A DNA stretch of 64,000 bases from Centroscyllium fabricii. Its lineage: Eukaryota. Position numbers and translations under genes: made by a program. The notes under the pieces are model-generated. The model ran no database searches. It was given only the letters and a program-made list of their open reading frames with translations, and had not been told where the DNA came from. This document shows positions 1 to 64,000 of this stretch, in pieces (the stretch's first letter is position 1; each line of letters starts with the position of its first letter). The stretch spans positions 84,072,001-84,136,000 of the forward strand of contig JBNRSN020000018.1 in the NCBI GenBank assembly GCA_051313645.2, in the 5' to 3' direction.

Positions 1-47
1 AAAATACTGCAACCAGGCAAAAGAACAAGGAATGACTGTGAAGAATG
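1..47 (+). CDS. Mucin exon, 3' part only ([15 protein letters not shown]+C)
   Basis: Open from base 1 and ends TG|gtatct; TG plus the first T of the next exon makes a Cys codon (phase 2). Confidence 0.7.
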
Positions 48-3000
48 GTATCTATAAAAATGCCTTCAATATTTTGTTCTGATTAGCGATGAATGAGAAA
101 GTTTGAACTAATCAATATAATTTCTGCTTTTTTCCTATTAAAACAGTTACTTATAAAAAATATTACAAGGGAATATTAGTTTAAATATACAATTTGATAC
201 TGCTACTGTAAAGAATTACCTGGAGATCTGAAATCCATTTCAAGAGTTGACTTCTTTTCTTATAAGAATGAAGGAAGGAAAAGGTGAAAGAATTTGACCA
301 GGTCACTGATCCTTTATGAGGCTCAATTTTGTGAGGTCTCTGGTAACTTGAAGAAATTGGCTCAGTGGCAGGAAACAAAGGGTACTGGTCGACGGATGTT
401 TTTGTGACTGGATGGCTGTTTCCAGTGGGGTTCCACAGGGCTCAGTACTAGGACCATTGCTTTTTGTGACATATATCAGTGATTTAGACTTTGATGTAGG
501 GGGCATGATTAAGAGGTTTGCAGATGATACAAAAATTGGCTGTGTGGTTGATAGTCAGGAAGAAAGCAGTAAACTGCTGGAGGATATCAATTTACTGGTC
601 AGGTGGGCAGAAAAGTGTCAATTGAAAGTCAATTTGGAAAAGTGTGAGGTGATGCATTTGGGGAGGGCTAACAAGGCAAGGGAATAAACAATAAATGGCA
701 GGACACTGAGAAGTGTAGAGGAAAAGAGGGACCTTGTGGTGCACGTCCACAGATCCCTGAAGGTAGCAGGACTGTTAGATAAGGTGGTTAAGAAGGCATA
801 CGGGATATTTTCCTTTATTAGCCAAGGCATAGAATATAAGAGCAGGGAGATTATGCTTGAACTGTATAAAACACTAGTTAGGCCACAGCTAGAGTACTGC
901 ATGCAGTTCTGGTCACCACATTACAGGAATGATGTGATTGCACGAGAGAGTGTCCAGAGGAGATTTATGAGGGTGTTGCCAAGACTGGAGAATTTTAGCT
1001 ATGAGGAAAGATTGGATAGGCTGGGGTTGTTTTCTTTGGAACAGAGGAGGCTTAGGGGAGACTTGATTGAGGTGTATAAAATTATGAGGGGCCGAGATAG
1101 AGTGGATAGAAAGGACCTATTTCCCTTAGCAGAGGGGTCAATAACCAGGGGGGTATAGATTTAAAGTAATGGGTAGAAGATTTAGAGGGGAGTTGAGGAG
1201 AATGTTTTTCACCCAGAGGGTGGTGGGGGTTTGAAACTCACTGCCTGAAAGGGTGGTAGAGGCAGAAACCCTATTGCATTTAAAAAGTACTTGGATACGC
1301 ACTTGAAGTGCCGTAACCTACAGGCTACGGACCAAGAGCTGGACAGTGGGATTAGGCTGGAGAGCTCTTTTTCGGCCGGCACAGACAAATGGCCTCCTTC
1401 TGTACCATAAATGTCTATGATTTTAAATGGTCAGCAATATCTGCCACTTAGAAAGAAAATATGCAGGAGATAGAAATATCACTTTGTTATGGGGGCGGGG
1501 TGTTGTTGTGAGTTTGGTGCTGAGGCACTTTGTTGGGGTAGAGTGAGGCTTCCAATTCTCTGTGAAAAGTTACAGGCATCAGGAAATGGAACGAGGCCAT
1601 CTGGGTATTGAAATGCCAGGATGGTTCAATATACCTTTTTCTTCAGAGGTCTTGACGTAATAGCACCAAGAAATGTCCATTCAATGCAGCAGATAACGAT
1701 TTATTTCAAGTCTCTTTTTATGACAACATCCATGGCCAAGAAAATAATAATGTATCTGCCCAAGAAATATTTATTATGGCAAGAAATGTATTATCCAATT
1801 CTCCCAATGGCCTAAATATACTTTGCAATCTTTTGCAGTGAATGCAAGAATGGGAAAGTCACATGTGTAGGTGAGTAAATCTTACTGTAAATATTTAACG
1901 TGCATTAAAATGAATAGGTGCTACGCCACAGTTGTTACATTACTACATAATGGTGGCATTAATGGTTGTCTGTAGTACCTAAAGGATCATGGGGCAGGAC
2001 GACCCGTGGGCCGGGGACCTCTGATGCTGACCCTGCCAAAGTTGGCAGGGTCAGAGGAGGTCAATTAGTTAAAATATTCCTGGCGGCCACCTGTACCACT
2101 AGGGATGCATGAAAGGACCCCAAATTTTCCCTTAATATCTGCTGAACAAGTACAGTGCAGGATGATGCAGCGTTCTTTCTATTTTTGCACATGGTGGCGC
2201 AGTGGTTAGCACTGCTGCCTTGCAATATAGGAGCTCCTGGGTTTGAATCCTGCTTGGCCCGGGACCTCTCTGCGTGGAGTTTGCATGTTCTCCCTGTGTT
2301 CGTGTGGGTTTCCTCCGGGTACTCCGGTTTCCTCCCACTACCCAAAGGCATGCAGGTTAGGTGAATTGGAGATACTAAAAATTGGCCATGTGTGTGTGTG
2401 AGATATAGTTCTTAGAGTTGGGGGTGTCGGGGGATATGGGGAGAGGGTAAGGGGGGGTGCTGGGTTTGGATGATCAGCCATGATCTCGTCAAAAGTGGCA
2501 GAGCAGGCTCGAAGGGCCGAATGGCCTACTCCTGCTCCTATCTTCTGTGTCTGTGTTTAATTTCTTTCAGGGTCTAGGCCTGAAACTCTGCTAGGCTGGA
2601 GTATGGGGGGGGGAAATTGGTCCATGTTGTGCCCGTTTGCCAGATGGCAAACAGGGGCTAAAAGGACCAATTTAGGAGTGCAATGTACCATCCCCAAAGG
2701 CACCCAAGGCCTTTTGAATTGTCATGCGGCCTAACCAGTGGTCCTTAAAGGAACCCCTCGGTGGTCACCATAAAGCTAAGCCAATCTTTGAAAATGACAT
2801 TTATGTGGAGCTGGGGGGAGCACGAGTGTTCAGTCCAGCTCCGCAGTACTACTGTGGGCCACTAGCAACCCGAGCTAGCCCGCTCCACACCCACCCTGTG
2901 GTAAACCACTGTATATATATGTTTGTATCTGTATGCATTGTGTGTGTGACCTCCACTGTTTGTACATAGTCTTTCATGTATAGCTTGTCCGGGCATGCCC

Positions 3001-6000
3001 GTGCTGACCCCGCCTGTGGCTCCTCCTACCCGGACCCAGGTATAAAGGCGACTGTCTCCCTCCCCCAATCATTCTGGGATCAGTCGACTAGCATGGGCAT
3101 GCTCATGTCTTAGTGAATAAAAGCCTTTAGTTCACTCCTCAACTTCTAGTCTCCAAAGTTATTGATTAGGCATCACACCCCACCCCACAGGACTTACCCG
3201 AGGGTCGGCACTTGCGTGGTAGTTAGTCCATATTGATCCCATGGCAACAGGGCGAGCTGCCCCTGGAGGCCTGACAGACACCGACAGCTCGCTGAAATTA
3301 TTAAGATGAGGCCCAAGGACTAATAATGGGAGATCCTCAGATCGATCTCGAAGGATGTACATTGCAGGCATGCCAACCATTTCGCGCCCATGTCCCCACA
3401 CCCGACCATGCCCCCTCTTATGCCATTAGCCATGCTGTGGGTGGGGGGCCATAGATGCTACCCCAAGAAGGCCCTGCAGAAAGTACTGGGGAATGTCAGT
3501 GTTCTGGGAATATGCGCTCAAAAGACTGAATTTCTGCCCCTCCATATTTAAGATGTTTCAGAGCTGACTTTATAATTGTGTAGTACAGAGAGTTGTTGTC
3601 TTAGCTTTCAATCATCAAGGTATTAAATTAATAATGGTATTTTAAAATATAAGAATTGTAACTTATATCATTTATTTTGTATTTTTTGGAACAGTACTAA
3701 TTCCTGGATCCAGTACTCCTGCAACAACCACTACAGGTAATGGCTTCCTCTTGTGCGATATAGAAAAAAATAACTAAAATCGTTTAAGTAAGCGAGTCTT
3801 ATTTTTTACAATATTCTGTTACCTCTTTTTGTGCCTCAAAGTGTTATACATGCTTACTTTAAGTTTTAAAGATGTGATTTTTTTTGTATTCAGCGAGGTG
3901 ATAATGTACTGGACTGTAGAACATTTTTTCATTTTTGACTCCCAGTTTCAGCATCACATATCTGCTGAACAGGTACAGTGCAGGGAGGAGGCAGAGTGCT
4001 TTCTATTTTTGCATCATTTGAATAATAAAATTGGATTCATGCAATGGCACATTAGAAAGATCGTTATTGTATTTAACATTTGGTTTAATTATTAATTCTT
4101 ACATACTAATGATTGGACAGTGTCAATGCTGTTAGTGTATAATCAAGCATGGCAGTAGTTCTTGTGCCTTTATGAAATGAACTATATAAAATGACAGGAG
4201 ATGTACGGCTTGCAACAGTCTGTGAAATTAATCATTTTCATTGCTATGAACCAGCAGTAACGGAACAGCATGTTCTTTCAAACTCTTATTAGATAAAGTT
4301 AGATAGCTGAAGTGCTAGGTTACTTTCTAGAAAAATTGTGGGTGCCCGTCCCCAGACTGAGTTAACTAGCCTCAGCTAGGCAACTTTAGGTAATTCAACA
4401 TCTCAGAACTACTGGGTTAGGGAAGAGAAAATTGACCAGCGGTCCTGCTCTGACAACCCCTGTTGGAAGTGCGTGCCTGTGGACATTAGGTACGGATAGG
4501 ATTAGGCGCCGCAGTCAAATAGCCTGCCACAACTCACTATTGGAGCTCCCGCATAAAGAATAGGGGGAAAAATTCGGTGACTTGTGCCAGCCGTTAGCAA
4601 CCTAAGAGGGCGGCTAATGGGGCGCAAGGCACCTAGCGCCTGGGCTGGCACCTCCCGTGATATTCAGTGGGGCGCTGGTGGCAGCAGCAGCCGTCATTGC
4701 CCGTGGCGCTGCGCTGCTGGCAATGATGTCATCACCGTGCACAGCGCCTCGCTCGTGCCCTGGACGTGAATTTCAGTCGCGCCCCCTGACTTAACGCTGG
4801 GGGCATGTAGTCGCAGTTGCAGCCGGGCCAGCGCTATTTAAAAGGGGGGTGCTGGGCGGCCATTTTTCTTGCTGGCCACCTGCCAGCACCTGACCCCTCT
4901 GCCGTCCCCGGCCTTCCCCGCTGCGCCCCGCGGAGTGCTGGCTGTGCTCCGTGAGCCCGGCACTTCCCTCGAGTGCCGGGCTCCTTTGCCGGCACTCCGA
5001 TCCCCGTCGGTCCAGCTGGGCTCTGGGCTGCGCCGTGCTAGGCCACTCCCCTTAAAGAAGGGGAGGGAGGCCTGCAGTACCATGGCGCAGCGTGCTGCAG
5101 AGCATGGCGCAGCGACACACAGTGGCCGAAATTCAGTTGTTGCGCCCAAGGAATGAGGTGAAGCACCTACAGTAGCGCCCCACCTCCTACTTGGGGCGCT
5201 AAAACCCAATTTAAGGTGGAACGGCGCTAACCTTTTCAGGGCGCTACATTCCGAGGCTAGCGCCCCAAATGGTGCGCAACCCAATTTTCCCCCCATGGTC
5301 TATTGGACAAGGTTCTTTAGAAGGAGTGCCACTTGTGGAATTGTACCCCAGCAAGAAATCAACACCTTCAGGAGAGGGGAAAAGATGGTGGATAAAGGAG
5401 GAGGACAGAAAACAAAATGATGGGTTTCAATATTTGGAGAAATTGGGGTCATTTCCCCCTCTGGGCCCCTGCTGGTACTGGAGGTGTGCTGCACCTGTGA
5501 CAGGAGAGTTGCCCACTATTTTGCACAGCCCAGGGTACATTTTCTATGTAAGTGTGCAATCAGATACAGTAATACGATAGCAAAATACTACGCATGCTGG
5601 AAATCCGAAATAACAACAGAAAACGCTGGAGAAACTCAGCCGGCCAGGCAGCATCGGTGGAGAGAGAAACAGAGCTAACGGGGGGTATTTTCCTCGGTCC
5701 AGGAGGGCGGTGATTCGACGAGGCGGGGCCTAAAATCGCAGAACCGGGGGGTCACGACCCCCCCCCCCGCTGCCGCCAGATCGCCACCGGCTTGTCAGTT
5801 TCGGGTGGCGTGTCCCGCTGTCCTGAAACTTTCCCGCCCACCACTGATGGGGATGCTCGTTAAAGTAATTGAGGGCCCTTAACTGATCTGGATAATGCCA
5901 TTTTATGGGGCCTCACCTATTTCCACCCCTTCCTACCCAAACCCCGCCATCCTGAAACCCTGCTGGTGAAACCCAGCGGGATCACAGTGTTCTTGGTCAC

Positions 6001-9000
6001 TTTCTCCTTCAAGGTGTTGAAGGACCTACAGCAGAATGCTTTCCAGGCTTTCAATACCCTGAAGGTGTAAGTGACTTCCTTGGGTGAAGACCAGCTGTGG
6101 GAAAAAAACTTAAAAATCTTACCTTGCCAAATCCATTCTGAGACGCTCCATTGACAGCCGGTCCCTGCTGTCAAAGATTTGCAGCCCGCCTGTCCATCTG
6201 CCTGTCAAAGCACTTGAGCTTTCCGATTGGTTGCACTCCACTGTGATGTCACAGTGGAGTGTTTCCATGGGAACTGTCAACAACCAGTCCCTGGAATTGT
6301 TTGTCAAGCTCCTCGCAACCCGCTCCAGCTCCCTGATTGCCGACTCAGTTGAGGCAATTACCAGGGGCTCCCCGCACGTGGGGATTTAATTGATTAATTC
6401 AAGGAAAATTGCGTCGGGTTTCCAGACCCGCGGGCGGGTGGGACAGAAATCCGCCCCGACAAATCCCCGCCAGCTTCCCGCACCACCGGGAACCCCCCCC
6501 ACCCACTCATCGTTTCAGGTCGATGACGTTTCTTCAGAATTGGAGAAACCGGGAGGGGGGATAGATTCTAAAGCTAGTCGGGGCTGGGGTAAGGCGGGGT
6601 GGCTGAAAGAACAAAGAAAAGATCAGCGACAGGCTAGAAGGCGGGGGAGATAAGAGACATTGAGAGCCATTAGGAGAAATTCAAGGAACACAGGATAGCT
6701 CTGGATAGGTGTGAACGGCTCTGGCAGAGAGACGAAAAAAGAACAGTAATCTGTTCACTTTAAAAGTGTATGTACTTGCCATAAAAATGTCGACAGTATT
6801 TTAATAATTTTGTTGATTTTTTTTTTGCTGTTTAGCACCATCTAAAACGACAGTGATGACAACACCAGCATCTACTACAACCTACAGAATTGGTAAATGA
6901 TGATTTCGATTTTCCATTTAAAAAAAATTCTTACAACACATTTACCTTGAAATTATGTCCTGCAATATTAGTAACAAAATGTTCGTACTTTTGTACAGTC
7001 GCTATTTATCAAACATTAACCTTTTTATTTTAAGCTGCTAATAGCTTAATTAATTTATGGAATTATCCATTCATTAACATTGTCGACTTCTCAGTTGTAA
7101 ATACAACCTGTTCATTGAAGTCTGAAAGTTGACACTGGGAGATGGGTAAGGACTGCTCGTGGGAGTCAGATGAGCGATGCACGCATTTCCAACAAGGAGT
7201 ATCTACAAAAATGTCCTGATGGTACTGCTTATTCCTTCTGTTTTATAGATTGTACTGCTGCATTAACAAGCAGCCCATCTGAAGATAGTGGGGTCAATTT
7301 TCCTTGAACCGTCAGGCGGGCTTTTCAGCAGTGCGGGCTGCAAAATTGCAAAACCGGGGGGCCCCGACCTCTCCCGCTGTTTTCCCGACGTTTTGTGATT
7401 TCCCCCTGCTGTGTCTGGTCGACCCGAATCATTCCTGCCCGCGACCAGCGGGAATGGTCTTTAGGCACCTTAATCATCCTTAATTGGCATGTATTTTAAG
7501 GGGCCCTTGCAATTTTCAGCCTTTTCCCACACAAAACCCACCAGCTGGAAACACCGTTGGTGAAACCTGTCAGGGACACATTCAGTTGCAAGTCCATCAT
7601 AAAGTATGAGATTGAATCAGCCATCATATGCAGGTGGCAGGACCTTATTTTTCAGGATTGGGGCAACTTTTAGAAGTCATAAGCACACCTGTGGAAGGTT
7701 GGAGCCTCACACACATCTTCAGTGTGAACTCCTGGGAAACCCCTCTCGGCACCTTCACTCAGCGCTTCCTCAGCGGAAGCATATGCCAGAAGTATGGAAG
7801 CCATTTACTTCATTCCTTTCTGGGCATTAGATGAGCTCCCGCACCAGCCGCGGCACCAGCAGAACCAGGAGCAACAGCAGCAGCAATAGGAGTGCCAGGC
7901 TGCTGCTCACCCACCCACTCCTGCATCTGTTCCTGGAGTTCCACCACCACCGATAGAAACATAGAAACATAGAAGATAGGAGCAGGAGTAGGCCATTCGG
8001 CCCCTCGAGCCTGCTCCGCCATTCAATCAGATCATGGCTGATCATCCAAATTCAGTACCCTGTCCCTGCCTTCACCCCATATCCCTTGATCCCTCTAGCC
8101 TTAAGAAATATATCCAGCTCCTTCTTGAATATATTCAATGAACCAGCCTCCACCACTCTCTGTGGCAGAGAATTCCACAGGTTCACCACTCTCTGGGTGA
8201 AGAAATTCCTCCTCATCTCTGTCCTAAATGAGTTACCCCTTATCCTTAGACTATGACCCTTGGTTCTGGACTCTCCGATCATCAGGAACATTCTTCCTGC
8301 ATCAAGTTTGTCCAGACCAGTTAGAATTTTATACGTTTTGATGAGATCCCCTCTCAATCTTCTAAACTCCAGAGAGTACAAACCCAGTCTACCCAGTCTC
8401 TCCTCATACGTCAATCCTGCCATCCCAGGTATCAGCCTGGTGAATCTTCTCTGCACTCTCTCCATGGCAAGAATGTCCTTCCTTAGATAAGGAGACCAAA
8501 ATTGCACACAGCAGTCAAGGTGTGGTCTCACCAAGGCCCTGTACAACTGCAGCAAGACCTCCCTGTTCCTGTACTCGAACCCTTTCGCTATGAAGGCCAA
8601 CATACCATTTGCCTTCTTAACCGCCTGCTACACCTGCATGCTCACCTTCAGTGACTGGTGCACAAGGACACCCAGGTCTCATTGTACTTCCCCTTCTCCC
8701 AATCTATTGCCATTCAGATAATAGTTGGCATTTCTGTTTTTGCCCCCAATGTGGATAACCTCGCATTTATCCACATTATACTGCATCTGCCACATCTCAG
8801 CCCACTCACCCAACCTGTCCAAATCATCCTGGAGCTTCCTGGTATCCTCCTCGCAGCACACACGCCCTCCCAGCTTTGTGTCATCTGCAAACTTGGAGAC
8901 ATTACATTTAGTTCCTTTTTCTAAATCATTAATGTATATTGTGAATAGCTGGGGTCCCAGGACCAATCCCTGCGGTACCCTACTAGTCACTGCCTGCCAC

Positions 9001-12000
9001 TCAGAAAAAGACCCATTTACTCCTACTCTCTGCTTTCTGTCCACCAACCAATTCTCAATCTAAGTCAATACCCTGCCCCCAATCCCATGTGCCCTAACTT
9101 TACATGCTAATCCCTTGTGTGGGACCTTGTCGACTGCCTTCTGTCTAAGTACACCACATCTACTGGTTCTCCCTGATCAATTTTCCCAGTTACATCCTCA
9201 TGGATGGACCCAGAAGCAAAGGATTGACATGCAGCTGAGCCGAGCTGGCAAAGTCCTGCACCCTCCAACTAGGACTCTCCACTGCTGCCCCTGTCTCCAA
9301 CATCTGCTGATGCTCACTTGTGAGCTGTGAGACACCAGGTGCCAACACTACTCTATGTCCTGAAGGTCCCCCTGAGGTGTGAGTGTCTGCGCTGGTTCTG
9401 GGTGCGCTTAATTCTGCTGATGCTGTGCCCTCAGAGGTTGCAGCTTCCTCTGAGGAGTCTGGATGCTCAGGCTCTTCCTCCTGTCTAGCGGGGACGGTTG
9501 TTTGCGATGGTCCTGTGGGGGAGTAAAGGAATGATTCAGAGATGTGATGCCAAGGTTACATGCACCTTGCATATTGCAGATGATCATAAGTCCATCTGTT
9601 AGATCTTCAGAATCATTATCAATGACTCATGCAATGTCAGTGAGAGAGATGGAGAACTAATCTGTCACCAGCTTGCTGTGATGTACCCATCTGTCCGACC
9701 CCCACTTGCGCTTCTTCCTCCACTCCTACGATCTCCAGGACCGCCTCCTCCCGGGGGTGAGGTGGGCTAGTGAGGGTGGCCCTCCTCCTGTCCTCGCTCT
9801 TTCTCACTTATTGTGAGCTCTCTTTTCCTGCAATGAGGGAGACAAGTGGAGGTTGAGCGAGAATGTAGGAGTGAGTGTAGAGATTCCATAGCATAGATAC
9901 TTAGTAGGAGACAAAGATGGAGTGAGGTGGCAAGACCATATGTGTTGTCAGTTGTGTTCAAAGCATCAGAGTGATAGGGAGTGTGAGGGCTGCATGGTTG
10001 AATAGTTATGTGAGTGTGAGCATAGAGAGAGAGGGAATGGGTAAGGGTGCATGGATGTGAGTGTCAAGTGGGATGTGGAGGAAGAGATTGCTGAAGCTGA
10101 GTGCTGGTGAGCAAAGGCAATGGGGATCAGAATGAGGGTGATGGGAATTCCATCCTCACTTTTCCAGTGTGCAGAAGGTCATGAAATCTTTCCTGCACTG
10201 AATCCAGGTTCTGCGGGGTACTGATAATGAGTTGCCCGCCTCTGCCACCTGGATACACACAGCCTGCTGAGGAGACGTCTTCCTCCCTGAAGAAGGGAAG
10301 AGCACCTCTTTATGAGCTCTTGCTCCTTCAACTAAAGCTTGCAGGGCCACATCATCAAACCTGAAATGCACCAGCAACGATGACATCATATTGTGTGACT
10401 TTCTGACTGGAAATAGTCAATTGCCAAGGGTTCCCACATGCTGGAAATCAATTGGCCAATTGAGCCAAAAATGCGTGAGGCTCCCAGGCCCTTTAGGATT
10501 CGTGTGGGAAACTTGACCCGCTGGAAACCGACCAATTCCCCACACCTGAGGGAAAATTTACCCGTGTGTGTCAGGGCTGAGTGAGTGTGTCGGGGTTAAG
10601 GCGGAGGGTGGAGAGAGGGCGTTATGTCTCACCATTCACTGGAACTCACTCAACACCTTCAAAGGTGTTCACAAATCTGTCCAAGAAGGCAAACTGTCGA
10701 AAATAAAGATGTCAATGCTTGATAACATATTTACAGAAACTTTACATGAACATTGCATAAAACACACAGGTGCCTACCCTTGTGGGTAAGGGCCATTAAA
10801 TAGTTGTATTTTCTCTCTACTAAAAGAATTTTATTGAGTAGACTTAGAAATGAATAAATTTCATTTTCATATTTTCTGTGCTCGGCTATGTGCAGCAGAA
10901 AAGTAAGTTTTAAAACCTGAAACAGACTCAGAGCCTCAGCGTGCAGTGTAACAGGTTGAAATGTTTTTCCTGCTCTATAGAAACTACGACACCAGAAGTG
11001 ACACCGATTATCACTACGTCTATCACCAGCTACACTCCTGGTAAGTGACAGCGGTTTTATACCTTGCACCAAGTCTGTCTCCACAGTGGATTCTTTCTAA
11101 CTCCATGTGGTCTGTCTTTGAGGAGGTAACAAAACACAGCTTTCATTTTTACATCTTAGATATTTATTTCTAACTGTTTGCTTTAGAAATATTTGTATCT
11201 CTGGTCATTACCTGGTAACTTATTGGGCAACTTTTAGGAACTTGTGCTCCTGACATAACATTTAGCGAATGTGATGCAAATCAGAAATTTGATGCCAATT
11301 GGAGGATTATTGTGCGATGTGCATTTACTCGCATGCTCATGTTCCCTTTCTGAGCCCCCGGCAAGCGAAGCTTCGAGCAAGATAGGTGTATTATAGATTC
11401 TTATTTATTGCCAGTTATCAAAATTATTCGTCACACAATGTCAACACTAAGGTTGTAAAACCATATCCAGGAATGAGAGAAAGTCATGTAGACAATCCAT
11501 CTCACCCCATCATACAGGTTCAGCTGCAAAACCCTATTGGACTATTCCTCCCCATACCCAGCCCTAGTACAGGGCTCACCAGTTTTTGTTTCGATGCCCA
11601 GTAGAAATTCGAGATGGGCGGCCTCTGGGCAGTCGTTTCTTTTTTAGAATGACTTTCCCTCCGCCACTGCTGCCCTTGGAAGCCGATGAAAATCACCCCT
11701 TGATCTTTCCAATGATGAGTGTAAAACTAACATGATAAAACAATTTGATGCAAGATCAGTCATAGAGTCAAATGTTGTGCTGGCTTGATATTCTTCGCAC
11801 CATTGTGGTGAAATTTTGTAACTAGAATATGAAAAAGTATTTTGCAATCTGTATGGAAAAGCCATCAACCTTAGATAAGCTGTTATGTATTCATGATGTT
11901 CCGGGCTAGCATAGGGCTCTCCTGCATTGTAAGCCAATATTCTGTCCACAAACATATCAAGAAAGTGACAAATGCATCAGTGAACATGGCCAGCAATTTC

Positions 12001-15000
12001 ATATCTCTTCCCACTGAATAGAAACAGCAGCAGGGCATGTATCTCAATATTGTGGTGAAGGTTCCTGCCATAACATTGAAATGACAGGACCTCCCACTGA
12101 CCTACATACTCTGGTCAGGTCAGCTCTGGAGGGCCCTGGGAGGTGTGACCCTGGTATAATCGCCAGGGTTGCTGCCCGAGTATTTTTTGAGACACTGTTT
12201 ATCTGGACAGCTGAGGTCAGTATGGATCTGTCTATTGTAAGAAGTTTCCACTGGCCATTGAAAACTCATATTTCCAAGAACTCCATTAACAGCTCGATCA
12301 AATCTATCTGACAATCCCAGACACTCTTATACTTGTGGAAATGATGTTCCTACTCTAACGGCCATGAGCTAGTTGTATTCTCTGTCAGCTCAGATAATGG
12401 TATTGAGTAGATTTAGATACAAGTGTATAGATTTAATTTTCGCAACTTTTGTGCTCGTCAATGTGAAGCAGGAAAGTACGTTTTTAAACCTATTACTGAC
12501 TCAGAGCCTCAGCGTGCAGTGTAACAGGTTGGAATGTTTTTCCTGCTCTATAGGAACTACATCACCAGAAGTGACACCGATTATCACTACGTCTACTGTT
12601 AAGTTCGGTCCGTTCAGTCTCCTTTGACAATAATCAAGCCGGACACCTTCATCTCATCCAAAGTTAGTTTATTGAGTGCTCAGAGACAGATCCCCAACAA
12701 GCTACAAGAATCTCAACAGACTCTTCGCTTGAAGAGAATAGGTCTAACCCTTTCCCTTCAAGCTCGACTTTATAAGACAAAGGAATGAAGTGATGTCACC
12801 AGCAGTCTCTAGATATCACATGATATCCAAGAAACTGGTCAGAGGTTTTTCAAGAATCAGGTCACCTGATTTCCCGGAAACTGGTCACAGGCTTTTCAAC
12901 AATCAGGTCACCTGATTTCCCGGAAACTGGTCACAGGCTTCTCAAGAATCCTTAGGTTTAGTTTAAGGAGGAAAGGCAAAGCAAAGAAGTACAAACTCAG
13001 TTACTGATGTAGTCCATTTCCACACTACCACCAGCTACACTCCTGATAAGTGACATCGGTTTTATACCTTGCACCAAGTCTGTCTCCACAGTGGATTGTT
13101 TCTAACTCCAGGTGGTTTGTCATTGAGGAGGTAACAAAACATGGCTTTCATTTTTACATGCTAAATGTTCCTTTCCAATTGTTTGCTTTGCAACTGTTTG
13201 TATCTCTGGTCATTAGGTTGTAATTTATAGGGCCGCTTTTAGGAAATTGTGCTCCTGTCATAATGTGTAGCGGGATGTGGTGCAATTCAGAAATTCAACG
13301 CCTATTGAAGGATTATGTTGCGATTTGCATTTACTCGCATGCACATGTTCCTGTTCTGCGTCCCCGGCAAGCGAAGCTCCAAGCAAGAAAGGTGTATTAT
13401 AGATTCTTATTTAATGCCACATTTTCAGTGATCAAAATTATTTGTAACACAATGTCAACACTAAGGTTGTAAAACCATATCCAGGAATGAGAGAAAGTCA
13501 TGTAGACAATCCATCTCACCCCATCATACAGATTCAGCTGCAAAACACCATTGGACTATCCCTCACTGTACCCAGCCCTAGTACAGGGCTCGCCAGTTTT
13601 TGTATCGATGCCCAGTAGAAATTCGAGATGGGTGGCCTCTGGGCAGTCGGTTCTTTGGTAGAATGACTTTCCCTCCACCACTGCTGCCCTTGGAAGCCGA
13701 TGAAAATCACCCCTTGATCTTTCAAATGATGAGTGTAAAACTAACATGATAAAACAATTTGATGCTAGATCAGTCATAGAGTCAAATGTTGTGCTGGCTT
13801 GATATTCTTCGCACCATTGTGATGAAATTGTGTAACTAGAATATGAAAAAGTATTTTGCAATCTGTATGGAAAAGCCATCAACCTTAGTGATGCACAATC
13901 AATTACTACCAGTCGATGGTCAGATGTAATCGAGGCTTTTATTAACATAGAACTGGACACAGATCCGATGATCTTCCAAGCCAGAGTGAGAGCGCTCAGG
14001 TGTGCTCGCACTCTTATACCTAGTGGGCGGAGCCTGGGGAGGAAGCCAAGGAGTGGTGTCCTCCCAGGTGAGTCCTCCCTGGCAAGAAGGCATTACAGTA
14101 CAATTACAGGGAGGGGACACAGGGGGGAGACATATATACAATATATACAAACAGTGGTTTACCACATTCACCCCCTGTTTAAAAATTTAATGTCGGGGGT
14201 GTACAATCTTTATTCTCAGAGGTTAAGTCTTTCTGGTGGTCTGGCCTGCCGACGCGACCGTCGCAGTGCAGGTCTTGGAGTTGATCCTGGGGTTGTCGGC
14301 CGTGCTGGTACCAGTGGTTGTAGGACTTCCGGCGGTGTGATATCCTCCGAAGTCGGTGGTGGTGCAGTCGTGTAGGGGTGGGTGTTGTGCATCATTCCGT
14401 CCCGAGTTTCCGGCGTGCCGTCCACTGGAGCTGTAAAAGAACCAGACGACAGCGTCTCGTGAAGGGGGATGGTGGTGGGGGGGGTCGGTGGTCTCTGGGG
14501 CACCCAATGCGCAAGGTCTCTAATGGAGACCGTGTCCTCCCACCCGTCTGGGAATGCCATGTAGGCGTACTGGGGGTTGGCATGGAGGAGCTGTACCCTT
14601 TCGACCAGGGGGGTCTGTCTTGTGGGCCCTCACGTGTCTCCGGAGCAAGACAGGCCCGGGGGACGTCTGCCATGCTGGCAGCAACGTCCCGGATGCAGAC
14701 TTCCTGGGGAAGCAAAACATCCACTCGTGAGGGGTGGCATTGGTGGCGGTGCAGAGCAGTGACCTAATGGAGTGGAGGGCATCTGGGAGAACCTCCTGCC
14801 AGCGGGAGACGGGGAGGCCCCTGGACCGCAGGGCGAGGCTGATGGCCTTTCAGACGGTGCCGTTCTCCCGCTCAATGTGCCCGTTGCCCCGGAGGTTGTA
14901 GCAAGTGATCCTGCTCGTTGCAATCCCTTTGGACAGCAGGTACTGGCGCAGCTTGTCACTCATGAATGACGACCCCCTGTCTGTGTGAATATAGTTGGGG

Positions 15001-18000
15001 TAGCCGAACATGGTGAAGATGCTGTGCAGACACCTGATGGTTGTGGCTGTGGTCATGTCTGGGCAAGGGATTGCAAAGGGGAAGCGTGAGTACTCATCGA
15101 TGACTGTCAGGAAGTTCCCCATTCCTGTTGGTGGAGGGGAGGTGGCCCTTGAAATCGACGCTCAGTCGTTCGAAGGGGCTGGTGGCCTTGACCAAGGTGG
15201 CTCTGCTAGGTAGGAAAAAATTTGGTTTGCACTCCGCACAGGTGGGGCAGTGCCTGGTGATGTCCCGGAGGTCCGAAACGGAGTAGGGCAGGTTGTGGGA
15301 CTTCACGAAGTGATAGAGCCGGGTGAATCCGGGGAGGCAGAGGCCATTGTGGATGGCTTGCAGTCTATCCACTTGTGCGCTGGCACAGGTTCCATGGGAT
15401 AGTGTGTCCGGGGGCTCATTGAGTTTACCGGGCCGGTACAAGATGTCATAATTATAGGTGGACAGTTCAATTCTCCACCGTAGGATTTTGTCATTTTTTA
15501 TTTTACCCCGCTGGTTGTTACTAAACATGAAAGCCACCGACCGCTGGTCAGTGAGCAGGGTAAATCTTCTACCGGCCAGGTAGTGTCTCCAGTGCCGCAC
15601 CGCTTCCACGATGGCCTGGGCCTCCTTCTTCACTGATGAATGCCTGATTTCGGGACCGTGGAGGGTGCGGGAGAAGAAGGCTACCGGCCGACCAGACTGG
15701 TTGAGAGTGGCGGCCAGGGCAAAGTCAGAGGCATCACTTTCCACCTGGAACGGGGTGGATTCGTCCACAGCGTGCATGGTCGCCTTGGCGATGGCTGCTT
15801 TGATGCTGTCGAAGGCTGCACGAGTGTCGTTCGACAGGGGGAAGGAGGTGGATTTCAGGAGGGGGCGGGCTCTGTCAGCGTACTGGGGGACCCATTGGGC
15901 GTAGTACGAAAAGAAGCCCAGGCACCTTTTCAGGGCCTTCGGGCTCTGGGGGAGGGGGAGCTCCATGAGGGGGCACATGCATTCGGGGTCCGGGCCAATG
16001 ACCCCGTTTGCCACGACGCACCCCAGGATGGCGATGTGGGTGGTGCAGAAAACGCATTTTTCCTCATTGTAGGTGAGGTTGAGGCGCTCGGCGGTGTGGA
16101 GGAATCTGGCCAGGTTGGCATTGTGGTCCCTGATGTCGTGGCCACAGATGGTGACGTTGTCGAGGTAGGGGAAGGTAGCCAGCAGCCCGTTTCGGTCCAC
16201 CATCCAGTCCATCTCCCGTTGAATGACCGACACGCCATTTGTGACCCCGAAAGGGACCCTCAGAAAGTGGTAGAGGCGGCCATTCGCCTCAAAGGTGGTG
16301 AAGTGGCAGTCTCCAGGGTGGATGGGGAGCTGATGGTATGCTGACTTAAGGTCAATTGTAGAGAACGCCCTGTACTGCGCAATCTCATTGACCATGTCTG
16401 AGATGCGAGGCAGGGGGTATGCGTCCAATTGGGTGAAACGGTTTATCGTCTGGCTGTTATCGATGACCAGGCGGTGTTTGGTGCCAGTCTTGACGACTAC
16501 AACCGGATCCGGATCAGGCACCTGGAGAATGGGAGCAGAGGTGAACCGGGACCTGAGACCTCGAAAAGCCTCCTCTGCTGCGGAAGACCACAGAAACGGC
16601 ACCTTAGAGGACGTAAGGGCCGATAACGGGGCCGCTACCATGCTGTAGCCGCGAATGAACCTTCGATAGAAGTTAGCGAACCCCAGGAACCACTGTAGCT
16701 ATTTACGTGTCTCCGGAATAGGCCAAGACGCGACAGCTGACACCTTCTCTGGATCCATCTGCATGCTCCCCTGCGCAATGATGTACCCCAAGAAAGATAT
16801 GGTAGTGACGTGAAACTCACACTTCTCCACCTTCACAAATAAAGAGTTCTCGAGGAGCCGTTGCAGGACAGTCCGGACATGGTGAACATGCTACTCACGA
16901 GACTGAGAAAAAATCAAAATGTCGTCCATGTAAACGAACACGAACTGGTTCAGCATGTCCCTTAACACGTCATTCACCAAGGCTTGGAATACCGCCGGGG
17001 CGTTGGTTAACCCGAACGGCATTACAAGGTATTCATAATGACCAGAGGGAGTGTTGAAAGCTGTCTTCCATTCATCGCCCTCTCGGATCTGGACCAGGTG
17101 ATAGGCGTTACGAAGGTCAAGCTTGGTAAAGATGATCGCCCCTTGTAGCAACTCAAAGGCAGAAGAGATGAGTGGAAGAGGATACCGGTTCTTTATTGTG
17201 ATGTCATTTAGACCCCTGTAGTCGATGCATGGTCGCAGCGACCCGTCCTTCTTAGCAACAAAAAAGAATCCAGCCCCAGCAGGTGATGAAGAGGGACGGA
17301 TGATCCCCGCCGCTATAGAGTCGCTGATGTACGCTTCCATGGCCTCCCTCTCAGGTGCAGACAAGGAATACAGGCGTCCCTTGGGTGGGGAAGATCCTGG
17401 CTACAGATCAATGGCGCAGTCGTAGGGGCGATGTGGAGGCAACGACGTGGCTCTAGCCTTGCTGAATACCTCCCTAAAATCGTGGTATTCAGTGGGGACC
17501 ACCGAAAGATCTGGAGCGGGAAGAGGTGTTAATGGCTTTCGGGAGACGGTGGCCTGTTTCAGACAGACCTGGTGACAGGAGGAACTCCACCCCAGAATGG
17601 TTCCCGTGTTCCAGTCAATATGGGGGTTGTGGCGGCGAAGCCAAATGTGTCCCAGAATCAAAGGAAGCCGAGGTGATTTCAGGATATGAAACTGAATACT
17701 TTCATAATGATTACCAGACATAAGCATGTGAACCGGTGAGGTCTGATGTGTCACCGTTCCCAGGAGGTGACCGTCGAGGGCATTGGCAGGAACCGGCTGC
17801 GGCAGTGGAACCCGGTCAATCTCCAGCTGCGTGACAAGCTCCTCATCAATAATATTAACGTTGGCTCCAGAGTCAATAAAGGTAGCGAGAGTCTGGGAAC
17901 CACTGGGAAGCAGAAGTTTGGCCTGGCACAAGGGTCGTAGATTGGGAGAGAGTCTTGTAGAAATTTGGCTCAACAGTATGACCCCATCTACTGGTGAGCC

Positions 18001-21000
18001 CGGCCTTTTGCTGGGCATCGGGAAACAAAATGGCCGGCCTGGCCACAGTACAGACAGAGATTCCCCTGGTGGCATCGTTCACGCTCCTCTAATGAGAGAC
18101 TGGTGCGACCCAACTGCATCGGTTCGGGGCCCTCTGACTGTGACCTTGCTGTAGCAGTAGGCCTGGGTGCCACGAAAATCTCTTGAGATCGGTTCGGAGG
18201 AGGTCGACCAGTCGTTCCCAGTCGTCTCTCACGTCTCCGCGCCTGGATACGGAGGTAAATCCTGGTGGCAAGCCTAATTAGTTCATCCAGGTTGGAGGGG
18301 AGATCATAGGAGACCAGTTCATCCTTGATGTACTCTGCAAGCCCATGGAGAAAAACGTCACATAATGCAGCAGAGTTCCAATCACTCTGACGAGCTCTGA
18401 TTCGGATATCTATGGAATAGTCGGCCACTGTCTGATTACCCTGGCTCAGATTCATGAGTCCCCGACCTGCGTCAGAGCCGTAGGTCACCATGCCGAACAC
18501 CTTTCTTAATTCGATGGCAAACATCTGGAAGAAAGAGCAAGCCAGACTCTCTCTCTCCCACTCGGTGGTTCCCCAGAGGCGAGCTCTTCCTGTTAGGTGG
18601 TTAATAGCAAAGTCTACCTTTGCTGCCTCATCGGCAAAGGTGTGGGGCTGCAATGCAAAAAGAATGGAACAGTTTGTGAGGAAGGGATTGCATTCCTCAG
18701 GTTTTCCAGTGTGAGGCCTTGTGGGTGAGGCATGGGTGCCGACACCGATGCTGGAGCAAGAACTGGCGGTGGTGGGATCCCTTCCGGGTCCGTAGCTGCC
18801 CGCTGGATCAGGGCGGCGGTTAGCCGCTCCATTTGAGCATATAGCTTCCCCAAGGCCTGCCCCTGGTGCCTTAGGGCGCCCTCGATCTGCGCAAGGCAAT
18901 CCGGTGTGTCTGCTGGGTCCATTTCTGGCCAGATCGTACTGTAATGGGTGTAGGTTGAGCCCAAATGCAATACACCGAAACAGCATATGTAGAAGTAAAC
19001 GACTTTATTTCTGAGCAGTAGAAGACACTGGTAACAGCGGGTCGATATATAGGCAGAAAGTTCACGGAGGCAACAAGTCCAAAACAGAGGTCAGGCAGAA
19101 GAGAATCCAAATACCAAAAACAGATCAATACCGGGTAGTCAGTCCACGAAAGCGACAAATCCAAACGGGGTCAGGCAGAAGAGAATCCAAATTCCCAAAA
19201 CAGATCAATACCGGGTAGTCAGTCCACAAAAGCGACAAATCCAAACGGGGTCAGGCAGAAGAGAGTCCACCATCCAGAAAGCAGGTCAGTATCTCGAACA
19301 GGCAGGATAAGAGAGCTAAGAACAAACACAGGTACCTCAGTCAGAAAGCACAAAATGATCTGGCAACCACTGGGTAGAAAACATGGGTTTAAATACAGCT
19401 CCTGATTGTCACTGGTGACTCTCGGCTGTTCAATCAGGTGCGAGCAGTAGAGCTAACGAGGTGGTTGCCAAGCAGAGCTAATAAGGTAGTTGCCAGTTAA
19501 AGAGGAAGAGCCAACCTATGACACTTGGAGGTGTGACCCTGGTATAATCGCCAGGGTTGCGGCCCGAGTATTTTCAGAGACACTGTTTATCTGGACAGCT
19601 GAGGTCAGTATGGATCTGTCTATTGTAAGAAGTTTCCACTGGCCATTGAAAACTCATGTTTCCTGGAACTCCATTAACAGCACGATCAAATCTATCTGAC
19701 AATCCCAGACACTCTTATACTTGTGGAAATGATGTTCTTACTCTAAGGGCCATGAGCTAGTTGTATTCTCTGTCAGCTCAGATAATTGTATTGAGTAGAT
19801 TTAGAGACAAGTGTATAGATTTAATTTTTGCAACTTTTGTGCTCGGCCATGTGCAGCAGGAAAGTACGTTTTTAAACCTATTACTGACCCAGAGCCTCAG
19901 CGTGCAGTATAACATGTTGAAATGTTTTTCCTGCTCTATAGAAACTACATCACCAGAAGTGACACCGATTATCACTACGTCTACCATCAGCTACACTCCT
20001 GGTAAGTGACACTGGTTTTATACCTTGCACCAATCCTGCCTCCACAGTGGATTGTTTCTAACTCCATGTGGTCTGTCATTGAGGAGATAACAAAACACAG
20101 CTTTCATTTTACATCTCAGATATTTATTTATAATTGTTTGCTTTAGAAATATTTGTATCTCTGGTCATTACCTGGTAACTTATAGGGCAACCTTTAGGAA
20201 CTTGTGCTCCTGACATAACATTTAGCGGAATGTGATGCAAATCAGAAATTTGATGCCAATTGAAGGATTATTGTGCGATGTGCATTTACTCGCATGCCCA
20301 TGTTCCCTTTCTGAGCCCCCGGCAAGCGAAGCTTCGAGCAAGAAAGGTGTATTATAGATTCTTATTTAGCGCCATTTTTTCAGTTATCAAAATTATTCGT
20401 CACACAATGTCAACACTAAGGTTGGAAAACCAAATCCAGGAATGAGAGAAAGTCGTGTGGACAATCCATCCACCCCATCATACAGGTTCATCTGCAAAAC
20501 TCTATTGGACTATTCCTCACCGTACCCAGCCCTAGTACAGGGCTCGCCAATTTTTGTTTCGATGCCCAGTAGAAATTCGAGATGGGCGGCCTCTGGGCAG
20601 TCGGTTCTTTGTTAGAATGACTTTCCCTCTGCCACTGCTGCCCTTGGAAGCCGATGAAAATCACCCCTTGATCTTTCAAATGATGAGTGTAAAACAATTT
20701 GATGCTAGATCAGTCATAGAGTCAAATGTTGTGCTGGTTTGATATTCTTCGCACCATTGTGGTGAAATTGTGTAACTAGAATATGAAAAAGTATTTTGCA
20801 ATCTGTATGGAAAAGCCATCAAATTTAGAATAGCTTTTATGTGCTCATGATGTTCCGGGCTAACATAGGGCTCTCCTGCATTATAAGCCAATATTCTGTC
20901 CACACACATATCAAGAAAGTGACAAATGCATCAGTGGACATGGCCAGCAATTTCATATCTCTTCCCACTGAATAGAAACAGCAGCAGATCATGTGTCTGG

Positions 21001-24000
21001 ATATTGTGGTGAATGATCCTGCCATAATATTGAAATGAAAGCACCTCCCACTGACCTACATAGTCTGGTCAGGTCAGCTCTGGAGTTCCCTGGGAGGTGT
21101 GACCCTGGTATAATCGTCAGGGTTGCTGCCCGAGTATTTTCAGAGACACTGTTTATCTGGACAGCTGAGGTCAGTATGCATCTGTCTATTGTAAGAAGTT
21201 TCCACTGGCCATTGAAAACTCAGGTTTCAGAAACTCCAATAACAGCTCGATCAAAACTATCTGACAATCCCAGACACTCTTATACTTGTGGAAATAATGT
21301 TCTTACTCTAAGGGCCATGAGCTAGTTGTATTCTCTGTCAGCTCAGACAATTTTATTGAGTAGAGTTAGATACAAGTGCATAGATTTAGTTTTTGCAACT
21401 TTTGTGCTCGGCTATGTGCAGCAGGAAAGTACGTTTTTAAACCTGATACAGGCTCAGAGCCTCAGCGTGCAGTGTAACAGGTTGAAATGTTTTTCCTGCT
21501 CTATAGAAACGACATCACCAGAAGTGACACCGATTATCACTACGTCTACCACCAGCTACACTCCTGGTAAGTGACAGCGGTTTTATACCTTGCACCAAGT
21601 CTGTCTCCACAGTGGATTCTTTCTAACTCCATGTGGTCTGTCATTGAGGAGGTAACAAAACACAGCTTTCATTTCTACATCTTGGATATTTAATTTTAAT
21701 TGTTTGCTTTAGAAATATTTGTATCTCTGGTCATTACCTTGTAACTTATTGGGCAACTTTTAGGAACCTGTGCTCCTGACATAATATTTAGCGAATGTGA
21801 TGCAAATCAGACATTTGATGCCAATTGAAGGATTATTTTGCGATGTGCATTTACTCGCATGCTCATGTTCCCTTTCTGAGCCCCCGGCAAGCGAAGCTCC
21901 AAGCAAGAAAGGTGTATTATAGATTCTTATTTATTGCCACGTTTTCAGTTATCAAAATTATTCCTCACAAAATGTCAACACTAAGGTTGGAAAACCATAT
22001 CCAGGAATGAGAGAAAGTCATGTAGCTGATCCATCTCACCCCATCATACAGGTTCAGCTGCAAAACACTATTGGACTATTCCTCCCCATACCCAGCCCCA
22101 GTACAGGGCTCGGCAGTTTTTGTTTCGATGCCCAGTAGAAATTCGAGATGGGCGGCCTCTGGGCAGTCGGTTCTTTGTTAGAATTACTTTCCCTTCGCCA
22201 CTACTGCCCTTGGAAGCCGCTGAAAATCACTCCTTGATCTTTCAAATGATGAGTGTAAAACGAACATGATAAAACAATTTGATGCTAGATCATCATAGAG
22301 TCAAATGTTGTGCTGGCTGGATATTCTTTGCACCATTGTTGTGAAATTGTGTAACTAGAATATGAAAAAGTATTTTGCAATGTGTATGGAAAAGCCATCA
22401 ACCTTAGAATAGCTGTTATGTGTTCATGAAGTTCCGGGCTAGCATAGGGCTCTCCTGCATTATAAGCCAATATTCTGTCCACACACATATCAAGAAAGTG
22501 ACAAATGCATCAGTGGACATGACCAGCAATTACATATCTCTTCCCATTGAATAGAAACAGCAGCAGGGCATGTGTCTGAATATTGTGGTGAAGGTTCCTG
22601 CCATAATATTGAAATGACAGGATCTCCAACTGACCTACATACTCTGGTCAGGTCAACTCTGGAGGGCCCTGGGAGGTGTGACCCTGGTATAATTGCCAGG
22701 GTTGCTGCCCGATTATTTTCAGAGACACTGTTTATCTGGACAGCTGAGGTCAGTATGGATCTGTCTATTGTAAGAAGTTTCCAATGGCCATTGAAAACTC
22801 ATGTTTCCTGGAACTCTATTAACAGCACGATCAAATCTATCTGACAATCCCAGACACTCTTATACTTGTGGAAATGATGTTCTTACTCTAAGGGCCATGA
22901 GCTAGTTGTATTCTCTGTCAGCTCAGATAATTTTATTGAGTAGATTTAGATACAAGTGTATAGATTTAATTTTTGCAACTTTTGTGCTCGGCTATGTGCA
23001 GCAGGAAAGTATGTTTTTAAACCTATTACTGACCCAGAGCCTCAGCGTGCAGTGTAACATGTTGAAATGTTTTTCCTGCTCTATAGAAACTACATCACCA
23101 GAAGTGACACCGATTATCACTACGTCTACCATCAGCTACACTCCTGGTAAGTGACACTGGTTTTATACCTTGCACCAATCCTGCCTCCACAGTGGATTGT
23201 TTCTAACTCCATGTGGTCTGTCATTGAGGAGATAACAAAACACAGCTTTCATTTTTACATCTCAGATATTTATTTATAATTGTTTGCTTTAGAAATATTT
23301 GTATCTCTGGTCATTACCTGGTAACTTATAGGGCAACCTTTAGGAACTTGTGCTCCTGACATAACATTTAGCGGAATGTGATGCAAATCAGAAATTTGAT
23401 TCCAATTGAAGGATTATTGTGCGATGTGCATTTACTCGCATGCCCATGTTCCCTTTCTGAGCCCCCGGCAAGCGAAGCTTCGAGTAAGAAAGGTGTATTA
23501 TAGATTCTTATTTATTGCCATTTTTTCAGTTATCAAAATTATTCGTCACACAATGTCAACACTAATGTTGGAAAACCAAATCCAGGAATGAGAGAAAGTC
23601 GTGTGGACAATCCATCCACCCCATCATACAGGTTCATCTGCAAAACTCTATTGGACTATTCCTCACCGTACCCAGCCCTAGTACAGGGCTCGCCAGTTTT
23701 TGTTTCGATGCCCAGTAGAAATTCGAGATGGGTGGCCTCTGGGCAGTCGGTTCTTTGTTAGAATGACTTTCCCTTCGCCACTGCTGCCCTTGGAAGCCGA
23801 TGAAAATCACCCCTTGATATTTCAAATGATGCGTGTAAAACTAACATGATAAAACAATTTGATGCTAGATCAGTCATAGAGTCAAATGTTGTGGTGGCTT
23901 GATATTCTTCGCAACATTGTGGTGAAATTGTGTAACTAGAATATGAAAAAGTACTTTGCAATCTGTATGGAAAAGCCATCAACCTTAGAATAGCTTTTAT

Positions 24001-27000
24001 GTGTTCATGAAGTTCTGGGCTATCATAGGGCTCTTCTGCATTATAAGCCAATATTCTGTCCATACACATATCAAGAAAGTGACAAATGCATCAGTGGACA
24101 TGGCCAGCAATTTCATATCTCTTCCCACTGAATAGAAACAGCAGCAGGGCATGTGTCTGAATATTGTGGTGAAGGTCCCGGCCATAATATTGAAATGACA
24201 GGACCTCCCACTAACCTACATACCCTGGTCAGGTCAGCTCTGGAGGGCCCTGGGAGGTGTGACCCTGGTATAATCGCCAGGGTTGCTGCCCGAGTATTTT
24301 CAGAGACACTGTTTTTCTGGACAGCTGAGGTCAGTATGGATCTGTCTATTGTAAGAAGTTTCCACTGGCCATTGAAAACTCATGTTTCCAGGAACTCCAT
24401 TAACAGCACGATCAAATCTATCTGACAATCCCAGACACTCTTATACTTGTGGAAATGATGTTCTTACTCTAAGGGCCATGAGCTAGTTGTATTCTCTGTC
24501 AGCTCAGATAATTTTATTGAGTAGATTTAGAGACAAGTGTATAGATTTAATTTTTGCAACTTTTGTGCTCGGCTATGTTCAGCAGGAAAGTAAGTATTTA
24601 AACCTATTACTGACTCAGAGCCTCAGCGTGCAGTCTAACAGGTTGAAATGTGTATCCTACTCTATAGAAACTACAGGACCAGAAGTGACACCGATTATCA
24701 CTGCGTCAACCAGCAGCTACACTCCTGGTAAGTGACAGCGGTTTTATACCTTGCACCAAGTCTGTCTCCACAGTGGATTGTTTCTAAATCCATGTGGTCT
24801 GCCATTGAGGAGATAACAAAACATGGGTTTCATTTTTACATCTTAGATATTTATTTCTAATTGTTTGCTTTAGAAATATTTGTATCTCTGGTCATTACCT
24901 GGTAACTTATAGGGCAACCTTTAGGAACTTGTGCTCCTGACATAGCATTTAGCGGAATGTGATGCAAAACAGAAATTTGATGCCAATCGAAGGATTATTT
25001 GGCGATGTGCATTTACTCGCATGCTCATGTTCACTTTCTGAGCCCCCGGCAAGCGAAGCTCCAAGCAAGAAAGGTGTATTATAGATTATTATTTATTACC
25101 ACGTTTTCAGTTTTGAAAATTATTCATCACACAATGTCAACACTAAGGTTGTAAAACCATATCCAGGAATGAGAGAAAGTCATGTAGACAATCCATCCAC
25201 CCCATCATACAGGTTCAGCTGCAAAACACTATTGGACTATTCCTCACCGTACCCAGCCCTGGTACAGGGCTCACCCGTTTTTGTTTCGATGCCCACTAGA
25301 AATTCGAGATGGGCGGCCTCTGGGCAGTCGGTTCTTTTTTAGAATGACTTTCCCTCTGCCACTGCTGCCCTTGGAAGCCGATGAAAATCACCCCTTGATC
25401 TTTCAAATGATGAGTGTAAAACAATTTGATGCTAGACCAGTCATAGAGTCAAATATTGTGCTGGTTTGATATTCTTTGCACCATTGTGGTGAAATTGTGT
25501 AACTAGAATATGAAAAAGTATTTTGCAATCTGTATGGAAAAGCCATCAAACTTAGAATAGCTTTTATGTGCTCATGATGTTCCGGGCTAACATAGGGCTC
25601 TCCTGCATTATAAGCCAATATTCTGTCCACACACATATCAAGAAAGTGACAAATGCATCAGTGGACATGGCCAGCAATTTCATATCTCTTCCCACTGAAT
25701 AGAAACAGCAGCAGATCATGTGTCTGGATATTGTGGTGAATGATCCTGCCATAATATTGAAATGAAAGCACCTCCCACTGACCTACATAGTCTGGTCAGG
25801 TCAGCTCTGGAGTTCCCTGGGAGGTGTGACCCTGGTATAATCGTCAGGGTTGCTGCCCGAGTATTTTCAGAGACACTGTTTATCTGGACAGCTGAGGGCA
25901 ATATGGATCTGTCTATTGTAAGACGTTTCCACTGGCCATTGAAAACTCATGTTTCAGAAACTCCATTAACAGCTCGATCAAAACTATCTGACAATCCCAG
26001 ACACTCTTATACTTGTGGAAATAATGTTCTTACTCTAAGGGCCATGAGCTAGTTGTATTCTCTGTCAGCTCAGACAATTTTATTGAGTAGATTTAGATAC
26101 AAGTGCATAGATTTAGTTTTTGCAACTTTTGTGCTCGGCTATGTGCAGCAGGAAAGTACGTTTTTAAACCTGATACAGACTCAGAGCCTCAGCGTGCAGT
26201 GTAACAGGTTGAAATGTTTTTCCTGCTCTATAGAAACGACATCACCAGAAGTGACACCGATTATCACTACGTCTACCACCAGCTACACTCCTGGTAAGTG
26301 ACAGCGGTTTTATACCTTGCACCAAGTCTGTCTCCACAGTGGATTCTTTCTAACTCCATGTGGTCTGTCATTGAGGAGGTAACAAAACACAGCTTTCATT
26401 TCTACATCTTGGATATTTAATTTTAATTGTTTGCTTTAGAAATATTTGTATCTCTGGTCATTACCTTGTAACTTATTTGGCAACTTTTAGGAACTTGTGC
26501 TCCTGACATAATATTTAGCGAATGTGATGCAAATCAGACATTTGATGCCAATTGAAGGATTATTTTGCGATGTGCATTTACTCGCATGCTCATGTTCCCT
26601 TTCTGAGCCCCCGGCAAGCGAAGCTCCAAGCAAGAAAGGTGTATTATAGATTCTTATTTATTGCCACGTTTTCAGTTATCAAAATTATTCGTCACACAAT
26701 GTCAACACTAAGGTTGGAAAACCATATCCAGGAATGAGAGAAAGTCATGTAGCTGATCCATCTCACCCCATCATACAGGTTCAGCTGCAAAACACTATTG
26801 GACTATTCCTCCCCATACCCAGCCCTAGTACAGGGCTCGGCAGTTTTTGTTTCGATGCCCAGTAGAAATTCGAGATGGGCGGCCTCTGGGCAGTCGGTTC
26901 TTTGTTAGAATTACTTTCCCTTCGCCACTACTGCCCTTGGAAGCCGCTGAAAATCACTCCTTGATCTTTCAAATGATGAGTGTAAAACGAACATGATAAA

Positions 27001-30000
27001 ACAATTTGATGCTAGATCATCATAGAGTCAAATGTTGTGCTGGCTGGATATTCTTCGCACCATTGTTGTGAAATTGTGTAACTAGAATATGAAAAAGTAT
27101 TTTGCAATGTGTATGGAAAAGCCATCAACCTTAGAATAGCTGTTATGTGTTCATGAAGTTCCGGGCTAGCATAGGGCTCTCCTGCATTATAAGCCAATAT
27201 TCTGTCCACACACATATCAAGAAAGTGACAAATGCATCAGTGGACATGACCAGCAATTACATATCTCTTCCCATTGAATAGAAACAGCAGCAGGGCATGT
27301 GTCTGAATATTGTGGTGAAGGTTCCTGCCATAATATTGAAATGACAGGATCTCCAACTGACCTACATACTCTGGTCAGGTCAACTCTGGAGGGCCCTGGG
27401 AGGTGTGACCCTGGTATAATTGCCAGGGTTGCTGCCCGATTATTTTCAGAGACACTGTTTATCTGGACAGCTGAGGTCAGTATGGATCTGTCTATTGTAA
27501 GAAGTTTCCACTGGCCATTGAAAACTCATGTTTCCTGGAACTCTATTAACAGCACGATCAAATCTATCTGACAATCCCAGACACTCTTATACTTGTGGAA
27601 ATGATGTTCTTACTCTAAGGGCCATGAGCTAGTTGTATTCTCTGTCAGCTCAGATAATTTTATTGAGTAGATTTAGATACAAGTGTATAGATTTAATTTT
27701 TGCAACTTTTGTGCTCGGCTATGTGCAGCAGGAAAGTACGTTTTTAAACCTATTACTGACCCAGAGCCTCAGCGTGCAGTGTAACATGTTGAAATGTTTT
27801 TCCTGCTCTATAGAAACTACATCACCAGAAGTGACACCGATTATCACTACGTCTACCACCAGCTACACTCCTGGTAAGTGACAGCGGTTTTCTACCTTGC
27901 ACCAATCCTGCCTCCACAGTGGATTGTTTCTAACTCCATGTGGTCTGTCATTGAGGAGATAACAAAACACAGCTTTCATTTTTACATCTCAGATATTTAT
28001 TTATAATTGTTTGCTTTAGAAATATTTGTATCTCTGGTCATTACCTGGTAACTTATAGGGCAACCTTTAGGAACTTGTGCTCCTGACATAACATTTAGCG
28101 GAATGTGATGCAAATCAGAAATTTGATGCCAATTGAAGGATTATTGTGCGATATGCATTTACTCGCATGCCCATGTTTCCTTTCTGAGCCCCTGGCAAGC
28201 GAAGCTTCGAGTAAGAAAGGTGTATTGTAGATTCTTATTTAGCGCCATTTTTTCAGTTATCAAAATTATTCGTCACACAATGTCAACACTAAGGTTGGAA
28301 AACCAAATCCAGGAATGAGAGAAAGTCGTGTGGACAATCCATCCACCCCATCATACAGGTTCATCTGCAAAACTCTATTGGACTATTCCTCACCGTACCC
28401 AGCCCTAGTACAGGGCTCGCCAGTTTTTGTTTCGATGCTCAGTAGAAATTCGAGATGGGCGGCCTCTGGGCAGTCGGTTCTTTGTTAGAATGACTTTCCC
28501 TTTGCCACTGCTGCCCTTGGAAGCCGATGAAAATCACCCCTTGATATTTCAAATGATGCGTGTAAAACTAACATGATAAAACAATTTGATGCTGGATCAG
28601 TCATAGAGTCAAATGTTGTGCTGGCTTGATATTCTTCGCACCATTGTGGTGAAATTGTGTAACTAGAATATGAAAAAGTATTTTGCAATCTGTATGGAAA
28701 AGCCATCAACCTTAGAATAGCTGTTATGTGTTCATGACGTTCTGGGCTATCATAGGGCTCTTCTGCATTATAAGCCAATATTCTGTCCATACACATATCA
28801 AGAAAGTGACAAATGCATCAGTGGACATGGCCAGCAATTTCATATCTCTTCCCACTGAATAGAAACAGCAGCAGGGCATGTGTCTGAATATTGTGGTGAA
28901 GGTCCCGGCCATAATATTGAAATGACAGGACCTCCCACTAACCTACATACCCTGGTCAGGTCAGCTCTGGAGGGCCCTGGGAGGTGTGACCCTGGTATAA
29001 TCGCCAGGGTTGCTGCCTGAGTATTTTCAGAGACACTGTTTTTCTGGACAGCTGAGGTCAGTATGGATCTGTCTATTGTAAGAAGTTTCCACTGGCCATT
29101 GAAAACTCATGTTTCCAGGAACTCCATTAACAGCACGATCAAATCTATCTGACAATCCCAGACACTCTTATACTTGTGGAAATGATGTTCTTACTCTAAG
29201 GGCCATGAGCTAGTTGTATTCTCTGTCAGCTCAGATAATTTTATTGAGTAGATTTAGAGACAAGTGTATAGATTAAATTTTTGCAACTTTGGTGCTCAGC
29301 TATGTTCAGCAGGAAAGTATGTATTTAAACCTATTACTGACTCAGAGCCTCAGCGTGCAGTCTAACAGGTTGAAATGTGTTTCCTGCTCTATAGAAACTA
29401 CAGCACCAGAAGTGACACCGATTATCACTGCGTCAACCACCAGCTACACTCCTGGTAAGTGACAGCGGTTTTATACCTTACACCAAGTCTGTCTCCACAG
29501 TGGATTGTTTCTAACTCCATGTGGTCTGCCATTGAGGAGATAACAAAACACGGGTTTCATTTTTACATCTTAGATATTTATTTCTAATTGTTTGCTTTAG
29601 AAATATTTGTATCTCTGGTCATTACCTGGTAACTTATAGGGCAACTTTTAGGAACTTGTGCTCCTGACATAGCATTTAGCGGAATGTGATGCAAAACAGA
29701 AATTTGATGCCAATCGAAGGATTATTTTGCGATGTGCATTTACTCGCATGCTCATGTTCACTTTCTGAGCCCCCGGCAAGCGAAGCTCCAAGCAAGAAAG
29801 GTGTATTATAGATTATTATTTATTACCACGTTTTCAGTTTTGAAAATTATTCATCACACAATGTCAACACTAAGGTTGTAAAACCATATCCAGGAATGAG
29901 AGAAAGTCATGCAGACAATCCATTCACCCCATCATACAGGTTCAGCTGCAAAACACTATTGGACTATTCCTCACCGTACCCAGCCCTGGTACAGGGCTCA

Positions 30001-33000
30001 CCCGTTTTTGTTTCAATGCCCACTAGAAATTCGAGATGGGCGGCCTCTGGGCAGTCGGTTCTTTTTTAGAATGACTTTCCCTCTGCCACTGCTGCCCTTG
30101 GAAGCCGATGAAAATCACCCCTTGATCTTTCAAATGATGAGTGTAAAACAATTTGATGCTAGATCAGTCATAGAGTCAAATGTTGTGCTGGTTTGATATT
30201 CTTTGCACCATTGTGGTGAAATTGTGTAACTAGAATATGAAAAAGTATTTTGCAATCTGTATGGAAAAGCCATCAAACTTAGAATAGCTTTTATGTGCTC
30301 ATGATGTTCCGGGCTAACATAGGGCTCTCCTGCATTATAAGCCAATATTCTGTCCACACACATATCAAGAAAGTGACAAATGCATCAGTGGACATGGCCA
30401 GCAATTTCATATCTCTTCCCACTGAATAGAAACAGCAGCAGATCATGTGTCTGGATATTGTGGTGAATGATCCTGCCATAATATTGAAATGAAAGCACCT
30501 CCCACTGACCTACATAGTCTGGTCAGGTCAGCTCTGGAGTTCCCTGGGAGGTGTGACCCTGGTATAATCGTCAGGGTTGCTGCCCGAGTATTTTCAGAGA
30601 CACTGTTTATCTGGACAGCTGAGGGCAATATGGATCTGTCTATTGTAAGACGTTTCCACTGGCCATTGAAAACTCATGTTTCAGAAACTCCATTAACAGC
30701 TCGATCAAAACTATCTGACAATCCCAGACACTCTTATACTTGTGGAAATAATGTTCTTACTCTAAGGGCCATGAGCTAGTTGTATTCTCTGTCAGCTCAG
30801 ACAATTTTATTGAGTAGATTTAGATACAAGTGCATAGATTTAGTTTTTGCAACTTTTGTGCTCGGCTATGTGCAGCAGGAAAGTACGTTTTTAAACCTGA
30901 TACAGACTCAGAGCCTCAGCGTGCAGTGTAACAGGTTGAAATGTTTTTCCTGCTCTATAGAAACGACATCACCAGAAGTGACACCGATTATCACTACGTC
31001 TACCACCAGCTACACTCCTGGTAAGTGACAGCGGTTTTATACCTTGCACCAAGTCTGTCTCCACAGTGGATTCTTTCTAACTCCATGTGGTCTGTCATTG
31101 AGGAGGTAACAAAACACAGCTTTCATTTCTACATCTTGGATATTTAATTTTAATTGTTTGCTTTAGAAATATTTGTATCTCTGGTCATTACCTTGTAACT
31201 TATTTGGCAACTTTTAGGAACTTGTGCTCCTGACATAATATTTAGCGAATGTGATGCAAATCAGACATTTGATGCCAATTGAAGGATTATTTTGCGATGT
31301 GCATTTACTCGCATGCTCATGTTCCCTTTCTGAGCCCCCGGCAAGCGAAGCTCCAAGCAAGAAAGGTGTATTATAGATTCTTATTTATTGCCACGTTTTC
31401 AGTTATCAAAATTATTCGTCACACAATGTCAACACTAAGGTTGGAAAACCATATCCAGGAATGAGAGAAAGTCATGTAGCTGATCCATCTCACCCCATCA
31501 TACAGGTTCAGCTGCAAAACACTATTGGACTATTCCTCCCCATACCCAGCCCTAGTACAGGGCTCGGCAGTTTTTGTTTCGATGCCCAGTAGAAATTCGA
31601 GATGGGCGGCCTCTGGGCAGTCGGTTCTTTGTTAGAATTACTTTCCCTTCGCCACTACTGCCCTTGGAAGCCGCTGAAAATCACTCCTTGATCTTTCAAA
31701 TGATGAGTGTAAAACGAACATGATAAAACAATTTGATGCTAGATCATCATAGAGTCAAATGTTGTGCTGGCTGGATATTCTTCGCACCATTGTTGTGAAA
31801 TTGTGTAACTAGAATATGAAAAAGTATTTTGCAATGTGTATGGAAAAGCCATCAACCTTAGAATAGCTGTTATGTGTTCATGAAGTTCCGGGCTAGCATA
31901 GGGCTCTCCTGCATTATAAGCCAATATTCTGTCCACACACATATCAAGAAAGTGACAAATGCATCAGTGGACATGACCAGCAATTACATATCTCTTCCCA
32001 TTGAATAGAAACAGCAGCAGGGCATGTGTCTGAATATTGTGGTGAAGGTTCCTGCCATAATATTGAAATGACAGGATCTCCAACTGACCTACATACTCTG
32101 GTCAGGTCAACTCTGGAGGGCCCTGGGAGGTGTGACCCTGGTATAATTGCCAGGGTTGCTGCCCGATTATTTTCAGAGACACTGTTTATCTGGACAGCTG
32201 AGGTCAGTATGGATCTGTCTATTGTAAGAAGTTTCCACTGGCCATTGAAAACTCATGTTTCCTGGAACTCTATTAACAGCACGATCAAATCTATCTGACA
32301 ATCCCAGACACTCTTATACTTGTGGAAATGATGTTCTTACTCTAAGGGCCATGAGCTAGTTGTATTCTCTGTCAGCTCAGATAATTTTATTGAGTAGATT
32401 TAGATACAAGTGTATAGATTTAATTTTTGCAACTTTTGTGCTCGGCTATGTGCAGCAGGAAAGTACGTTTTTAAACCTATTACTGACCCAGAGCCTCAGC
32501 GTGCAGTGTAACATGTTGAAATGTTTTTCCTGCTCTATAGAAACTACATCACCAGAAGTGACACCGATTATCACTACGTCTACCATCAGCTACACTCCTG
32601 GTAAGTGACACTGGTTTTATACCTTGCACCAATCCTGCCTCCACAGTGGATTGTTTCTAACTCCATGTGGTCTGTCATTGAGGAGATAACAAAACACAGC
32701 TTTCATTTTTACATCTCAGATATTTATTTATAATTGTTTGCTTTAGAAATATTTGTATCTCTGGTCATTACCTGGTAACTTATAGGGCAACCTTTAGGAA
32801 CTTGTGCTCCTGACATAACATTTAGCGGAATGTGATGCAAATCAGAAATTTGATGCCAATTGAAGGATTATTGTGCGATATGCATTTACTCGCATGCCCA
32901 TGTTTCCTTTCTGAGCCCCCGGCAAGCGAAGCTTCGAGTAAGAAAGGTGTATTGTAGATTCTTATTTAGCGCCATTTTTTCAGTTATCAAAATTATTCGT

Positions 33001-36000
33001 CACACAATGTCAACACTAAGGTTGGAAAACCAAATCCAGGAATGAGAGAAAGTCGTGTGGACAATCCATCCACCCCATCATACAGGTTCATCTGCAAAAC
33101 TCTATTGGACTATTCCTCACCGTACCCAGCCCTAGTACAGGGCTCGCCAGTTTTTGTTTCGATGCCCAGTAGAAATTCGAGATGGGCGGCCTCTGGGCAG
33201 TCGGTTCTTTGTTAGAATGACTTTCCCTTTGCCACTGCTGCCCTTGGAAGCCGATGAAAATCACCCCTTGATATTTCAAATGATGCGTGTAAAACTAACA
33301 TGATAAAACAATTTGATGCTGGATCAGTCATAGAGTCAAATGTTGTGCTGGCTTGATATTCTTCGCACCATTGTGGTGAAATTGTGTAACTAGAATATGA
33401 AAAAGTATTTTGCAATCTGTATGGAAAAGCCATCAACCTTAGAATAGCTGTTATGTGTTCATGACGTTCTGGGCTATCATAGGGCTCTTCTGCATTATAA
33501 GCCAATATTCTGTCCATACACATATCAAGAAAGTGACAAATGCATCAGTGGACATGGCCAGCAATTTCATATCTCTTCCCACTGAATAGAAACAGCAGCA
33601 GGGCATGTGTCTGAATATTGTGGTGAAGGTCCCGGCCATAATATTGAAATGACAGGACCTCCCACTAACCTACATACCCTGGTCAGGTCAGCTCTGGAGG
33701 GCCCTGGGAGGTGTGACCCTGGTATAATCGCCAGGGTTGCTGCCTGAGTATTTTCAGAGACACTGTTTTTCTGGACAGCTGAGGTCAGTATGGATCTGTC
33801 TATTGTAAGAAGTTTCCACTGGCCATTGAAAACTCATGTTTCCAGGAACTCCATTAACAGCACGATCAAATCTATCTGACAATCCCAGACACTCTTATAC
33901 TTGTGGAAATGATGTTCTTACTCTAAGGGCCATGAGCTAGTTGTATTCTCTGTCAGCTCAGATAATTTTATTGAGTAGATTTAGAGACAAGTGTATAGAT
34001 TTAATTTTTGCAACTTTGGTGCTCGGCTATGTTCAGCAGGAAAGTAAGTATTTAAACCTATTACTGACTCAGAGCCTCAGCGTGCAGTCTAACAGGTTGA
34101 AATGTGTTTCCTGCTCTATAGAAACTACAGCACCAGAAGTGACACCGATTATCACTGCGTCAACCACCAGCTACACTCCTGGTAAGTGACAGCGGTTTTA
34201 TACCTTACACCAAGTCTGTCTCCACAGTGGATTGTTTCTAACTCCATGTGGTCTGCCATTGAGGAGATAACAAAACACGGGTTTCATTTTTACATCTTAG
34301 ATATTTATTTCTAATTGTTTGCTTTAGAAATATTTGTGTCTCTGGTCATTACCTGGTAACTTATAGGGCAACTTTTAGGAACTTGTGCTCCTGACATAGC
34401 ATTTAGCGGAATGTGATGCAAAACAGAAATTTGATGCCAATCGAAGGATTATTTGGCGATGTGCATTTACTCGCATGCTCATGTTCACTTTCTGAGCCCC
34501 CGGCAAGCGAAGCTCCAAGCAAGAAAGGTGTATTATAGATTCTTATTTATTACCACATTTTCAGTTATCAAAATTATTCATCACACAATGTCAACACTAA
34601 GGTTGTAAAACCATATCCAGGAATGAGAGAAAGTCATGTAGACAATCCATCTCACTCCATCATACAGGTTCAGCTGCAAAACACTATTGGACTATTCCTC
34701 ACCGTACCCAGCACTGGTACAGGGCTCACCCGTTTTTGTTTCGATGCCCACTAGAAATTCGAGATGGGCGGCCTCTGGGCAGTCGGTTCTTTTTTAGAAT
34801 GACTTTCCCTCTGCCACTGCTGCCCTTGGAAGCCGATGAAAATCACCCCTTGATCTTTCAAATGATGAGTGTAAAACAATTTGATGCTAGATCAGTCATA
34901 GAGTCAAATGTTGTGCTGGTTTGATATTCTTTGCACCATTGTGGTGAAATTGTGTAACTAGAATATGAAAAAGTATTTTGCAATCTGTATGGAAAAGCCA
35001 TCAAACTTAGAATAGCTTTTATGTGCTCATGATGTTCCGGGCTAACATAGGGCTCTCCTGCATTATAAGCCAATATTCTGTCCACACACATATCAAGAAA
35101 GTGACAAATGCATCAGTGGACATGGCCAGCAATTTCATATCTCTTCCCACTGAATAGAAACAGCAGCAGATCATGTGTCTGGATATTGTGGTGAATGATC
35201 CTGCCATAATATTGAAATGAAAGCACCTCCCACTGACCTACATAGTCTGGTCAGGTCAGCTCTGGAGTTCCCTGGGAGGTGTGACCCTGGTATAATCGTC
35301 AGGGTTGCTGCCCGAGTATTTTCAGAGACACTGTTTATCTGGACAGCTGAGGGCAATATGGATCTGTCTATTGTAAGACGTTTCCACTGGCCATTGAAAA
35401 CTCATGTTTCAGAAACTCCATTAACAGCTCGATCAAAACTATCTGACAATCCCAGACACTCTTATACTTGTGGAAATAATGTTCTTACTCTAAGGGCCAT
35501 GAGCTAGTTGTATTCTCTGTCAGCTCAGATAATTTTATTGAGTAGATTTAGAGACAAGTGCATAGATTTAGTTTTTGCAACTTTTGTGCTCGGCTATGTG
35601 CAGCAGGAAAGTACGTTTTTAAACCTGATACAGACTCAGAGCCTCAGCGTGCAGTGTAACAGGTTGAAATGTTTTTCCTGCTCTATAGAAACGACATCAC
35701 CAGAAGTGACACCGATTATCACTACGTCTACCACCAGCTACACTCCTGGTAAGTGACAGCGGTTTTATACCTTGCACCAAGTCTGTCTCCACAGTGGATT
35801 CTTTCTAACTCCATGTGGTCTGTCATTGAGGAGGTAACAAAACACAGCTTTCATTTCTACATCTTGGATATTTAATTTTAATTGTTTGCTTTAGAAATAT
35901 TTGTATCTCTGGTCATTACCTTGTAACTTATTTGGCAACTTTTAGGAACTTGTGCTCCTGACATAATATTTAGCGAATGTGATGCAAATCAGACATTTGA

Positions 36001-39000
36001 TGCCAATTGAAGGATTATTTTGCGATGTGCATTTACTCGCATGCTCATGTTCCCTTTCTGAGCCCCCGGCAAGCGAAGCTCCAAGCAAGAAAGGTGTATT
36101 ATAGATTCTTATTTATTGCCACGTTTTCAGTTATCAAAATTATTCGTCACACAATGTCAACACTAAGGTTGGAAAACCATATCCAGGAATGAGAGAAAGT
36201 CATGTAGCTGATCCATCTCACCCCATCATACAGGTTCAGCTGCAAAACACTATTGGACTATTCCTCCCCATACCCAGCCCTAGTACAGGGCTCGGCAGTT
36301 TTTGTTTCGATGCCCAGTAGAAATTCGAGATGGGCGGCCTCTGGGCAGTCGGTTCTTTGTTAGAATTACTTTCCCTTCGCCACTACTGCCCTTGGAAGCC
36401 GCTGAAAATCACTCCTTGATCTTTCAAATGATGAGTGTAAAACGAACATGATAAAACAATTTGATGCTAGATCATCATAGAGTCAAATGTTGTGCTGGCT
36501 GGATATTCTTCGCACCATTGTTGTGAAATTGTGTAACTAGAATATGAAAAAGTATTTTGCAATGTGTATGGAAAAGCCATCAACCTTAGAATAGCTGTTA
36601 TGTGTTCATGAAGTTCCGGGCTAGCATAGGGCTCTCCTGCATTATAAGCCAATATTCTGTCCACACACATATCAAGAAAGTGACAAATGCATCAGTGGAC
36701 ATGACCAGCAATTACATATCTCTTCCCATTGAATAGAAACAGCAGCAGGGCATGTGTCTGAATATTGTGGTGAAGGTTCCTGCCATAATATTGAAATGAC
36801 AGGATCTCCAACTGACCTACATACTCTGGTCAGGTCAACTCTGGAGGGCCCTGGGAGGTGTGACCCTGGTATAATTGCCAGGGTTGCTGCCCGATTATTT
36901 TCAGAGACACTGTTTATCTGGACAGCTGAGGTCAGTATGGATCTGTCTATTGTAAGAAGTTTCCACTGGCCATTGAAAACTCATGTTTCCTGGAACTCTA
37001 TTAACAGCACGATCAAATCTATCTGACAATCCCAGACACTCTTATACTTGTGGAAATGATGTTCTTACTCTAAGGGCCATGAGCTAGTTGTATTCTCTGT
37101 CAGCTCAGATAATTTTATTGAGTAGATTTAGATACAAGTGTATAGATTTAATTTTTGCAACTTTTGTGCTCGGCTATGTGCAGCAGGAAAGTACGTTTTT
37201 AAACCTATTACTGACCCAGAGCCTCAGCGTGCAGTGTAACATGTTGAAATGTTTTTCCTGCTCTATAGAAACTACATCACCAGAAGTGACACCGATTATC
37301 ACTACGTCTACCATCAGCTACACTCCTGGTAAGTGACAGCGGTTTTATACGTTGCACCAATCCTGCCTCCACAGTGGATTGTTTCTAACTCCATGTGGTC
37401 TGTCATTGAGGAGATAACAAAACACAGCTTTCATTTTTAAATCTCAGATATTTATTTATAATTGTTTGCTTTACAAATATTTGTATCTCTGGTCATTACC
37501 TGGTAACTTATAGGGCAACCTTTAGGAACTTGTGCTCCTGACATAACATTTAGCGGAATGTGATGCAAATCAGAAATTTGATGCCAATTGAAGGATTATT
37601 GTGCGATATGCATTTACTCGCATGCCCATGTTTCCTTTCTGAGCCCCCGGCAAGCGAAGCTTCGAGTAAGAAAGGTGTATTGTAGATTCTTATTTAGCGC
37701 CATTTTTTCAGTTATCAAAATTATTCGTCACACAATGTCAACACTAAGGTTGGAAAACCAAATCCAGGAATGAGAGAAAGTCGTGTGGACAATCCATCCA
37801 CCCCATCATACAGGTTCATCTGCAAAACTCTATTGGACTATTCCTCACCGTACCCAGCCCTAGTACAGGGCTCGCCAGTTTTTGTTTCGATGCCCAGTAG
37901 AAATTCGAGATGGGCGGCCTCTGGGCAGTCGGTTCTTTGTTAGAATGACTTTCCCTTTGCCACTGCTGCCCTTGGAAGCCGATGAAAATCACCCCTTGAT
38001 ATTTCAAATGATGCGTGTAAAACTAACATGATAAAACAATTTGATGCTGGATCAGTCATAGAGTCAAATGTTGTGCTGGCTTGATATTCTTCGCACCATT
38101 GTGGTGAAATTGTGTAACTAGAATATGAAAAAGTATTTTGCAATCTGTATGGAAAAGCCATCAACCTTAGAATAGCTGTTATGTGTTCATGACGTTCTGG
38201 GCTATCATAGGGCTCTTCTGCATTATAAGCCAATATTCTGTCCATACACATATCAAGAAAGTGACAAATGCATCAGTGGACATGGCCAGCAATTTCATAT
38301 CTCTTCCCACTGAATAGAAACAGCAGCAGGGCATGTGTCTGAATATTGTGGTGAAGGTCCCGGCCATAATATTGAAATGACAGGACCTCCCACTAACCTA
38401 CATACCCTGGTCAGGTCAGCTCTGGAGGGCCCTGGGAGGTGTGACCCTGGTATAATCGCCAGGGTTGCTGCCTGAGTATTTTCAGAGACACTGTTTTTCT
38501 GGACAGCTGAGGTCAGTATGGATCTGTCTATTGTAAGAAGTTTCCACTGGCCATTGAAAACTCATGTTTCCAGGAACTCCATTAACAGCACGATCAAATC
38601 TATCTGACAATCCCAGACACTCTTATACTTGTGGAAATGATGTTCTTACTCTAAGGGCCATGAGCTAGTTGTATTCTCTGTCAGCTCAGATAATTTTATT
38701 GAGTAGATTTAGAGACAAGTGTATAGATTTAATTTTTGCAACTTTGGTGCTCGGCTATGTTCAGCAGGAAAGTAAGTATTTAAACCTATTACTGACTCAG
38801 AGCCTCAGCGTGCAGTCTAACAGGTTGAAATGTGTTTCCTGCTCTATAGAAACTACAGCACCAGAAGTGACACCGATTATCACTGCGTCAACCACCAGCT
38901 ACACTCCTGGTAAGTGACAGCGGTTTTATACCTTACACCAAGTCTGTCTCCACAGTGGATTGTTTCTAACTCCATGTGGTCTGCCATTGAGGAGATAACA

Positions 39001-42000
39001 AAACACGGGTTTCATTTTTACATCTTAGATATTTATTTCTAATTGTTTGCTTTAGAAATATTTGTGTCTCTGGTCATTACCTGGTAACTTATAGGGCAAC
39101 TTTTAGGAACTTGTGCTCCTGACATAGCATTTAGCGGAATGTGATGCAAAACAGAAATTTGATGCCAATCGAGGGATTATTTGGCGATGTGCATTTACTC
39201 GCATGCTCATGTTCACTTTCTGAGCCCCCGGCAAGCGAAGCTCCAAGCAAGAAAGGTGTATTATAGATTCTTATTTATTACCACATTTTCAGTTATCAAA
39301 ATTATTCATCACACAATGTCAACACTAAGGTTGTAAAACCATATCCAGGAATGAGAGAAAGTCATGTAGACAATCCATCTCACTCCATCATACAGGTTCA
39401 GCTGCAAAACACTATTGGACTATTCCTCACCGTACCCAGCACTGGTACAGGGCTCACCCGTTTTTGTTTCGATGCCCACTAGAAATTCGAGATGGGCGGC
39501 CTCTGGGCAGTCGGTTCTTTTTTAGAATGACTTTCCCTCTGCCACTGCTGCCCTTGGAAGCCGATGAAAATCACCCCTTGATCTTTCAAATGATGAGTGT
39601 AAAACAATTTGATGCTAGATCAGTCATAGAGTCAAATGTTGTGCTGGTTTGATATTCTTTGCACCATTGTGGTGAAATTGTGTAACTAGAATATGAAAAA
39701 GTATTTTGCAATCTGTATGGAAAAGCCATCAAACTTAGAATAGCTTTTATGTGCTCATGATGTTCCGGGCTAACATAGGGCTCTCCTGCATTATAAGCCA
39801 ATATTCTGTCCACACACATATCAAGAAAGTGACAAATGCATCAGTGGACATGGCCAGCAATTTCATATCTCTTCCCACTGAATAGAAACAGCAGCAGATC
39901 ATGTGTCTGGATATTGTGGTGAATGATCCTGCCATAATATTGAAATGAAAGCACCTCCCACTGACCTACATAGTCTGGTCAGGTCAGCTCTGGAGTTCCC
40001 TGGGAGGTGTGACCCTGGTATAATCGTCAGGGTTGCTGCCCGAGTATTTTCAGAGACACTGTTTATCTGGACAGCTGAGGGCAATATGGATCTGTCTATT
40101 GTAAGACGTTTCCACTGGCCATTGAAAACTCATGTTTCAGAAACTCCATTAACAGCTCGATCAAAACTATCTGACAATCCCAGACACTCTTATACTTGTG
40201 GAAATAATGTTCTTACTCTAAGGGCCATGAGCTAGTTGTATTCTCTGTCAGCTCAGATAATTTTATTGAGTAGATTTAGAGACAAGTGCATAGATTTAGT
40301 TTTTGCAACTTTTGTGCTCGGCTATGTGCAGCAGGAAAGTACGTTTTTAAACCTGATACAGACTCAGAGCCTCAGCGTGCAGTGTAACAGGTTGAAATGT
40401 TTTTCCTGCTCTATAGAAACGACATCACCAGAAGTGACACCGATTATCACTACGTCTACCACCAGCTACACTCCTGGTAAGTGACAGCGGTTTTATACCT
40501 TGCACCAAGTCTGTCTCCACAGTGGATTCTTTCTAACTCCATGTGGTCTGTCATTGAGGAGGTAACAAAACACAGCTTTCATTTCTACATCTTGGATATT
40601 TAATTTTAATTGTTTGCTTTAGAAATATTTGTATCTCTGGTCATTACCTTGTAACTTATTTGGCAACTTTTAGGAACTTGTGCTCCTGACATAATATTTA
40701 GCGAATGTGATGCAAATCAGACATTTGATGCCAATTGAAGGATTATTTTGCGATGTGCATTTACTCGCATGCTCATGTTCCCTTTCTGAGCCCCCGGCAA
40801 GCGAAGCTCCAAGCAAGAAAGGTGTATTATAGATTCTTATTTATTGCCACGTTTTCAGTTATCAAAATTATTCGTCACACAATGTCAACACTAAGGTTGG
40901 AAAACCATATCCAGGAATGAGAGAAAGTCATGTAGCTGATCCATCTCACCCCATCATACAGGTTCAGCTGCAAAACACTATTGGACTATTCCTCCCCATA
41001 CCCAGCCCTAGTACAGGGCTCGCCAGTTTTTGTTTCGATGCCCAGTAGAAATTCGAGATGGGCGGCCTCTGGGCAGTCAGTTCTTTTTTAGAATTACTTT
41101 CCCTTCGCCACTACTGCCCTTGGAAGCCGCTGAAAATCACTCCTTGATCTTTCAAATGATGAGTGTAAAACGAACATGATAAAACAATTTGATGCTAGAT
41201 CATCATAGAGTCAAATGTTGTGCTGGCTGGATATTCTTCGCACCATTGTTGTGAAATTGTGTAACTAGAATATGAAAAAGTATTTTGCAATGTGTATGGA
41301 AAAGCCATCAACCTTAGAATAGCTGTTATGTGTTCATGAAGTTCCGGGCTAGCATAGGGCTCTCCTGCATTATAAGCCAATATTCTGTCCACACACATAT
41401 CAAGAAAGTGACAAATGCATCAGTGGACATGACCAGCAATTACATATCTCTTCCCATTGAATAGAAACAGCAGCAGGGCATGTGTCTGAATATTGTGGTG
41501 AAGGTTCCTGCCATAATATTGAAATGACAGGATCTCCAACTGACCTACATACTCTGGTCAGGTCAACTCTGGAGGGCCCTGGGAGGTGTGACCCTGGTAT
41601 AATTGCCAGGGTTGCTGCCCGATTATTTTCAGAGACACTGTTTATCTGGACAGCTGAGGTCAGTATGGATCTGTCTATTGTAAGAAGTTTCCACTGGCCA
41701 TTGAAAACTCATGTTTCCTGGAACTCTATTAACAGCACGATCAAATCTATCTGACAATCCCAGACACTCTTATACTTGTGGAAATGATGTTCTTACTCTA
41801 AGGGCCATGAGCTAGTTGTATTCTCTGTCAGCTCAGATAATTTTATTGAGTAGATTTAGATACAAGTGTATAGATTTAATTTTTGCAACTTTTGTGCTCG
41901 GCTATGTGCAGCAGGAAAGTACGTTTTTAAACCTATTACTGACCCAGAGCCTCAGCGTGCAGTGTAACATGTTGAAATGTTTTTCCTGCTCTATAGAAAC

Positions 42001-45000
42001 TACATCACCAGAAGTGACACCGATTATCACTACGTCTACCATCAGCTACACTCCTGGTAAGTGACACTGGTTTTATACCTTGCACCAATCCTGCCTCCAC
42101 AGTGGATTGTTTCTAACTCCATGTGGTCTGTCATTGAGGAGATAACAAAACACAGCTTTCATTTTTACATCTCAGATATTTATTTATAATTGTTTGCTTT
42201 AGAAATATTTGTATCTCTGGTCATTACCTGGTAACTTATAGGGCAACCTTTAGGAACTTGTGCTCCTGACATAACATTTAGCGGAATGTGATGCAAATCA
42301 GAAATTTGATGCCAATTGAAGGATTATTGTGCGATATGCATTTACTCGCATGCCCATGTTTCCTTTCTGAGCCCCCGGCAAGCGAAGCTTCGAGTAAGAA
42401 AGGTGTATTGTAGATTCTTATTTAGCGCCATTTTTTCAGTTATCAAAATTATTCGTCACACAATGTCAACACTAAGGTTGGAAAACCAAATCCAGGAATG
42501 AGAGAAAGTCGTGTGGACAATCCATCCACCCCATCATACAGGTTCATCTGCAAAACTCTATTGGACTATTCCTCACCGTACCCAGCCCTAGTACAGGGCT
42601 CGCCAGTTTTTGTTTCGATGCCCAGTAGAAATTTGAGATGGGCGGCCTCTGGGCAGTCGGTTCTTTGTTAGAATGACTTTCCCTTTGCCACTGCTGCCCT
42701 TGGAAGCCGATGAAAATCACCCCTTGATCTTTCAAATGATGAGTGTAAAACAATTTGATGCTAGATCAGTCATAGAGTCAAATGTTGTGCTGGTTTGATA
42801 TTCTTCGCACCATTGTGGTGAAATTGTGTAACTAGAATATGAAAAAGTATTTTGCAATCTGTATGGAAAAGCCATCAAACTTAGAATAGCTTTTATGTGC
42901 TCATGATGTTCTGGGCTATCATAGCGCTCTCCTGCATTATAAGCCAATATTCTGTCCACACACATATCAAGAAAGTGACAAATGCATCAGTGGACATGGC
43001 CAGCAATTTCATATCTCTTCCCACTGAATAGAAACAGCAGCAGATCATGTGTCTGGATATTGTGGTGAATGATCCTGCCATAATATTGAAATGAAAGCAC
43101 CTCCCACTGACCTACATAGTCTGGTCAGGTCAGCTCTGGAGTTCCCTGGGAGGTGTGACCCTGGTATAATCGTCAGGGTTGCTGCCCGAGTATTTTCAGA
43201 GACACTGTTTATCTGGACAGCTGAGGGCAATATGGATCTGTCTATTGTAAGACGTTTCCACTGGCCATTGAAAACTCATGTTTCAGAAACTCCATTAACA
43301 GGTCGATCAAAACTATCTGACAATCCCAGACACTCTTATACTTGTGGAAATAATGTTCTTACTCTAAGGGCCATGAGCTAGTTGTATTCTCTGTCAGCTC
43401 AGACAATTTTATTGAGTAGAGTTAGATACAAGTGCATAGATTTAGTTTTTGCAACTTTTGTGCTCGGCTATGTGCAGCAGGAAAGTACGTTTTTAAACCT
43501 GATACAGGCTCAGAGCCTCAGCGTGCAGTGTAACAGGTTGAAATGTTTTTCCTGCTCTATAGAAACGACATCACCAGAAGTGACACCGATTATCACTACG
43601 TCTACCACCAGCTACACTCCTGGTAAGTGACAGCGGTTTTATACCTTGCACCAAGTCTGTCTCCACAGTGGATTCTTTCTAACTCCATGTGGTCTGTCAT
43701 TGAGGAGGTAACAAAACACAGCTTTCATTTCTACATCTTGGATATTTAATTTTAATTGTTTGCTTTAGAAATATTTGTATCTCTGGTCATTACCTTGTAA
43801 CTTATTGGGCAACTTTTAGGAACTTGTGCTCCTGACATAATATTTAGCGAATGTGATGCAAATCAGACATTTGATGCCAATTGAAGGATTATTTTGCGAT
43901 GTGCATTTACTCGCATGCTCATGTTCCCTTTCTGAGCCCCCGGCAAGCGAAGCTCCAAGCAAGAAAGGTGTATTATAGATTCTTATTTATTGCCACGTTT
44001 TCAGTTATCAAAATTATTCGTCACACAATGTCAACACTAAGGTTGGAAAACCATATTCAGGAATGAGAGAAAGTCATGTAGCTGATCCATCTCACCCCAT
44101 CATACAGGTTCAGCTGCAAAACACTATTGGACTATTCCTCCCCATACCCAGCCCTAGTACAGGGCTCGCCAGTTTTTGTTTCGATGCCCAGTAGAAATTC
44201 GAGATGGGCGGCCTCTGGGCAGTCGGTTCTTTGTTAGAATTACTTTCCCTTCGCCACTACTGCCCTTGGAAGCCGCTGAAAATCACTCCTTGATCTTTCA
44301 AATGATGAGTGTAAAACGAACATGATAAAACAATTTGATGCTAGATCATCATAGAGTCAAATGTTGTGCTGGCTGGATATTCTTCGCACCATTGTTGTGA
44401 AATTGTGTAACTAGAATATGAAAAAGTATTTTGCAATGTGTATGGAAAAGCCATCAACCTTAGAATAGCTGTTATGTGTTCATGAAGTTCCGGGCTAGCA
44501 TAGGGCTCTCCTGCATTATAAGCCAATATTCTGTCCACACACATATCAAGAAAGTGACAAATGCATCAGTGGACATGACCAGCAATTACATATCTCTTCC
44601 CATTGAATAGAAACAGCAGCAGGGCATGTGTCTGAATATTGTGGTGAAGGTTCCTGCCATAATATTGAAATGACAGGATCTCCAACTGACCTACATACTC
44701 TGGTCAGGTCAACTCTGGAGGGCCCTGGGAGGTGTGACCCTGGTATAATTGCCAGGGCTGCTGCCCAATTATTTTCAGAGACACTGTTTATCTGGACAGC
44801 TGAGGTCAGTATGGATCTTTCTATTGTAAGAAGTTTCCAATGGCCATTGAAAACTCATGTTTCCTGGAACTCTATTAACAGCACGATCAAATCTATCTGA
44901 CAATCCCAGACACTCTTATACTTGTGGAAATGATGTTCTTACTCTAAGGGCCATGAGCTAGTTGTATTCTCTGTCAGCTCAGATAATTTTATTGAGTAGA

Positions 45001-48000
45001 TTTAGATACAAGTGTATAGATTTAATTTTTGCAACTTTTGTGCTCGGCTATGTGCAGCAGGAAAGTACGTTTTTAAACCTATTACTGACCCAGAGCCTCA
45101 GCGTGCAGTGTAACATGTTGAAATGTTTTTCCTGCTCTATAGAAACTACATCACCAGAAGTGACACCGATTATCACTACGTCTACCATCAGCTACACTCC
45201 TGGTAAGTGACACTGGTTTTATACCTTGCCCCAATCCTGCCTCCACAGTGGATTGTTTCTAACTCCATGTGGTCTGTCATTGAGGAGATAACAAAACACA
45301 GCTTTCATTTTTACATCTCAGATATTTATTTATAATTGTTTGCTTTAGAAATATTTGTATCTCTGGTCATTACCTGATAACTTATAGTGCAACCTTTAGG
45401 AACTTGTGCTCCTGACATAACATTTAGCGGAATGTGATGCAAATCAGAAATTTGATGCCAATTGAAGGATTATTGTGCGATGTGCATTTACTCGCATGCC
45501 CATGTTCACTTTCTGAGCCCCTGGCAAGCGAAGCTTCGAGCAAGAAAGGTGTATTATAGATTCTTATTTAGCGCCACGTTTTCAGTTTTGAAAATTATTC
45601 ATCACACAATGTCAACACTAAGGTTGTAAAACCATATCCAGGAATGAGAGAAAGTCATGTCGACAATCCATTCACCCCATCATACAAGTTCAGCTGCAAA
45701 ACACTATTGGACTATTCCTCACCGTACCCAGCCCTAGTACAGGGCTCACCCGTTTTTGTTTCGATGCCCACTAGAAATTCGAGATGGGCGGCCTCTGGGC
45801 AGTCGGTTCTTTTTTAGAATGACTTTCCCTCTGCCACTGCTGCCCTTGGAAGCCGATGAAAATCACCCCTTGATATTTCAAATGATGCGTGTAAAACTAA
45901 CATGATAAAACAATTTGATGCTAGATCAGTCATAGAGTCAAATGTTGTGCTGGCTTGATATTCTTCGCAACATTGTGGTGAAATTGTGTAACTAGAATAT
46001 GAAAAAGTATTTTGCAATCTGTATGGAAAAGCCATCAACCTTAGAATAGCTTTTATGTGTTCATGAAGGTCTGGGCTATCATAGGGCTCTTCTGCATTAT
46101 AAGCCAATATTCTGTCCATACACATATCAAGAAAGCGACAAATGCATCAGTGGACATGGCCAGCAATTTCATATCTCTTCCCACTGAATAGAAACAGCAG
46201 CAGGGCATGTGTCTGAATATTGTGGTGAAGGTCCTGGCCATAATATTGAAATGACAGGACCTCCCACTAACCTACATACCCTGGTCAGGTCAGCTCTGGA
46301 GGGCCCTGGGAGGTGTGACCCTGGTATAATCGCCAGGATTGCTGCTCGAGTATTTTCAGAGACACTGTTTTTCTGGACAGCTGAGGTCAGTATGGATCTG
46401 TCTATTGTAAGAAGTTTCCACTGGCCATTGCAAACTCATGTTTCCAGGAACTCCATTAACAGCACGATCAAATCTATCTGACAATCCCAGACACTCTTAT
46501 ACTTGTGGAAATGATGTTCTTACTCTAAGGGCCATGAGCTAGTTGTATTCTCTGTCAGCTCAGATAATTTTATTGAGTAGATTTAGAGACAAGTGTATAG
46601 ATTTAATTTTTGCAACTTTTGTGCTCGGCTATGTTCAGCAGGAAAGTAAGTATTTAAACCTATTACTGACTCAGAGCCTCAGCGTGCAGTCTAACAGGTT
46701 GAAATGTGTATCCTGCTCTATAGAAACTACAGCACCAGAAGTGACACCGATTATCACTGCGTCAACCAGCAGCTACACTCCTGGTAAGTGACAGCGGTTT
46801 TATACCTTGCACCAAGTCTGTCTCCACAGTGGATTGTTTCTAACTCCATGTGGTCTGCCATTGAGGAGATAACAAACCACGGGTTTCATTTTTACATCTT
46901 AGATATTTATTTCTAATTGTTTGCTTTAGAAATATTTGTATCTCTGGTCATTACCTGGTAACTTATAGGGCAACTTTTAGGAACTTGTGCTCCTGACATA
47001 ACATTTAGCGGAATGTGATGCAAAACAGAAATTTGATGCCAATCGAAGGATTATTTTGCGATGTGCATTTACTCGCATGCTCATGTTCACTTTCTGAGCC
47101 CCCGGCAAGCGAAGCTCCAAGCAAGAATGGTATATTATAGATTCTTATTTATTACCACGTTTTCAGTTTTGAAAAATATTCATCACACAATGTCAACACT
47201 AAGGTTGTAAAACCATATCCAGGAATGAGAGAAAGTCATGTAGACAATCCATTCACCCCATCATACAGGTTCAGCTGCAAAACACTATTGGACTATTCCT
47301 CACCGTACCCAGCCCTGGTACAGGGCTCACCCGTTTTTGTTTCGATGCCCACTAGAAATTCGAGATGGGCGGCCTCTGGGCAGTCGGTTCTTTTTTAGAA
47401 TGACTTTCCCTCTGCCACTGCTGCCCTTGGAAGCCGATGAAAATCACCCGTTGATCTTTCAAATGATGAGTGTAAAACAATTTGATGCTAGATCAGTCAT
47501 AGAGTCAAATGTTGTGCTGGTTTGATATTCTTTGCACCATTGTGGTGAAATTGTGTAACTAGAATATGAAAAAGTATTTTGCAATCTGTATGGAAAAGCC
47601 ATCAAACTTAGAATAGCTTTTATGTGCTCATGATGTTCCGGGCTAACATAGGGCTCTCCTGCATTATAAGCCAATATTCTGTCCACACACATATCAAGAA
47701 AGTGACAAATGCATCAGTGGACATGGCCAGCAATTTCATATCTCTTCCCACTGAATAGAAACAGCAGCAGATCATGTGTCTGGATATTGTGGTGAATGAT
47801 CCTGCCATAATATTGAAATGAAAGCACCTCCCACTGACCTACATAGTCTGGTCAGGTCAGCTCTGGAGTTCCCTGGGAGGTGTGACCCTGGTATAATCGT
47901 CAGGGTTGCTGCCCGAGTATTTTCAGAGACACTGTTTATCTGGACAGCTGAGGGCAATATGGATCTGTCTATTGTAAGACGTTTCCACTGGCCATTGAAA

Positions 48001-51000
48001 ACTCATGTTTCAGAAACTCCATTAACAGCTCGATCAAAACTATCTGACAATCCCAGACACTCTTATACTTGTGGAAATAATGTTCTTACTCTAAGGGCCA
48101 TGAGCTAGTTGTATTCTCTGTCAGCTCAGACAATTTTATTGAGTAGATTTAGATACAAGTGCATAGATTTAGTTTTTGCAACTTTTGTGCTCGGCTATGT
48201 GCAGCAGGAAAGTACGTTTTTAAACCTGATACAGACTCAGAGCCTCAGCGTGCAGTGTAACAGGTTGAAATGTTTTTCCTGCTCTATAGAAACGACATCA
48301 CCAGAAGTGACACCGATTATCACTACGTCTACCACCAGCTACACTCCTGGTAAGTGACAGCGGTTTTATACCTTGCACCAAGTCTGTCTCCACAGTGGAT
48401 TCTTTCTAACTCCATGTGGTCTGTCATTGAGGAGGTAACAAAACACAGCTTTCATTTCTACATCTTGGATATTTAATTTTAATTGTTTGCTTTAGAAATA
48501 TTTGTATCTCTGGTCATTACCTTGTAACTTATTTGGCAACTTTTAGGAACTTGTGCTCCTGACATAATATTTAGCGAATGTGAATCAAATCAGACATTTG
48601 ATGCCAATTGAAGGATTATTTTGCGATGTGCATTTACTCGCATGCTCATGTTCCCTTTCTGAGCCCCCGGCAAGCGAAGCTCCAAGCAAGAAAGGTGTAT
48701 TATAGATTCTTATTTATTGCCACGTTTTCAGTTATCAAAATTATTCGTCACACAATGTCAACACTAAGGTTGGAAAACCATATCCAGGAATGAGAGAAAG
48801 TCATGTAGCTGATCCATCTCACCCCATCATACAGGTTCAGCTGCAAAACACTATTGGACTATTCCTCCCCATACCCAGCCCTAGTACAGGGCTCGCCAGT
48901 TTTTGTTTCGATGCCCAGTAGAAATTCGAGATGGGCGGCCTCTGGGCAGTCAGTTCTTTTTTAGAATTACTTTCCCTTCGCCACTACTGCCCTTGGAAGC
49001 CGCTGAAAATCACTCCTTGATCTTTCAAATGATGAGTGTAAAACGAACATGATAAAACCATTTGATGCTAGATCATCATAGAGTCAAATGTTGTGCTGGC
49101 TGGATATTCTTCGCACCATTGTTGTGAAATTGTGTAACTAGAATATGAAAAAGTATTTTGCAATGTGTATGGAAAAGCCATCAACCTTAGAATAGCTGTT
49201 ATGTGTTCATGAAGTTCCGGGCTAGCATAGGGCTCTCCTGCATTATAAGCCAATATTCTGTCCACACACATATCAAGAAAGTGACAAATGCATCAGTGGA
49301 CATGACCAGCAATTACATATCTCTTCCCATTGAATAGAAACAGCAGCAGGGCATGTGTCTGAATATTGTGGTGAAGGTTCCTGCCATAATATTGAAATGA
49401 CAGGACCTCCCACTGACATACATACTCTGGTCAGGTCAACTCTGGAGGGCCCTGGGAGGTGTGACCCTGGTATAATCGCCAGGGTTGCTGCCCGATTATT
49501 TTCAGAGACACTGTTTATCTGGACAGCTGAGGTCAGTATGGATCTGTCTATTGTAAGAAGTTTCCACTGGCCATTGAAAACTCATGTTTCCTGGAACTCC
49601 ATTAACAGCACGATCAAATCTATCTGACAATCCCAGACACTCTTATACTTGTGGAAATGATGTTCTTACTCTAAGGGCCATGAGCTAGTTGTATTCTCTG
49701 TCAGCTCAGATAATTTTATTGAGTAGATTTAGATACAAGTGTATAGATTTAATTTTTGCAACTTTTGTGCTCGGCCATGTGCAGCAGGAAAGTACGTTTT
49801 TAAACCTATTACTGACCCAGAGCCTCAGTGTGCAGTGTAACATGTTGAAATGTTTTTCCTGCTCTATAGAAACTACATCACCAGAAGTGACACCGATTAT
49901 CACTACGTCTACCATCAGCTACACTCCTGGTAAGTGACACTGGTTTTATACCTTGCACCAATCCTGCCTCCACAGTGGATTGTTTCTAACTCCATGTGGT
50001 CTGTCATTGAGGAGATAACAAAACACAGCTTTCATTTTTACATCTCAGATATTTATTTATAATTGTTTGCTTTAGAAATATTTGTATCTCTGGTCATTAC
50101 CTGGTAACTTATAGGGCAACCTTTAGGAACTTGTGCTCCTGACATAACATTTAGCGGAATGTGATGCAAATCAGAAATTTGATGCCAATTGAAGGATTAT
50201 TGTGCGATGTGCATTTACTCGCATGCCCATGTTCCCTTTCTGAGACCCCGGCAAGCGAAGCTTCGAGCAAGAAAGGTGTATTATAGATTCTTATTTAGCG
50301 CCATTTTTTCAGTTATCAAAATTATTCGTCACACAATGTCAACACTAAGGTTGGAAAACCAAATCCAGGAATGAGAGAAAGTCGTGTGGACAATCCATCC
50401 ACCCCATCATACAGGTTCATCTGCAAAACTCTATTGGACTTTTCCTCACCGTACCCAGCCCTAGTACAGGGCTCGCCAGTTTTTGTTTCGATGCCCAGTA
50501 GAAATTCGAGATGGGCGGCCTCTGGGCAGTCGGTTCTTTGTTAGAATGACTTTCCCTTCGCCACAGCTGCCCTTGGAAGCCGATGAAAATCACCCCTTGA
50601 TATTTCAAATGATGCGTGTAAAACTAACATGATAAAACAATTTGATGCTAGATCAGTCATAGAGTCAAATGTTGTGCTGGCTTGATATTCTTCGCAGCAT
50701 TGTGGTGAAATTGTGTAACTAGAATATGAAAAAGTATTTTGCAATCTGTATGGAAAAGCCATCAACCTTAGAATAGCTGTTATGTGTTCATGAAGGTCTG
50801 GGCTATCATAGGGCTCTTCTGCATTATAAGCCAATATTCTGTCCATACACATATCAAGAAAGTGACAAATGCATCAGTGGACATGGCCAGCAATTTCATA
50901 TCTCTTCCCACTGAATAGAAACAGCAGCAGGGCATGTGTCTGAATATTGTGGTGAAGGTCCCGGCCATAATATTGAAATGACAGGACCTCCCACTAACCT

Positions 51001-54000
51001 ACATACCCTGGTCAGGTCAGCTCTGGAGGGCCCTGGGAGGTGTGACCCTGGTATAATCGCCAGGGTTGCTGCCTGAGTATTTTCAGAGACACTGTTTTTC
51101 TGGACAGCTGAGGTCAGTATGGATCTGTCTATTGTAAGAAGTTTCCACTGGCCATTGAAAACTCATGTTTCCAGGAACTCCATTAACAGCACGATCAAAT
51201 CTATCTGACAATCCCAGACACTCTTATACTTGTGGAAATCATAGAATCATAGAATCATAGAAACTTTACAGTGCGGATAAAGGCCATTCGGCCCATCCAG
51301 TCTGCACCGGCCCAGGAAACTCCTCACTATACTAACCCCATTTGCCCGCATCTGGCCCATAACCCTGTATGTTACGGTCCTTCATGTGCTGGTCCATATT
51401 TTTTTTAAATGTTGCGATGTTTTCTGCCTCCACCACCCTTACAGGCAGGGAGTTCCACACTTCCACCACCCTCTGAGTAAAGAAATTTCTCCTTACCTCC
51501 CCCCTAAACCTCCCCCCCCTAATCTTGAATCCATGTCCCCTGGTACTTGACTCTCCCACCAAGGGAAACAATGCCCCTTTATCCACCTTATCGTGTCCCC
51601 TCATGATCCTGTATACCTCGATCATGTCACCCCTCAATCTTCTCTTCTCCAAGGCAAACAACCCCAGCCTGTCCAGCCTTTCCTCGTAGCGTAAGTCCCC
51701 CAGACCAGGTATCATCCTGGTAAACCTTCTCTGCACCCTCTCCAGGGCAACCACATCCTTCCTGAAGTGCGGTGACCAGAACTGCACACAGTACTCCAGC
51801 TGAGGTCTCACCAGCGTGTTGTACAAGTTTAACATTACCTCCCTACTTTTGTACACTATGCCCTGGTTAATAAAGGCCAGAATTCCGTATGCCTTCTTAA
51901 CCACCTTGTTTACGTGTCCAGCAACCTTCAGGGAGCTGTGCACCTGTACCCCAAGGTCCCTCTATTCCTCGGTCCTACCTAACATTTTTTTGTTCATGGT
52001 ATATTCCCTTACCCCATTTGGTCTGCCGAATTGTATGACCTCGCATTTCTCTGGGTTGAACTCCATTTGCCATTTTTCTGCCCAACTAACCATTACATTT
52101 ATATCTTCCTGGAGCCTTTTACTATCTTCATCGTTATTTACCACCCTTCCAATTTTCGTATCATCAGCAAATTTGCTGATCATACCCCCTACTCCCGTGT
52201 CCAAATCATTAATGTATACTAGAAACAGTAAGGGTCCCAAAACCGATCCTTGGGGGACTCCGCTGGTTACTGGTTTCCAGTCACAGAAGCAGCCCTCTAC
52301 CATTACCCTTTGTCTCCTGTCCCCCAGCCAATTTTGAATCCACTGTGCCACGTTGCCCTGTATCCCATGTGCTTTTACCTTTGTTATCAGTCTCCTATGT
52401 GGGACTTTATCAAAAGCCTTGCTGAAGTCCATATACACCACGTCGACCGTACTCCCTTCATCCACCCTTTTTGTTACCTCTTCGAAGAATTCCAAGAGAT
52501 TAGTTAGGCACGACTTACCTTTGACGAAGCCATGTTGACTATCTCTTATCAGACCCTGCCTTTCCAAATGCAGACTGATTTTGTCCCTCAGAATTTTTTC
52601 CATTACTTTCCCCACTACAGATGTAAGACTGATTGGCCTATAGTTACCCGGTTTGTCCCTACTACCCTTTTTAAACAGGGGTACTACATTAGCCGTTCTC
52701 CAGTCCTCGGGTACCTCCCCTGACGCGAGAGAGGACCTGAAAATTTGAGACAGGGGGCCCGCAAGCTCTTCCCTGGCCTCGAACAGCAGCCTGGGGAACA
52801 TCGCGTCCGGCCCTGGTGATTTGTCTACCTTTAAGCTTCCCAAGATTTCTAGTACTTCTTCCCTTGTAATGGTAATATCCTCAATTACCCCCCCTACACT
52901 CTGTCCGATTACGATGTCGGTTCCGTCCCTCTCTCTTGTGAATACTGAAGAGAAAAATTCGTTTAGTACCTCCCCCACCGCCTCGGGCTCGACGCACAGC
53001 TTTCCGCTATCGTCCTTAATGGGCCCCACTCTTTCCCTCGTGATCCTTTTGTTTTTTATATAACTGTAAAATGCCTTAGGGTTATCCTTGATTTTGCCGG
53101 CCATTGCAATCTCATGACCCCTCTTGGCTTTTCTTATCTCCTTCTTTAATTCCCCCCTATACTTCTTATACTCCCCTAGCGCCTCCTCAGTTTTTAGCCG
53201 TTTATATTCATTGAAGGCCCCCCTTTTTTTCTTCATTAATTTACATATATCCCTAGACATCCAAGGTTCCCTTTGTTTACCTCCCCTGCCCTTGATTTTT
53301 GCAGGAACATGTTCCTCCTGTATCTTCCCGACCTTCCCTCTGAAGGCCTCCCACTGCTCTGATGCAGATCTTCCTCTGAGAAGATGGCCCCAGTCTACTG
53401 CGGCTACATCGCGCCTAATTTTAATGAAATCCGCCTTCCCCCAGTTTAGTACTTTTACCCCTGGTCCATTTTTATCCTTCTCTATTACAATCTTGAAACT
53501 AACTGAATTGTGGTCGCTATCCCCGAAGTGCTCCCCCACTGTTACCTCCTCTATCTGCCCGTCTTCGTTCCCAAGTATTAGGTCTAGTACCGCTCCCCCC
53601 CTTGTAGGTGACCCAACATATTGCTTCAAAAAACTCTCTTGGCTGCATTTTAAGAATGCTGAACCTTCCGTGCCCCTCACACTCTGACAATCCCAGTTGA
53701 TGTTGGGGAAATTAAAGTCCCCTAATATTATTACTTTGTTATTTTCGCTTATCTTCGTGATTTGCTCACATATCTTACCCTCCATCTCCCCATTACTGTT
53801 TGGTGGTCTATAATATACTCCCAGTAAGGTGCCCCCCCCCTTTTTATTTTTTACCTCCACCCATAGTGCCTCGTTTGAGGAATCATCCATTAGGTCGACC
53901 CGCCTGATGGCTGTGATTGAATCCTTAATCAGTATCGCTACCCCCCCTCCCCTTTTTCCCTCGTCTCTGTCCCGCCTGAAAATTCTATACCCCGGAATAT

Positions 54001-57000
54001 TTAGCTGCCATTCCTGCCCCTCCTTCAGCCACGTCTCCGTGATAGCTACTATATCATATTCCCATGTGTCAACCAATACCTTTAACTCATCCACCTTGTT
54101 AGTCAGACTCCTTGCGTTAAAATATATACCTTTCATTCTCTGACCTAATACTACCTTGTTTTGCTGTCTAGTCTGCTTTCCTTTATTAGGTTGTATTCCC
54201 CTACCCTTTATGCCTTCACTCTGGGTCCCCTCCCCCTGCCAATTTAGTTTAAACCCACCCCAACCCGACTATCAAACCTTCCCGCAAGGATATTGGTCCC
54301 ATTCCGGTTCAGGTGCAACCCGTCCGGCATGTACAGGTTCCACTTACCCCAGAAGCAAGACCAATTGTCCAAAAAGCTGAAACCCTCCTTCCTACACCAA
54401 CTTCTTAGCCACGAATTAAGCTGCTCTATCTTACGGTTCCTATACTCACTAGCTCGTGGCACTGGGAGTAATCCAGAGATTACAACCTTTGGGGTCCTGC
54501 TTTTTAGCTTTTTACCCAGCTCCCTAAATTCTCTTTGCAGGACCTCGTCCCCCTTTTTTCCTATGTCGTTGGTGCCAATGTGGACCACAACTTCTACCTG
54601 GTTCCCCTCCCCCCTCAAGATGTCCTGCAGCCGATCCGTGACATCCCGGACCCTGGCACCAGGGAGGCAAGTAACCATCCTGGTGTCACGTCTGCGGCCG
54701 CAGAACCGTCTCTCTGTGCCCCTTACGATTGAATCCCCTATTACTACTGCTGGCACATTAGTTTCCCTCCCATTCTGGGCAGCCCCAGCACCCCTAGTGC
54801 CAGGAAGTAGGCTGCTGCTGCCCTCCCCTGGTAGGTCCTCCCCCTCCACAGTATTCAAAGCGGTATATCTGTTGGACAGGGGGACGGCCACAGGGGTTCC
54901 CTGCACTTCCTTCCTCACTCTGGCACTCTTCTTGGCGGTCACCCAATTTCCTTCTATCTGGTCTACTCTAGTCTTTGGTGTGACCACCCTCTCAAACGTG
55001 CTGTCCACGCCCCGCTCATCGTTGCCTACGCCCCGTAATGCATCCATCCGCAGCTCCAGCGCCGCCATGCGGTCGGCTAAGTTCTGTAGATGGATGCATT
55101 TCCTGCATACGTGCACCTCAGGGGCCCCGTCCGGGCCCCTGAACTCCCACATATTACAGGTGGAGCACATGACTGCGATGGCCTGCACTACCATGTCTCC
55201 CATTTTATATCTTAAATCCCTTAGTAGACTTACTCTATTCTGACTTTAGACCGGTCTATAAAGTACCCTTCGTTTCCTTTTTAGATTTACTGAATCCCAC
55301 TACTTTTAGTAGTTTTTAGAAAAGTTTGAGGAAAGTACTCACCAGTCCCTTGCCTCCTGTTGTGAAGGTTTTTCTCTGTCCTGGAACCCTTTCCACCTAG
55401 GTTGGGCTCCTGAAAATAAAGTAATTTGAACTTACCTTTTTTAAAATCACTCTAACCCCCTAAGGTTAGAGGAGGATGGAAGGGTGGGAAACACTACCAC
55501 GTAGTGTTTCGGGTTTAGCACACAGCTCCCCTTTTATACTGCTGTGTCTCGCCCCCTGTAAAGAAAGGCCCGCGAGACTTGCTGTGTCCCGCTGCCTCTT
55601 TTGAAGTCCCGTTCCCGCTCCAAGTCCCGCTCCCTGGGCATTGCCGAAGTCCCGCACCCGCTCCAAGTCCCGCTCACCGGGTGCTGCCGCTGGGCTCTGG
55701 TCCGCCGCTGGGCTCCGCTCCTCCTCCAAGTCCCGCTTCCCGGGTCTGGCCTCACCGCCGCCACCGCTGCCGCTTTTGAAGCCTCCCAAGTCCCGCTCCC
55801 GGTCCCGCACCCGCTCCAAGTCCCGCTGCCGCTGGGCTCTGGTCCGCCGCTGGGCTCTGGTCCACCGCTGGGCTCCGCTCCTCCTCCAAGTCCCGCTTCC
55901 CGGGTCTGGCCTCACCGCCGCCGCCGCTGCCGCTTTTGAAGCCTCCCAAGTCCCGCTCCCGGTCCCGCACCCGCTCCAAGTCCCGCTGCCGCTGGGCTCT
56001 GGTCCGCCGCTGGGCTCTGGTCCGCCGCTGGGCTCCGCTCCTCCTCCAAGTCCCGCTTCCCGGGTCTGGCCTCACCGCCGCCGCCGCTGCCGCTTTTGAA
56101 GCCTCCCAAGTCCCGCTCCCGGTCCCGCACCCGCTCCAAGTCCCGCTGCCGCTGGGCTCTGGTCCGCCGCTGGGCTCTGGTCCGCCGCTGGGCTCCGCTC
56201 CTCCTCCAAGTCCCGCTTCCCGGGTCTGGCCTCACCGCCGCCGCCGCTGCCGCTTTTGAAGCCTCCCAAGTCCCGCTCCCGGTCCCGCACCCGCTCCAAG
56301 TCCCGCTGCCGCTGGGCTCTGGTCCGCCGCTGGGCTCCGCTCCTCCTCCAAGTCCCGCTTCCCGGGTCTGGCCTCACCGCCGCCGCCGCTGCCGCTTTTG
56401 AAGCCTCCCAAGTCCCGCTCCCGGTCCCGCACCCGCTCCATGTAAGTATGATGTTCTTACTCTAAGGGCCATGAGCTAGTTTTATTCTCTGTCAGCTCAG
56501 ATAATTTTATTGAGTAGATTTAGAGACAAGTGTATAGATTTAATTTTTGCAACTTTTGTGCTCGGCTATGTTCAGCAGGAAAGTAAGTATTTAAACCTAT
56601 TACTGACTCAGAGCCTCAGCGTGCAGTCTAACAGGTTGAAATGTGTATCCTGCTCTATAGAAACTACAGCACCAGAAGTGACACCGATTATCACTGCGTC
56701 AACCAGCAGCTACACTCCTGGTAAGTGACAGCGGTTTTATACCTTGCACCAAGTCTGTCTCCACAGTGGATTGTTTCTAACTCCATGTGGTCTGCCATTG
56801 AGGAGATAACAAAACACGGGTTTCATTTTTACATCTTAGATATTTATTTCTAATTGTTTGCTTTAGAAATATTTGTATCTCTGGTCATTACCTGATAACT
56901 TATAGGGCAACTTTTAGGAACTTGTGCTCCTGACATAGCATTTAGCGAATGTGATGCAAAACAGAAATTTGATGCCAATCGAAGGATTATTTGGCGATGT

Positions 57001-60000
57001 GCATTTACTCGCATGCTCATGTTCACTTTCTGAGCCCCCGGCAAGCGAAGCTCCAAGCAAGAAAGGTGTATTATAGATTATTATTTATTACCACATTTTC
57101 AGTTATCAAAAATATTCATCACACAATGTCAACACTAAGGTTGTAAAACCATATCCAGGAATGAGAGAAAGTCATGTAGACAATCCATTCACCCCATCAT
57201 ACAAGTTCAGCTGCAAAACACTATTGGACTATTCCTCACCGTACCCAGCCCTGGTACAGGGCTCACCCGTTTTTGTTTCGATGCCCACTAGAAATTCGAG
57301 ATGGGTGGCCTCTGGGCAGTCGGTTCTTTTTTAGAATGACTTTCCCTCTGCCACTGCTGCCCTTGGAAGCCGATGAAAATCACCCCTTGATCTTTCAAAT
57401 GATGAGTGTAAAACAATTTGATGCTAGATCAGTCATAGAGTCAAATGTTGTGCTGGTTTGATATTCTTTGCACCATTGTGGTGAAATTGTGTAACTAGAA
57501 TATGAAAAAGTATTTTGCAATCTGTATGGAAAAGCCATCAAACTTAGAATAGCTTTTATGTGCTCATGATGTTCCGGGCTAACATAGGGCTCTCCTGCAT
57601 TATAAGCCAATATTCTGTCCACACACATATCAAGAAAGTGACAAATGCATCAGTGGACATGGCCAGCAATTTCATATCTCTTCCCACTGAATAGAAACAG
57701 CAGCAGATCATGTGTCTGGATATTGTGGTGAATGATCCTGCCATAATATTGAAATGAAAGCACCTCCCACTGACCTACATAGTCTGGTCAGGTCAGCTCT
57801 GGAGTTCCCTGGGAGGTGTGACCCTGGTATAATCGTCAGGGTTGCTGCCCGAGTATTTTCAGAGACACTGTTTATCTGGACAGCTGAGGGCAATATGGAT
57901 CTGTCTATTGTAAGACGTTTCCACTGGCCATTGAAAACTCATGTTTCAGAAACTCCATTAACAGCTCGATCAAAACTATCTGACAAAGCCAGACACTCTT
58001 ATACTTGTGGAAATAATGTTCTTACTCTAAAGGGCCATGAGCTAGTTGTATTATCTGTCAGCTCAGACAATTTTATTGAGTAGATTTAGAGACAAGTGCA
58101 TAGATTTAGTTTTTGCAACTTTTGTGCTCGGCTATGTGCAGCAGGAAAGTACGTTTTTAAACCTGATACAGACTCAGAGCCTCAGCGTGCAGTGTAACAG
58201 GTTGAAATGTTTTTCCTGCTCTATAGAAACGACATCACCAGAAGTGACACCGATTATCACTACGTCTACCACCAGCTACACTCCTGGTAAGTGACAGCGG
58301 TTTTATACCTTGCACCAAGTCTGTCTCCACAGTGGATTCTTTCGGGTTTTCCTATGCCGGCCAGCGGGGGGTTGGAGTTCCTGCGAGGTCCAGCGCAGGA
58401 AGCAGCGAACTAGGGTTGCGTCCAGACATTCCAATTAAAAAAAAAAAACTTTTTCTACGGACCAAGACCAGGATTTTCTACTCTGGGAAAAAGCAGTCGT
58501 AAGTAGCCGTTTTTATCTGGTAAGTGTGTATTTTATTGATTTTAATTGTTGTTTTTTCAGGTTTTTATTTGTTGATAACTTTAAAGACAGGTAAGTATTT
58601 TTTTAGACCTGTTGGAAGTTGAAAAAAAATTCTGTAAATTTTTATTTTTTCTTTAAAATAGGTTTTTTGTGTTAGTTGGGGTAATGTTAAAAAATGTGAT
58701 GTTTTTAAAATTTTATTTTTGTGTTTAGATGTCTTTTGGGCAATCTCTCCTTTCAGAACTTGCACAGATTTCTCAGTGGAAGTTTTGAATGGAGAATTGG
58801 TTCCACTGATTGGCTCCCTGCCAATCAGGTGGTCTCAAAAGCCATCTCGCAGTAATTACGCCTTCAGATGCCCATGAAGCTCACACGGAGCTCTGACAGG
58901 CTGGGCTAACTGCAATCTCTGAGTGCAAAAAAGCAAACCTGAATATGGGCAGTTCAAGTGCGTTAAGTAGGTACTGCACCCGCACGAAGGCTCCACTGCA
59001 ATTTCTGGGCCATTGTAATTTATAGAGCCGCTTTTAGGAAATTGTCCTCCTGAGATAACCTTTATCAGCAATTTGAAGCCAATTGATGGATTATTTTGCG
59101 ATGTGCAATAACTTCCATGCTTCTATTCCTATGATGTGCCCCCACTGTGTGATCCTCCAAGCTAGAAGGGTGTATTAAAATATATTATTAAGTAACAAGT
59201 TTTCAGTTATCAAAATGATTTGTCACACAATATTTAAACTGAAAATGTTTAACCATATAAAGGGATGAGAGAATGTCATTTAGCCGATCCATCTCTTTCC
59301 ATTCTACAGGTTCAGTTGCAACACCATATCGGACTATTCCTCACCTTTCTGAGACTAGATACAGGGCTTGCCAGTTTCTGTTTTGATGCCCGCTAGAAAA
59401 TTGAGTCAGGTGGCCTCTGGGTAGTAGATTCTTTTGTACAATTTCATCTGCCCTGACAGGTAGCTAGAAATCAGCTTCTTGATCTTTCAAATGATGAATG
59501 AAGTATGAGTATGTTAAGACAACCTGATGCTCAACCAGTCATGCAGTTGAATGTTGTGCTGGCTTGATATTTTTATCACCAAATTTGTGAAATGTTACAG
59601 CCACAATGTGATACAGTATTGCACATGTCAGTTTGGAAAAGCCATCAAACTTAGAATAGCTGTTATGTGTTCACCTCATTCTGGGCTAGCATCGGGCTCT
59701 TCTGCATTATAAGCCAATATGCTGCCCACACACATATCAAGAAAGTAACTGATGCATCAGTGAACATGGCCAGCAATTTCATATCTCTTCCCACTGAATA
59801 GAAACAGCAGCAGGGCATGTGTCTGAATATTGTGGTGAAGGTTCCTGCCATAATATTTAAGTGACAGGACCTTCCACTGACCTATATACTCTGGTCAGGT
59901 CAGCTCTAGAGGGCCCTGGGAGGTGTGCCCCTGGTATAATCACCTGGATTGCTGCCCGAGTATTTTCAGAGACACTGGCCTGGATTTTCTGATGGCCCCC

Positions 60001-61742
60001 GAGGCCAAACGCATGAGTACGGAGCGGGTACTCATGCATGCGGCCCTCGGGAGTGCTGGTTCTGTGCGTGCACTGAGCATGCGCACAGAACCAGTACTTC
60101 CGATGCCGGATCCGGGGGGGTCAAAAGCCGGAGCACGTTGGCCTGCGCACCAAGAGGTGCGCAGTGCAACTCCGTTTAAAAAAAAAGTTTTTTATCGGGG
60201 TAAGTATCGGAAAAGATACGACTGAAAAGATAAGCCGTAACTACCCATTTTTAGCAGGTAAGTCTCTATTTTATTCAATTTAGGTATTTCTTTCACAGGT
60301 GTTTTATTTTTAAATAATTTAAACAAAGGTAAGTAGTTTTTTAGACAAGTTAAAAACATAAAATATTTTTTCAAATTTTTTATGTTTTATTTAAAATAGG
60401 TAATTTATGTTAGGAATAGCAATGTTAAAAAATGTGATGTTTTAAAAATATTTATTTTATTTTTTAGTGTGTTTTTGGGGCTCTTGTAATTCTCTTGGTG
60501 AGGCCACACTTGGAGTATTGTGTTCAGTTTTGGTCTCCTAACTTGAGGAAGGACATTCTTGCTATTGAGGGAGTGCAGCGAAGGTTTACTAGATTGATTC
60601 CCGGGATGGCCGGACTGACATATCAAGAAAGACTGGATCAACTGAACTTGTACTCTCTGGAGTTCAGAAGAATGAGGGGGGATCTCATAGAAATGTTTAA
60701 AATCCTAACGGGTTTGGACAGGTTGGATGCGGGCAGAATGTTCCCAATGTTGGGGAAGTCCAGAACCAGGGGGCACAGACTAAGGATAAGGGGTAAGCCA
60801 TTTAGGACCGAGATGAGGAGAAACTTCTTCACCCAGAGAGTGGTGAACTTGTGGAATTCTCTACCACAGAAAGTTGTTGAGGCCAGTTCGCTAAATATAT
60901 TCAAAAGGGAGTTAGATGTAATACTTAAAACTAGGGGGATCAAGCGATATGGCGAGAAAGCAGGAATGGGGTACTGATGTAGCATGTTCAGCCATGAACG
61001 TGTTGAATGGCGGTGCAGGCTCGAAGGGCTGAATGGTCTACTCCTGCACCTATTTTCTGTGTATCTATGTATCTATGTATTAACTTTGACAGATCTGTCT
61101 GTCAAAGTTATGAATGGAGGATCCCTGTTAGTGATTGTCTCCCTGCGGACCACGTGGTCCCGCGCGGAGCTTCCCCACTAACTTCGCCACTGAGTTGCCT
61201 CAGCACGGCGTGTGGAGCTTGGAGCAGGCCAGAGAATCGGGATTTCAAATCTTAGAAGAGGACAGCGGCAGGTGCGCTCCGTAAGTGTAGGTTTGAAGCT
61301 TGCACCCACGGCAAGGCTACGAGGCTAATTTTTGGGCCATTTTATTTCTAGAACAGCTGAGGTCAGTATAGATCTGTCTATTGTAAGAAGTTTACATTCG
61401 ACTTTGAAAATGAATATTATCAGGATTTCCACTAAATCTAAGTGACAATTCCAGCAACTCTTATATTGTGGAAATGGTGTACTGAATGTAAGAGCCGTTT
61501 ATTAGTTGTATTGTCTCTCCACTAAAATAATTTTATTAAGTATACTTGGAAATGAATAGATTTCATTTTCACAATTTTTGTGTTCGGCTACTTTCAGCAG
61601 AAAAGTAAGTTTTAAAAACTGATACAGACTCAGAGCCTCAGCGTGCAGTGTAACAGGTTGAAATGTATTTCCTGCTCTATAGAAACTACGACACCAGAAG
61701 TGACACCGATTATCACTACGTCAACCACCAGCTACACTCCTG
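1..61742 (+). CDS. Partial multi-exon secreted mucin-like gene (Cys-rich E-module end followed by exon-repeat-encoded PTS domain); extends beyond the window
   Basis: 28 phase-compatible AG/GT exons splice into one open frame: [59 protein letters not shown]-(ETT[S/T/A/G]PEVTPIIT[T/A]S..SYTP)x24. The repeat is ~70% P/T/S. Exact orthology (MUC2/5/19-like) cannot be determined here. Confidence 0.85.
354..1422 (+). mobile_element. 5'-truncated CR1 LINE (RT C-terminus and 3' UTR), decayed
   Basis: [24 protein letters not shown] motifs; stop at 685-687; frameshift near 1150; tail atgtctatgatt. Confidence 0.93.
1839..1870 (+). CDS. Mucin Cys-rich exon ((C)[10 protein letters not shown]), 32 nt
   Basis: Acceptor tcttttgcag, donor gtgagt; phase 2 in and phase 1 out, matching both neighbouring exons. 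Confidence 0.8.
2190..2556 (+). mobile_element. tRNA-derived V-domain SINE (HE1-like) with CR1-derived 3' tail
   Basis: A box TGGCGCAGTGG, B box GGTTTGAATCC; V core gtggagtttgcatgttctccc...gggtttcctccgggtactccggtttcctcccac; tail ggctcgaagggccgaatggcctactcctgctcc shared with the CR1 3' ends at ~7980-8020 and ~61020. Confidence 0.88.
2605..3540. mobile_element. Non-autonomous DNA element (PIF/Harbinger-like MITE) carrying a nested solo LTR
   Basis: Ends GGGGGGAAATT...AATTTCTGCCCC; GC-rich relative to the flanks. Confidence 0.5.
2897..3175 (+). mobile_element. Solo LTR (Gypsy type)
   Basis: TGTGGTAAACCACTG...GCATCA; TATAAA and AATAAA inside; 5-bp TSD CACCC (2892-2896, 3176-3180); same termini as the LTR at 13889-14165 in reverse orientation. 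Confidence 0.9.
3695..3736 (+). CDS. Mucin PTS exon, 42 nt ([14 protein letters not shown])
   Basis: Acceptor ttttttggaacag, donor gtaatg; phase 1-1. Confidence 0.82.
4345..5355 (+). mobile_element. Ancient SINE remnant (AmnSINE2-like, recognised from memory) split by a MITE
   Basis: ctgagttaactagcctcagct...cccctgttggaagtgcgtg...aatagcctgcc...aagaat, resuming after 5295 with tgg...tggaattgtaccccagca. Confidence 0.45.
4563..5295. mobile_element. GC/CpG-rich MITE, PIF/Harbinger-like
   Basis: TIRs GGGGGAAAAATT / AATTTTCCCCCC; interrupts the host SINE. Confidence 0.7.
5578..6750 (-). mobile_element. Penelope-like terminal repeat with a degenerate minimal hammerhead motif, split by an insertion
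   Basis: aaatactacgcatgctggaaatccgaaataacaacagaaaacgctgg...agagctaac resumes at 6512 with gtttcaggtcgatgac; minus strand reads CTGAAGA-stem-GAAAC (6537-6512). Right boundary approximate. Confidence 0.65.
5680..6508. mobile_element. Non-autonomous PIF/Harbinger-like element
   Basis: Left end GGGGGGTATTTTCC; right subterminal (6430-6490) is the reverse complement of 62362-62430; flanks aac/atc look like a 3-bp TSD. Confidence 0.65.
6836..6892 (+). CDS. Mucin PTS exon, 57 nt ([19 protein letters not shown])
   Basis: Long poly-T tract ending gctgtttag, donor gtaaat; phase 1-1. Confidence 0.85.
7290..10564 (-). mobile_element. Decayed PIF/Harbinger-like transposon with Myb/SANT-like gene remnant and a nested CR1
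   Basis: TIRs GGGGTCAATTTTCC / GGAAAATTTACCCG; 10156-10389(-) [12 protein letters not shown]...[10 protein letters not shown]...TWIQCRK aligns with the protein at 62617. Confidence 0.72.
7952..9200 (-). mobile_element. 5'-truncated CR1 LINE
   Basis: [27 protein letters not shown] motifs; (TTTCTATG)n tail at ~7952-7975. Confidence 0.93.
10981..11040 (+). CDS. Repeat exon 1 [20 protein letters not shown]
   Basis: tttttcctgctctatag | 60 nt | gtaagt; phase 1-1. Confidence 0.88.
12554..13045 (+). pseudogene. Dead repeat exon (solo LTR inserted, donor GT>AT)
   Basis: Exon split after ...ACGTCTAC, resumes at 13029, and is followed by ATAAGT instead of GTAAGT. Confidence 0.88.
12597..13024 (-). 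mobile_element. Solo LTR, 428 bp
   Basis: TGTT...CACA termini; 4-bp TSD CTAC (12593-12596, 13025-13028); minus-strand TATAAA (~12770) and AATAAA (~12670); 46-bp internal direct repeats. Confidence 0.88.
13889..16505 (-). mobile_element. Gypsy element A, 3' half (RT-RNaseH-integrase, PPT, 3' LTR 13889-14165), decayed
   Basis: [20 protein letters not shown] (decayed YLDD), SDASD RNaseH, VIDEYSRF...HTDRG integrase; purine tract CAGGGGGTGAA directly before TGTGG. Confidence 0.92.
16506..19523 (-). mobile_element. Tf1/sushi-type Gypsy element B, 5' half (5' LTR 18940-19523, gag, protease, RT), decayed
   Basis: LTR TGTCATAG...ATTACA with 80-bp internal repeats; gag MDPAD...[14 protein letters not shown]; protease FIDSGA; RT LDLRNAY, MPFGL, YMDD; in-frame stops and a gag frameshift. 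Confidence 0.92.
19942..20001 (+). CDS. Repeat exon, type [21 protein letters not shown]
   Basis: ctatag | 60 nt | gtaagt. Confidence 0.88.
21507..21566 (+). CDS. Repeat exon, type [21 protein letters not shown]
   Basis: ctatag | 60 nt | gtaagt. Confidence 0.88.
23087..23146 (+). CDS. Repeat exon, type A
   Basis: ctatag | 60 nt | gtaagt. Confidence 0.88.
24668..24727 (+). CDS. Repeat exon, type C variant [20 protein letters not shown]
   Basis: ctatag | 60 nt | gtaagt. Confidence 0.88.
26234..26293 (+). CDS. Repeat exon, type B
   Basis: ctatag | 60 nt | gtaagt. Confidence 0.88.
27814..27873 (+). CDS. Repeat exon in an A-position unit encoding ...STTSYTP
   Basis: ctatag | 60 nt | gtaagt. 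Confidence 0.88.
29395..29454 (+). CDS. Repeat exon, type [21 protein letters not shown]
   Basis: ctatag | 60 nt | gtaagt. Confidence 0.88.
30961..31020 (+). CDS. Repeat exon, type B
   Basis: ctatag | 60 nt | gtaagt. Confidence 0.88.
32541..32600 (+). CDS. Repeat exon, type A
   Basis: ctatag | 60 nt | gtaagt. Confidence 0.88.
34122..34181 (+). CDS. Repeat exon, type C
   Basis: ctatag | 60 nt | gtaagt. Confidence 0.88.
35689..35748 (+). CDS. Repeat exon, type B
   Basis: ctatag | 60 nt | gtaagt. Confidence 0.88.
37269..37328 (+). CDS. Repeat exon, type A
   Basis: ctatag | 60 nt | gtaagt. Confidence 0.88.
38850..38909 (+). CDS. Repeat exon, type C
   Basis: ctatag | 60 nt | gtaagt. Confidence 0.88.
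40417..40476 (+). CDS. Repeat exon, type B
   Basis: ctatag | 60 nt | gtaagt. Confidence 0.88.
41997..42056 (+). CDS. Repeat exon, type A
   Basis: ctatag | 60 nt | gtaagt. Confidence 0.88.
43563..43622 (+). CDS. Repeat exon, type B
   Basis: ctatag | 60 nt | gtaagt. Confidence 0.88.
45143..45202 (+). CDS. Repeat exon, type A
   Basis: ctatag | 60 nt | gtaagt. Confidence 0.88.
46724..46783 (+). CDS. Repeat exon, type C variant [20 protein letters not shown]
   Basis: ctatag | 60 nt | gtaagt. Confidence 0.88.
48290..48349 (+). CDS. Repeat exon, type B
   Basis: ctatag | 60 nt | gtaagt. Confidence 0.88.
49870..49929 (+). CDS. Repeat exon, type A
   Basis: ctatag | 60 nt | gtaagt. Confidence 0.88.
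51332..54136 (-). pseudogene. CR1 ORF2 (APE endonuclease + reverse transcriptase) with a single nonsense codon
   Basis: [35 protein letters not shown]. The 724-aa and 203-aa ORFs share one frame, separated by TAG at 51962-51964 (EE*RDLGV). Confidence 0.94.
54244..55203 (-). CDS. CR1 ORF1p (Zn finger/leucine zipper + SGNH esterase-like domain), 319 aa, intact
   Basis: CSTC...CRKC, heptad Leu segment, GDSIVRG, HIGTND, DGLH. Confidence 0.92.
   Translation of the reverse strand: MGDMVVQAIAVMCSTCNMWEFRGPDGAPEVHVCRKCIHLQNLADRMAALELRMDALRGVGNDERGVDSTFERVVTPKTRVDQIEGNWVTAKKSARVRKEVQGTPVAVPLSNRYTALNTVEGEDLPGEGSSSLLPGTRGAGAAQNGRETNVPAVVIGDSIVRGTERRFCGRRRDTRMVTCLPGARVRDVTDRLQDILRGEGNQVEVVVHIGTNDIGKKGDEVLQREFRELGKKLKSRTPKVVISGLLPVPRASEYRNRKIEQLNSWLRSWCRKEGFSFLDNWSCFWGKWNLYMPDGLHLNRNGTNILAGRFDSRVGVGLN
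55597..56440 (-). repeat. GC/CpG-rich 160-bp monomer array at the CR1 5' end
   Basis: cgcttttgaagcctcccaag recurs at 55771, 55931, 56091, 56251 (period 160) and 56393 (142; one 18-bp subrepeat missing). Confidence 0.95.
56661..56720 (+). CDS. Repeat exon, type C variant [20 protein letters not shown]
   Basis: ctatag | 60 nt | gtaagt. Confidence 0.88.
58227..58286 (+). CDS. Repeat exon, type B
   Basis: ctatag | 60 nt | gtaagt. Confidence 0.88.
58343..59011. mobile_element. Left-truncated non-autonomous DNA element (Harbinger-like)
   Basis: Interrupts the unit; right end AATTTCTGGGCC; T-rich core homologous to 60250-60480; ~120 bp of unit sequence missing at the junction. Confidence 0.6.
59977..61338. 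mobile_element. Non-autonomous DNA element (Harbinger-like) with a nested CR1 fragment
   Basis: Ends GGCCTGGATTTT / AATTTTTGGGCC; flanks act/att; interrupts the unit at gagacact|...tttat. Confidence 0.62.
60495..61080 (+). mobile_element. 5'-truncated CR1 LINE 3' end
   Basis: [12 protein letters not shown]...[10 protein letters not shown]; 3' UTR and (TATCTATG)n tail. Confidence 0.93.
61683..61742 (+). CDS. Repeat exon [20 protein letters not shown] (last in window)
   Basis: ctatag | 60 nt | gtaagt. Confidence 0.88.
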
Positions 61743-62291
61743 GTAAGTGACAGCGGTTTTCTACCTTGCACCAAGTCTGTCTCCACAGTGGATTGTTTCT
61801 AACTCCATGTGGTCTGTCATTGAGGAGGTAACAAAACACAGCTTTCATTTTTACATTTCAGATATTCCTTTCTAATTGTTTGCTTTGAAAATGTTTGTAT
61901 CTCTGGTCATTATCTTGTAATTTATAGGGTAGTTTTTAGGAAATTGTGCTCTTGACATAATGTTTAGCGGAACGGGTGCAAATCAGGAATTTAACGCAAT
62001 TGATGGATTATTTTGCGATGTGCATTAACTCACATGCCCAAGTTCCTGTTCTGTGCCCCTGACATGCGAATCTCCAAGTGCGAAGGATATATTATATATA
62101 TATACTTGTTGAATAACATGTTTTCAGTTATCAAAATTATTTGTCACACAATGTCAGTACTGAGGTTGTAAAACCATATCACGGAATGGGAAAGTGACGT
62201 AGTCGATCCCTCTCACTCCATCCTACAGGTTCAGCTGTGAAGCCCGATTGGACTACTCCTCACCATTCCGGGCCCAAGTAGAGGGCTCGCC

Positions 62292-62361
62292 AATAACAAC
62301 AGAAAATGCCGGTAATACTCAGCAGGCCAGGCAGCATCCGTGGAGAGAGAAACAGAGTTAA
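62292..62361 (-). mobile_element. Penelope-like terminal repeat fragment (same family as 5578-5679)
   Basis: aataacaacagaaaatgccggtaatactcagcaggccaggcagcatccgtggagagagaaacagagttaac. Confidence 0.7.
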
Positions 62362-64000
62362 CGGCCGGAAATTTCCCAGAATGGCGGGGAACTGGCGGGG
62401 ATTGGTTGGGGCGGGTTTCTGTCCCGCCCGATAAAATGCCTGCGTTTCCCACGAGATTTTAGTCTAAGTACCCAATTAATTCCCCGCCTGTGGGAAGCCT
62501 TCTCAATCACCGATTTCCAGTCAGAAAGTCGCACAGTATGACGTCAGAATTCGGGTTTCTTTTAATAAACACAGCTCGCCTCCCGCACTGCTCAGCATTC
62601 TACAACCTTCAGTAGAATGGCAGAGCGTGAGGGTGCTGCATCGGGCAGCGCGAGGGGACGACCCGCCCCGAAATTTGATGATGCCTCACTCGACGCATTA
62701 CTCGAGGGGGCAACGACCCATAGGGAGGTTCTCTTCCCCTCCTCAGGGAGGAAGGGACCTCCCTCACAGACCAAGGCTGCATGGCAGTAGGTGGCTGAGG
62801 GGGTCAGCTCCTTGGGCACAACACCCCAGTCCTGGCTGCAGTGTCGCAAGAGATTGCATGACCTTCATCGCACTGCGAAAGTAAGTATTCATTTCCCCTC
62901 ACCCTCAATCTCATCCCCTTCACCTCTCCTCACCAAAACTTATCTTCACCATTCCCTTCCTCCACATCCCACTTGCCCATCACATCCAAGCAACCTTACC
63001 CATTCCCTCTCTATCTATGCTCACACTCACGGTCCTTTCCCTCCATTCAGCCCTCACACTCCTTCTCACTCTCATGCTTGCTGCACATCTGGCACCACAC
63101 AGGGAGAGCCTTTGGACTTGCAGGCTCACTGCATCTTTGTCACCCTCCAACGAACTTTGCTGGTCACTCGCTGCACCAACTCCTTCCTTCTCACTCAACC
63201 TCCACTTCTCTCCCTCATTGCAGGAAAAGACAGCCGCCAACAAGCGGCACAGTGCCGGGACCAGAGGAGGACCCCCCTCCATCCAGCAGCTCGCCACCTG
63301 GGAGGAGGCTGTTCAAGACCTCGTTGGGGAGGGGCAAGCCCTGGGAGTGGGTGACGACGAGGCAGGCATGCAATCTCAAGCTGGTGACAGCATGGTTTCA
63401 TTTTTTCTCTTAGAACTAACACATGAGACTGGCACAATGAATGTAAAGGCACTGCAGAGGAAGCTCTGCTCAGCTCCTGAATGCTATCTGTATGTAACCT
63501 TGCTGACATATCTCTAACCTCTTCCTTTACTGCCCCACAGGCCCATCCGCAGCTGGACGGCCAAGCAGAGCTGAGGACGAGGCCGCCCCTGTTCAGTCCT
63601 CAGAGGAACCTGCCACCTCTGAGGGCGCACCGTCAGCACCACAGACTCCACCCGGCACCAGCGCAGATACTAGCACCTCGGTGGGCCCCCCTAGAGCTAC
63701 ATATGACTTGTCACCGGGTGATTCACACAACACAAGTGAGCCTCAGCAGATTGTGGAGACAGGGACAGCATTGCAGAGTTCTAGTCGGAGGGCGCAGGAC
63801 TCTGCCAGCTTAGCTAAGCTACATGTCGACCCAGCGCCTTTGGATTCATCAGGCAGAGGACACATGATGGGACTCCAGACACAGATGCAGGCGTCTCTGA
63901 CAGGTTTTGTCTCCCAGGTAGCTGCGAGTGTCATGCGAATGGAGGAGTCTGTCGCAAGCATGAGAAGCGTCTTTGCGGAGTCAGTGGCGCATGATCGCAT
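62362..64000 (+). mobile_element. PIF/Harbinger-like transposon, left arm; continues past the window
   Basis: Terminus GGCCGGAAATTTCC followed by a spliced Myb/SANT-like gene. Confidence 0.75.
62617..64000 (+). pseudogene. Harbinger Myb/SANT-like DNA-binding protein gene (exons 62617-62880, 63224-63383, 63541->64000), one stop codon
   Basis: RPAPKFDDASLDALL...AAWQ*VAEGVSS...SWLQCRKRLHDL|gtaagt; exon 2 EKTAANKRH..GTRGGPP; exon 3 open to the window end. Confidence 0.78.

Follow-up and report, generated by a model that had tools for sequence, protein, structure and literature searches.

Introduction

In chicken Muc13, the closest precedent for the locus described here, a PTS region of at least 12 repeats of 20 amino acids is carried by nearly identical exons, one for each repeat, with support from ESTs, and the 2006 description by Lang, Hansson and Samuelsson proposes that its length varies by recombination and splicing and that the design is ancestral in vertebrates (PMC1552070). 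Central domains spread over many exons are also described for gel-forming mucins: Otogl/MucXS of Xenopus tropicalis combines PTS and Cys-rich repeats in such a domain (PMC5789918), and the PTS region of chicken MUC2 lies on exons 32-45, with four CysD domains and repeated genomic elements between the exons (PMC3549977). A splicing polymorphism is described for FIM-C.1 (PMC7177656). Human canonical mucins carry their repeats in one large exon (PMC13345508, PMC5789918), as a sequence-only reading of the present DNA had stated for MUC2, MUC5AC and MUC5B. That reading also named MUC19 as a multi-exon precedent, but human MUC19 is cited with an uninterrupted central exon in PMC13345508.

The shark gene resembles chicken Muc13 in devoting one near-identical exon to each 20-residue repeat (PMC1552070), but Muc13 is a transmembrane SEA mucin, whereas the shark gene is of the secreted VWD/CysD/cystine-knot kind, with 39 repeat exons, CysD cassettes and a large PTS exon. 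With chicken MUC2 it shares a gel-forming type and a multi-exon PTS region with CysD domains (PMC3549977), although the chicken repeat is 69 amino acids long in ten copies, compared with 20 amino acids in 39 copies here. Otogl/MucXS is described without typical CysD (PMC5789918), while the shark gene has PF13330 exons. Human MUC2, MUC5AC and MUC5B share the order D1-D2-D'-D3, PTS with CysD, D4 and cystine knot, but have one large repeat exon where the shark gene has mini-exons plus a large exon. The principle was published in 2006 for chicken Muc13, in accordance with the earlier view that it is not new (PMC1552070); what is new here is the scale, the CysD cassette exons, the exon-centred homogenisation and the presence of two designs side by side. 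The suspicion that this locus may be undescribed agrees with our search, in which titles and abstract openings, with subscription papers and supplements (that of PMC4948705 is possibly relevant) outside its scope, contained no description of shark mucin exon arrays.

Results and Discussion

The repeat exon array

The window, i.e. the whole stretch of 64,000 nucleotides that was analysed, corresponds to C689:84,072,001-84,136,000 of a 7.2 Gb genome, so that window position x equals C689:84,072,000+x, and it was examined together with 200 kb on either side, 464 kb in all without a single N. A mucin PTS region with 24 stop- and indel-free 60-nt exons of phase 1-1 had been claimed for it, and a scan of the window for the exact pattern AG/60 nt/GTAAGT returned the same 24 exons (10,981-61,742), each in phase 1-1 and none with a stop or indel, which amounts to 24 x 20 = 480 amino acids. 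The features of the array are as follows.

10981..61742, + strand: 24 intact 60-nt PTS exons, phase 1-1, at 10981, at 19942-49870 (20 copies, about 1.57 kb apart) and at 56661, 58227 and 61683
12554..13045, + strand: dead 25th copy, its exon split by a solo-LTR-like insert (12597-13024) and its donor changed from GT to AT
19942..51242, + strand: young core array, a three-unit higher-order repeat A-B-C (1580/1581/1566 bp)
61743..64000, + strand: intron running out of the window
80,094-169,925, + strand: 15 further intact 60-nt exons downstream of the window

The extent originally assigned, 10981..61742, therefore covers only the 24 copies in the window, while the array goes on to window position 169,925, reaching 39 intact copies with four CysD exons interspersed; an acceptor-side remnant lies at 169,421. 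In total the array occupies 159 kb, of which 3.8 kb is coding, and its 39 exons encode 780 amino acids with a P/T/S content of 67%. All 39 donors are identical and of consensus type (GTAAGTGA), and the acceptors are TAG in 38 exons and CAG in one.

The statement that every unit of about 1.57 kb carries one exon is valid for the core, where units are spaced at 1,565-1,581 bp, but not throughout, as the 25th copy is broken and 16 of the 39 exon-to-exon intervals exceed 1.9 kb. The insert in the broken copy at 12,554 is 428 bp long with TG...CA ends and a 4-bp duplication, and the copy contains stops. Two inserts in the window were scanned for open reading frames and contained a gag ORF and LINE ORFs. 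The former, of about 5.6 kb (13,889-19,523), has TG...CA ends and a gag-like ORF (PF03732, Ty3-capsid-like) and lies in the unit that follows the broken exon; that unit lacks about 260 bp. The latter, on the minus strand at 51,243-56,447, has an endonuclease, RVT_1 and an 8-bp terminal microsatellite, and is adjoined by a GC-rich 160-bp tandem repeat (55,649-56,440). The idea that insertions avoid the exons was dropped, as one exon struck in about 16 lengthened intervals is the expectation from an exon share of about 4%.

The host mucin gene

Proteins annotated as 'mucin-2-like' in Carcharodon and Heptranchias, and a relative of the C-terminal part, were aligned to the locus, which gave a predicted gene model of 88 exons and 3,962 amino acids with GT-AG at all 87 introns and no internal stops, running from an ATG at C689:83,933,508 (window -138,492) to a stop at window position 221,765. 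Its parts are, in order, a putative signal peptide, D1-D2-D'-D3, a 32-nt exon, 47 exons of phase 1-1, a 2,747-nt exon, D4 and a cystine-knot-type end. Apart from the array itself they are placed as follows.

From -138,492, upstream of the window, + strand: signal peptide and VWD-C8-TIL exons for D1, D2 and D'-D3
1..47, + strand: last part of a D3-region exon that starts 95 bases upstream of the window
1839..1870, + strand: 32-nt exon closing the D3 region, phase 2 in and phase 1 out
3695..3736, + strand: single-copy 42-nt PTS exon, phase 1-1, predicted from splice sites and composition only
6836..6892, + strand: single-copy 57-nt PTS exon, phase 1-1, predicted in the same way
77,820; 99,922; 130,053; 154,008, + strand: four 357-nt CysD exons, phase 1-1, among the downstream copies
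173,492; 180,176, + strand: two single PTS exons, predicted in the same way
187,601-190,347, + strand: 2,747-nt CysD and PTS exon, entered in phase 1
Up to the stop at 221,765, + strand: 12 exons for D4 and the cystine-knot-type end

The 32-nt exon leaves in phase 1, which fixes the phase of the array. All 47 central exons (39 repeats, four CysD exons and the four single PTS exons) are of phase 1-1, and the 2,747-nt exon that follows contains a fifth CysD and a conventional repeat region of 806 amino acids with a P/T/S content of 79%. The 60-nt exons share one reading frame with the VWD exons before them and the D4/cystine-knot exons after them and hence are not a product of chance, and the earlier claim of a mucin PTS region with one 20-residue repeat per symmetric exon is sustained by their place in this 88-exon model.

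The same reading had proposed searching the flanking exons for VWD, C8, TIL and cystine-knot domains, and such domains were found on both sides. The N-terminal exons are 82% identical over 1,156 amino acids (D1-D3) to residues 41-1196 of the Heptranchias mucin-2-like protein, which contains three VWD, three C8 and TIL, and C8 matches were also obtained at the shark locus itself; identity to the Carcharodon mucin-2-like protein over D1-D3 is 66%. The closeness to Heptranchias points to a shark or near relative as the source of the DNA. The C-terminal part is 62% identical over 545 amino acids to a skate-type protein that carries PF00094, PF08742 and PF00007. The C8 of the fourth VWD-C8 region was located at C689:84,270,836, and in a PF00007 profile search of the genome the gene's own cystine knot was absent among the matches listed. 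CysD corresponds to PF13330 (E 1.9e-15), with five matches at the locus, and the N-terminus is hydrophobic, as in relatives. The gene thus has the three VWD-C8-TIL regions, the PTS region with CysD inside it and the fourth VWD-C8 with cystine knot of a gel-forming mucin of MUC2/MUC5 type, and in addition the near-identical symmetric exon for each repeat that defines the Muc13 type of design. Further upstream, at about -179,800 to -169,500 of the extended window, long ORFs on the minus strand form a single-copy block that does not resemble the common transposons around it.

Conservation of exons and introns

Mismatches were counted against one reference unit, with intron sites taken more than 100 nt from the exon. 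In the 17 outer, older copies 3.9% of exon positions (40/1,020) differ, compared with 14.8% of intron positions (2,712/18,295), and among 1,200 far-intron windows 1.75% reach the conservation of the exon. The contrast is not clear in the 22 young core copies (3.3% in exon, 4.8% in intron, with 20% of intron windows equally conserved). Over all 39 copies the exon has 14 minor alleles at 60 sites (0.23 per site) and no gap columns, versus 912 minor alleles at 1,279 far-intron sites (0.71) and 194 gap columns; as the copies are mutually related these counts are not independent, and p-values of this comparison overstate its significance. This constraint is real; it centres on the exon and acts at the level of nucleotides. 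The 60-nt flanks on the two sides of the exon are nearly as uniform as the exon (0.30 and 0.33 minor alleles per site), synonymous exon sites are conserved as well (0.30), and selection at the protein level was not detected among the 39 copies (nonsynonymous 9/43.3 and synonymous 5/16.7 sites, dN/dS-like ratio 0.69, p = 0.54). It is likely that exon-centred gene conversion and/or constraint from splicing, more than selection for the amino acids, keeps the exon and about 60 nt of flank on each side alike. Another stretch, in the intron 480-550 nt upstream of the exon (window about 22,540-22,610 and its equivalents), is conserved like the exon among old copies and is possibly a regulatory element or a conversion tract.

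Probable expansion and contraction of the array

The A-B-C repeat of the core has a period of about 4.73 kb, and units are 97.5-99.5% identical within a class (98.7-99.5% for A-class units against the reference A unit) and about 93.5-94.5% identical between classes. Two units, at 19942 and 41997, are B-to-C hybrids: of 77 diagnostic columns, the first 19 have the B state in both units and 54-55 of the other 58 have the C state, and both units switch in the same intronic interval, alignment columns 595-734. These hybrids are the footprint of unequal exchange inside the intron, and so provide a record of the unequal crossover that had earlier been postulated. It is possible that both go back to a single exchange that was duplicated afterwards.

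The CysD exon comes as a cassette of about 790 bp whose position is constant within an intron that is otherwise homologous; 34 of 40 intervals have the cassette-free junction, four have the cassette and two neither. Because all central exons are of phase 1-1, the frame is kept whenever a unit is gained or lost, whether or not the cassette goes with it, and the spacing of CysD changes.

Relatives in other elasmobranchs and public reads

Automatic RefSeq models of 'mucin-2-like' and '5AC-like' proteins, several of them incomplete, were available from Heptranchias (XP_067860687.1), Carcharodon (XP_041059043.1), Cetorhinus (XP_078410757.1) and Leucoraja (XP_055509500.1). D1-D3 identity of such models is 66-82%, and short, mostly E-initial modules alternate with CysD in them, the exon boundaries of the relatives being read from protein repeats and not from genomes. 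The 11 Heptranchias modules compared are in register with the 20-residue repeat and agree with it at 13-14 of 20 positions, the Heptranchias CysD module has the same ends as the 357-nt CysD exon, and proteins of Carcharodon, Cetorhinus and skate have comparable short modules between CysD domains. Judged by these protein alignments, the array gene and the elasmobranch models, which are automatic protein predictions, belong to one subfamily and are alike in their short modules and CysD. Short relatives that would reach across CysD into its neighbours were also sought; none of the five candidates obtained had E <= 0.001. Three RefSeq isoforms from skate were considered as a sign of exon skipping and rejected, as they differ C-terminally and not by dropped repeats.

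The contigs of four public runs, all from one study whose sample may be the assembly's own, cover the whole intron and lack an exon-to-exon joint, i.e. they behave as DNA and are uninformative on expression. The 40 read variants listed from them all match assembly copies, and these types of unit are therefore present in public DNA data. Seven Logan proteins of 679 amino acids belong to the C-terminal part of the skate-type gene and come from contigs of 2.3-2.7 kb, while the same stretch spans 13 exons here; the short contigs suggest that the skate-type relative is transcribed and spliced.

Functional interpretation

We consider it very likely that the array forms the central repeats of an intact, probably functional gene for a secreted gel-forming mucin. 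Every 60-base exon is predicted to be joined in frame by splicing and to contribute one 20-residue, likely O-glycosylated repeat, and the length of the repeat region likely changes by unequal exchange of whole units. Each exon would have been duplicated together with its intron, one exon plus intron making one unit; splicing would join the exons in frame, adding 20 residues apiece; the protein would be expressed and O-glycosylated on its repeats and, as known from the family, would polymerize via D3 and the cystine knot; unequal exchange between units would let the repeat region grow and shrink. Most exons are probably included in most transcripts.

Regulated or stochastic skipping of symmetric exons, by which one animal would make mucins of varied length and CysD content, would be an addition to this explanation and not a replacement. 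The uniform phase of the central exons would permit it, and the same idea was proposed for chicken Muc13 (PMC1552070), but with uniform donors and acceptors nothing singles out one copy for skipping and the internal repeat region is common to the three skate isoforms up to residue 2,283, so that we regard skipping as possible but rather doubtful. Long cDNA would reveal the order of repeats through the A-B-C variants, and length control by skipping is therefore testable at this locus. The lack of exon-specific conservation in the core copies, together with a dN/dS-like ratio not significantly below 1, could also be read as the mark of a mostly neutral intronic macrosatellite, in which the young expansion in the window includes some 60-nt copies that are used and others that were carried along by recent duplication. 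However, the core copies do not differ from the older, conserved ones in exons and splice sites, and Heptranchias has runs of the same module, which makes such a macrosatellite very improbable. It is even harder to believe in a recent pseudogene or in a copy number created by assembly: the near-identity of A-class units would allow collapse or over-expansion, yet the 464 kb contain no N, the frame is intact across 88 exons, units have private differences, and the unit variants are present in the DNA runs. The reading as a functional mucin gene means that a coding domain can hide in an apparent macrosatellite. It also adds gel-forming mucins of sharks, and of rays as far as the protein pattern shows, to those with a multi-exon design, which bears on the 2006 proposal of an ancestral design.

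The mucin gene cluster

CysD and C8 searches point to about nine mucin genes at C689:83.9-88.5 Mb, the count being taken from the D3-type C8 matches listed. The array gene is on the plus and the others on the minus strand, and the genes are about 80% identical in D3. Central regions of eight of them were examined, some in part; mini-exon arrays were found in five and large PTS exons in three, the array gene having both.

C689:85.07-85.18 Mb: array paralogue, 29 PTS and 9 CysD exons in 110 kb
C689:84.72-84.76 Mb: array paralogue, 10 PTS and 2 CysD exons in 40 kb
C689:88.40-88.45 Mb: array paralogue, 17 PTS and 4 CysD exons in 50 kb
C689:85.54-85.74 Mb: array paralogue, 55 PTS mini-exons and no CysD
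C689:84.39, 86.13 and 86.73 Mb: genes with large PTS exons

Array paralogues have the same design in different sequences: introns showed no homology to the array gene in the eight regions compared, and the only matches were CysD exons, in three of the regions, at 77-79%. In the paralogue with 55 mini-exons, tandem acceptors separated by 3 nt give 27 of the exons a length of 60 or 63 nt, which permits length variation by one residue. The paralogues at C689:84.62-84.85 and 84.97-85.24 Mb have equal scores for several domains and near-identical exons; either they were duplicated recently or the assembly has placed two haplotypes in tandem. Outside the cluster, a more distant mucin at C557:1.68-1.70 Mb has its PTS and CysD in one open frame of 6,060 codons, a mammal-like design; D3 regions of the cluster genes, about 80% alike, are about 50% alike to it. 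A D3 tree was made to see whether the mini-exon genes form a clade; its nine rows, with no human row, were stitched from tblastn matches with some intron overhang and left out the genes labelled B and C and the 87.7-Mb gene, and it has no starred branch, the bootstrap leaving the matter unsettled.

Both PTS designs thus exist within one cluster and within one gene. One could speculate that the cluster of sharks and rays is a modular kit, in which the germline gains and loses symmetric PTS and CysD cassette exons and transcripts skip them, so that the length of the chain and the spacing of CysD are tuned independently, while exon-centred conversion holds cassettes identical as introns drift and fill with transposons, and a gene with both designs is a natural intermediate. 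We think this unlikely as a whole, but if it were true, a gene with both mini-exons and a mammalian-type single-exon repeat would let one ask which came first.

Scores do not single out MUC2 among the human mucins, the Heptranchias relative reaching 931 bits with MUC2, 919 with MUC5AC, 884 with MUC5B and 608 with VWF. AP2A2 lies in the MUC2/MUC6 neighbourhood. The neighbourhood of a MUC2 orthologue, with a head-to-head MUC6 and AP2A2 or TOLLIP nearby, was not recovered here: within 62 kb upstream of the ATG there is no minus-strand VWD match that could be a MUC6 partner, C689 has no C8 between 49.5 and 84.0 Mb among the matches listed, and the synteny markers PF02296 and CUE matched on other contigs, none of them placing the cluster. 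MUC6 and Tollip are described as neighbours of MUC2 in PMC4948705, which counts one Muc2 and one Muc5 in ghost shark, as against about nine related gel-forming mucin genes here, and makes no mention of exon arrays in its accessible text. Among the matches listed, C1014, C1566, C224 and C823 have long tandem runs of C8 at regular spacing, which probably belong to genes like FCGBP or zonadhesin in which units are repeated.
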